Assembly: GCA_051294375.1 (NCBI GenBank)
Contig: CM119268.1
Coordinates: forward strand, 6,643,232 to 6,707,231
Length of the DNA stretch: 64,000 bases
Direction of reading: 5' to 3'
From: Paraspadella gotoi
Taxonomy: Eukaryota; Animalia; Chaetognatha
Position 1 is the stretch's first letter. The number at the start of each line of letters is the position of its first letter. The position numbers were made by a program, and so were the translations under genes. The notes under the pieces were generated by a model, which was given only the letters and a program-made list of their open reading frames with translations, did not search any database and was not told where the DNA came from. Of this stretch, positions 1 to 64,000 are shown piece after piece.

Positions 1-188
1 GAAGGCTGAAAGGCTTCACACCAAAGTAACAAAGCCAAAGAAGTCCCTGATATTCCGGCTCCACCAGAATTGAAATTTAACATTTTCTCTAGCTCAAATC
101 GAAGCATGCCCAAACGATTCATCGTCTTCTCTTTATACTAATTAACCTGGAACGTGCCTTCAAACGTTAACCCGAAACTCGATCGGCG

Positions 189-2618
189 ATGGGCATTTCC
201 AGTTGCCCTTGCGCCGAATGCGCCCGAGTCTGCATTTGCAACACCCAATTTACAGAAAGCTCTCTGCCCGACAACTCCGCCTGCGCCATTGGCTTTCTCT
301 ACGCCAAGACGAAGCGCGACAAACGAAAGTTGTACGAATTGCGGTGGACGAAGGAATCGATCGCCTCGTTGGTGGAGAAAGCCCGCGGTTGCATCAACGA
401 CCGGCACCGACCGACCGACGAGGAGAAAGCTATCGACCTCGTCTCCCTGGCGACCACCTACCCGGAATGGGGCGCGCACATCGTAGGCGCCGCACTCGAA
501 CTTGGCGCCCACATAACCGACGCTCATCTCAATCTTGCGGTGAGTCGACGGAACATAGGCGTCTTTAAGCTGCTCTTGACCTCTATGCGTCTCAATCCCA
601 ACCCTCACGCGCCTCCGAGTCCGTGGTCGGCCCGGACGTGGTCGCGGATGCACGTGGTGTCGCTCGCCGAGGATTTTCTCAAAAACTTCGCCCACAACGG
701 GGACGCGTTTTTGCAGTTCTTATGTAAATTCGTCGACGAATACGACGTCGTAGTGGACGACGACCATCTGCCGCCGGTGCAATTTTCAGCCGCCGCAGAC
801 AGCGCCCGGCGATACATCAAAATCCTTTTGACTTTGGGAACCGGCGGGTTGGTGCTCGTCTCCGCGTCGTTAAATCCAAAGGAACGCCGCCTTATCGAAA
901 AGGTTCAAAAGGAGCTGACGAACAAATTACAACTCGATCCGGAAGTTCGAAAAAAGTGTCGGGCCGCGAGGGCGGCTAAATCCGGGCAGGAAAAAGACGC
1001 CGTTGCCCTTCCGAGCAACGCACCTCCCAACCATCTCAGTAACAATTTACAGATATGCTCTGTTAAAAGCTCGAAATCGGACTGTGCGTCGGAAGTAAAG
1101 AACAAAAATGGTTTTAACGAATCGGATGATAAAGATAAAATAACCGAGGACGGACCTGAAAATAGGAGAAAAAAAGCGACAGACATTTCAATAAATGCTA
1201 AAGGAGGAAATGGATCTAACGGTGCGGATCAATGTTTACAAATTGAAAATAAAGAAAATCGAGGTAAAGTTGCGAGCAAAAACTGCACCGATGTTAAAAT
1301 GAAAATAAAAGCTAAAAGCAAATCTCTTAAGGAAAGTCGGCAAGTGCAACCAAATAATATAAAATCCGATGACAATATTGCCAACAATCGAGAAGCGGGA
1401 GTTCAGGTAGAAGCTTTTAAGGAAAGAGAATTAAATTCAGTTTGTAATGTTGGAGTAAATACCGAAAATAAGGATTCGGAAAAAGGTTCTAGCGGCGAAA
1501 GAGAAATCAAAAATTACGCAACAACTACCGAAGACCGTGAAGGGACGAAAGAAAAAACTGCGACCGCATCTGAGAAAGAAGAAAACTGCTTGTACACAGA
1601 CATCGTCGCTTTTGTCGAGAAACAAGTGGAATCGAGAGTGGCCAGTCGAATTATCTCCAAACTAGAGGAAGCAACTCGCACGCTCAAGGAAGAATTGAGA
1701 CTCAGAGAAAAAAAATACGGCATTTTGGAAAGCGTATCTCGCACACAGAGAGATAATATTGTCAAGTTGGAAGCTGAAAAAAAAGGTCTGGAAACCAAAA
1801 TATCCGACTTGGTAAATTCTCATTGCGATTGTGATGAAAGACTCGAGGGTCTTAAATCGAAAATTGCTGAAGGTGTAAATGAGGCGAAAAATGAGATGGG
1901 ACGCATGATATCCGAGAGACAACAGGAAACGGAGATATTTAAAAGAAAACTGGTGGAATTTGATACGAAAACGGCGGAACAAGCAGAGCGGGAAGCCAAA
2001 CTTATAGATTTAAACAACTGTTTAAAAAACCAAGTAGAGGTATTTAAGCGGCAAACGAGAGTATTTGAAAGCAATGATCAGGAGGCGCCAAGCGAGGAAG
2101 AGATGAGTGAAATGAATCGGCTTACACCCACTTCACAATCTTCATCTCTACTTGTTAGTAACGAGTACATCCGTGACGCCTGCCTTCGCACTGGTCGGCC
2201 AACTGTTGGCGCCATTGAATGGCGCGCCTCTGACGACGATCGAAGACCGAGCCAGTCGCCAGATACAGCACCGACCCATCGAGGAGAGGATTGGCTCCTC
2301 GAGAAGCTCAGATCAAGACTTCTCCCCGTGACGGTTTTCAAAGACAAAAACATTCCTTGGACGATCGATCAACTACCGTCTAATCCTCGGTCTTCAAAAC
2401 GGTCCGAGTCGTCGCCATCCCCAACGAATCCCCGTTGTTTTAACGACTCATGCGACAGCGGCATCGAAGGACGAAAGCTTTACAAATGCGCACTCTGCGT
2501 GACATTGGTTGGAAAGAAGACTGTGCGCACTTATTGTCGAAGGGACTGTCAAAAAGCGCACTGGAAGGCTCGGCACAGATTAGAACACGTTGCTGTAGTT
2601 AGCTCTTGCTATGAATGA
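189..2618 (+). CDS. Intronless 809-aa protein: helical/ankyrin-like N-terminus, K/E/N-rich linker, coiled coil, C-terminal MYND-type zinc finger
   Basis: Long open frame. The C-terminus CFNDSC...KLYKCALC...YCRRDCQKAHWKARHRLEH matches the MYND pattern (YC..xCQ..HW..H). Only + strand gene found. Confidence 0.75.
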   Translation: MGISSCPCAECARVCICNTQFTESSLPDNSACAIGFLYAKTKRDKRKLYELRWTKESIASLVEKARGCINDRHRPTDEEKAIDLVSLATTYPEWGAHIVGAALELGAHITDAHLNLAVSRRNIGVFKLLLTSMRLNPNPHAPPSPWSARTWSRMHVVSLAEDFLKNFAHNGDAFLQFLCKFVDEYDVVVDDDHLPPVQFSAAADSARRYIKILLTLGTGGLVLVSASLNPKERRLIEKVQKELTNKLQLDPEVRKKCRAARAAKSGQEKDAVALPSNAPPNHLSNNLQICSVKSSKSDCASEVKNKNGFNESDDKDKITEDGPENRRKKATDISINAKGGNGSNGADQCLQIENKENRGKVASKNCTDVKMKIKAKSKSLKESRQVQPNNIKSDDNIANNREAGVQVEAFKERELNSVCNVGVNTENKDSEKGSSGEREIKNYATTTEDREGTKEKTATASEKEENCLYTDIVAFVEKQVESRVASRIISKLEEATRTLKEELRLREKKYGILESVSRTQRDNIVKLEAEKKGLETKISDLVNSHCDCDERLEGLKSKIAEGVNEAKNEMGRMISERQQETEIFKRKLVEFDTKTAEQAEREAKLIDLNNCLKNQVEVFKRQTRVFESNDQEAPSEEEMSEMNRLTPTSQSSSLLVSNEYIRDACLRTGRPTVGAIEWRASDDDRRPSQSPDTAPTHRGEDWLLEKLRSRLLPVTVFKDKNIPWTIDQLPSNPRSSKRSESSPSPTNPRCFNDSCDSGIEGRKLYKCALCVTLVGKKTVRTYCRRDCQKAHWKARHRLEHVAVVSSCYE

Positions 2619-3347
2619 GCGACTTTAATAATTTATTGCAGTTTGAAAAATTCATATCCGTTGCCAATTTTTTTGTATTGAGAATATTTGACATTTTGTT
2701 AACGACAGTAAAATTTCATTTTTTTAACTTAGGAATTTTCTTTCTCAAAATAATCTTAGATAAGAGTTCCAAAGCATTTTTACCATGAGGCAAATTAGGG
2801 ACTTTTTTGGTGGGCAATCTAGATGATTAGTCGCAAATCTGGTTTACTTGTCTTAGAGAAAAACGACCTCAATGTCGCAACAACTTTTCTGCGTCAGGTT
2901 GAACCTGAATTTTAAACTGATTGCTTCAGCGGTGGCGTCAGAGCGAGCATTCCCACCAAGCGGCCTTTGGTTAGCAACTCATTAGAGACAAACAAGTCAA
3001 TAATAGTAAACAAGATGTCTAATCCTCCTATAGTAGCAAACTACATTTAGATCAGAAATTCTGAAGCAAGAAAATGATTAATTTTTCCTGTCTGTGGCAC
3101 TAAAGAAAATTGGCTTGACAATGCCATGTATTGTTAGTCTTTACACTAGTAAACGCAATCTGATTATTACATTTCTTTGATGAAAAAAAAAAAAAAAAAA
3201 AGACGTCACGACTTTATTGAACACAGAACAGTCAATTAAATTACGTAAAATTCGGACCGTTCGCGACTCAACAATACACAAATCAACCGCAATTTTCATT
3301 TTGTTCATGTCGTAGACTTCTTGTGCATTTGGCACGGGGCCGGGGTT

Positions 3348-3734
3348 TTATTCGTCATCCTCGTAGCCGTCGGGCAGGGCATTGTACTTCGAATGGAAGA
3401 GGGTGTGATTCCCATCGCCCCAAGGGAACGCTTTTGACCGTTTGCGAAGATGATCATAAGCAATGAATTCCGGTCTGAAAAAGTCAAAAAGCATTTCTTG
3501 AGTCTTATCGCGTTCAATTCGAAATTGACGAGCAAAAGACCTTGGATGTGACAAGTGTTCCATCTCTCCGAGATAGGCGTTGACCCCGGTGAGAATGATC
3601 GCCGGAAAAGCAACGAAGATAGAAATACCCTTCCACATCTTCATGGATCCGTGACTTTGGCCGGCGCCGAGGCCTTTTCCTAACCTCACAAAGGAGGTGG
3701 ACAACTGACGCCGGATGGCGAGTCCCAAGGACAT
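3348..3734 (-). CDS. COX6A: Cytochrome c oxidase subunit 6A (2 exons; intron 3475-3540)
   Basis: MWKGISIFVAFPAI TM helix and PEFIAYDHLRKRSKAFPWGDGNHTLFH..YNALPDGYE. Removing the 66-nt GT-AG intron restores HPR-PEF. Confidence 0.95.
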   Translation of the reverse strand: MSLGLAIRRQLSTSFVRLGKGLGAGQSHGSMKMWKGISIFVAFPAIILTGVNAYLGEMEHLSHPRSFARQFRIERDKTQEMLFDFFRPEFIAYDHLRKRSKAFPWGDGNHTLFHSKYNALPDGYEDDE

Positions 3735-4080
3735 GGTTAGAGATTATTTCGCCTTCAGCGATTTGTTGTTTACTACAATAATTTTTAAAAATATGACATG
3801 GATAAAACAATCTGGATAAAGAGATTCCGTGGTTAACACGAAAATGATAACAAGACAATATTGACATAATTCTCAAAAACTTGTTTCTAACAAGGTTAGA
3901 CTACATGAAAATGTCATGTATGTACTGTCGAATAACTAATGAAAAACGAAACACGCGCGGCGCCCGCTTTTATATACCTACCCGACTGTTACTGAGTGAA
4001 ATACGACAGATTATAATCCTCGCTTGGGATGATTGGAAGAATAAAATCTCAAGCTCGGTAATTTCATAGCGAATAGCGAG

Positions 4081-4996
4081 TCAGAGAGTCTTTCGACGCT
4101 CCTCGAGCAAAATGTTTTGAACTCCTGAATAAATAATTCTTAACGCGTCGAGTCGAGGCCAGAGACTTTGGAACAAAGGATAAACGACGTCGTCCGTCGC
4201 GATTCTTGGATTCGACAATCTTGGATCCGTGGCGAGGAGTTTGACCGGATATCGAAGACCGTTGATCGAAGGAACACCCTCCAGCGGTTCATCATCGGCC
4301 TTGCTCGGAATACTCGATGGTCCCGACTCCGGCGACGACGCGCAGGTCGTTTCGAAAGCAGGAGGACGCGTCCGGAGGATAATGGCGAGGTAGAAGAGGA
4401 AGCGATGCATGGAGACGCCCTCGTTGATCACGAGGTCTTTGACGCGACTCTTATCGACAAAGAAAATCTCAGTGCGACCGGAAGCATAAGTTGTTGTGTG
4501 TTGAAAGCCGAGGGCGGAAATCACTGCGGTCATGGGATAAATTAGGAATTAGAGTTCATATAAAATTAGAGGAAATTATACGACGAAAGAAAGAAAGATC
4601 ACTCCTTTGGGATCTCCATTCCTCATTCCCCATACTATACCTAAAAGGGACTCTGATTTGATTTTTCTCCGCAGTTTCAGAAGTAATGCGAGGCATAGAA
4701 ATATGAAAATGGCGCCCAATATGTGTAGGTCTTTGATGTAGATTTCGAAAGCGAGTGAGAAGAAACTAGCGAGAAACAGAGCTTTCGTCAGAATTCGAAT
4801 ACTTTACTATTGTTATAAAATCGCTTTTCACATCCAGACCTCACCTTAACGAGGCTGTCAAAGTAAGCCACTTGCCATAATTGAAAGTCGGCGCGGCGAC
4901 GACGAACTCTTTGCATATTCCTGGGGAAAGTTCGCGAATTTCCAGGGTCAGTTCTTGGCCAAACACATTTTTGCATTTTGAACGAGAGTCGAGCAT
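4081..4996 (-). CDS. PIGH: GPI-GlcNAc transferase subunit H (3 exons)
   Basis: Spliced reading gives MLDSRSKCKNVFGQELTLEIRELSPGICKEFVV..., a TM segment, then KIKSESLLVISALGFQHTTTYASGR...KDLVINEGVSMHRFLFYLAII...YPLFQSLWPRLDALRIIYSGVQNIL. Confidence 0.85.
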
Positions 4997-5591
4997 AGTA
5001 GGGGCGCGCGGTCGTAAAGGAAAAAAAATACGCTTCGTAGTTTGGCCGATTCAAAAGTTTACAACCGGTAGCTTGATACTATCAAGAAAATAAACACGCA
5101 TCATTTCTTTTGACAACAGTGAGGGTCAGGGAAGGAGGTTTTTTTAAAAAAAAGCAAAATCTCGAATCGGATTAAAGGTTGCATTGTTTCGTGCAGATCA
5201 AAAGTGGTATCTCTGATGAGCGGGGTTTATGTCCAACATCTCCACGGGCTACATTCTACGTTCTAGTGGGGGGGGGGGTCATGCGCAATTTTTTTTTATG
5301 ACGAATTACCCAAGGAAAATAAAGGTGACATTCTGAAAAGCCAGACTAGCGATTTGGAAGCTGCAGTCCCTCGATATTCTTCAAATAGCAACCTCACGAC
5401 AGCAATTAATTTAATTAAAACTCAATCGCCTACGTATGTTCAATAATTTTTGTCACTACCGACTAGATTATACAGCGGTTACTATTCATTAAAAAAAATT
5501 CTTACGTCTACGTAAGGGGGTTTTAAATTTAGTCCATGTAGTTAGACACGATCAAAAGCCAGTAAAAACAACATTCTCCGACTCCTTTTCG

Positions 5592-7800
5592 TCAATGTCT
5601 GGGCGGCTGAGCGGCGGCCTCGGCGACTGCGGCGGCAGCGGTTTCAGCCGCCCTTTCTTTTTCGCTGGCCCTAATGGCCTCAAGGCGCAGCGCCTCTTCG
5701 TAATCCAGCACCTGGCGCTGCACTTGCCGTTTGTACTGCTGCTGTTTGTAGTAGAGCTTGAGCAGGCCCTTGAGCAAAAAAAAGCTAAACCCTCCGAACA
5801 TGGTCCGCCTGAAATTGTTTCTCTGTTTCTTGAAAAACATTTGCCCGAATACTGTGGCGATGGTGGGCCACATCATGGCACCGACGAGGATGCGAGTGGC
5901 GCTGACGGCGTCGGCGATCGTCGAAGGGTCCGCCGGAACTCGCGTCGTCTTGTTAACCGGCGACGTTCCAAAGTAGGGCTAAGAAGTGGGCAAAAAATCT
6001 TAAAAGTATAGTGATCTCGCCAGACGTTACTGTCAAAGAAAATTAATGAAAAAATCCGAAAAATCCGAAAAAAAATGAATGATTGATAGGATAACGAATT
6101 ATTGATGTAATAATAATTGATTAATTGATATAATAGTAATTGATTGATTGTTTGATGTAATAGTAATTGATTGATTGTTAGATATAATAGTAATTGATTG
6201 ATTGTTCGATATAATAGTAACTGATTGATTGATGTAATAGTAATTGATTGATTGATGTAATAGTAATTGATGTAATAGTAATTGATTAATGATGCGATAA
6301 TAACCAAAGGATTGGTACGATAATAACCAAAGGATTGATGCGATAATAACAAAAGGATTGATGCGATGATAACCAAATATTGATGCGATGATAATCATTC
6401 ATTGACGTGATGATAGTTATTCATTGATCCGATGATAATCATTTATTGATGCGATGATAATCATTCATTGTAAATAAAATCAAACAAATGCGTGTATGAC
6501 ATATATGAGACATGAGACATATATTTAAAAGAGTAAGAGATAGAGAGCTGGACAGCTGAACTAAATAAAAATTGTTTTATAAATAAAACAAACGAGTGTA
6601 AGAATATGAAACGTGTGTATCTAAAAGATCTTGCTGATTAAAAGCTATATCTAAATTTTTCGCTTCTTATGGTTACACACTTGAGCTATTTTCAATATTA
6701 AAACAGCGTGACGGCGACGACGGCTACGGTCACAAAGAAGCCAAAGCAACCCGAATCACGCCAAGACGAGATAAAAATAATGTCATAGTAGTTTAAAATA
6801 TAATAACAAATCGACATAAAAGATTTAATTACCTGCCAATAGGTGCGGTACAACTGCAGAATGTAGTCTTCCCAACGAGTCATTTTGGCGAGTACCAAGC
6901 CAACGGGAATAGTGGGCAAACCGATGAGGAGGAGAAGAGGGTCGCTCTCTTCCATCCAGGTCAACCCCTCTTTGTGACCCATAACCTGCATTAGCGTGAT
7001 GGCGCCGTAGGTGACGGCGGACCAGTAGGTAGCGCCGATAAAAATAGCGCCCGCGATGTAGGGACAAGATTTCGAGATGGTGTTTTCGGCCAGGTTAAGA
7101 AGGTGAACGGCGTGATTGATTTGTGGGAAGATGAAGGCATATTCCTTGTTGCACTGAGGACAAAACACTTTCGCCACAGAGTTCCCCTTTTGTTTTTCGT
7201 CGATCCACCTTAGTGAATAACGATTGCAAAATTTCATCATCTATCCGCAAAAATAAATGTATCCTTTCTATTTTAACTTAACACTTTTGACGCCTTCATA
7301 TTGAATCTACTTATGAAACCGTTACAATCATTTACTCTGAGTAAAAATACGAAGATGCTACCATAAATTTAGATTTTCTTCCCGACATGAAATTTACTCC
7401 AGATGACATGATCAATTGATAATTGATCAATGATCATCCTCTTTTATTTCTTTTTGCCCTTTTCATTAACCTTATCGCGATTCCGAGAGACGAAAAATCA
7501 AGAAAAAAGTTTTAAATGTCACTTAAATGGCTGTCTCACCAGGCTACCAGAACACTTGTTTTCGAAATTTTTTTATCACCATTTTCACGCTGGAACTAGT
7601 GATTTGCTACAATACCTGTTGAGACAATTCTGGTGAACCCATTTCGTGGTTCCGCGACAACCGCAAGGGCGCACCCACTCCTCTCGCGGCGCGTCTTCCT
7701 CGGAGGCGAAGCAGACCCAGCAAGTGCGAGAGTCGTCGGCGAGGGAGGGCGAGCGGAGATGAGCAAGCGGCGAGCGCGACGGAAGACGAGGCGACGCCAT
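5592..7800 (-). CDS. MARCHF5: Mitochondrial RING-CH E3 ligase MARCH5/MITOL (3 exons)
   Basis: RTCWVCFASEED...WVRPCGCRGTTKWVHQNCLNRWIDEKQKGNS...CPQC; YWSAVTYGAITLMQVMGHKEGL; ADAVSATRILVGA...YYKQQQYKRQVQRQVLDY. Confidence 0.95.
6095..6470. repeat. AT-rich minisatellite (~19-23 nt units, e.g. GATGTAATAGTAATTGATT grading into GATGCGATGATAATCATTCATT) in MARCHF5 intron 2
   Basis: Direct tandem copies visible in the sequence. They explain the spurious I/N/Y/Q-rich ORFs in the track. Confidence 0.85.
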
Positions 7801-8292
7801 ATCGAACGCAGGCGTGTAAAGGGCGGGAATAACGCACGAGTCGGAAGGGGATCTCCGGAAATTATTCGGAATCTTGAAAAGACTCGGGAGCGTGTCAGTA
7901 AAAAAACCCGAACGGAGCGATTCCAAAGCTAAACGAATGATCCCGGCCGAAGAAACATCGTGAATGAAGCTCTCGTAATAAATACGGAAAAGAGAGGAGG
8001 ATAAATTCCTTGTATTTGGTTTTTTTTAAAAATTGGCATCAGAAAAAAAAAATCTATTCGTGGCATAAATAAAGACAAACATAAAAAAATATTAACGACA
8101 CCAAAGAAAATACAGATAGCGCGACTACGTGCTTGGCTCGTGATCGCAATCACCAAATAATTTTTATCACAGATAATTCGATCGGAGTGCACAAAAAAAA
8201 AAAAAGAAATAAAAAATTAAAAGTGTAATCAGTGAGAGAAAAAAACCCAGACTGATAACGAAAAAAAAAAGAGTCTCTCGCACTCTTTGGAT

Positions 8293-11200
8293 TCATTTGA
8301 AATCGAGGACGAAAGTGCGAATCTGCATCGGTTTCAACACAATCTTCGTTCCTTTTCCCTCGAAATTCCCACCGACTTTGTCCGGAGTGGAGGCTCCGTT
8401 CGCGGCCCTCCACACCAGTCGGCGCGCGTTGGCCAGGTCGCGGTTGGCGCCCAACGTCTTCTCCGTGACTTTGCCGACGGCTAAACCGGCGAAGAGATCG
8501 GCGACGTCGACCGTCGCCGGTTTGGAAAGGATGGGATCTTCGCCCGCCTCGTAAAAGTGCTCGAGGCGCAGCAGGACGGAGCGACCCTCCCACGGCTCCA
8601 GCGTTAGGAGATGGACGTTGGGCGGTAAAGGACGCTTCAGGCCAGAGAACGAAGTGTGAAAGAATCTTGAGTAATCGTTGAAGTGATAAGGTGAGGGGGA
8701 AAAGGTAAGAGAGGGCGGAAGATAAGTTTTTTGAGCAAATGGGCGATGATCCTTCGCTGCAGACGACGCGTGGTGGAGGAATACGAAATGACTTCCTCTC
8801 ACCACTAACCCTGAATTAAATAGAACAAGTGAGTTTAAGAAACTACCTATGACTATGCCATACATAAAAAATATGTACGTAGTAGACTAAGAAAACTAAC
8901 CTTTTCCGGAAATTCCCGTTTCGTTCAAAGCCTCATCAACGCCGAAGGCATCGTCGTACAGACATCGTCGGTGCAGCATGAGTTCGATCTGAGATCAAAA
9001 ACATCATTTTCACCTTTCTCAATGACCTCGCTCGAAAAACTGCTCTTTTATCCGACCTGTCCATCATTGAGAGAAGAGCCACCTTGCGATCGATCCGTTA
9101 ACACTGTTAATTGTAAATCTTTCTTTAAGTCTTTGATGTAGATGCGGCTGTTGACCTGTAAAACAAATGATCTCCAACTATAAAACTGGTACAAACAATT
9201 CATGGAGAAAATATGTTTGAGCGAGTTGTTAAGCTTACCGGGTAATAATTTCCGGCAACGGGTTCGGTGATGTTCAGCTTCCAAGTGGGCCGGAAGTTGA
9301 CCTTACGACGCTGCATCTCCCTCCCGTTTGAGTCGGTATAGAAGACTTGGTCGGAGGTGAGGTCGGAGGAGAAGCGGGAGATGATCTCCTTCCCAACGCC
9401 GTCGCCGACCGGAATCGGCCCGATCGTCCACGAGACTTCGAAGTGGGGGGAATCTTTGTAAAGACGGATCACCTGGGGGATCGGAGGAGATCGGGAGTCT
9501 CGAAAATCTTTTTTTTTTGTTCAAGATCATTGGCAAATGACGAAGAAAGAGAATCGCAGACACGGCACCTGAGTGGCCCAGTCGGTGAAAATTTGACGAA
9601 CTTCGGTGACGCTCTTCCCGGCGACGACCCGAATCTTCGCCGCGTCGGCGATCGTCTCGGCCTTTTGCTCAAGAGGGCGAAAGACGTAGGCACCGGAGGC
9701 GCGAAATTCAGGTTTGGTGTTGTTTCCGGGATGAGAATCATAGTAGAGAAGATCCTGCCGATGTAATTGATTTAAAATTTAAATATTTATTTAAATCTAA
9801 TTCAAACTTTTCTCAATATTTAAAATTAAAATTTAAAAGTAAAATTTAAAAGTAAAATTTTGCCTAAATATTTATTTATATCTTTCCGCTGACGATATAT
9901 TTCATAACTTTCTTTCCAACCTGAATGACTTTCTGCTTTTGTCCAGAATTTAGGTTGGCCACCTCCGCCAGTTTTCCGCTCGTCCCGTCAAAAGTGAGTC
10001 GGATTGCTCCATTGTCGACCACCACGTCTTTTCCTTTCGGATTATCGAGTTGGCGCGCCGTCTCGAAATGAGTCTTCGGGGTCGACGATTTGTAAACAAG
10101 GTAAGTGGCAAATCCCAAAGCGGGTAAGCGCATGGGAAAGACCAATTCGTGAGTGGCCTTTGATTTTCGGCCTGGTAGAGTTTTTGTTTCTGCGAAAGCA
10201 AGAATGGATTTCTGAATCATATGCATGCACGTATATTTGTTATCGCCTTTGGCTTTTCAGGCTTTAAAATCAAATCAAATCAACGAAGTGCTTTACCTTC
10301 GGAAATTTCTACGATCTGGGATAGTACTTGATTGCCATTCGGATCATTGACCAAAAAGGATGACCCACTGGGTGCCTCGACTGGCAAACGCACCCAGAAA
10401 GCCTTCCTTTCCCATCCAACCGGATTATATCCCGTGACAGTAAATAGGTCGTAATTTGCGGATTCCGAGCACTAGAAAGATCACTAAGAATCATGGCTAT
10501 TGTCATCAGCAAAACATCAACATCCAAATAATTATTTGGGCGCCCTTTTCTCGATTTTTACCTGGCTGATGTTCAGTAGCGGACAGAACATCTGCGGCAA
10601 GGGCGCCGGCGTCGCCGTGTCTTCTCTCGGAGATTCGCTGCCGATCGGAGCGGTTTTGTTCATGAGTTTGCGAAGGGCGGGATTCACTACGCCGTCCGCC
10701 GCTGGAACCAGCGCCTCTGTAAGGCGTTGTGCATAATCGTAGGCCACGACCTGATAGGGAACAAAGATTCAAGCGCGTTTGTCGAGAATGACTAAAATTT
10801 ACGACGGATCTGGTCGAAAAACCTGTTTCTCAGTTCCGGAAATTGCGTCGTGGTGCTGGAGAACGCCCAGTGCCCGGCGAAGCTGGTTGATTTTGAATTG
10901 CGAACTAGGAACCGGTTATTTAAAGGTTATTAATCATTAATGGCAGACTTGGTTATATTTCCATCCTCAAACCTATGGGCAACGTCGAGTTGAGACAAAA
11001 CGTCGAGCTGCTTAACGACTTGAAGAAAAGCGTTGGCCTCAAAGGCGTAACGCTTGAGGGCCGGTCGTGATGTAAAGTAGCCCGTCCAATATGTGTGTGG
11101 CTCGCTAAAAAAATAAATAGTGAAATTTGTTCCATCGCCGACGATTACGAAGAAATATTTGCGCCCAGGACGCACCTGGCGTAGGGAAAAAAGTCGTCCG

Positions 11201-13159
11201 ACTTGGTGGGCCAGGTTTCATTGGTTTCGTGGAGCGCGTATAAATAGCATGACGGCGTAGAATAAAAGAGATTTATCTTGCTCCCGTTGACTTGACGTTC
11301 GTTCATGTGCTTGATCAACTTGTCTAGGTTCGTATACCTATATTTTTAAGATTTTAACTTGTTTAGTAGTATGTTCTAATTTAAAGTATATTTTTTTGAA
11401 TTATTTACCAGACATTAGCGTCAAAATAATTGAAATCGGTACCCATGGTGTTGATAATATGTTCAGTTTTGTAGTTCTTTCGCTCTTTAAGCGTTTGGTT
11501 AATATATTTCTCCAACTTCTCAATCAAATTATAATCTTTCATCCGTTTGTCGTCTTTTATATCATCCGCGCCGTACCTAGGATAAAGTAGAAAAAAAAAA
11601 AACAACTAAAATTCTTGCTCTATTAAATAAAGTAGTTTGAGAGGACGAAAATCTTAAAAATTTTTACAATTTAAAGCTCACTGAAAACTGATTGCAATGC
11701 ATTTAAAAAAAAGGATTCATACATGAGTCTCCTTTCTTCCCCGAGTCCTTACCATCCGAAATTAAAACCATCCGGTGGATTATAGCCATTCGGCAGTACT
11801 CCAGTAAACAGGGTGCTGAAGGAACCTAGATTATTGGGGCTCCCTGTAGGGGGAAAAAAGTATCAAAATTGGCTACAATCGATGACCTGTTTTTCTATTA
11901 TGTAGTATGCTTTTGTAACCGGCATAATCCGATGATTAGCAAAAGCTCAAATATTATGTCCGGAAATTTTGAGTCGATAACGTAAATTATACCAAAATTT
12001 TTACGAACCGTTCCACAGCATCTCCATAGTTTTCTCCTTTTCCCTTTTATTCTTATCGTCCTGGTCGAGCCTGCCGAAGAATAGGCCGTCGAAGCCGAAC
12101 TGGGCGAAGATGGAGGCTTGCTCCCGAGAGTGACCAAACGGGTCGATCTGCCATCCGATCTTCGGAATTCCGCATTCGCCGAAGTTCTAATAAGGGAATC
12201 GCGATGTTATATTCAATTCCTGGGGAGATTTTTGTGGCAAAACTACCTAAGGGCGAAATAGTTTACATACATTTTTTTTCTCTTAATCTACGGAAAAGAT
12301 TTATATACCTGTTTAAGAAACTGGAATCCAAGCGTGTGTTGGTCAATGATGGGGCTGTAATGCGTCGTCGCCTCGTCGTTCATCGACCATCCACCGAGGA
12401 TGAATTCAAACTGACCATTGCGGACGAGGCGTTTGACCTGAAGGCCAAGGGGAGCGTATCTAACTTACATCCCCCAAAGCGACAGATACAAAGAAAAATA
12501 ATTGTATATGTATATTGTATAATAACATCTAAATCACCAAGTGGCGCATGCGATCGTGCTGCTCGTTCCACCAGCGATAGAAAAAGGCTGATTCGACGTA
12601 GATGAACCTTTTGTTCGGATCCTCTGCTAATTGCTGCACGACCGTGTTGAGGATGTACTGCACGTAACCTTGGCACCAAAGTAACGCATTGTAATTACGA
12701 TCACCTTTATTTTGCTCAACGATGAAGTTGTGGACGACACAAATTTCAGAGTAAGACTGAATTTATTCTTTAACATGCTAAGACTATTAAAATGGTTTTT
12801 ACAAGGTCAAAGTATGACCATAAAGAGACAGAAAACGATCGAGGGTAGGTTTAGTAAGGTCAGGTTTGACCGAGGTTGCGTGTGATAATTGTTCGTCCAC
12901 AAAGTAATCATTGTTATTGGCATCTTTCGCTCCTTAAATATTTTTTTACTGGCAACTTACGGTAATAGTACTGATCTACGGTGGTTAGCCAGCCAACGTC
13001 ATCGTGAGTGTGGGGCACGATGTGAACATTGATCATCCCGGGTTTGCCCTTGGGACAATTATCGTATGAGCACGAGGTTCTTGCACCGTGTAGAAACATG
13101 ACGACAAGAATCGTGGAAGGAATTAACCAATTCATGATTGTTTTTTTTATATTCGACAT
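8293..13159 (-). CDS. MAN2B1: Lysosomal alpha-mannosidase (GH38), multi-exon; start 13159 or 13135
   Basis: Signal peptide, [88 protein letters not shown]-terminal LKPMQIRTF. Confidence 0.95.
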
Positions 13160-13325
13160 TCGTAATCTATTTAAATAAAGATCAGAGCACGACTAGTTAT
13201 ATAATTATAAATATATAATAAAGTAAATTTCAAATGGCAAAAATAAAAATCACAAAATATGTAAAATTAAAATGTCAAGTAAAAGTAGAGAAAAGAGTTA
13301 AGCGCCCCGTCCCTCTTAACTACTA

Positions 13326-13398
13326 GGCGACCACCGGGCTAGAACCCCGGACCTTTGGGTTGGGAGGCGAATGACTTGCCTCCTGCACCAATGGCCAC
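13326..13398 (-). other. Degenerate tRNA-Gly(CCC)-like element (tRNA pseudogene or tRNA-derived SINE head)
   Basis: The minus strand reads GTGGCCATTGGTGCAGGAGGCAAGTCATTCGCCTCCCAACCCAAAGGTCCGGGGTTCTAGCCCGGTGGTCGC. It has A-box-like and B-box-like motifs, a 7-bp acceptor pairing (2 G-U), a CCGGG/CCCGG T-stem and a CT-CCC-AA loop. The anticodon stem is broken. Confidence 0.5.
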
Positions 13399-13466
13399 TG
13401 ATGAACGGTTGGTGGATTTTAGTCCACCATAATGTATAAAATTTCAAAGAGTTAACTATTTCAACA

Positions 13467-14042
13467 TCAACGATAACGAAAACAAAAATAACCGACGGCA
13501 CTGCCGAGCAACGCAGAGGCGAAAAATCTCGCGTCGCCAGTCATAACGACCAACATGAGAACGTAAGTTAATAATAATCTCGTGCACCGCAAACCCGCTT
13601 GAGCGGCCTGGCGAACAGCCGCTCGTAAAGAACATGAGTCAAAGGCCCAAGTGGGGCAAGGAGACGACGATGTGGGTGCGGAAGGATGCGTTGAGTTGGG
13701 CGATGTCGTCGTCGCTTGCAAAGACAAGTTAGCGGTCGGTCGCCCAAAGCTGGTCGTCAAAGTCGAAGGTACAGCGACGGGTGGCAGCGGGATGTCGTCG
13801 CTGGACACAGAATCGGCTACCCACGAAACCGCGCAAGATTCCGGTCTGGACCTGGAACCCCGATCGGCCTCGCGAATATTTGAGCCGCCAGAGGAGGAAA
13901 GGCGGCGAAGAATGAGGTAGAAGGATTCCTGAAGGATGCAGGCCACGAAGACGACGAGACAGGCGGCGAAAACGTGAGCGGGCGAATCAGTGCGAATCGA
14001 TTCAAAAAGAAAAGTCTCGTTGCGACCAAAGTGAAAGAACAT
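13467..14042 (-). CDS. Ctr/SLC31-family copper transporter, intronless
   Basis: MFFHFG..ETFLF N-terminal motif, TM1 FAACLVVFVACILQE, TM2 YVLMLVVMT (MxxxM), TM3 GSAVGYFCF (GxxxG). Confidence 0.85.
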   Translation of the reverse strand: MFFHFGRNETFLFESIRTDSPAHVFAACLVVFVACILQESFYLILRRLSSSGGSNIREADRGSRSRPESCAVSWVADSVSSDDIPLPPVAVPSTLTTSFGRPTANLSLQATTTSPNSTHPSAPTSSSPCPTWAFDSCSLRAAVRQAAQAGLRCTRLLLTYVLMLVVMTGDARFFASALLGSAVGYFCFRYR

Positions 14043-14219
14043 GGCGACGATGTGGACTGAGGAAAGTGGGGGTAGGGAAAGAGTCAAAAGCTAAAAAAAG
14101 GGGAGAGCAATTATCAGCCACAGTTGATATGGCGTCGGAGCTAAACGGGTAATAAAGAGATAGGGACAAACAATAATAAATGAAGAAAAATAAAGAGGAG
14201 AAAATATTTAAAGTTGGCT

Positions 14220-14762
14220 TCATTTCGCGACCGACTGTTTTTCGAATTGTTTCCATCTCAGCTCCAGCGATTTCGAATAAGCGTCCAATTTGTAAGCGGC
14301 CTGCTCCAACTGCGTGACGCTCTCCTCGATGCGATCGATTTGCTCCAGTTGGGGAGCGATATTGGCGTATTTTTCGTTGATTTCTCCCAGAGCCTTAGCG
14401 ATGTTGACTCCCGTCTGCTTCATGTCGACGTACTTGTCCATAGTCGCCCTGCCAGACAGATTAAAAAATGGATTTAGGAATTCCTCGCTAATCCACCTCT
14501 TCCTGCGCCACCTGTTCATCTTCTCCAAAACGAGGTAATCCTCGGCGACGGTTTCAAGTTCGCCGTGGAAGTAGGCAACCACCTTGTCGAACATGTCGTG
14601 GCTGAGTTGGTGGAGGGTGTCGCGCTCGGGATTCGACGCCAGCGTCGAGTTGGAATTGTTCAGTCCTGAGTCGGGGGGAGGGAGAGGGTTGATCTCCACG
14701 TTGTCAGCCGATTCTGGCGTGGAGGAATTCACGCCTGGATCCCGGTTGTTGTCGTCCTCCAT
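14220..14762 (-). CDS. BLOC1S2: BLOC-1 subunit 2 (2 exons)
   Basis: MFDKVVAYFHGELETVAEDYLVLEKMNR|ATMDKYVDMK...LEQIDRIEESVTQLEQAAYKLDAYSKSLE. Confidence 0.93.
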   Translation of the reverse strand: MEDDNNRDPGVNSSTPESADNVEINPLPPPDSGLNNSNSTLASNPERDTLHQLSHDMFDKVVAYFHGELETVAEDYLVLEKMNRWRRKRWISEEFLNPFFNLSGRATMDKYVDMKQTGVNIAKALGEINEKYANIAPQLEQIDRIEESVTQLEQAAYKLDAYSKSLELRWKQFEKQSVAK

Positions 14763-14919
14763 CGTCGATCGCAACGAGTTTTTGATGACAAATTTACGTA
14801 TTGCGACGTTTGTTCACAGTTTCCGTAGGCATTTTTATCACTAAACCCTGAACATGATATCCAACGACATCACGAGCGTAAAAGAATGAGAGTATGACCA
14901 TTGACCATAGACTAGACAA

Positions 14920-14929
14920 GGCACGTGAC
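14920..14929 (-). promoter_or_regulatory. Candidate CLEAR-like E-box (GTCACGTGCC) ~160 nt upstream of the BLOC1S2 ATG
   Basis: 9/10 match to the TFEB/MiT CLEAR palindrome GTCACGTGAC, located in one of the longest intergenic gaps. A short motif like this could arise by chance. Confidence 0.3.
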
Positions 14930-15768
14930 AGATCCTAAACGACTGAGTAGAATTTGTTAGCTTATTATTTTTCCCATGTATATTTTGGTTTCCTTGCAAA
15001 GATCCCTCAAGGTCAAAATTTTTTTCGACCCCTAATAACTACGCGAATATATATGTATGTAAATAATAAATAATAAATAAATATAAACGCTTGAATAATC
15101 CTTCTGGGCAAAAAGTAAAAATAAATTAATCACATTAGCTGCGATTAATCACAACGGCTTTTAAAAATTATTGTTTAATGGTGCGGGGGCCGACAATAGC
15201 GACTAACAATTGGGGAGGAAAATACTCAATGCACAAAATATTTTTTCAAAATAAAATAATACTGAAGAGTATTATGATCTCACAAAGCTAAAAAAGGCCC
15301 CAAATAATAAGCAAATAACAAAAATCTAATAAGCTAGAGTGAAAAATATTGACTAACAACTACAACTACTATAGACTTGAAAAAACGTCTGAAAAAATAC
15401 GACTTATAATAGAACCAAAAAATAATCTTAATGGAGAGTAAGAAAAATGTAGAAAATTATTAAATTAAAATCTTTGTTTTTAAATGCGTAATAAAATATG
15501 AAAAAAATTATGTTAAAAAACAAAAAAAAATACAATTGCGAATATATAGACCCCCTGATTATATCTTGCCAAAGTGTTGGTTAAGACTGAAAAAGTAAAT
15601 TAACATTACTTTCAACCAACTTCAGACAAACGTAAATGATTAATGAACCGGATATAGTTTCAGAATTTTTACAACTAGAAAAATGTGATTAAGACGATTT
15701 TTTTGCTCAACATCCTCATAACAAGACTCGGTACAAAAGTTGACGGACCGCTGTGACTGGGAATTTAT

Positions 15769-18700
15769 TCATTTAATCTGAAAGGCTATCGGTATTTCAG
15801 GCACGCGACAGTCTCCGTTGGAGAGGGTGTGAGCGGAGAGAAGACATATGCCGTGGTAATGGACAAACGCCGCTGCCACCACGCAGATGTGGAAGATTTG
15901 ATGCGACTGGAACCAGATGTCGAAGTATCCCGGAAACCACTTCTCTGGAATGCGAAAAGCGTATAGAAGCGCACCGCCTGTAAGGAAGAAAAATTATGTT
16001 GCGTGTCACTATCCTATCTGTCCACAATCTCATCAGGAATAGGACATGGACACCGACCTATATACAAGACGGCCATGAGCAAGAGCCAGCCTAAACCGCC
16101 GGTAGTGAAGGCGTTGACAAAGCCTTTTTGAATAGAATAATGGATTGCAGGAATAACTCCACTGAGACCCAATGCGATAAAAAGGCCGGCGCGAAGGTGG
16201 CGATACTGAGGAGACGAAAACTTGTCCCAAAGAGACACGACGATGGCCCCCGTTCCTTTTATGAGAGGTATAATGTTATAAGATACATAAAACTATGTAT
16301 ATTTCACGATTTCTTTTCAAAGAATAAAATACACATATATTGGAAAATAAATCGTTCAAAAACCTGACAATTATGTCGTTATATCATTCACTCTAACATT
16401 TATACTCCACCAAAACTACAATTTTTTTAAAAATCATATAACATTTTATCGTTATATTATTACTTAGCTAAAAATAAAACTATTTTAGAACAAGTTTGAG
16501 CAAACAATGCCGAATCTGCCCACGATCATTAGCGGTAATTAATTAGTTAATTAATTTAATCCGACATTGCTCAAACATGTTTGTTTTAGGTTTTTTCGTC
16601 ACTGACCACGACAAAAGCAACGACGATGGCGACGACGACTATAACGCTGATAACGATTGAAACAGTTATTTTCATTTAAACTCATTTCCACTCGGACGAA
16701 TCCATCGAAACTTGATTTCCAGTTTAACACACTTTCCTAACCACATACAAAATTTAAAGACAATCGCCTCATACAATCATGAGAAATTGGCGTTCAAATC
16801 GAAGGGGGGACGGACGGACGAACGGGCAGACAGACATCAATTTTTTTTTCCATAATTTATCATAATTCGATGTTCTGACATGATTTAAGAGACAAGATTG
16901 GGGGGTCGACCGACAAAGTGAATTATACGTAGAGAATTAAAAAAAAAAATCTTAAAGTATCATCAACGGAATGGACCTATAAACGGACTTGGTTGGCCTA
17001 GTGATGTGATTGCTCGTCTCCTTCACGAATCATCAGAATGCCGACGAATCACAGACCTTACTTCAACCTTAGAATGACCAATGACCGACAGAGGAACCGA
17101 CGGAGGGATTGATGGTCAAAATTGCTAAGAGAACTCTCGGCATTCACCTCTACACCCAAACTCAAGAAAGAACACTTCTTCAAATAATTATTGAACTGTT
17201 TAATATTGTCATCACCTTTGTCTTAACCTTTGTCATCGTGTCATCGTTACCTATGTCATCACCCTAATTATTGTCCGTCATTAATAAACTATTGTCAACC
17301 AAATACTTTGCCACTTATTATTTACCCTCGTTATTTGACTAAACGTCAACGGTATAAAAAGTATAAAAAATTTATGGACCCATGACAAACTTTCATACTC
17401 AAACTAAAAAAAAAAATATATTTGATACAGGAAATCTAAGTTTTATGCATAACAAACTTATTATTTACAATATTATATACAATATTACAATATTATATAC
17501 TATAATGTAACTCTCGCGGTTTCTGAGTAGAAGAAGCACAGGACGAGCTTCGGTCGGCAGTAGTATGCGGGAGGCCATAATTTCTGCCAATGTGCGACTT
17601 GTTGGTGATAGCCAAAGCAACATCGGTAGCCACCTACGGACGATTTGTTAGCTATGGCCAAAGCAAACTGGGAAGTGACAGCACAATCAGGACCTATTCT
17701 TCCTTAGGACTAGGGTCTTAGCAGACAGTTGGTGACATCAGTAGGCTGATGCACCACTGTAACTCTCGCAGTTTCTGAGTAAGAAGCACAGGACGAGCTT
17801 CGGTCGGCAGTAGTATGCGGGAGGCCATAAGTTCGGCCAATGTGCGACTTGTTGGTGATAGCCGAAGCAACACCGGTAGCCACCTACGGACGATTTGTTA
17901 GCTATGGCCAAAGCAAAGCTGGGAAGTGACAGGCACAATCAGGACCTATTCTTCCTTAGGACTAGAGGTCTGAGCAGACAGTTTGGTGACATCAGTAGGC
18001 TGATGCACCACTGTAACTCTCGCAGTTTCTGAGTAGAAGAAGCACAGGACGAGCTTCGGTCGGCAGTAGTATGCAGGAGGCCAAAAGTGTGTGAGAGATA
18101 AAGAGATAAAAAAAGGGAAAATATGGTAAAGTGATAACTACGACTGCGATGCTTAACATCATGCCCCCTCAATCTTATCGAGAATTTACTTAAATCATAT
18201 CCGGCAATATTCGCAATATAAAAGCAACAACAATGACAACTTACCAAGCAACAATATAGCGATGAGGTACGCCAGTTTCGTGAAAAAGGAACAATAGAAC
18301 CCATAGTAAAGCCATGGCACAAAACTTCCCATAGTGAGAACGGCAATTCCGCAATAGTCAAGCTTACTGAAGGATAAACATAATAATAAAGTAGAGGTAA
18401 ATTTAGTAGTAAGGTAAATTTCAAAGCATTATGCACAATTCACTTCACCTGAAAATGTATGATACAAACGGGGAATGACAACTTAGAGTGTGGAAAAGCC
18501 ACGAGCAGCTGAGGCAGATGATCGCGCCGGCGAAAAACGCAGAAAAGACCATCAATTCTTGAAAGGGAAGTTCGAAAGAGTGGCGCCAATAAAAGCAAAC
18601 GGTGAGAACCACGAAAAGAAGCGCTCCCAGCAGATGTGTCCAGATGTTACCAGTTTCCGTGTGTATCCTGGTAGCGAGAGAGAGTTGATCAATTTTATTA

Positions 18701-19349
18701 TTTTTTTCAAATTGAAAAAAACTTGCCTAAAAATGGATTGGAAACAAGCGACGAAGGATCGCAACTGGGGCCTGTGCCCTCGTAACAGGTAATCGTTGTC
18801 TTGGAGCCAAGAAGGCAGCGCGTGATGCGGCACGACTCGCCACCCGGCCTCCCACACGCGGGTCGCCAACTGGCGGGCGGACTCGCGACAGTCCAACGCG
18901 CCAAAATCTACGTCCGGTAGGAAGGGATTCTGGATCGGAGAAAAATAATTAACTTCGAATCCTTCTAATAGACGAAACGTGAAAAACTTTCTAACCTGCT
19001 CCCACGCGATCTTGGCTTCTCCTTTTACGCCGACGGTGGAATGGCTTTTTCGTCTGACGGGTCGCGGCTTCGGCGTCGGATTCGGCTCATCCAAGTTGAG
19101 ACTCTCGCAGCACGAAGTCGTGCCGACGGGTCGTACGGCGGCTGAGTCGAGCTTGGGAGGTGCGGAAGCTCGAGGACCCGCGGGTGGAAGCAAAGCGAAA
19201 GCTTCGTCAGCGGAATGGTCGAAGGGTTTGCGACGACGACTCTCGTTGCTATTGTGATCGGAAATCGGCTCGCGATCCTCCTCGTCGTCGTCCCGTACGT
19301 AAGCGCAACAAGGCGGAGTAGGCGACCCCGTCGACTCCGCGGTTTCCAT
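15769..19349 (-). CDS. ADIPOR: Adiponectin receptor (PAQR family), multi-exon with a ~2 kb intron (~16256-18244)
   Basis: LPSWLQDNDYLLRGHRPQL, RIHTETGNIWTHLLG, HTLSCHS, KLDYCGIA, RIPEKWFPGYFDIWFQSHQIFHICVV..HYHG. Confidence 0.95.
16803..16926. mobile_element. Fragment of a dispersed repeat (second copy ~42425-42460), possibly a non-autonomous element
   Basis: GACCGACAAAGTGAATTA is shared by an AdipoR intron and a TDRD9 intron, each time preceded by a G-run, with GACG/GACA-type microrepeats nearby. Confidence 0.4.
17507..18082. repeat. Tandem ~250-bp repeat (about 2.3 copies) inside the AdipoR intron
   Basis: The unit starting TGTAACTCTCGC.GTTTCTGAGTA..AAGCACAGGACGAGCTTCGGTCGGCAGTAGTATGC recurs at ~17507, ~17758 and ~18012 with few differences. 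Confidence 0.95.
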
Positions 19350-19640
19350 GACGACTCAACGTCAGGCGAAAGTCGTTCGAGTTTCGAAAGTCATTTCAAC
19401 GACGAAAAAATCGCGCGACGAGATTCGAAATTAAACTCTTTTGTCGATCATTCGCCCCCGAGTCAAAGAAACAAAACGGACTGATAAGAAGAAAATGATT
19501 AGATAATAAAGAATAACCAAACTCTAGACTTGAGGGACACCACCGTAAAGGCTAAAATTATAAATACATATATTGTAATTTGTATCATTTGATTCGCCAT
19601 CGCAATTCTTAAGATCGTCGATCGCCTCGTGCACGAGGAA

Positions 19641-19688
19641 ATCGGAAGAGCTCGGGTAGGTGGAACTACTTTTTGGGCTCTTCGTCAT
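19641..19688 (-). promoter_or_regulatory. SECIS element (form 2) in the SELENOT 3' UTR
   Basis: The minus strand reads ATGAC-GAAGAGC-CC-AAAAA-GTAG-TTCCAC-CTAC-CCGA-GCTCTTC-CGAT. This gives the AUGA/GA quartet, helix II, unpaired As and an apical mini-stem. Confidence 0.9.
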
Positions 19689-20067
19689 GGTCGATCGATC
19701 GATTTTAGAAAAAGAATCTCGCGGGTGAACTTGGACAAATTATCGCGGTATTTTCAAATAAAGTACGCACACAAATAAAAAAATCCCACAAAATAAATGA
19801 CTTTTCAACGTTAAATAATTGAAATTACGAAGCGTTAAGAAAATGAATGAAGGAAAGAAAAAAGTAAATTGAAAGAAAAAAAGTTTAAACGATAAGGATT
19901 GTGACGAGAAAAAAGAGGAATGACTTGAAAAGACTATCTCCCACCCTTGTAGTGGAGAAACACGTAATGAGGCTCAGAATCCAATATCACACGTGAATTA
20001 AGCCCCCCCCCAATTCGAGTATCAAGTAGAGGAACATGATCATTCTTTTTCGATCTCCCGAATCTTT

Positions 20068-20959
20068 TTAACCGAAGGTGTTTCCGGCGCCTCCGGCCAT
20101 CTCCATGTTGGATTCGATCATCTGGAACAGCTCCTGCGCCGACGGTATCCTGCCAGTTTGGAGTTTGCTCCACAAGCTAATCCCGTTAAAATCGATTTCA
20201 AAGGCGCCTTTAAAAAAATGATTTTAATAACTATTTATTTATTGTCGCTATTCAACAACATTTTTATACATTTTTAGTAAAAACAAGATCGTCGCAAATG
20301 CAAAGCGATTGCGACGATAAAAAACACTTACCCGTCGAAATGAGTTGACTTTCGATCATGTTTCCCAAGAAAAACGCCATCATACAAGCGTAAACTTTGT
20401 TTTCCATGGCCCAAGTAAAAGCCTCGGGAGTGACCATGTTCAAATAAGTAAAAGGATTCTGACCCAGGACAATGAGGATGATGAAAGCGAATTTTAAGGC
20501 ACTCAGTGTTTGAGCAATAATCTGCTTCGGAGGAGGAGGAGGGTAATTCCCACCCTCTACCTTCAACCCCGGATAGCGATCCTACGATAATGAACAACGA
20601 AAACAAATAGATGGTGAGAAAGTGAGGAATCGGATGGAAATCAAAGTTGTCGAACCTTAATCGCTTGAGACATTTGCTCAAACACGTTGCGGTATCCTCA
20701 GGAGTAACAGAAGAGGAACTTGATTGTGGGAGTGGCGTATTGACTCAACTTGGGGGCTCGAATCTCTCTCTCCACGTCAACAGCGTGTGTTTGACCCTGT
20801 TATAGGTTAAACAATACACATTGTTTGAGTTTGGCAAAGTGAGCGGTGAAAAGGTAAAAAGAATAGGTTTACCGTGGGCCAAAAGATTTCCTTCACGGTG
20901 AGGGCCATCAGCAAAACCGCTACGCTCCCGGCGAGGCCCAGTCCTCCGGGATAAGCCAT
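20068..20959 (-). CDS. SELENOT: Selenoprotein T (4 exons; Sec UGA at 20698-20700)
   Basis: Spliced reading gives IKFLFCYS-TGA-GYRNVFEQMSQAIK DRYPGLKVEGGNYPPPPPKQ...ENKVYACMMAFFLGNMIESQLISTGAFEI...WSKLQTGRIPS, a CxxU motif, with a SECIS downstream. Confidence 0.95.
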
Positions 20960-21114
20960 CTTAGTTTCGTAAAACGAGCTTTGTTTTATATTCTCTGTCG
21001 ATCACTGTTCTTAACTCGAATTCATTCTCTTTTTCTTCAAAGAAAATTTAACAAATAAATCAACGTGAAAAATACCTTACCGATTGTTTAAACCTGATCA
21101 AAATCAACCAACAT

Positions 21115-23252
21115 TCATTTCTGAAAAGGTCTCAATTCTCGTTCGCCATGGGCGTAGTCGCAGTCGAGAGGAGTCAAAGGGCATCCCTGAGGATGTCTTT
21201 GGAAGAACCAACAAAGAGATGTTTTTCGCCGTCGATTTCTCTCATCGTCGTCGGCGAGTTCTTTTTTCTTCTCGAATCGCCAATCCTTCAACCGGACGCC
21301 GTCGCCGACGAGTCGGAACACTTGATGGTGATTCTTTAACAGAGTCTTCAGTCCGCCGCATTCTCTTTTAAGTGTCTTCAAATCGTTGGACGAAAGAAGG
21401 TCAACCACGCGCTTCATTGTCAACTCTCCTCCAGCATTCCACACTGACTTCTCCGACGGCGTCTGGAGCGGCGGCGCCGACAGCAACTCCAGAAACACGG
21501 CATTGGCGACGGCGTCTTTGAAGCTCTTGTCAATTTTGGAACAGTTTCGGACCGGTTCCTCTTTGTCGCGCGGTTTAAAGCTAGACGTCCAATCCGAGCC
21601 AGCGTCGTTTGTTTTTTCTATCGTCGATGCGGAAGTCCTCCCTCCGATAAAGGCTTTCCTCTTTCTCTCCACGGCTTCCTCCGTCGTCTCTTCGTAGTTT
21701 CTTTTCCTCCCGACGAGACAAACTCTTTTCGTCGACGGAATGCGGAGAACGTCTTCCTCGGCGTCGAAACCGGCGGCAGAGCAGATTTCCCGGATGTAAT
21801 TCAAATAGCTACGATACTGCGTTTGCGTCGACGTCTCACGCACGAACTTTTTGTCGAAATCCCAAAAGCAGCAGGGAAGCAAAAAGAAGTTGGTTCGTTT
21901 TGAGGATCGAGCAGCGATTATGGGAATCCAGGGAGTCAATTCGTCGCTATGGTTGCCGATGAGCCAGTCGGTCTCGGGAAAGAGATTTACGTCGGAAGGA
22001 ACGACTGTTCGCCACCGGAAATAAAACATTAAGGAGCTCTAGATTATGTGTAAAATTATTGAGGACATTGTCATGATTAATGATTAATTGATTACACACC
22101 ACTTTTTTCCCTAAGATCGGCCCGAGGGGAAAACCGGTTCCAAATTTTTCTTCGACGAACGTCGATTCCATAACCTGGGTATCCCTCCTGCGTGAGGATG
22201 TGGACGAGCAGACCGTTGCCGCAACCCAGATCTACAAAACTCGGCTTCGTGGGCGTTCCTTCCTGGTCATCGTCACGTCGCCAGAGGGTGACGAGGTAAG
22301 CAGCAATAGCGACGTCCTCGAAGACGAATTTTTGCGGATCCGTGACCTCCGTCCAATTTTTAACCATTTCCGCTCCGTATTTAGTTTTTAACCTGAAGTA
22401 AAATATAAGGAAAGTCTCTTTTTAACATCAATAAGAGATATTTTAAATTCACCTGGAGTAGTTTTCCGCGTAATCCTCGACTTTAAGCAGCCGCAATGAA
22501 TGTCCGAAGGTACTGCCTATCGGCGTCTCCGTCCACTTGACGAGCTTGCCCAACAGAGTCGAGGCGAGCCAAGCGGGGGCCACTCCGGCTGAAGGAACAA
22601 TCATCAAAGGATCGGACATAACGGAAAGCCTTACGGAGAACCCCGTCGCCCGCGACGAAGTTTCCAAAGCTATCTCGTAGAAAACTATCCACAGTTTTGA
22701 GTGAATATTTTCGTGGTCCTCGTAACCGAATGACAGGAAATAAGCGGAAGGTTCGGCAGTTCGAACAACCAACTGAAACGTTTTGTTTCCATTCTTCTTT
22801 CCGATTAACTCGTCACACATCGAAGATCTCACGGAGGAAAAATCGACGCTTTCGTTTCCGGCAAATAATTTTAAAAGCTGACCCAGGAACCCGCAGTTGG
22901 TTCGTTCAAGGAGATCGTCGACGGCGGAACGAAGGAGCGTCGAATCCCGCGTCGTCCGTCCCCTTAATTTTTTTAGATCCCCGAGGATTCCGTCATCGTC
23001 CTCGCACTTGCCACCGTCGATGGCCCAGAGCAGTTTTTTCCCCGCGACGCGTTTGTTGACGACGTGCGGACGCTCGATCCAAGTATCCAGCGCCTCGTCG
23101 AAGTTGGCGAAGACGTCTTCCGTCGAGATACTGAGAAACTCTCGACGAACCAAGCGCTGCCACGATGGCAACTCGTCAACTAAAGTTCTGCAAGCAAACG
23201 ATTCGCGAAGGGTGGAATCTGAGGCGACAGACGGGACAAGAGGCGAAGCCAT
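21115..23252 (-). CDS. TRMT44: tRNA (uracil-O(2)-)-methyltransferase TRMT44 (3 exons; start codon uncertain, overlaps PEX10)
   Basis: WIERPHVVNKR, TDPQKFVFEDVAIAAYL, FVDLGCGNGLLVHIL, DWLIGNHSDELTPWIP, LPCCFWDF, LRIPSTKR and a C-terminal CCCH finger (CWFF..HPQGCP...CDYAHG). Confidence 0.93.
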
Positions 23253-24172
23253 CGGAACCGATCGACGTTCGGCTCCAAGCGAACAAACACTTCCAACAGA
23301 ACAGATGACCGCAGGGTGGAACGGTGGCGTTAGATCTTGCCTCCAAACAGAGCGGGCAACGGGTTGACGGTGACTCCGGAAATTTTCCCGTTACCGCGTC
23401 ATTTTTTTCCACCGAAATCGTCGCCGACGATCGCGCCGTTTTCAAAACGTCAAAAACCACGCGCGCTAGCAGAATAGCACCCAAGACGCGAAAGACGACG
23501 AAGCTCGTCGCGTTTTCCGCCGCCAAATGAGGGCGGGTGGTCACGTAACGAACGCCCGTCAGGCGCTTGGAAAAATCGCGGTAAGTTCCAAAGAAATAGA
23601 ACAGCGCCAAGTGGGATTGGTGGAATATGGGGGCGAAGCGGTCAAGGAAGGAGTGGACGATTAAAAGGCGGCGGCTATCGGCGGCGGCGAAATCTCCTCG
23701 ATCTACCGAAGATTTGAAAAAACGGAGGAAGCGACGAAAAAGAGCGGGACCGAAAAGACGGAAGAAAAGGGTGAGGACGAGGATCGGAGTCGAGACTAGA
23801 GAAGGTTTTTCGGAAGAGGAGACCTCGAGGATGTTCGAGAACTCTTCGCCCAAAGTTTGGTTGCCTGGATTTTTGAAAGACGATGTCAATTTTACGAAAA
23901 CTAATTTCTAATAAAATTTTTTTTATATTTGGACCTTTACTAAACTCAATATAAACCTGATAAGCCTACGATCTCGTACCCGACAGAGTCGTGAGCGAAT
24001 AATAAATTATTTCCGCGGTTCGATCGAGATTCTCTTTGTTTTTCAAGAGCGACGCGCAGCCGAAGCACCGACGACAAATTTCGGTGAAACTTGATTTCAA
24101 AAGTCCCACGTAGTAGTCGTCCCTCTGAATAGCTCGCAGTATCTGAGCCGTAGAGGCACTAGTCGGCGGCAT
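23176..24172 (-). CDS. PEX10: Peroxisome biogenesis factor 10 (exons 23980-24172 and 23176-23864; 293 aa)
   Basis: ILRAIQRDDYY, YYSLTTLSGNQTLGEEF, HLALFYFFGTYRDFSKRLTGVRY and a C3HC4 RING CPLCLE...PCGHLFCWKCL...CPVCR. Confidence 0.95.
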
Positions 24173-24422
24173 GAATAAAAATAAATAAATTCCTGAAATA
24201 GGAAAAAAAACTCGGGTAAGACGTAATAAAAAATATGCGTGACCGAGCCAAAATAAACGGGAAAGGGGAAATTAACGGGAATAACAATTAGAACCGTAAC
24301 AGTAAGAAGACGCCTCAAAATCTTTTGAAAAAACAATGTTTAAAACGTAACGCAATGTCTAAATTTAAGTTTATGGCAGGCGAAGTAACAAAAAATGAAA
24401 ATGAACGAAATGAATGCAACGC

Positions 24423-26053
24423 CTAATTCTCCATGGGTTGTTCCAACCCTCGAACTTTCATGCTGGTCCAGTATCTGACCACTTCAATCTTCTGCCAATT
24501 GCGGTCCGCGCTTTTTAAAGGCTTGAAGAATTTTTCTCGGATTTCCGCCAAAACCTTGAATGAAAAGAAGAAAAAAGAAAAAGTAAAAACTAAATACAAT
24601 ACAGCCGTCAACCGTCAACTCTCCCCCCCCCCCAACCTTTTCGTCATCCGGGCTCAAGGGGTTCGCCAAAGCGTTGAGATTTTTGTCGAGAAACTCGAGA
24701 CTGGCCGGACTGACGAGGGTGGTGGCGATTCCGGGTTCTCGGAGGGCGAATTGGAGGGCGAGGTTAGAGATGTCGGTATCTTTAAATTTGAAAAGTTTAA
24801 AATCAAATGGGCGGAAAAAATCCGAAAATCATTTGCACCATCGCGCACCTTTCTGATGGCAATGTAATGCCGCCTGGTGGCATGCGTCGCGAAGTTTTTG
24901 ATTGGCCGGGTGCCAAGCCGGGGGACCACGATTGCTCATCAGGCCCATGGCTAGGGGGGAAGCGTTGATAACGCCCACCCCGTGTTCTTGAAAAAAATTC
25001 TTCTCTTCCAACAACTCCTGGTCGAAGAGGGTCGCGCGGCAATAGGAAAGAACCGTCGATATCGTTCCCGATTCCACTTGTTTAACCTGAAAATTTTTTT
25101 TCTCTCAATTAGTAAATATACACAAACTGATCTAAACCAAATAACTAATTACAAAACTTATTCGTTAACCAAATTCTCCAGCATTGTGATCTGGCGATTT
25201 TTTTTAAACCTTTTTGCTCATCCCTTCTATACTTCACAGTTAAAAATAATCGGATTCTTACCAAGTCCTTCAGAATGTCAAGTGGGTAAGCGGTGACGCC
25301 GATATGTTTGATCTTGCCCGTTTTTTTCAGTTCAACGAGAGCGGGAATGGTGTGCTTGACGAGCTGCTGATTGGAGGCGCAAAATTCGACGTCATGGAGT
25401 TGGACGACGTCGATGTATTTGAGACCCAGAAGTCGAAGGGATTCCTCGACGGACTGAATCGTTTTCTCTGAGAAAATAATAATCACGTGATCATGATTTA
25501 AAATTCATTTCGCTCATTTATTCACCAAGAATCTATGAATCAAAGATCTCTTACCAGAAGTGAAGTTAAACATTTTGTCGACTTCCGTTTGATACCTCCC
25601 AATCTTGGTTGCGATATAATACGATTGCCGTGGAATGTTTTTCAACGCTTTACCCAGGATGGCTTCCGACTTTCCCTCGCCGTACCTAATGGAAATAAAA
25701 GAACCAAGATTTACAAATCTCCCCGTCAAAGATAATTCATTTATGTATATACTACCAAGGTGCGGTGTCGATGTAGTTTATTCCGCTGCAAATTGCTTTT
25801 TCCACAATGCGCGAACACAACTCTTCCCCCATCCTGTCCTGAAACACGGCTCCGAAAGACGAGGCGCCCAGACCCAATTTGGATACCATCTGCAGGGAAA
25901 AAGCCGAATCGAAATGCCGAAACTCAAGCTACGCGTACGAGCCAAAGAACTCACCATGTCCGTCTCCCCAAGTCGATTGTACTTCATCTTGGCCAAATCC
26001 TCCGGCTTATGAAATCCGGGGACGAAGGTGGGCGGAAGGTCGCCGAGAGTCAT
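24423..26053 (-). CDS. Aldo-keto reductase, L-galactose dehydrogenase-like, multi-exon
   Basis: MKYNRLGETDM-VSKLGLG, GINYIDTAPWYGEGKSE, YYIATKIGRY, SVEESLRLLGLKYIDVVQLHDVEF, GVINASPLAMGL, PPAWHPA. Confidence 0.9.
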
Positions 26054-26278
26054 TGTTTATTATGGCTAAATCTTATCAAAAGTAAACATCACAAAAGACG
26101 TAAGTAAAAATAACAAAATGAAAATAAGAAAATGATAACGAAAAACATCACAGAAAACAATAAGAGGTCAAAAACCAAACCAAATCTAATCATCCGCTAA
26201 AAAACCCATCGGCCTTTTAGGTTAGCAACCCCAAAGCCCTCAACGGGATACTCTATTCTCATTTTGATTGGAAAGGAA

Positions 26279-27229
26279 TCAACCGACTTTGTGTACGGTA
26301 GTCTTGCCTTCAGCCGTGACGATTTCGATCAAGCTGCCTGAATCGGGCCTGACGTCGCTTTGTGTCCAACCCACGAGCAGATCGGAGACGAATTCGAGAC
26401 TTGTCCAGGTCGACGTGTCGGCGTCCTTCATCCACTTGCGGTTCATGGGCGTGTCCAGCGTCACCGGCAAAATAGCGAGGGTGACGGCGCCCGCGGGGAG
26501 TCCGCATTTATTGGGGAGGGCTAAAGATTTCGTCAACTGGTGCACGGCGGCTTTCGCCATTCCGTAGCCAATCATACCGGGAGTCCCTGAAAAAAAATTA
26601 GGAAAATGAAAAAATAAAAATGTGGACTTCAGCCTGAAGAAGTTCAGGAAGAAAAAAGCGTTACCTTCGAGACAAGGACACGCGCCGGTTAAAGTTAAAA
26701 GCCCAGATTCTTTTAAATGCTTATGGGCGACTTTAGCGGCGATTGTGGACGACCTACAAATTGCATAATTGTTTGAATTATTTCAAACGTCTCTTCTAAA
26801 TTATTTAGTCTAAAACTCGACCGGAAACTTTTTCAAGATGCGCACCAAACGCTTTGCTTCCACACGAGATCCGCGTTTTTCACCAAGTCCTTGCTCTTGG
26901 TTGAGCCCCCGGCCCAGCCGCCGGCCACGCAAAAGATGGCATCCAATTTGTCGTCGGCCATCCAGCTCGACAGGGTTGATAAGACCTTAAGAAGAAAACG
27001 TAGTCATGCTAGACTCGTATTATAGAGTACCATTGTTTCAAAGTCTTACCTCGGCCTCTTGAGCGGTCCAACTGTCAACGGACGTTACGATGCAGTTGGC
27101 GTCGGCGTCTTCGTTGGCCTTGGTGCCAACGGAGGCCACCCAGTAACCGCGAGCCTTGAAGGCGGTAACTAGGACGGACCCGAGGGCGCCGCGACCCCCG
27201 TAGACGAGCACGCGACCCCCGCCACTCAT
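26279..27229 (-). CDS. QDPR: Dihydropteridine reductase (4 exons)
   Basis: [60 protein letters not shown]. Confidence 0.96.
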
Positions 27230-27410
27230 TTCCAATAAAATGTTTTCAATAAAATCGCTTAAATTTCGTCACTAAAACGATACAAGGCGAAGAGCGTGGA
27301 GCTTGATCAAAGAAAAGAACATTGAGATAAACCAGGAAAATAATAGTATAAAATAAATGCAAAGCCAAAACTGAAACAAAGTTTTGTGGTGATGACTAGG
27401 GTTCTATTTT

Positions 27411-28866
27411 TCAATGCGCTGATCCATGTCTCGGTTCAGTGAATCCGTTGTAAGTCGTCCCGTCCTCGATCTCGCTCGAAATTTTTCCGCATGAAACGTA
27501 TTGGAAGACGGAGAGCGTCATGTCCTGAGAATGACGCATGAAAGAAGCCTACGGGAGAAGTCGGAGGGAGAGATACACGGGTAAAAATCGATTAAAAATA
27601 TGATAGTAGTTTTTAACGAATTTAAATAATAACTCAGTATAGTAAATTATTAAATAAATTTATTTAATAAACAAATATAATTACTACTAGTTCAAATTCT
27701 GGCTCATTTCGCTATCTTACTTGCGCCGAGATATCGAACTTGAATAGAAAAGTGTGCATCCACTCGCGGGGATCGGCGCAATAGGGCGCGATGAAGCTTA
27801 GCGCGTTTCGGAAATAGAGATCGGTCCTCGCATACACGCGAACGCGGCTCCGGATTGGGATAAGAACCTTGTCGAGAAATAAATGACTATGCAGTAGTTA
27901 TGTTGCAGTTTCGTATTTCCATATTACCAGATAAATACTTGCGTATTGTTGACTGTATTGTTAAGGTTTTGATCGAATACGGTCACATGCATGGATAACG
28001 ACTCGAATGTCACGGGGACATAATTCGAATTTTCCACGATGAACTCGTTTTGAATGGTGAGGAAGACCGAGGGATTGGTACTATTCGTTACAATGTTTAC
28101 ATGGACAGGCGTGAGACGTTTTTTCTCCGAGATAAGCTGCAATTGTGAAAAAGGGGACTGAGTACACCGAGTATACTTAAAAAAATATATATGAAATTGG
28201 TACAACCAATATAAAAATTATCCATTCATTTAATAAATAAGCTATCTTGCCCCTGCCTTTGGACAATATTCAATAAAGAAAAGGTACCTGCACACTTCTA
28301 GGAAAGAGAAAGAATAGGGTCAAGCCGGCTACGAGTACGGCGACGAATACGCCGACAGCGACGGCGGGCAGTGTCCTGCGGGGTTTGAGGCGGTCGTCGT
28401 CGTAAGGGATTAAGGCGACGAGCTTGGATTCGGTCTCGCGGTCGATGCATCCTGCGCCGCCGCACGTCGGGCATGGAACCGAATCCTGTGAACAAATAAA
28501 AGCATATGTTATCAAAAATCGCACAGGCCTTGACAATAATCCGCGGTCACTGCTTGCCTTCATGAATTCCTCGTATTGGAACCCGGAAGGGTTCTCCTGT
28601 TGATCCAGATCGCGCGTCGCGGGTCTGGTTCTACTCCGTCTTCTTTCCGCCCACGAGATTCGTTTGTTGGGAAACCCAGTCACAGTCGTCGGCGCCTGCG
28701 GGACATCGCTCTCGATGACGTTGTCGGGCGCCGGGGGAGCAGAAGAATTAGGAGGCGGCGTCGGCGGAGTGTGGTTATCGGAATCAATGCCGCCACTTTC
28801 GAAAGGGGGAAACGAAAGGATGGCCGCACGGTCCGACGTCGACTGTTCCGTTTTTATTCGCGCCAT
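27411..28866 (-). CDS. TMEM106B: Transmembrane protein 106 family, multi-exon
   Basis: YEEF..DSVPCPTCGGAGCI...KLVALIPYDDDRLKPRRT, a TM helix ending FFLFPRS, and a luminal domain with NSNYVPV. Confidence 0.88.
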
Positions 28867-29049
28867 TTTTTTTTGCTTTTGTAAAAAATAAAACATTAGT
28901 ACATAAAAAATTTGTCGCAGAACGAAAACATTATTAAATTTAATACAATAAAATCAACAAACAGGGCGGATGTAAAAATAAAACAAAAACATTAAGCAAT
29001 GAGAATTAAATAAAAAAGACAGTTATAAAATTATGACGTTAAAAGTAGA

Positions 29050-31871
29050 TCAAAATTTCGGGTGCTTGAAATGTTTAGCGACTTTTGAAACAAATATGGG
29101 TAAAGCGACGTGAGTGCGCATTGGCCTTTCTGCCCCAGAAATAAGATATCGGCCGACAAGAATCATGTCCTCATTAAAAACATGAAATTGTCTCTGATGA
29201 TGATTCCAGCCAATCAAATTAGAACTTCCTAGCCAAAGGCGACCGTTGACGACGGCCATGACTTCTGGCTCCGTCCACTTGGACCACCGAGGAAAGTTCG
29301 GCCGCACTCTTTTGGACTTGGAACCGCCATCCCCACTTCTTTCAGGTGCGTTCCTTTCGTCGAGAAGGACTTTCAGGTCCCTCAATTTATCGTCGGTGAC
29401 GTCATAAACTGCGGCTTCGAACGGCTCGCCGATCAAAATCAGACGTTGACCGCCGAAGCAGATCATTTCCGGCGGCGAATAAATAGAACGAGGGCCCTTC
29501 AAACGAGTTTCCATATCGTCCGTTTCGGGCAAGTTCGTCGTGTACGAATTAAAATTGCGCAAAAGAGTCCAGGAGTCGGCGCGGACGTTATAGCGCAATA
29601 GGACAGCGTCGGCGCCGATGACGAAGATGGTGTTGTCGTCACTAACGCAGGCCGAGTGGCCCGTCTGATTGAAGTGAGACCACGGCGTGAGAGGCATTGG
29701 CGAACAATCTTCGAACTGTGATTCGGAACATCGGGAGGAAGCCGTTCGAAGGTCGAGACGCTCCACGGAGAGAAGGATCTTTGATGAAGAGCTGTACAAA
29801 CCGCCGATCCCGCCGATGGCGAAAAGGTAGTCCTTCGTCGACACCAATGCGTGTCTGCGACCAACCGTGTCGTCATGGTGATCGACTCAAAAATAAAAAA
29901 TAAAAAATAAAAAATAAAAAATTCTACCTGTATCGGAAAAAAGACAGCGGCCCCAATTCGTCACGACGAAGACTTTGAAGACAAACCCTAGATGAAAGAA
30001 ACAAATCCTAAATATGTATTCGTTTTTGGAAAACTTGAATTCGCCATTGTAAAATACCGACCTATATACTGTTCTTTTCAAAGCGAATTGATCTTCGTCT
30101 TCTTTAATCGAATATGCATTTATTATATTATATTTGACCTTCCCAGACGTCGTGCCATTATCTTTGGCGAATCCAGCGTCATCATTGCCTGAAGCAACAT
30201 CGCCTGAAGCATTGCCATCATCGCCGGAAGCATTACCATCATCGCCGGAAGAATTTCCATCATCTCCGGAAGCGGCGCCATCATCGCCGGAAGCAGCGCC
30301 ATCATCTTCGGAAGCAGCGCCATCATCGACGGAAGCAGCCCTGACATTGGCGGATTCTCCCTTAGACGGGTCCTTATCCACATCTTCAGCGTCATCTTCA
30401 TTCTCCCCTCCGTCATCCTCATTCTCCTCTTTGTTTTCATCATCATCCTCTTCGACATCATCATCATAATCCTCTTCGTCATCCTCAATCTCCTCTTTGT
30501 CATCATCATAATCCTCTTCGTCATCATCATTCTCCTCTTCGTCATCTTCCTCCTCATCCTCGCTAGATGAAATTGGCTCGATCTTAACGGCTCCGCCGGA
30601 AATTATCAAGAAGGTCCCTACGGTGACCATCCCGGCATAAAACCGCCAGCTTTTGAAACGCGGCTTCGCGCACATGGGTGAAATTTTGTCGTCAGCCTTC
30701 GGTTGACCGTAAAGATCATCTTTGGGTAGAGGATACAGACTGATGAAAGTACTTGAAAAAGAAAATGATGATCAGGTTTCCCGATTCGGATTTTGAACAC
30801 GAACAACAATACCAAAATAAATTGTAACCTTGGCAAATGATCTGCCCATTGATAGGTAGCTTTCGAAAGAGCTCGGCTTCTCGAGGATGAAACCGCACCT
30901 CGTTGAATCACCGCCATGCAAGTTCCAGTAGGAGTCGAGTGAAGTCGAGTCAGAGGATCATCCTCAACCTCAAACTTGTTAAAGATGCAAATGTAAATTT
31001 AAAAAGGCGTGAATGGCTAAAAATCGGTAAATTAGCATCAACAAACCTCAGTTATGCTCCTTTCGGTGAAAATCGAGTCGTCCGTGCCTTGCCATAAGCG
31101 ATTCTTATCGACTCTGTTGTCTCGGCAGTAATTGTCCACGATTTCATCCAAGTTACTGGTCTTTCCATGCCCCCACCTAAATTCGGATCCCAACTCGATT
31201 ATATTTTGGTGTATGACTGTATGTGTATCTTTACCAATCTCTCCATCAGAGTATGACCTTTATTTACCATAAACAGAGATGGAGTAAGTTTTTGAAAACG
31301 TCAATCGGCAAAGCCGGGATAAGCTTCGCGTTCACTTTCGAGATGTTCCAAGCGATGAGGGGATCAATGATTTCGGAGAGAAATTGCTGTCTCCCTTCAA
31401 AAAAAAAAAAAAAAAAGCCTTGAGCGTCCATTTCATAGCCCTATGCTAATCCCGCTCACCTCTATCTACGGCCATTTCCCTGATTCGGAAAAGATCGGAA
31501 GACTGCAGTCGCAACGGGAAGACATTTAGCTCGAGTATGCCGAGGAGGTCGGTGATCTGCAGCATGTCGGCAGCAAGCCAAATCTCGAGCAGTTCCACCA
31601 AACTGGTTTGCCTCAATTCGAGAATAGCTTCCCCCGGAAAGTAGAGAAAAAGGATGCAGGCCTCGAAGATCTTCACCGAAACTGAGCGTATCTCGATAAC
31701 TTTGGCGTCGCCCGATTCGAGAAAGGCGCCGGAAAACATGGCGTCAAAGTAAGGGCTGCCGGCAGCGAGGACGGCACGGTGGGCCGGCATGATCACGTTG
31801 GATGTGCTGAGTGAGACGTCGACGGATGAAGTGTCGAACGCACTTCTTCTTGTGTAAGAAAAACTAGACAT
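29050..31871 (-). CDS. Divergent BTB-(BACK)-Kelch protein with a long acidic/repetitive insert; internal exons only approximately resolved
   Basis: BTB DVSL...PAHRAVLAAGSPYFDAMFSGAFLES and Kelch-like blades (LIISGG, YLFAIGG...SVERLD, IFVIG...RYNVRADSW). Confidence 0.75.
30180..30565 (-). repeat. Coding low-complexity region: D/E tract followed by 21-nt tandem units encoding (G/E)DDG(A/N)(A/S)S
   Basis: Repeated ATCATCGCCGGAAGCA-type units. Translation gives DDGAASEDDGAASGDDGAASGDDGNSSGDDGNASGDDGNASG. Confidence 0.85.
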
Positions 31872-32775
31872 TGTTTATTTTTGTTCCCTTTTGATTTCAA
31901 AATCATGAAGCGCAAACATGCACCGATCTTTCACATAACTACATAGATAACGAAATAAACTGCCATATTTTTTTTTTCTTAAATAGGATTGTCGGGAGGA
32001 AAAAAGTATTTCCGCTAATTAGATTTCGAAACGAAGAAAAAAAAAATCTTCAATGAAACAGCGAGAGAGATTAGCGGTTCTGAACTCAAAATGAAAAGTC
32101 ATACAGCGGGAAAAAAGCGAATGTTAGTTAAGAATTCGGCGGAGAGACATGTTGGCGCCCAAACGTCAAGGACGAACAAAAGCTGAGATTTCTACGGTTG
32201 TCTTATTAGTTTTTGTTTTAGCACGCGATGTGTATTTTGCAGGCGGCGACTTCTGCTGTATTTGAGAGAACTTGACATATATTTGTTCATATTTTGGGCT
32301 CAGAACGTAAATCTCTCTTTTGGTTAATAAAATGAAAGAACTCAACGCGGATGGAGGAAAAGTATCCAAAAAAATGTGGAAACGGCAACCAAAAAATATT
32401 ATTAAAAAGTTTACTTTGCATGTTATAAAATTATTCTAAAATAGGGTTTTTGGAAGAATTCTTAACAAGAAAAAAAGGATATACGCTGGAAGTGAACAGA
32501 ATTGACTGGAACAAAAAAAAAAAGATTCAAAGTCGTGTGACAAAGACGGATTTAAAGGAACGACCGTGGAATGAGTAAAGGGGAGGGTGGGAAGGGGGGA
32601 AATCGGAGCAAGGGTAGGGAGGAAGAGTGGCGGCGAGAGAGTGAGAGAGAGAAAGAGAGAGAAAGAAATCGACCTAGCTCGTCTGAGAGACAGTTTCCGT
32701 AGATCAAATAATCCTTTGTCGTAGGATTTTACATATTTACAATTGATGATGACACGATGGCTCAAAACAAAAAAA

Positions 32776-35220
<2,445 letters not shown>

Positions 35221-35380
35221 TGGTGGCCCCCAGAATACTAGTATAAATAAAGTAAGGTTTCGTAAAATATCGTAGCAATCAAAATGCGATATAAAAACAT
35301 TGGTAAATCTAATGACACTGGAACAGATCACAGAGTATTTTTTGAAGCATCCCGAAAAAAAGTTTTTTTTACGAAAGCAG

Positions 35381-37290
35381 TCATCGTTTCTTCCATTTTT
35401 GAAAAACTTTGTCAAGTCTCTGAACAAAAACGTCCACCTCCTGCCTCTCCATGCCGATCCCTACGCCGGCCGTCAAATAAGAATCAGGATATCGCTCGTG
35501 ATGTGCGCCCCACCCAAGAAAGGAGTGCCCATTGACAGCGAGCTCGGAGCGTGAAGAGACTGCGCGGGCGCCGGAGACGCATCGTGTGAACAACATTGAC
35601 CCCAATTCCGTTTCCAGTTCCCTCGAGGGCGGCGAAACGGACTCATCTTGTTTCGCCTCCAACTTTTCGTCGTTTCGAGAATCGTGCTTGGTCTCGGCAA
35701 GCGTCAACGTGATCGCCATAGAAATGGGATTTCCTGGCGTGTGTAGCAATCTTTCTCCGTTCGCGGCGGCGCAAACGACGAGCTTATCCTTGAGGTAGTC
35801 GTAATTTTCTTTCCGCTCTTTCAAAAGCAGTTTGTACCGAGATCTTCCTGGAAAAAGGATATTTTTAAAGTCTGAAAAACGCATTATCTTTCGTCAAAAA
35901 CAAATAAGGACCAACCCATGGAAAGCAACGTGATTAGAAGATCAACTGAAGGAGTTGCGCTAGCTCGACCCGGATACGTCTTTGCGATTTTTGAGATAAG
36001 TTCGGAGTCGAAACCAGCAACTATAGCGCCTACAAAATGACATTAAACTTCTCCAACGAAAACGAAACCGACAAAGGAGCGTAAAACTTGCAAATACCTC
36101 CGACTGGAACCATGAAGTTTTTATCGGTACTCTGGACGAAAACGTCGAGCCTCTGCGATTTCCCAGCCTGCTCTATGAGGTGAGTGCATTTGGAAGACTG
36201 AACCCCATAAGCGTTGTTGACGACATGAGGAACGTCGAGATCCTTAGCGATCTCCCCGACTTCGACGAGGTTGTCCGGAGCCCGCGGGGCGAAGCAGGAG
36301 GTCGTCGTTAAAATACAGACGACGCTTGCAGGACCGTCTGGTGGATAAACGTGCTGTTTAATTTTTAACTACCGTGAATTTTATTTCCCCATTCATTTAA
36401 CAAACCCGGAAGATCGTTGATCGCGCGACGAATACCGTCTACGTTGGTCTGCAACTGGTCGCCGACCAAGAGGGGTTCGATGACGACCGGCGTCAAACCG
36501 GCGGTTCCGATGGCTTTGAAGCAAGATTTCTGGTCGATGCGAGGCCAAATCACGTGCGTCGCGTGAGGTCGAAGCGACTGGAAATAAGAAAAGACACTCT
36601 TCTATTTGCGATTACTATTTGTCGTCGTCACTGAACTTTTCTTAATAATAAATAAACCCTTACACATCCACAAGACCCTTATAACCTTTAAGGTTAAAAG
36701 AGCGAGTACGATCGACATTCCCGTCGCGACTGGGACTACGAAGCAAGCTTGACAATGAATCACTCCCGAAATTCTCAGGGCGTCCAGGGCAAGAGCGTTG
36801 GCTAACTGCGCCATGACGCTCGATCCTGCGGCTTTGGGTTGGATGGCAGTAACGTCGCCGGATCTATTGAAGAGTAAGGAGAAGAGACATCTTTATAATG
36901 AATGTTCAAGAAGAAGCGAGCTTTCCCCATCCGCGAACCTGCCGATACCATGAGACAGTCCAAAGTGTCGCTTGGCCACGAGGGAAGAAAAGACGCGTCC
37001 CTCTCTTTCACCAGCTCCGCACTTGTCAACAAAGTTGTTGGTGTCCATCAACGACAATTCCTGCGTGAGACGCGACCATGTTACGGCCAAGCTCTGAACT
37101 AAATCGGTCTGGTGTGCTTTACTTGAAAAAGAAGTCGAATGGTCTCGTCGTCCCAAGATTCTTCCGGAATCTTTCTATGACGAAGAAGATGGTCAATCAT
37201 GGACTGTCGCGATTGGCGACCTTCCTGTCCCTGACGCACATATCGCGAGTCCACTAGTTTTCCGCAAAGGTGGTAAAAATCAGAATTCAT
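35381..37290 (-). CDS. SEPSECS: O-phosphoseryl-tRNA(Sec) selenium transferase, multi-exon
   Basis: [10 protein letters not shown]...[97 protein letters not shown]. Confidence 0.97.
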
Positions 37291-37403
37291 CTGGAACAAT
37301 TGAAGAAAGACAAAAAAGGCAATTTAACCAAAGGTGAATACGAACCGAAATTTTTACCAAATTGAAAAGAGAGAAAACACAAAAAAACCACCGAAAAACT
37401 AAA

Positions 37404-40280
37404 TCATATGGCAGATTTTCCACTCACGATTCTATAAAACCTCGTCTTGCTATTAATGCTTGAGTTCAAACAGTTCCTCAAAGCATCGAGGTCGAACTCT
37501 GCCTCTCTCTGGAACGTGAAGAGCATAACGAGGGAAAGGGAAACGGGTTCTCGGCTCACTTCCGCGAACAACTCACCCGCGTCCACCAATCGCAGGATGG
37601 CGCGCGGGTTCTCGATGACCCGTTTCGAATCGGCAACGGCCACGTCCGGAAAGAGTTTCTCGATGGCCAGGGACAATTGGCGGTGAAGATTTTCGGGAAG
37701 GATAAAAAGGACTTTACAGACATCGCGAATGGCCTTCTCTTCTTTGGACCGAGCGATCTTTGTCTTTTTTCCACGCCACCATTCTTTAAAAGTTCTCAAA
37801 CCCAATCGAATGATCGGGTGAATCTGCTTAGCCAATTCGATTGTGAAGTCCAAAGCATTTTCAATCGCGTTCTTCGTCTCTTGGACACGCGATTTATCAA
37901 ACAATTTGCAACAATAGTCGAAACCGCGATGCATTATGTCGCGAAAATCTCGAAGCGGGTCACTAGAGTCGAGACCAAGTAATTTTAAAAATCGCTCTAT
38001 TTCTCGGGGTAAGGAGTTCGTTCTACAACGAATAAAGTCCGCGAGGGTGGCAAAGCCGGCGATTAAAATGAGGCGCACAGAGGACGCGCTCGCTTTTTCT
38101 AATTCAAACGGCGCCGTTTTATCATCGGACCTTTGACAGGCGGCTGCCAACGCGGTAGAAAGGTCAATATTTAAGAAATCGAACTCGGTCGAGTCGTCGA
38201 TGCCGGTTAAAATATGAATTTGTTCCGACAAAATGGTTAAAATATTCTTTGACTCAATCGAACTGGTCACCTCGACGACGCCGCACATTTGACAGACGCC
38301 GCTTTCGCCTTTATGTACGCAAAGACGGTTTGTCTCAGTTGACGTGCGGAGGAGGGGAATAATCAAGCGGAAATCGAAAGAGTCTGGTTCCGGTTCGACG
38401 ACAGGGCCCTTCGAGGCAGACAGAGTTGAGAAAGCAAAAGAATCTCCGTCGCTCCCATTGGCAACTTTAGCTCTTGAAGGCGAAAAAGATTGACTTCCCT
38501 CGACTTTTTTTCCGTCCGAGTTCTGTCGACCATCGAGAGAAAACACGAGAGGTAACTCCAAGGCGGAACATTCCAAAGGATTTCTCGTCTCTTCCAAATT
38601 GTCGAAAATGTTCATTACCGGCTCAGCATTGGACAACAGGCAAGAATTAGTCTCGAAGTTTCCGAAAACGTTAAAATCATTCACAGGGCTTGGATACTGC
38701 AAAGGGAAAACGCTATCTCTCTGGTTTCCATCACATAGGTTCTTGACCGCATTTAAATCCTGCAAAGGAGGTAGGGTTTCTTCCAAATTGTCGAAAAAGT
38801 CTACATTATTTACAGAGTTGAGATCAAATAACGGATGAATTGTCTCTTCCAATTCACACATATGGTTCAAATCATTTAAACGGCAAGCATCCTGGTAAAA
38901 ATTGTCTTCTTTTATAGAGATTGCTTGCGAATCTATTGAAGAGTCGACAAGAGGTATGAGCGGAACTTTTGAGAAATCACCATTAACTTTATGACTTATT
39001 AAACTCGTTTGAAATTCGTTTTTGTCAATGGGTTCGATTGGAGAAACGTTTTCAACCATCATGTTCTCGTGGGGCTGACCGGTAACGTTTGTCTTCGAAT
39101 TCGCTTCAGTCATTTTATTCTCGTCTGTAAATGAAAATTCCAAGTCCGCATTGTCAGTCACCTTAAAAATTTCTGGGAGATTCTCTTGGAATTGTTCGAG
39201 CATTGTCTCAATACCACTTGCTACTTGACTCGAAACGACAGAGTCTCCAGTGCGGATTGAGTTCGAATCTTCATTTGACTCGCACGCGTCTAAGTCCTCG
39301 AACTCGAAGAACCTGACACGTTTCGTCGGGTCTGGGGGTTCATCCACCTCGACGAGGGGAACGGGAGGAAACGGAAATCCGAGACGACGTCTGGCTCGAC
39401 CAATGGAAGCTATCGAGTCCGACGAAGAAGCGAAGGAAAGGACAGCTTCGAATCTGTTCTTTAAAATTTCGAAACATTCTCCGTGACAAATTGGTGAATA
39501 ATCGCATTCCTCGATCGCCAATCGCCAGTTTGTCGTTTCTCTTCTCAAATTTCTTAAGAAATGTTCGTCCTCAAAACCGAAAACTCCCTCTTTGTGGAAT
39601 CTGGGGCACGGAATTGATTCTAAAGAGGTCCTCGGAAACGCCCATTCGCCCAATAAGCCAGCTAATGGCTCGACGTGACTAGATAGAATCCCAGTGACAT
39701 TTATGGGAATGTTCTCAAGCCGGTCGTCTAAAAAATTGTCTTCAACCCCAAAGTCAAAGTTGAGTTCGTTTTCCAACAAGGACCCTTTTTCTTTAATCTG
39801 TGGCACAACTTCTTCATCTTTGTCGGCACGCGAGTCCTCTTTCACCGACGGACCAATCCATGAGAGAATATTATTTTCGACGCGAGACTCTGGATCCGGA
39901 CGACGAGGAGGCGAACCAGATTCCGAACTGCTGTTAATAACAACGGTTTCGAACAAATCTATAGAAGACGGATTCGGAGCAGCGCCGGGTTCGGATACTT
40001 CCTTGCGATCTACCGGGCAGAAGAGCGGAGCTTTGATTCCCGAGGATACACAAGAATTTTCGTTGATCTTTCGTTTACGCGGTCGAACAGGGAGAAGAAC
40101 GGTAGGATTCTCGCTCTGCAGTTCAAAAGGAGAAGAAATAGCTATTTCAAATCCGTCGTGCAACTTGCGTCGATCTAGGCTTTCTTTGAAGGCTTCTAGT
40201 CTTTCCGCGAGACTACGACGAATCGGGGGTTGATTCTCTTTATCAGCGTCAACATCGAATCGACCCAAAAGCCCGCTCAT
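37404..40280 (-). CDS. Unknown intronless 958-aa acidic protein with internal ~22-aa repeats
   Basis: Uninterrupted 2.9-kb ORF filling the space between SRA1 and SEPSECS. No family was confidently recognised. Confidence 0.75.
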   Translation of the reverse strand: MSGLLGRFDVDADKENQPPIRRSLAERLEAFKESLDRRKLHDGFEIAISSPFELQSENPTVLLPVRPRKRKINENSCVSSGIKAPLFCPVDRKEVSEPGAAPNPSSIDLFETVVINSSSESGSPPRRPDPESRVENNILSWIGPSVKEDSRADKDEEVVPQIKEKGSLLENELNFDFGVEDNFLDDRLENIPINVTGILSSHVEPLAGLLGEWAFPRTSLESIPCPRFHKEGVFGFEDEHFLRNLRRETTNWRLAIEECDYSPICHGECFEILKNRFEAVLSFASSSDSIASIGRARRRLGFPFPPVPLVEVDEPPDPTKRVRFFEFEDLDACESNEDSNSIRTGDSVVSSQVASGIETMLEQFQENLPEIFKVTDNADLEFSFTDENKMTEANSKTNVTGQPHENMMVENVSPIEPIDKNEFQTSLISHKVNGDFSKVPLIPLVDSSIDSQAISIKEDNFYQDACRLNDLNHMCELEETIHPLFDLNSVNNVDFFDNLEETLPPLQDLNAVKNLCDGNQRDSVFPLQYPSPVNDFNVFGNFETNSCLLSNAEPVMNIFDNLEETRNPLECSALELPLVFSLDGRQNSDGKKVEGSQSFSPSRAKVANGSDGDSFAFSTLSASKGPVVEPEPDSFDFRLIIPLLRTSTETNRLCVHKGESGVCQMCGVVEVTSSIESKNILTILSEQIHILTGIDDSTEFDFLNIDLSTALAAACQRSDDKTAPFELEKASASSVRLILIAGFATLADFIRCRTNSLPREIERFLKLLGLDSSDPLRDFRDIMHRGFDYCCKLFDKSRVQETKNAIENALDFTIELAKQIHPIIRLGLRTFKEWWRGKKTKIARSKEEKAIRDVCKVLFILPENLHRQLSLAIEKLFPDVAVADSKRVIENPRAILRLVDAGELFAEVSREPVSLSLVMLFTFQREAEFDLDALRNCLNSSINSKTRFYRIVSGKSAI

Positions 40281-40382
40281 GTTTTACTATATAGTCAGTA
40301 ATCTTATTACACAAAGGAAAGATACCTAAAAAAATATCACAGTTGAATAGAAAATTTAAAAACACTTAGATCATTTCTGATG

Positions 40383-41364
40383 TCAGGTAAGAGTAGGAAT
40401 AAAGTAATTCAATCCGGATGCTTCCTTATCCTCGTCATTCTTCAATGAATTTTGTTCAACTTCTTGAGGAAAATGTTTTTTAGATTCGACCAGAATCTTC
40501 TTAAGGGCCATTACCCACTTATTTACCGCGCTGGGATGATCAACGGCCAATGCAACCTAAAAGTAATAAAAAATAACCGAATTTAAGTTTACAATTGATC
40601 TTCCAAGACGTCTCAAGGACGCACCTGAAGTTTTAATGCTCCCTCCCAATTTCGCGCGACGATTTCTTCCGCGATTCGCGTCAATTTATTCTCCACTTCC
40701 TCGACAAATCCAGCGTTACCTTCATCGTCTTTCCAAGCCTCGGTCATCAACGCCATCTTTTTTTCAACTTCGTTCAATTGTTTTTCCGGCAAAGCGTTTT
40801 TCTCGCGCAAGGCCCTGATTGACGATTCGACCGCTTCGACCACTAGGAGTCGCTTCTCTCGAGACGAGTCTCGCCGCGCGTCTTCCGATCCAGTTTCGGG
40901 CGCGTGGGCGGGAGAACGAGGAGCGTCGGAGACGGGGATTGGAGTTGTGATCGGGTCATCCAAGTTAGTAGCGACTGGCGGAATAGATGACCAAGAAGTA
41001 TAGTTTCCTAAATTACGCCGTTTTATCCGGGACCATATTCGATTTCCCTACCCTTTGGCACGCCACCCTTCAAAAACGGATGGACGCGGGGAGGTGAGGA
41101 GGCGAGGGAACTAAGACTTTCGTGGCTGACGTTTGCCTTCACTTCTGTTATTTTTTTCGAGGGAGGGAAGGCAACTCGTTTGGTCAATTGGACCCTTGAC
41201 TTGGGAGGAGCCGATGCAATCAGACCTAAATTTTTTTTTCGCACGTAGAAATTCAGCCCAGGGAACTAATACAAACGATAATTTAATTCAAAATAAATAC
41301 CCGATTCACATTGAAACTTTGGAGGGTCATTCCAGCCACGATCAGGATTTGGAATTCCCGCCAT
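40383..41364 (-). CDS. SRA1: Steroid receptor RNA activator 1 protein (SRAP), multi-exon
   Basis: N-terminal DRGWNDPPKF, LTKRVAFP, and a C-terminal helical domain (EVEKKMALMTEAW...ALAVDHPSAVNKWVMALKKIL). Confidence 0.85.
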
Positions 41365-41856
41365 GGAGGAGGTAAGTTTGCGGTTTTTAAAAGCAACAAG
41401 TTTAAAAAATCTAAAAAAAGTTGGGGGGAAATAAGGATCCTCGGAATGGAATGGAATCCATTTAAAAATTACATGAAGAAATTTAATTCGTCAACTCTCT
41501 AACTCCCGTGAAAAATTAAGACCTGCATTTTCACTGTTAGTGCTCACTGCACACTATGAGCACTGCTCAGTGTGAAGTCTCCTTTTATTTAAATCCTCTG
41601 TTCATTCTGAAAAAAAATAGAAATCAATCAAGTATAAACTAAACTTTGTAATGATCACAGTCGCAAGAGAAAAAAAAGGCTGCGAATAGGCCATAATTTG
41701 GTACCTTTCGCGAATACTATAAGAATATGAAGAAATCTAAAAAGTACATGGTTATCGTAAATAAAGTTGAAACAATATTATGAACTCAATATTGAAACTT
41801 TCGTTAATCTGAAAACACAAAAGGAAATCATGGTAAACAAAAATTGTTTTTAAAAT

Positions 41857-44800
41857 CTACTTAAGGTTATATGCAAATTGCATATCTCTCAGCTTGGCAA
41901 CGCGTTGCTGATGATTCGGATCATCTATATGGAGCTGTGCTTCTTCCAAATTACTCATTACGAAGCCGCATAGTTTGCAGTCGCGGCGACCGGGACGCCT
42001 CTGCTCAATGTGACGTCGCAGTTCCTCCTCTCCACGTTTAAGGTCAAACAGCTGACCCATTCTGGAGTTCGAAAGGATTTGCGTGAAAGTGAATGAAAAT
42101 AAATAATATTTACTATTTGTACCCGGAATGCAAGCTTTAAATTCTTATATGAGGCACCTCTTTTCATTTCCATCTTGCGAAACTGAGCGTGATGTCTGAG
42201 TGGAGCAGTATTCGCTACTATGGATGCTAAAGCCGGAAACTGACTCCGAGTCTCGCTCAGCGCCGTCGGGCACGGCGCGAATTCCACGAGACCGAGTCCG
42301 CGACGCAGTGTCCGAAGCCGTTTCGGACTCGGTGTCGCTCACCACGGTCGAGGTGAGAGCTGAAGAGGCTAAGAGGGGGAAAAAATGTAATTCATGAAAA
42401 TACAAATCGAAAAAAAAAAGATTGAGGGGGCGGACTGACGGACCGACAAAGTGAATTAAAGAGTCGAGATCTGCTGATAAGAAGATCCGACTAAAAATCT
42501 ATCGATAACTTGTAACTGACGACAACGACAACGACGCCGCCGCTTATTGGGACCATAAAAACCTGTATCGTCTTGATCTCGGTCCGTCCACATCACGCAA
42601 TGCAGCGGTAAAATCCAATGATCTCCTTGAGGCAGCACCTCACCGTCGTAGGGTACCACCAGGTTTTCTTCGGCCACTTGGTTCCAACGAAAAGCACTGA
42701 GAGTAGATATATGTAATGACAATTTAAATATTCTAACAACGCGGAGAAACGTACTTTAATATAAATCATTTTAAGGAACTGGACATCTATTACAGAAGCA
42801 ATAGTATATTTTTCAATAACAATTAAAATCCCCTTTCTAATGGTTATAATTTTGGTCTCGCTTTCGTCTGATGAGCGGAATTTAAAATAAAAAAATAAAA
42901 AATAAAAGAAAATAAACCATAATGTAAGCAGGATGTTGCATTTTGAAACTTTATGTAAGGAATAAGTGAATATAACCTTGGATAATCGTACACCCTATTC
43001 CTCTTGAATCCGACCGAGTCTTTGTTAGTATCCGCCCGTAACGAGGGTCGTTGGTGATTCAAAATCTCCAGAAGCTTAAAGCGAATTTTCTCCTGCAGAG
43101 CTTTTGTATCAGAGACTGTGCGATTCAGGCGCTGCGGACCTGAGCGACCCGCGGCCGCGTTCAACGTCGCGCTGATAAGAGCGCGAAGGTTATTAATTAG
43201 CATGATGTCCTTGCAGGTTAGCTCGGCGTCGAAGGTAAGTTCGATGTCGTGATCAGGAAAAATCGGACCCTCTTCGACGCGCATCCAGGCGTCGTCGTCT
43301 ATCATTCGAGTGGATTCGTTAGTTTCGATCGGCTTGTTGTAGCTGTAGCGGAAAACAGAAAATTTTAATTTTATCTGGTAATGTGTTGTGTATTACAATA
43401 ATATATGTATTATTAAATTTTTGTGATAAGCAGTCATTGGTGTTTGCTACTTTAGGAAGTTTTCTGGCACTCACCCCAATCCCACCAAAGCTCCAGTAAG
43501 GTGAGTACTCCTCGGATTGGTCCTAAATTCGGCTTGCGGAGCAAAAATGAGAGAGACGATGGCCGCCAAACCGGGTATCATGGGCATGAGCGTCGTATCG
43601 CGCGGTATCAGTTTATCACCCTTAGCATCGGCCCCGACGGTGGCAGCAACAAGGAGGCGGTCGTGCTTGTCGCTCGGGTGATCGTCCAAGCAAACCGAGT
43701 TAATAGATTCGCCGGCGACATTAACTGCTTTGCGGCGCCCGGAGTTGTTGAGGCTACTAAAGCGGAGCAGCAGCGGATTACTGGGTCCGTGCAGACGTAT
43801 GAGACGCCGATGACCCGATGAACCTTGCGACTCGCCTCTCGCGACGCTCAGAGAATTGGCGGGGAAAATTTGCCAATCGTTGTCGATGCCGAGGCGGCCC
43901 CGAATCTGAGAATTAGCTCTCTCGGCTTGGTCTGAAATTGGCGAATTTGCGTGGTCTTCCGTATCCAGGACATTGGTTCTCGTGAGACGAACTTGACTCT
44001 CTGTCACTCGGTCGTGATGCTTCATTTTGGAAGCGACTGGCTCTTCTTTCCACTCGCAAAACTTATGCGACATTAGCTGATCAATTAAACTCACCGATTT
44101 GTTATGAGAAACATTTAGGTCAACCATTTCCGAGCAACGGATGACATTGTCGACGATGGAATATATGGTTGCTTGCATTCTGTGGCCTAAAATTCGCGGC
44201 TTGAAGCTGTCTATGACATCATCAGTCCACCGGCCTCTGGGAAATGACTTCGCGAACGGTTTCACGTGAGATAATTTAAACTCGAAAGCCAAAAAAGGAT
44301 AAGCATCTAAAATGTGCTGCTCGATGTGGAGGAAATTTTCAACGGTTAGCCACTTTGACAGTCCAATGTCGACAAAGAAAACCTGAAAAGATTTGCCGGT
44401 AGGTTCAATCTTGATCCCCGTTACCTGAGCGCGATAAAACCCAGGCTCCAAGCAAAATTTAAAGGGAAATTCGGTATGAGCTGCGACGAAATCTCCAGCT
44501 TTAAGAGAAGAGACTTGATCCCTCATTAGCGGTCTGTGTTGCAAATGCGGATTGTTGAGATACCTACTGACTTCAATTAGATTTTTAAAGGACTCGTCGT
44601 CAGCAATGATGCCAAAGTAATGATCAACAGAGACGACGGCCGTGACCACGATTTCAATGTGTTCAGTGATTACAGATGGAAAATCACGAAAATAGCCTCC
44701 TTCCGACTTGGTGTGGCCTCCTTGGGCAGGAGCGTCTTCAGGAAGGGACAAAAAACGATTGGTGCGAAGACGCTGCTCACATTCGGCCTCTTGTTCACGC

Positions 44801-47712
44801 ATCTCGTTAAAACCTTCCATCCTGATTCGCGCCTCATCCTTTGTCAAAGACTCGAACTCGAAGCGAACGGGAATCCTGCTCATTTTGACCGACATGTAAA
44901 CCTGCGGTAGGATGGGTGAGCGTTGAAAAACACCAGGCGACGGAACAAACTCTAAGAAAAGCTTGCTTCCTTCAAAGTGATATTTGAAGCTGCAATTATT
45001 CGCCTCGATGTGCTTGGAAACTATTTCCTGAATCTTGTCCTTGTACAGAGGACCCTGGTCGTTGGGGAGGCCAGTCATCATTACCGAACGAAAAGGATCA
45101 ACACCCGACATGGTTCGCAAGCACTCGTGCTCGTCCTTGGCTTCACGAAGGAAATAGTTGGGATAAAACGCCCCAGCGATAATTATTTTGTGAAGGAGCT
45201 CCTCTTTTAGCTCGTCTCTATCCGACACTTCAGACGTCGTCGAGACGATGTTAAACTGTTCCAAACGCTGGTGGAGATCCGTTACCAACTCATCTACCTC
45301 CTTGATTCGTTTAAATGAAACTAAGTTCTTTTCGCCCCAATCCTGTCGTGCGCGCGGGTCCTTAAAAGCATTCTTGGCTCTCTTCTCAGCCCATGTTCTG
45401 TAAGCCACGAGCATGGCTATTACGTCGGACCCGGAGTCATTAGACCACGACAACTGAGCCATAAATGACGTAACATTTTGACGGAACGGTCTGGAGAAGA
45501 AACCTCCCAAATTTAAGGAGGCGGCCATTATGATGGCGTCGTCCAAAATGCCAAATACGTGACCCAAAAGGATTAACTTGGACAGGTGAACATCCAAAGG
45601 AAGTTGCGCCATTACCCGACCTAGAAATGTCAATTCGCCATCGAACCTTGGGTTAAGACGGGGAATGAATCCTTCGAGAACTGGAATGTTGGTCAGAGCG
45701 CCGACCTCTTTCAAGCATAGGACAGACCTCTCTATGTCATCAAGGTTGGGCGGGCTAATCGCAAGTCCAAGCAAATATTTTGGATCCCCAAGATCAAGAA
45801 TCTTCGCCTTTAGCACCAGCTGATCCAAAGGAGCCCTTTGCATTTCAGGCGGTGCATGGTTACTAAGGGCTTCGTAGAATTGTCGTGGAACCATCCTGTA
45901 GCACCGCCCAGCGGCGACTCGGCCGGCCCTTCCACGGCGCTGGTCGCAGCTTGACTTGGATGCCCACTCGAGTCGGAGACTGGGATAAGAGGTATCTGGA
46001 TCGCAAAAGAGGTTTTTCGTAAGGCAAAAGTCGATGACGTAGCGAACATCGGGAACTGTAATTGAAGACTCGGCGATGTTGGTGGCCAGGATAACCTTTC
46101 TTTTACCGGCAGGAGGCCTCTTAAAAATTTTTCGAACAGTTTCCCGGGTCAACGTGATCGAAGAGTGTAGAGTGATTATTTCCATTTTATCTTGATCCGG
46201 ACGTTCTTGGAGAAGGTCGTAAAAGCGATTGATTTCTGCCAAGCCAGGCAAAAATATGAGAACAGAACCTCGAAAAATAGAATCTTCTTGAGAAGCAGTG
46301 GACATGTCCAGGCTAGAGTCACCACTTTGAGCTGCCAATTCTCTGTTACGCATGCGGGTCCTGTATTCTTTCAACTCGAGATCCTCGAACTTGGTAATCA
46401 GCTTAGCGGCAACGTGACAAGTTTCTTCGTCAAGTTTCGGAGATTCCAGTCGCGGTTGGTATATTTCCTTCCCGTTGGCAAGAGTGGCTAACTGGTCAGA
46501 GTACCATTCCGTGACCGCATACATGTGACCTTCGACGTTGAGCACTGGGCAAGGTTGAAGGCGGCCAGAGGAATACTGAGTAAAGTACTCCGAGAAGACG
46601 TCGGTTTCCATGGTCGCCGACATGAGGACGAGCTTGACTTGTGGAGAAACAGTGCGCTGTAACTTTTTGGCCACGAGAAGGCAGAAGTCCAAATCAGAGT
46701 CGCGTTCGTGAATTTCGTCGAGAACGACGTGGGTGAATTCGTTGAGAGACTGCAAGAAAAACATTTGTCTTTCATTATGACAAATTATTATTTTTTTTCA
46801 AGTCATAAACGTCATAAATGTAAGACGAACCTTATCGTTTATCATTTTCTGCAAAAGAACACCGCTCGTGCAATAGAGTAGGCAAGTATCTTCGGTCGCC
46901 ATTTTTTCCATTCCAACTTGAAAGCCGCAAACTGAACCTATCTGCCATGAGCGCTCATTGCAGACACGTTCGGCGATTGATTTGGCAGCGATTTTTCGTG
47001 GTTGCGTCACGACAATATTGCAAGGCCGTCGCTTCTCCGTGGCATCGTCCAAAATAAATTGCGGAACCTAAAAGGAAAATTTGTATTTTAATAGATTCCG
47101 CTGTAAAACCTTACGTTTGGGCCTATTATCTATTAGTCTTGCCTGTGTGGTCTTTCCGCTTCCGGTGCTGCCTTTTATCAGTACGATGGAATTTGCTTCG
47201 ATGGCGTTGACGATTTCGCTGCGATGGTTCGTGATCGGAAGCTGAGTATTATAGGTGTGCGGACGAGAAACGGCAATCTGCTCGTAAAATTGGTCAGGAC
47301 GGCGCTGGGGCAAACGTCGAGCGCGGTCGGCACCACTCTGCGCATCGGAGGAAATAGTCAGCGTCTCTAATCCCGCGGATAGACCGTAGGCGCTATCGGC
47401 GCCAGATTGAGACCCCATCTCGCGCTCCTGGCGGCGCTGGTATTCGTAGTCGTCCTCGCGCTTGACTTTAACGCCATAGGCAAGATTCTGCGGAGCGTCG
47501 GGAGTCAAACGCTTGTACGAAGGGATGGGTTGAGTATTGGGAAAGGCGGAGTAAACGGCGCGCTGCGTATTCAGATCAAAAGAATAACCGCCCAAGCCGG
47601 AGACGCCGAGCGTGTTCATCGGCATCGTTGTTATCTTAGGTAATTCACGATTCGGAGAGAAATAGGCGTCGATGGCCTCGACCGTTAACTCGGGAACCAT
47701 TCGGTGAGTCAT
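41857..47712 (-). CDS. TDRD9: piRNA-pathway DExH helicase TDRD9/spindle-E (helicase, HA2, Tudor, C-terminal zinc finger)
   Basis: GSTGSGKTTQVPQFILD, VTQPRKIAA, LDEIHER, LMSAT, ILATNIAESSITVPDV, QRRGRAGRV, IAGAFYPNYF, Tudor-like FYRAQV...VFFVDIG, RDTTLMPMIPGL and a terminal CKLC...HIDDPNH. Confidence 0.95.
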
Positions 47713-48089
47713 GATTTTATATGATGATATTTATTAAGAGAAAGACTCTGAAAGAGAAGATAAAGCGGGATAAAATCATAAAAATGCCCATTCAGGGAAA
47801 AATATACGCAAAAACAACTTAACGAACGATTAAAAGAATGTTAAAGTAGATATGAACAATTTTAAAAATTTAACCGTCAACTAAGATTTTTTTCCCTTTT
47901 CCAATCCTATAAGATTCACGATTAGATCGATCGATTCTTCTTAATTTCAATTGTCTCTTCTTTAAAAGTTTGTTAGAAATAGATTGGCAATCTTTCCCCT
48001 AACTAAATATTACATATTAATAAATAGCGAGCAAGAGAATTAATAACAGTAAACAAAGATGATTCAATAACCAATGGCTCAAATGTTTT

Positions 48090-49580
48090 TCATTCCCCCG
48101 TATATTTTGGGGCTCTTTTTTCCTTGAAAGCGGTGAGACCCTCTATCCTATCCTTGGTGGGAATGACTTGAGCGTAGCATGATTCTTCAAAGGCTAAACC
48201 AGAAGCCAAGTCAACGCTGGTCCCGCGGTTGATGGCCACTTTGGCCATGCGCAGGGCAATTGGTCCTGCAAATTGCAATAACGAATAGCTCGATTCAGAT
48301 CCAATGCTCTCCGCATATGATTTTACTCTCAACAACGAAAAAAGAACCTTGCGTGACGATCTCCGCGGCCAATTCCAAACTTTTCTGATAAGCGGCGTCG
48401 CCGTCGGCATTCTGAGGAACGCTGTGATTGGCGAGACCGATGAGGGCCGCTTGACGACCAGAAATGGCTCGCCCCGTAAAAATGAGCTCCTTGGCGACGG
48501 CGGGACCGACTAAACGAGGCAAATTTTGCGTCCCTCCGCCACCTGAAAGGACGGTTGCTTATAATCCGTTTGCCTCATTATACTAGATAAGAACGAACAG
48601 ATAAATTTACCGGGAATTATCGCCAGTTTGGTTTCTGTCAGTCCAAGTTTGGCATCGTCGGAAGCGATTCTAAAACATTTTAGAAAAAATTTTATCAAAT
48701 TCATTTTAAAAAGTTAAATAACAAAACTGTAAATTGCATTATCAAGAGTTGTACGGCAGCAAACAATAGACAAATTTGAAGTTTTGGTTAAAATAAACTT
48801 TTCTCAACAAAGCATGATTGGATAAAAACGCTAACCTGATGTCGCAACCCAGAGACAATTCCAACCCACCGCCGAGCGCTGCGCCGTCCAAGGCGGCAAT
48901 GGTGGGAGCGGGGAAGTTGGCGACGCTAAGTAAGAGACCGCGAAGTCGAGACACGAAAGGCCCCACTTCGCTCTCCTTCATTGTAGCGCGTTCCTTCAAG
49001 TCGGCGCCGGCGCAAAAAATACCCGGAACAATCGATCTGCGAACGTAAGTCAATATGGTGATTACTAGCGCGTATATCGTAAACTCAAAACCATTACGTA
49101 CCTAAATATCAAAACTCTGAGGTTCTTATCGAACTGAACTTGATCCAGGGCTTCACGGAACTCGCCCAACATCTGTTTGCTGAAGGCGTTTCTGGCTTTG
49201 GCGCGGTTGAAACCGATCACGGCGACGCCATCGAGGGGCCCGTCGAGATACTCGAGGACCAACTGAGCCTCATAAGACGGCGCGACGGAGACTAAAAACG
49301 GGAAATTTGTGAATATGTAAGTATCGTAATAAAGACGAAAAAAAATCGACTTGCCATGCTCGCTCGTTGCCATGTTTCTTCTCAGTTCCTTGAAAAATTC
49401 GGGACATAATCGAAGAAACTTGCCCGGGGAGTTCTGCGAAGGCCAGGGAACTTTAAAAATAGTCAAAGGTCGCTGCTGCATTTCCAGTTTTGACATATTA
49501 AAACGGGTTTTCTGCACCGAGAGTCCTCTTGGACTTCGCAAACAGCCTTCTAGTCCGCGAAAAAACAACGAGCCACTCAT
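48090..49580 (-). CDS. AUH: Methylglutaconyl-CoA hydratase (AU-binding enoyl-CoA hydratase), mitochondrial, multi-exon
   Basis: [92 protein letters not shown]. Confidence 0.95.
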
Positions 49581-51447
49581 GTCTGGTAAAGAAATAAAAT
49601 ACAAGATAGCCTATTAGAATATTTTATTATATTTTCTATTAAAGTGTACATAGTTGTTGCTTTTGTATACGGATATAATAAGGAGACATAGATGTAAATG
49701 AAATATTTGTTTAGCTAGAGCGTACATCGTTTAAATAAAAAGACATCGACAATTTTTCATTGCCACTTTGTCACGTCAAATTTAAAAAAAAAAGTCCAGA
49801 TATTATACGTACTTAAATTTAATGGGCTTTTTCTTAACTTTGCCAGCATGTTTATGCCAAATTTAGGACCACCCATAAAATTCCTTAATGCTTAATGACG
49901 ATAATAAAATTAGTTTATAAATTTATAACATTAAAAATCCAAAAATGCGAACGTTTTTAGTTTTCAATTTGGATAAAACATGTTGAAATAGATGGTGAAT
50001 TTTTTTTTTTAATGACAATTGATAAAAATACTTTTTTCCTCAAATCCAAAATATTTCAGGATGATCGTTTGTGACTCTGTTATGTATTCTGTAGCCATAG
50101 CTAATTTTTAAACAATTTTCTATATGTAATTGGTATGTAACGAACCAGTATTATAATGATTATACCAAATTATTATATGCAAAATTTGTATAATGAAGTG
50201 ATTTAAAGCAAATAGTTTAAACTTAAGAAACAACGACAAGCTCAGTTGTGCAATTTAAACTTTTTTTGTAATAAAAAATGTTTAAATATGTTTTAAAACA
50301 TTGTAAAATTGTTGATAGCATTTTGCTTTTAAAGAATCACTGATACTAATTTTAGAGATTTTTTTTCAGCAAACGTGCGTTAGAGTTCAAATGATACTTC
50401 CAAAATTGTAAAATTGAGCTTGACGACTCTGTTGATATAAGTATATAATATCAAACGTCAGCGTTCATATTTCATAATCATTCCGGTCGCTTACTACCCA
50501 TACGTATCAATATTCTATATTCAATTAGAGTAAATTGAGAGCTGTTAGTAAACCGACTTCAACCGTAAAGACGTAAATTTCCCTAGTACTAGTAATTAAT
50601 TAAATATATTTTTCCAGCATCTTAAGTACTCGCTAAACAATTATCGGTGAAATCTCAAAAGGAAATTTAATTTACTTTTACTTAGTTTTAACTAAAAGCC
50701 TTTTATCTGTTTAATAACTCGTTTGATTTTAAAGGTAATATCTTGGATTGATAATGAGACATTTAATCTACTTTATTCAATATCATGCAAGTAGTAATTT
50801 GGAATCTTCGATGGCAACTCGCCATCAAATCCAATCATTTATTTTTTAACATCTTGTGGCAAATATATATAAAGATAATATAATATTAGACCAAAAATTA
50901 TACGCATTATTATTCTACATGACATTACATTTTTTTTAAACGTAAGCATGTCCAGTATATATGTAGTATAAATGTTAAATATACTATGCAGTTATTATAC
51001 GTTTGTTACTATTTAATAATGATAAAACCTAAATGATTACACAATAGGAAAACAATGAGAGAGTAGACTCAGCTCCAGAAAAAAAAACAATTATTGTAAG
51101 TTTTGTACCAAAAAACGGAATAAATAAATCAACAAACGGCGAACACGTAAACGCAAAGACTAAAGGCCATCTTAATCTAAAATCAGAAAGGACAGCGTAT
51201 AAAAAGGACAAAATGTAGTAATCGGACCGAATTCATGTTAGTCCGGCTAAGTTCAGTCTACAGATAAAAACCAAACGCAAAAAAGCAAGGTAACTTTTCT
51301 CCGAAATACCAGAGAAATATTCAACTTTTTCAACTCCACAAAATAATCTCGGGGAACGACGAACAATGAAAAACGCTAACTAAGGCCATCAAATATGGGC
51401 TGCCCTTCTTCGTCCTTTCTTCTCTCTCCATTTTTCGTATACGGGAT

Positions 51448-53601
51448 TCACTTCTTCGTCTTAAAGGAGACGCTGAGCGGCTTCATAGAATTCCCCCGGA
51501 AGGGCATTCCGTGCAGGGCATCGATGGCGAGCAGGGCCGCGTCGTAATCGGGCATCTCCACAAACCCAAAGCCTTTGCATTTGGCCGAAGCGTCGTGAGA
51601 CTCGCGCATAACGTGCACCTAAGGTAGTATGTTATTTTTTTTTAAATTGATTTTAATATTTAATTTGTGTCACTTCGGTTTTTTTTTTCATATTTACAGA
51701 TATAATACATTCGAGATACTTACTTTGGTCACGGCACCAAAGGGAGCAAAAAGCATGTAAAGGGCAAGCTCGTCGGCGTCCGGACCGAGATTGTAAACAA
51801 ACAGCTGGTGACTTCTTTGCGCCAATGCATCCTGACGCAAATATTATTTTTTTTTTACATACGATCCATGATATTAATTAGGTCGAACTTTATTACAAAA
51901 CGGAAGGATTTAAAAGGAGACCTGCAGGGAAAACTTTGGCCTGTGAATGACCGGTTGGTGAAACAAATGCGGAACGGCGGTCATCGAGTGATTGACGGAA
52001 TGTAAACGAGATTGCACGGAGACTGGCTGCGGAGGTGGGGGAGGGAGAGGACGTCGGGTGGGCCCGTTGACGCCGCCGCCGTCGGGAGCGAGGTCGACGA
52101 CGTCGAGATTGGCTGAGCCGGTCGGACCGGCAGCATGGTTCGACGCCGTTACGGGGACGTAGTGATGGACTATATGTTGGACGCCCCCGGTGGGAGATTT
52201 GATGGTCTCTTCGCGAGTCCACCCAGGGTCGGGAAGGGAATCGCGGAGGCCGTACCTGACATATAAAGATAGAAAAAATATATCGGCGTCAAAGTATGCA
52301 TTGCATTTTATTTTATTTTATTTTATCATTCTTTTTTAATTCATTTTTTCATAATACCTAGTGCCATGATAAATGAAAGAAAAAAGCTAAAATAAATAAA
52401 GCGAAATATTCATTAGTCAGCCTTACCAAAAGTGTTCGTAGGAAGGCGCCGAGGCTCTGTTGATCGTCTCTTCTTTGGGTCTGACGATGAGATTTTTGGT
52501 GGATCCCGGAAGGCGGGTGTCGTGAAGGCCGGAGATGGCGTCCTCGGCCTCTTGACGTCGGGAAAAGTGGACAAAAGCCACCCCCTTGGAGGCAGCCGTG
52601 TTGGGATCTCTGACTAGTTTGCAGTTGCGGACTTCGCCGTAGGGAGAGAAGTAGTCGCGAAGAGTCGTCTCATCCATCGCCTACGATTCGGCATTAAATT
52701 TACCCGAAAATTGTCAAAATAAAAAGGGGGTGTCAGATAAAAAAAAAATATTCTCACTTTGGGAATGTTGGCGACGTAAAGATGGGGATTAGTGCTCTTA
52801 GGTTCGTCTTTTTTCTTTACCACCATCTCTTTTTCTGTTCCGGGATAAACTTTTCCGTTCAACTCGTGAATGGCGGCTTCCGCTTCGGCGGTTTTCGAGA
52901 ACAGCACGAACGCGAACCCGCGGGATTTTCCTGTCGGAAGTAAATGACTTGAGTGCGTCGAACTGGGGAAGGGGCATCTCCGCATTAACGTACCCGTCTC
53001 GGGATTGACGACCAACTTGCAGTTGTAAACCTTGCCGTGCTCCTCGAACATGGCCTTGAGTCTATCTTCTGTGGCGCAGTCGGGAAGATCAGCCACGTAA
53101 AGATTCGCATCGCGCGTCGATTCTCGAGTCTGCTTCGGCCGAGCGATGGAAACCTGGTGAAGATCACAAGGCTTCTAATATTTTAAGACAGAATAACTTG
53201 TGGTTCATTTCGAATAAAGTCAACAATATTTAAGATGCCCCCCGTTAGATCTACATTTAAATAATGGCATTTAATAAAAAAAAAAAGCCTTTAAATAACG
53301 TTCTGAAAAACCGAAAACATCTAAAACAGCTTATGAAAAAAAAACCAACCTTCATAGTCTTGCCTTCCCTCTGCTTCCCGTTGTAAGCGTCAATCGCCTC
53401 CAGTCCGTGCTTGGGGTCCTTGTAATGCACAAACCCAAAAGCGAGAGACTCTCCCGCTTTGTTGCGCATCAGCTTGTAGGCCTCCAGCGGCCCAATGCGG
53501 GAGAACATGGCCGCGAAACCTTCGTCAGTCAGCGAGGACGGCAAGTAGTTGACGATGAGGTTGGAGCTGTCGAGCTCCCCGTCCTCCTCCATCGCCGTCA
53601 T
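51448..53601 (-). CDS. ELAV/Hu/Sex-lethal-like RNA-binding protein with four RRMs
   Basis: RRM1 NLIVNYLP...SLAFGFVHY...KTMKVSIARP, two RRM2-like domains ([17 protein letters not shown]; [17 protein letters not shown]) and a terminal [37 protein letters not shown]. Confidence 0.88.
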
Positions 53602-54100
53602 GGTCTCGATGGAATCCAGTTTCTTCTTCGTCGCTCGGCGATTCGATTGGCAAAGTTTGAGGACAACGATCCCGACGAAAGAGGATTTTCTTATTATGGC
53701 CTTCGATCGATTTGACGCGCTTCAAGACATGGTACTGAGCGCGTGCGACGGAAAGGCATTAGAGCGTCAGTAGGTATTGCACGTGGCACATTTGGCATGA
53801 TTTCAAAGATAGTTCCTTGAAAGTGAATGTTGAGTGTAAAAAAAAATGGAATACGAAAATATAGAAATGTGTCGAGTAAAAAATCCCCGAAAAACGAACC
53901 CAGGGGAGTAAAGATGAAAATCTACTGCAGTTAACAAGGTTCGACTTGATAATTTCGTATCAAAAATATCGTGATTGCATTTCGCACAAGGTGGTAAATA
54001 AACTTAAATAATCAATCAAACAAAAGCATGCTTTCGCGGGCATTCCGAGACCAGATATTGCGTGTACTAAAGACTAAAGAATGCAATGATGAATAAAGCA

Positions 54101-55865
54101 TCAGTTATTCCATTTGGCCTTAAAAATGGTTGATATGCTAGGGTAAGCAACCCAGAGAGACTCGTCGTCGGAAAGCGCGATGGAAACGGGACCCTCGGCA
54201 GTGGGAGTCGAATCCGAAACGCAAGCCTGCGATGTCGACAAGACGAGACTTTTTTATTATTATTTTTGAACCAATGTTACATACTTAGTAAGTTTTGCTA
54301 TCGTAAAAACATTTTTTTTAAGTCTCCGACAATGCAAACTAATTCTATCCTGACCTGTCGCCAAAGAGGTTCCCCGTGAACGACGAAAGTAAATCGCCAA
54401 GACATGGAGGCGACGCCAGCGGAATCCGTGGCATAGGCAGACACGCAATTTCGTTGAGTGTCGGCGATGAGCAAAAGATTCCGCGGGCTGCGATTTTTCG
54501 TAAAACATAATTAAGAAACCATCGCGAGTGTAAAATATTTTCTTAGTTTGCCTTGGCAAACCAGCATAATAAAAAAATCCACCTATGATAGACAACGTCG
54601 CATGGCATCATCATATTTGCGTCACCAGTCCCTCGACCCTCGCCTAATAAATACATCAGCTGAACGTTTTTGTCGAATACTTTGACGGCGGGATTGTCGG
54701 TGCTCGAATCACAGACGTAGCTTCGAACGAAAAATGTGACGAGATAAACAAATTGGCTCCTGCTTTCCATCTAAAAGGAAACAACTCACATGTTCTGCTC
54801 CTTGTCCACCGCGATTCCAAGGGGTTTTAACAGAGTCGGCGTCGCAGATACTTTTTCCTTGGGATTAGGTTTTCGAGGTTTCTCCCACAAGTGAGAACCG
54901 TTAGAGGCGGAAAAGGCACGTACCGAGTTCGAGGTAGAGTCTGTGACGAGGAAACGCGATCCCGTCTCGTCAAAGACGATGCTGCGCCGAAATCAAATAC
55001 AACAATAAACATTAACTATACAAAGGATTACAGGTCATCTACCTGAATAAGGGCCTGGCCGCTTTCTTATCGACCACGTATCGCGATTTGACAGTGAATT
55101 CGAAGCCAGGTTTAAAGTCGAGAAAGGGGCGAACCGTGGCGTTGACGATGCGGTGACTCTCTTTCTTCAAACCCAGCATTTTTGATACCTGAGAATAGAC
55201 GGCAAGGGTGTTAGGAATTGGAGGGACGTGGGAAGGATCAGGAAAAGTGTCTTACCTTAATATCTTCCGTGACGACGATGACAATGGCTTCGCCAGGGAT
55301 GACGCACAAACACTCGACGCCACCGGACATGGCAAAATTGCGGAGATACTTGCCGTTTTTATCGAAGACCTGATCAAAACCAACTAAAAGCTATGAATCA
55401 CAGGCTTAACTCACATAAGCAGAGAATGGAGTCGAGGAAACTGCCACAACTTCTCCCACTGATACCTTGATCCTAGGTTGGCCGAGTTCTGCGACGAAAA
55501 GTTCATGGGATTTAGGATCGACGGCGAGAAGAGAGGGATGCCAGGCCGGGGCGCCGAGAAGAGGACCGCATCCCGTCTCGTCAATGCGCAGAAGGATCGT
55601 TGCGCTCTTCGTGTCTGCGTTGTAGAAAATTTTAAAATACGCAGTGATTTCCTAAAATTCGCGATTGATTCAGTACAAAGGGAGTGATGAGCTTTGGTAA
55701 CTGAATTGATTGTCTTACAAACTTTAAACTATCAATCATCCGTTTTTTTTTATAAGGAAACTCACCTGACGGAGTAGGTTCGTCTTTAGCAGTGACCGAC
55801 CAGGCCTTTTGTCCTGAGGGATGCGGACGAGGACGGGTGGAGGGATGACTCAAGCGAGATGACAT
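54101..55865 (-). CDS. NHL-repeat (beta-propeller) protein, many small exons
   Basis: Manual splicing yields LAVDPKSHELFVAELGQPRIKVFDKNGKYLRNF, IVFDETGSRFLVTDS, PLGIAVDKEQNIYVCDS...VKVFD, LLIADTQRNCV and PVSIALSDDESLWVA. Largely missed by the ORF track. Confidence 0.75.
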
Positions 55866-56258
55866 GATGAGGGTTTGATGAATTCGAATAGCTATGTTTT
55901 AAATGTTAATTTTAATTTTTCATAGTTAAGGCCATTCAAGTAAAACGACTTTTAAAATAATCGTAAAGTTATGTTCCAACGCCGACCCAGAATAATAATT
56001 GTTAAATAGATAGATAAATAACCATCACAATTTTTAGTAGCTGGTTCTGTGCATTTGCGATAACCTATGTAAAATAACAAAGCAACAGTTAAATGTAAAA
56101 ATGTAACATCTTGGAGGAGAATTCTCACAAGAGAAATCCCATTATGTATTTGGAATCAATTTCAAAGGGGTACGTAAGCACTGAAGAATGATAATTTTTA
56201 AAATGAATGTTCTTCTCAGAGATAAATCAATATACGTGAACAATAACAAACAAACTTT

Positions 56259-57650
56259 TCAAGGACAGGTGCTATCGGCGACGGCTCGAGTGCTGGTTGT
56301 TGCGGGTACGATGGGAAGCAGCTGCGGCCGCGGCGGCAAGGAGGACGCCGACGATGGAGTCGAGGACCGCGTCGCGGATCCGACTTCATCGACGGTTTCC
56401 TTCGCCGCCGGCGCCGATTCCTCTTCCACTTCCTTTTTGAAAGGGATGCCGGGCATGACGCCGGCTTCGACAGGCGGACGCGAAGCCGTTCCATTGAGTC
56501 TCGATGCGTCCGTTTCGTCGGGGTGAGCGTAACCGTTGAGCCGAGGGGCGGAGGGTTTCACAGAGTCTTCGGCGCCGGGTTTCGAATCCGCTAGCGAGGG
56601 GGCCGAGGTATCTTCCGAAACTCCGTTGATCTCGTCATTGATCGTCGTCAAGGTGACGACTTTGGAGTTCGAGGATCCAGAGGAAGTTTTTAATTTTTTA
56701 TTATCAAGCATTTCGGTTTGCATCTCCTCCCGTTTCGCTTTTGTTTTCAGATCCACGGAGACAATCACGCAATCCAAAACCATGGGAGAGTCTTTCCCGA
56801 ACCAGTGTCTAAGAAAATCACTATAAACGGCTAAGTTTTGAACCAATACACGTTATCTGGAACAAACCTACCTCAAAGATACGCTCTTGAGCGTAGAGAA
56901 TGGCGACAAGAGCGAGTCGTTGCACAGCATCTCCAGAGACAAATGAGAGGGTATGGAGAGCAGTCTCGAGACCAGCGCGACGACATGCGCTACCCGCGCG
57001 CGAGAGGAGCAACGTAAAAACCGCCGCTTGAATGTTCTCAGAGGCGTCTGCAGTGTATGGAGCGAGGCGTTGATGCACGAAGCGGGGAGCGGTTGCAGCG
57101 ACAAGGAAATGTGCTCGTCCGAGGCGTGACTGTGAAGGGGATGGAGTTTTGAAAAAATAAATATCGCGAAGCAAGAAAAGAGGAACACGGACGAACCCGT
57201 TAGATCTGCGCGTTTCTGTGACCGCTAGGGAGTGCTTCTGCTCCGAAGACTGATCGTCGTCGAGTCCCCGAGATTTGTAAAAGTGCTTCCTCCGCTCCTC
57301 CTCGGCTTCGTATAGATGGGGAACGAGTTTAAAGACTATATCCTGGAATACAACAAAATCGTTGTCACAATTGGTTGTCACAAAATAAGCAACCCAGATT
57401 TGCTGTGGCTCACCTGGAGTGTTCTGTCCGACCTTAGATTGATAAGCGGTTGCGTTTCGTGTATTTTGGTGTTGCAATTGGGACAAAATTTAGATTTTTG
57501 CAAATATTTGACGATACAACTTTTGCAAAATGTGTGCAAACATTCAGTTATGGTAGTTGCGTCTATATAATATCCAGCGCATAGAATGCAAACAATATGA
57601 GCGTTTAGTTCTCTAATTTCGATTGTCAATGGCTTGTCCGGATCCATCAT
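56259..57650 (-). CDS. PCGF1: Polycomb group RING finger protein (PCGF1-like): RING plus RAWUL plus disordered tail
   Basis: [55 protein letters not shown]...[17 protein letters not shown] and the [19 protein letters not shown]. Confidence 0.88.
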
Positions 57651-57836
57651 CAAAGAACTTTATTCTAGTTATCGTTATGAATATATTTTAAAATTCATGA
57701 TGAAAAATAAAAAAGATAGAAAAATAAGTAACCATCACTTGGGACATTTCGAAAGGTCAGACTAAACGATGCTAGCTGCATTAACGATCAATGCACCGCT
57801 ACGAAATTTTGACTATTGCTACCTTTTTTAATTGCA

Positions 57837-60800
57837 CTATCCCAAAAAGTCGTCAAGTTCTAATGCGGCGTCCACCTTCCCAGAATCGATTAGCGGCGCA
57901 GCGAGTCTCTCTTGAGTGTTGGGCGCGGGCAAAGATATTTGTCCACCCGAAGCTAGAGGCGCCAGGCAAGGTCCTGCAAGTGGCTGTGATGGCGGAAGCG
58001 CTGGCGGCTGCCTGACCATTTGATTGAGAGAAGGCGGCCGGCCTTGACCGCCGAATGGAAGCAGATTGTCTAGCGATGAAGAAGACGCGAATCGCGTTGG
58101 GTTTGACAAGTTTGGGTTCACGGTCTGGGGAGCTAAAAAGGAAGAACTATTCGGATATAGACCAGCCTGAGAAGACATTAACCCGGGATTTATTTGCATT
58201 GGCATCGTTGATGCGGAAAAGGGTGCTGCAATGCCACCAAACGTCGGTTGCGGTGCAGACGGCATGGTATTAACGGCCGTCGTTGGGGCAAACGTGGCAC
58301 TGGCAAAGGCGTTACCACCCGGAGCCAGCGGAGTCGGCATTTGACTCATCACTTGTCCGGTCCGGCTCGGATGCGGAGTTAGGCCAGAAAAGGACGAGGC
58401 CGCTGAGGCGGGATTAACAGTCCGCGAAGGAGCCGCAGCCGGAAAAGGAGTCGACTTGAGAAGCGTTTGAGTCAAGTCTTTCGTATTTGTCATCGTTGAC
58501 GCGGATTGTCCGAACGAGGCTGAAGCTGAAGATTGAAAAGGAGCGGAGATCGAAGCAGCGGCTGTGGGCGTGGCGCTCGATGATATTTTGATCGGGCTCT
58601 GGCGTTTCATCATGTTCGTGTTTTCTTGCTCCTTCGCCAGACGCATCTTCTCCTCTAAAGTCAAAGAGTTGGCAGTCTTGGTGGACGTCCGTTGGGGAGA
58701 AGGCTTCGGCGTTGCTTCTCCAATTTCTTTCTGGCCCAACATCATCTTTTTCAGTCCGTCCTCGGAAAAATCGTCGGGCATCGATGTGTCGCTGGCCGTC
58801 TGCAGTTGTGTCAGTTGAGATCTAAAAAAAGTGGGGGATGCTAAATCACAATCGGATTAGAATCTATCACACTTGATTTCGCTGACCTCCTCTCCGTTTC
58901 GACTTGAGTTATCATTTGCTGGATGACTTTTGAAAAGGCATCAAACTGGGAGAGACTAAGCGAGGATTCCATCATGATAGGTATGAGGAATGGAAGCACC
59001 TTTCCCGCCAAAATTTCCAAGGTTATACCAAGTTTCTGAAAGATTTATGTACACGACCGGTTTCAGGCTTTGAAAATCTTGACAGGTCTGGTTAGTTCCA
59101 CGGACTCACCGGATGAGTAAGAGCAGTTTTATAAATGCCTAAGACGGCCATGAGAATGGCCGGTTCGGAAGTCTTAAAAAGAGGAAGTATGGGAAGCACC
59201 TCGTCCAGTACCAGCCATTTGTCGCAATGCTCCAAAATTTTTCCCAAGCAAACCAAGCAGTTTACTCTCACACTCACTGGAAAACGGGCAATTGCTACTG
59301 AAACAAAACGACCTAAACATCAATTATTACGACCATAATAACTAACCTGCTGTGGAGTCTATGGCCAACTTCTTTATTCGTGGAATAATAGAATTTCTAA
59401 AAGAGTTGTAATCAAGCATAGATGCGAAGGCCGGTAGGTTGACCAAACACAACTCTTGAATTTCGGGATGTGGAGCTTCCAACGCCCGATATATCATTGG
59501 CAAAACGTGCTCCTATTTAAAAGTATTAAAATCTTTATGAAAGAATAAATTAGTTGTGGATAAAAATAAGGAAATGTCAAACCTTAATGTGTTGCTGTTT
59601 GGCTTTCGCCAATATTATACTCATGTTCTGCATAAATATGAGCAAAATTTGAATTGGATCCTGCACGAGCATCAACGGCAACAGCAAGGGTTGAACGAAA
59701 GAATTGTATTCTTCCCCCGTAGCTTGTTCGCCTAAAAAACATCTTCGAAGATCAATTTTGATCAATAGGAAAATAAAAAAGGGGATAATAAAAATTCTAC
59801 GAACCAATAATGAAGATATTGGGAAGAATGAAAGGAACCATCTCTTTGTGATGCAACTCATTAGCCAAGCAAGTCAAAACTCTCTGAAGGCAAACCCTTT
59901 TCGGAAGTTTTTTAATTATCGCTGGTAGACTGCGATAGAATTTGGATCGAGCGAGATTGTCCTAGGAAGGAAAACGTTCACCTTAAACTTATACAAAAAT
60001 TAAACTAAGCGACGTTTGAAGGCACCTTCTCGAAAAGAGTGTCGAGAAAGTGAAGAGCCATAGCCCCGACATCTTCGAAAAAGGGAATCTTGCTCAGCTG
60101 CTCCGCGTCCGGCCGAACTGAGGAAAGAAAAGGGTACGAATGTAGTACGTATAAAAGATATAATATAATAATAATATAATATAATTATATATACCGGAGG
60201 GCTCTAGGTTAAGAAGCAGCTTGACGTGATCGCGAGCTTCCACGGGAATGCTATTGAGCATCACAGCCGAAGTCGTTTTTCTCTTTTCGAACTGAGACTT
60301 TTGATTGCTAAACGCAGATAAGAGAATCTCATTGTCTCCAACTTAAGTTAGAAAAACCAAGGCGTACATATTTAATATTAACAAGGTAGCTGTACCTGTA
60401 GCTTCCTTTGCATTCACTGACCGGGCGTCCGTCATTAAATAAGGCGTGGAAAAGAACACCGACTGAATACATATCGCTGTTATGACAGAAATTCTTCCAA
60501 TTAATATACAGTAATTACGCAGTAATTTCAACGCAAGTACACCAACCATCATCCTATGAATATTTATCAGCAGGATAATTAACACCTGTTCGGTCCACAC
60601 ATGAGTGTGAGAAAATATTCAGGCGCCATGTAGTCTAAATTCGGCTGGCAAATAGTAGGCGAATTTGGATTCCAGTGGGGACATGGGTAAGAAGCTGGTT
60701 CACCGGCCTGAGCTGAATTCGACAAGCAACACTCAAAACCTGAAAGAGGATTGGAAGTTTAACCGCGCTGATTGAAAGGGCTTGAAGCGAATTTCGTGAT

Positions 60801-61752
60801 TTTTACCCCCGACTTTCCAAGAGCCGTTATTATTGATATAAACATTCTCTGGGGTTAAATTCCTGTGAATCATCTTGACGTCGCGGTGTAAGAACGCCAA
60901 CGCTTCCGACACTTGAAGTAGGCCGTATTTGATTTCCACCTCGTGAAGCTCAAAATCTGCGAAAAGAAACCAAACTAAATCATGCAACCACCACCACATA
61001 AAACAAAATCTTTCCAGAAGGCAAAACACAATGACCCACTTTTAAAAAGGGCTCCTTTTTTGTCCAAAACGTTTGCGAGGCTACCAAAGACAGGCTCCGT
61101 GCAAAAGGCAAGAGAGTCGCGAGATTCTTCGAGCGGGTGCTGCACGGTCAGGAGTCGAGGATGACGTAGACGCGTGAGGCGGGAGACGCCCGAACGAAGA
61201 AAATCAAGTACGTATTCACGATCTGATTATAAAAGGATGTGTATACTGTATAGTCTCTAGCCGATAGAGGTTAACGATATTTATTATTTAATGATTGGTT
61301 TTTCATTCTCACCGCCTTTTGAAAGTCCCTCGATAACCTTCTTTTCAAAAAGAAATATGGACACTTCTTGCTTAGTGGATTTCTTTACCCCAGAATAGAT
61401 TTTCCAATGACCGTCCGGCCCGCCGGACCCAGTTAAATGACCTTGCAAAGTTAATTACAACAGTGACCTTAAAAATTGTATTAAAAAAAAAAACGAATAT
61501 TCTCACCAGCATCGTATTCTCTCGTAATAGGGTTTCCAGGCAAAACGCTTGAGGCAACTTTTAAACCGCTCGTGAATTTCTGTCATGAAACATTTAATAA
61601 TTAAATACAACGGCAAAGAGTACAATGTCCAAGAAGATATCTTTGTAACGGACCCTAAACATGTCGACTTTGATTCCGCGAGTTTGCTTCCCTAACTCAT
61701 CGGCCAATGCCTTGGCCTGAGCGCAGGCGTCCTTGGCAGATTCCGACATCAT
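57837..61752 (-). CDS. SCYL2: SCY1-like pseudokinase 2 (CVAK104), multi-exon; start uncertain
   Basis: VLPGNPITREYD, LTRLRHPRLLTVQHPLEESRDSLAFCTEPVF, EVEIKYGLLQVSEALAFLH, PNLDYMAPEY, SVRVNCLVCLGK, LTLEEKMRLAKEQE and a terminal ELDDFLG. Confidence 0.93.
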
Positions 61753-62117
61753 CTTGGCTCCACGCCTTGTTACGTGCCGACGAGTTTTTTCAAAAGCGAC
61801 ATATTACCCAATTTTCTTCAAGTTTCTTTTATGAAAAAAAATTTGATGACATTTGAATTATTTAATTATCAAAAAGAATATTTAAATATTTATTTTCATT
61901 AGAATTCCAACTAATGCAAGGCTCGTACACGTGTTACCATTTTTCTAAAATTACATTCACACTGTTGAGCGTATAAGGTTTTAAATACAATAAAAAATAA
62001 AAAATATAAAATAGACGTAAGGTAAGGAATAAAATAAGCTCATTTTTTTCAATTAAAACACTGGAAACGGATACACGGCAAAATTAATTGTATCCATTTT
62101 AGCATCACAGAGGGAGA

Positions 62118-64000
62118 TCAGAGACGGCAGGTGTTGCTCCGGGAAGCTCTCGAGTTTCTTGTCGCTCTCGTCGACGGCGGCACGAAGCGAGAGTGGTTCG
62201 ACTCGTTTCTTCGCCTGTTCGCCTTCCGGACATCTCGTTTTCGGGAGACGGAGTTAGGCGTCGTCGTGAGAGTCGTCGGGCGCTTGTTTTCGCCTCCAAC
62301 GCCGCCACGGCTTCGCTTACGAGCGATACGGACAGGCGCGGGCGTGAAAGTTGGTGGGGTAACGCAGTTTCGATCGCGAAGACGACGCCGCGTCCAAATG
62401 GACGATCTCGACTTCGTCCTAACGTTTTCCTCTTCGTTTTCTTCATCTTCGTCTCGTTCTTCTTCTCCTTCGTCCTCATCTTCTTCGTCCTCATCTTCTT
62501 CTCCCTCGTCTTCTTCCTGGTCTTCTTCCTGGTCTTCTTCATTTTCCTCTCCATCTTCTTCTTCCTCTTCGAAAACGTCGTCTTCTTCATCGACCCTCTC
62601 CTCGCATTTCGTCGTCCTTCGCACCCTACTCGTCGCCCTCCTACGGGGCAAAGATCTCCGCATGAGGTTATCGTTCTTATCCTTAACGGCCTCGTGTTCG
62701 ACCTCGAGGCGCTTCTTCAGACTCTCAACCTCCCTGCGCAGTCTCTCGATCTCCGCGTCTCTCTTTTTAATCTCGACTCGAAGTGAGTTCAACTCTTTGC
62801 TAAATTTGAGACGCTCTCTCTCCAGCGCGTCCTCTTTAGGGGGCGATGTCGACGACGTCGCTATTGGTTGAAACCTGACCCGTCGCCTGTTCGCCGCTTT
62901 TTCCGCCACAATAACCACGTCGGCGTCGTCGTCTTCGTCGCAGTGGGTCGAGGTTGGCATTCGAGATCGAGATTCCGCTTCCGCGATGAAGCCAGAAGGG
63001 AGTTGGAATTGCTGCCGTCCATTACCCCTGGTTCTCAGGGTCATTTTGCCGAAACATGGAGTAATGGACGTCGGGGTGCTCTTGGGCGAAGGGGGGGGAT
63101 CGTTCGATGAGGGCCCGGTGGGAGCGTTATCTTTGGCATCATTGTGGGAGTTTGACGAGGATTTACGCTCTGCGTTTATAGAATAAAATTCAAAACGACT
63201 CACTGACGAGTTGTGTACGACATTGTTCGTTGAATGATAAATAGGTTTCCTGCAACGTCTACATGATTTTTCAGGCAATTTTTACCGTTTTTTCGTGAGG
63301 ATCTCGTGACACGAGTCGATCTCCGAACGGCCTCTGGTGTTGGGGTCGGGATTTCTGCGTTCTCTGCTGCTTTTGACGCAGAAGAAACTATAGACAAATT
63401 TAAAAACAATATTTTTTTCTCTCTGCTCACATTGAAAACGAAAACTCTTACCCTTTGAGGTTGGCGACGTCGCCTCTTCTTCCGACTGAGACCCCTTCCG
63501 CGATCGCAGCCGCTTCCTCCGCGGCGGCAGCGTTTCGCTTTCGTCGCTCGAATCTGTTCCGGTCGAAGGTGGTCTCTTCGGAGGTTCCCAAGGAGAGTCC
63601 TTTTCCGGGACCGGAGTGGGCGGCTTAACGTCCGGCGTCAAATTTTCCTCGTGGCGCTCCAACCGAACAACGATTTCGCGATCCAAGGGTGTAGAAGTTA
63701 CGAAGGGTGTGTCTGCCATTGGCGAGTGGATCGGAGTAATGTCGGTGATGGTGGAAGTAGGTCCTCTCACTGGAGTGGCGAAGCGGGTAGGCAAGCGTGG
63801 GACGGCAAAGGCGAAGTCAGGCTCGGAAACCCGCTTTACAGGAGTCGAAGTCACCTGCAAAAAAATGAGGTCCAAGTGTGATCTATATATATAATCAATC
63901 GGTTTAGTAAGTTTTAAATGAAAAAAACCCTCGACCTGACAAGCTATACTCCTCAGGGCAACAGGTTCGATTTCTTCTTCCGATTCGCTGTTCGAATCCT
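62118..64000 (-). CDS. 3' part of an unknown gene (S/T/P-rich, coiled coil, acidic tract, basic C-terminus); 5' end outside the window
   Basis: Open frames 63282-63875 and 62118-63278 are joinable by short GT-AG introns and have exon-like composition. No family was recognised. Confidence 0.65.

What the first reader, a model, noticed from the sequence alone, without database searches (positions are those of the whole stretch)
3348..64000. 25 consecutive co-oriented genes over >60 kb: candidate giant operon or directional gene cluster in an animal-like genome
Seen: every gene from COX6A to the window end is on the - strand, with no divergent pair. Stop-to-next-ATG gaps include 102 nt (SRA1>unknown), 113 (unknown>SEPSECS), 155 (TRMT44>SELENOT), 160 (SEPSECS>CK2), 177 (BLOC1S2>CTR), 181 (TMEM106B>QDPR), 183 (Kelch>TMEM106B), 186 (SCYL2>PCGF1), 225 and 250 nt, plus one overlap. 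These leave little room for a 3' UTR, promoter and 5' UTR. Known: SL trans-splicing resolves operons in nematodes, tunicates and flatworms, usually of a few genes, while very long directional clusters are typical of kinetoplastids. Inference: polycistronic transcription. Larger gaps at ~49600-51450, ~31900-32770 and ~14770-15770 may be internal promoters or operon boundaries.
Basis: partly seen in the sequence, partly recalled or inferred. Interest (0 to 1): 0.9.

Follow-up and report, generated by a model that had tools for sequence, protein, structure and literature searches.

The report
25-gene one-strand array, likely nematode operons
Twenty-five unrelated genes lie head to tail on one DNA strand over 60 kb in what is probably an early-branching roundworm; they are likely read as several long shared transcripts cut apart by leader splicing, and if they instead form one unit it would far exceed the animal operons we found described (at most nine genes).

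Summary
There are 25 non-paralogous genes on the minus strand from 3348 to the window end, and no plus-strand gene was found there. The median stop-to-ATG gap is 326 nt; 11 of 24 gaps are 250 nt or less. By chance, p is about 6e-8. An RNA assembly (X1) confirms minus-strand splicing and bridges 4 of 7 gene junctions in the 11 kb laid. The QDPR protein falls in a supported clade (98/98) with a metagenome transcript that begins with an SL1-like leader, so the host is likely a nematode with leader trans-splicing. No leader was seen on this organism's own RNA. Unpaired splice acceptors, Ur motifs and poly(A) signals were not significantly enriched. At a 500-nt gap cut-off the run breaks into six blocks (five of 2-7 genes plus ADIPOR alone), each within known operon sizes. 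Best reading: a chain of SL-resolved operons in an unusually operon-dense genome (about 0.6). One 20-25-gene, trypanosome-like unit is possible (about 0.15) but not shown. Tightly packed genes with their own promoters: about 0.2.

The parts
62118..64000 (-). Gene 1 (5' end beyond window): Ser/Pro/Glu-rich protein, no family
   Evidence: ab initio multi-exon model; no Pfam hit at 1e-3
57837..61752 (-). Gene 2: SCYL2-like pseudokinase (start codon uncertain)
   Evidence: Pkinase E 3e-5; model; orthologue name recalled
56259..57650 (-). Gene 3: PCGF1-like RING + RAWUL
   Evidence: Pfam RING, RAWUL
54101..55865 (-). Gene 4: NHL-repeat-like protein; 3' end uncertain
   Evidence: ab initio model; repeat type judged by eye; no Pfam hit on single exons
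51448..53601 (-). Gene 5: ELAV-like multi-RRM protein
   Evidence: RRM_1 hits in four ORFs; model
49581..51447 (.). Longest gap (1867 nt); distal 1.4 kb AT-rich without strand skew; best candidate for a unit boundary or promoter
   Evidence: T/A skew +0.26 in the first 450 nt, then -0.02, -0.05, +0.04; strong acceptor at 49582, 2 nt before the AUH ATG
48090..49580 (-). Gene 6: AUH-like enoyl-CoA hydratase
   Evidence: ECH_1; model
41857..47712 (-). Gene 7: TDRD9/Spindle-E helicase
   Evidence: Helicase_C, Tudor; homologues 35-43%
40383..41364 (-). Gene 8: SRA1-like
   Evidence: Pfam SRA1 E 2e-4, just under curated cut-off
37404..40280 (-). Gene 9: 959-codon single ORF, no family
   Evidence: ORF; no Pfam; Atlas first hit 0.83, uninformative
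35381..37290 (-). Gene 10: SEPSECS; an AG lies directly before its ATG
   Evidence: SepSecS hits in six ORFs; model; acceptor
32893..35220 (-). Gene 11: casein kinase 2 alpha
   Evidence: Pkinase; model; name recalled from sequence
29050..31871 (-). Gene 12: BTB-Kelch protein
   Evidence: BTB, Kelch; 3' part in RNA record 3
27411..28866 (-). Gene 13: TMEM106B-like
   Evidence: TMEM106_N; RNA introns
26279..27229 (-). Gene 14: QDPR (dihydropteridine reductase)
   Evidence: homologues; three RNA introns
26054..26278 (-). 225-nt T-rich spacer; RNA record 3 stops aligning at 26071, one base after an AG 18 nt before the next ATG
24423..26053 (-). Gene 15: aldo-keto reductase
   Evidence: Aldo_ket_red; four RNA introns; stop read by hand
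24173..24422 (-). 250-nt spacer with the strongest unpaired acceptor (exon would start 24192)
   Evidence: 14.7 bits, shuffle p 0.004 uncorrected; best donor in spacer 3.3 bits
23176..24172 (-). Gene 16: PEX10
   Evidence: Pex2_Pex12 + RING; RNA record 2
21115..23252 (-). Gene 17: TRMT44-like methyltransferase; first in-frame ATG overlaps PEX10 coding end by 77 nt
   Evidence: AdoMet_MTase; ATG list; RNA record 2
20960..21114 (-). 155-nt spacer; RNA record 2 ends at 21036 and record 1 begins near 21033, around the top-scoring acceptor (exon start 21034)
   Evidence: the start of record 1 is arithmetic from the listed pieces
20068..20959 (-). Gene 18: SELENOT-like, in-frame TGA at 20700-20698 in a C-x-x-TGA motif (likely selenocysteine)
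   Evidence: Rdx; sequence; three RNA introns
15769..19349 (-). Gene 19: adiponectin-receptor-like (HlyIII family)
   Evidence: Pfam HlyIII; RNA record 1
14220..14762 (-). Gene 20: BLOC1S2
   Evidence: BLOC1_2
13467..14042 (-). Gene 21: Ctr copper transporter
   Evidence: Ctr
8293..13160 (-). Gene 22: lysosomal alpha-mannosidase (GH38)
   Evidence: GH38 N, mid and C domains
5592..7800 (-). Gene 23: MARCH5-like RINGv ligase
   Evidence: RINGv; models
4081..4996 (-). Gene 24: PIG-H (start uncertain)
   Evidence: PIG-H; model
3348..3734 (-). Gene 25: COX6A, last of the run
   Evidence: COX6A
171..2618 (+). Convergent single-ORF MYND-finger gene that ends the run (outside the finding)
   Evidence: zf-MYND E 9e-5

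Best explanation
Twenty-five unrelated genes lie head to tail on one strand, and they are most likely a chain of several operons of a probably early-branching nematode, each likely transcribed as one precursor and cut into single mRNAs by spliced-leader trans-splicing. Shown: the gene order, the short gaps, minus-strand splicing, RNA contigs crossing 4 of 7 junctions, and an SL1-like leader on a close relative's QDPR transcript. Inferred: a promoter ahead of each block (most likely in the 1.9-kb gap before AUH, perhaps also in the 0.6-1.0-kb gaps), read-through across the 100-500-nt spacers, and leader addition at an AG shortly before each ATG. At two junctions the upstream 3' end may be made at or beside that AG, as in SL1-type or Ciona-type operons. 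Blocks at a 500-nt cut-off: genes 1-5, 6-11, 12-18 (19 joined by an RNA contig), 20-23 and 24-25. Their common direction implies either hybrid read-through between blocks or a genome with a much higher operon share than the 18-20% reported for other animals.
For: (1) A run of 25 has p 6e-8, and the genes are not paralogues, so tandem duplication does not explain it. (2) The median stop-to-start gap of 326 nt is like Trichinella operon gaps (medians 250 and 380 bp) and unlike its non-operon gaps (about 2600 bp). (3) Spliced X1 contigs cross SELENOT>ADIPOR, PEX10>TRMT44, Kelch>TMEM106B and TMEM106B>QDPR. (4) Both 3' contig ends listed fall within 2 nt of the top-scoring AG before the next ATG (21036 and 26071); this is a post-hoc hint from two cases. 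(5) Window QDPR lies in an 11-row clade (98/98) with L001. L001 is an intronless contig whose first 19 nt match C. elegans SL1 at 14 positions, including the last 8. None of 1063 other 25-mers of L001 and 6 of 25,590 sampled window 25-mers score as high. (6) TDRD9 groups with arthropod rows, i.e. ecdysozoans (SH 95). (7) The content is mostly housekeeping and germline genes, the class enriched in operons.
Against: No leader was seen on this organism's RNA: 7 of 91 loose ends were shown and none was at a gene start. Best acceptors within 100 nt of the ATG were not significantly stronger than in dinucleotide shuffles (mean 5.6 vs 4.5 bits, p 0.076; 9 of 21 at or above 5.4 bits vs 9.4 expected) or than in distant non-coding windows (p 0.20). 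Ur motif: 9 of 10 short spacers vs 6.8 expected, p 0.08. All 30 bins of the laid stretch, introns included, have contig cover, so bridging may come from pre-mRNA, DNA or overlapping UTRs; no silent control stretch could be laid. The nematode assignment is indirect: FastTree joined the clade to Steinernema (SH 94) but IQ-TREE did not, and no close relative bears a name. The leader rests on one contig of another species (68% protein identity). Introns are also short (median 74.5 nt), so short gaps may partly reflect general compaction.
Confidence: 0.6

Rival explanations
1. One giant transcription unit, or a trypanosome-like directional cluster: a single promoter beyond 64000 (or one more before AUH) drives 20-25 genes, and such long one-strand clusters are the rule in this genome.
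For: No strand switch in 24 adjacencies and no gap over 1.9 kb. Two of the five gaps over 500 nt are largely covered by RNA contig sequence: SELENOT>ADIPOR fully, ADIPOR>BLOC1S2 to about 15022. Six independent blocks would share a direction only 1 time in 32.
Against: The 1867-nt gap loses the sense-strand T skew over 1.4 kb, as an untranscribed or promoter region might (a long intron also has low skew, 0.08). The largest published animal operons found have 5-9 genes. One window cannot show a genome-wide pattern. The window was picked because it looked extreme.
Confidence: 0.15
2. Compact genome without operons here: each gene has its own short promoter lying in the upstream gene's 3' end; the common direction comes from a general head-to-tail bias or from chance.
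For: The sequence tests for trans-splice signals were not significant. Small introns show general compaction. Dimorphilus shows that a compact animal genome can lack operons and leaders. Some strong 5' acceptors have a possible donor upstream and could be ordinary 5'-UTR introns (AUH, COX6A, SRA1, SELENOT).
Against: It needs about 70% co-orientation genome-wide to give one such run. 102-250-nt T-rich spacers must hold 3' UTR, promoter and 5' UTR, and show no TATA or AATAAA excess (2 of 10 each). PEX10 and TRMT44 overlap in coding sequence. A close relative has a leader on QDPR.
Confidence: 0.2
3. Artefact or mis-annotation: hidden plus-strand genes or a mis-assembly create the run.
For: Three genes lack family support. 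Small plus-strand exons cannot be fully excluded.
Against: No plus-strand family hit over cut-off within the finding among 283 ORFs. RNA contigs follow the window's gene order across junctions.
Confidence: 0.03

Closest known systems
Nematode operons resolved by SL2-type trans-splicing (C. elegans, C. briggsae, Trichinella spiralis)
   Same: Unrelated housekeeping genes head to tail; stop-to-start gaps of a few hundred nt (T. spiralis medians 250 and 380 bp; PMC7668243, section 8 read); a relative with an SL1-like leader.
   Different: Published operons hold 2-8 genes in C. elegans (PMC1657053 passages), 2-7 in C. briggsae (10.1101/2021.09.24.461604 passages) and at most 5 in T. spiralis. Here 25 genes run on one strand and nearly all sit in tight blocks. 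No SL2, Ur or poly(A) signal was shown. The host keeps TDRD9, a PCGF1-like gene and a TGA-containing SELENOT.
SL1-type operons of Caenorhabditis and Ciona operons with no intercistronic region
   Same: Two RNA contigs end within 2 nt of the next gene's best acceptor, with no AATAAA just upstream. SL1-type operons lack an intercistronic region; Ciona median distance is 1 bp (PMC7986045 passages).
   Different: Only two ends were seen, the unaligned letters were not shown, and poly(A) sites are not mapped. Ciona operons reach 7 genes.
Chaetognath (Paraspadella) operons
   Same: Housekeeping genes under 250 bp apart; by that cut-off this window has a 7-gene and a 4-gene block.
   Different: Longest operon nine genes, 18% of genes operonic (PMC12460157 passages); different lineage.
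Kinetoplastid directional gene clusters
   Same: Long one-strand run of unrelated genes ending at a convergent gene.
   Different: Those clusters are genome-wide, nearly intron-free and hold tens to hundreds of genes (recalled; abstracts in listing). These genes are intron-rich animal genes, and the genome-wide pattern is unknown.

Membership tests
SL-resolved animal operon | Adjacent genes on the same strand | tested here: met
   25 of 25 genes on minus
SL-resolved animal operon | Short distance between genes | tested here: met
   19 of 24 gaps 500 nt or less, 11 of 24 250 nt or less; 5 gaps of 595-1867 nt
SL-resolved animal operon | Downstream mRNAs carry a spliced leader | tested here: inconclusive
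   Not seen in X1 contigs (7 of 91 loose ends shown); an SL1-like leader on one relative's QDPR contig
SL-resolved animal operon | Unpaired 3' splice acceptor before each downstream ATG | tested here: inconclusive
   Not enriched overall (p 0.076 and 0.20); singly strong for PEX10 and AUH
SL-resolved animal operon | RNA spans the spacers (polycistronic precursor) | tested here: inconclusive
   Contigs bridge 4 of 7 junctions, but a contig is not a transcript and introns also have cover
SL-resolved animal operon | One promoter for the whole unit | not testable with these tools
   Needs CAGE, GRO-cap or chromatin data
Nematode SL2-type operon | Ur element (TAYYTT) upstream of the acceptor | tested here: inconclusive
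   9 of 10 short spacers vs 6.8 in shuffles, p 0.08
Nematode SL2-type operon | SL2-type RNA gene in the genome | not testable with these tools
   No genome held; none in the window
Nematode SL2-type operon | Host is a nematode | tested here: inconclusive
   Clade with an SL1-like-leader contig (98/98); Steinernema joined in FastTree only; TDRD9 leans ecdysozoan
SL1-type / Ciona-type operon | Upstream poly(A) site coincides with the downstream trans-splice site | tested here: inconclusive
   2 of 2 listed contig 3' ends within 2 nt of the best AG; tail letters not shown
Kinetoplastid-like directional cluster | Long one-strand clusters across the whole genome | not testable with these tools
   Only this window is held
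Tandem paralogue array | Neighbouring genes are homologous | tested here: not met
   22 identified genes belong to unrelated families

The most novel reading that the evidence does not exclude
An early-branching nematode (perhaps of the Enoplia, for which a 2020 paper reports no trans-splicing data) transcribes 20-25 intron-rich genes as one unit of 46-60 kb or more. Its genome would be arranged in trypanosome-like directional clusters, with upstream 3' ends partly made by the trans-splicing cut itself. That would be two to three times the longest animal operon we found in print.
Probability: 0.15. Interest if true: 0.9.

Novelty: new variant of a known kind. Interest (0 to 1): 0.6.

Why it matters
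Animal operons in the papers found stop at 5-9 genes and cover about a fifth of genes. A 25-gene one-strand array means either a record-size unit or an unusually operon-dense animal genome; either would move the known limits. If the host is an early-branching nematode, it bears on an open question stated in PMC7668243: whether operon-resolving leaders go back to the nematode ancestor. An RNA run of the organism exists (X1), so the key test is cheap.

Tried and rejected
No whole genome is held, so no strand run-length statistics or SL RNA gene search was possible. The run search listed no holder on record as RNA; X1 is a guess that its spliced contigs bear out. X2 and X3 hold next to nothing of the stretch. 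Only 11 kb could be laid on RNA, and contig depth was not used to rank genes. Rfam gave two sub-threshold chance hits and no SL RNA or SECIS match. No SL1-like pattern lies in the window. A GGTTTAAAC followed by a GT donor in the TRMT44>SELENOT spacer looks like a leader start, but the T-run follows only a few bases after the donor; I treated it as chance. Acceptor, Ur, AATAAA, TATA and T-run enrichment tests were all non-significant. The top TDRD9 hit (a jellyfish model) scores high through an internal duplication and says nothing on kinship. The 108-row TDRD9 tree put the window next to one unnamed row, otherwise unresolved. The SEPSECS exon search was uninformative. The Atlas gave only leads under 0.9 for the 959-codon ORF and did not answer for the MYND gene. 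The metagenome scan gave 1 locus out of 337 pattern matches and no genomic neighbourhood, so gene-order conservation is untested. L001's leader was not found in the held part of the PMC7986045 supplement, which is cut; the unseen part may list it. PMC2760879 held none of the terms sought; PMC13233069 does not mention operons. Nine paper searches listed no report of an animal operon or one-strand cluster of this size. The library lacks most subscription papers, so this does not show it is unpublished.

Full report
Observation. From COX6A (stop at 3348) to the window end there are 25 genes, all on the minus strand. Pfam on all 283 plus-strand ORFs of 50 aa or more passed its cut-off only for a MYND-finger ORF at 171-2615, which converges on COX6A and ends the run. 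On the minus strand, 272 of 320 ORFs were scanned and gave families for 21 genes; QDPR came from a homologue search. Three genes have no family support. Orthologue names such as SCYL2, PCGF1, TRMT44, AUH, MARCH5, CK2 and ELAV are recalled labels laid on the Pfam domains. The 24 stop-to-ATG gaps have a median of 326 nt; 11 are 250 nt or less, including one 77-nt coding overlap, 19 are 500 nt or less, and five are 595-1867 nt. With random orientation the run has p 6e-8; a genome of 15,000 genes would show about one such run only at about 70% co-orientation. The families are unrelated, so tandem duplication is not the cause.

RNA. One public run, X1, holds 72% of the sampled words of 18001-28000. 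Laid on 18801-29850, its contigs skip introns: all 15 joints shown resolve to GT-AG or GC-AG on the minus strand, so the run contains spliced RNA and the strand is confirmed. Three long contigs cross 4 of the 7 gene junctions there: SELENOT>ADIPOR, PEX10>TRMT44, Kelch>TMEM106B and TMEM106B>QDPR. The tool warns that a contig across two genes shows no single transcript; all 30 bins, introns included, have cover, and 693 pieces were not shown. At two unbridged junctions the upstream contig stops within 2 nt of the best-scoring AG before the next ATG (21036; 26071 plus six unaligned letters), with no AATAAA just upstream. That pattern is expected if the upstream 3' end is made at the trans-splice site, but it is two cases, noticed after the fact, and the letters were not shown. 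By arithmetic the ADIPOR contig runs on to about 15022, so most of the 1-kb gap before BLOC1S2 is transcribed. No leader was seen: 7 of 91 loose ends were listed, all at repeats inside introns or in another species' contig.

Sequence signals. With matrices from 62 curated introns (median 74.5 nt), the best acceptor within 100 nt of the ATG averaged 5.6 bits over 21 spacers, against 4.5 in dinucleotide shuffles (p 0.076) and 4.6 in 49 distant non-coding windows (p 0.20). Only PEX10 and AUH stood out singly. Ur, AATAAA, TATA and T-run counts in the 10 short spacers did not differ from shuffles. Short spacers are T-rich on the sense strand (skew 0.28 vs 0.14 in introns). The 1867-nt gap before AUH loses this skew over its last 1.4 kb and is the best candidate for a boundary. 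Sequence alone therefore neither shows nor excludes trans-splicing.

Host. TDRD9 has no close relative among billions of proteins (about 40% over full-length matches). It groups with arthropod rows in a 50-row tree (SH 95) and is unresolved in a 108-row tree. QDPR falls in a clade with ten unnamed, mostly metagenome or SRA-derived proteins (IQ-TREE 98/98 on 35 rows chosen from the 120 hits). FastTree on 109 rows joined that clade to Steinernema (SH 94); IQ-TREE did not. The member with the highest identity (68%, P0126) is encoded by L001, an intronless 1113-nt contig. Its first 19 nt match C. elegans SL1, as printed in PMC7986045, at 14 positions, including the last 8; no other 25-mer of L001 (0 of 1063) and 6 of 25,590 sampled window 25-mers score as high. 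I read this as a nematode-type spliced leader on the QDPR mRNA of a relative. The host is therefore likely a nematode and, since it keeps TDRD9, a PCGF1-like gene and a TGA-containing SELENOT (loss of these in rhabditids is recalled, not tested), likely an early-branching one. This is inference from one contig and one gene tree.

Mechanism. Most likely (0.6) the run is a chain of SL-resolved operons. At a 500-nt cut-off it splits into genes 1-5, 6-11, 12-18, 19, 20-23 and 24-25; RNA joins 18 to 19. Each block is within published sizes: 2-8 genes in C. elegans (PMC1657053, passages), up to 7 in C. briggsae (10.1101/2021.09.24.461604, passages), 5 in T. spiralis (PMC7668243, passages and section 8), 7 in Ciona (PMC7986045, passages) and 9 in a chaetognath (PMC12460157, passages). 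The gaps match T. spiralis operon gaps (medians 250 and 380 bp). What is unusual is that nearly every gene sits in such a block and that all blocks point the same way. A single 20-25-gene unit (0.15) is the bold reading; tightly packed genes with their own promoters (0.2), as in Dimorphilus (PMC7854359, passages), is the sober rival; artefact is unlikely (0.03).

Novelty and verdict. It works like a nematode or tunicate operon array, but membership is not shown, because leader addition and promoter number could not be tested on this organism. Nine searches of the held library listed no animal operon or one-strand cluster of this size, and PMC7668243 states that nothing was known of trans-splicing in Enoplia; the library is incomplete. 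Earlier notes of this scan list 3-5-gene clusters in other invertebrates, all without RNA proof; they were not checked and are not used as support. I rate it a new variant of a known kind, interest 0.6; 0.9 if one giant unit or genome-wide directional clusters were confirmed.

Noticed in passing
window 23176-23252: The first in-frame ATG of TRMT44 lies 77 nt inside the PEX10 coding end in another frame; the next ATG is about 430 nt later. A weak acceptor (4.0 bits) sits at 23187, just before the PEX10 stop. One RNA contig covers both genes without a break.
   Followed up: partly
window 17506-18086: Three near-identical copies of a unit of about 250 nt in the long ADIPOR intron; no Rfam match.
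   Followed up: no
window 6074-6470: AT-rich minisatellites (22-27-nt units) in a MARCH5 intron.
   Followed up: no
window 28190-28265: A short intronic element of TMEM106B draws very deep contig cover and many loose ends in X1, so it is likely a high-copy repeat.
   Followed up: no
window 20068-20959 and 35381-37290: A likely selenoprotein (SELENOT with an in-frame TGA) and the selenocysteine synthase SEPSECS lie in the same run; Rfam found no SECIS in the 718-nt 3' region.
   Followed up: partly
window 37404-40280: 959-codon intronless ORF with no family in Pfam and only weak Atlas leads.
   Followed up: partly
whole window: CpG is not depleted (76-190 per 2 kb at about 44% GC), which would fit little or no CpG methylation.
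   Followed up: no
window 30150-30560: The BTB-Kelch gene carries a long Asp/Glu-rich stretch and a 21-nt tandem repeat in frame.
   Followed up: no
L001 1-19: An SL1-like leader variant on a metagenome transcript; not found in the held part of one published leader table.
   Followed up: partly
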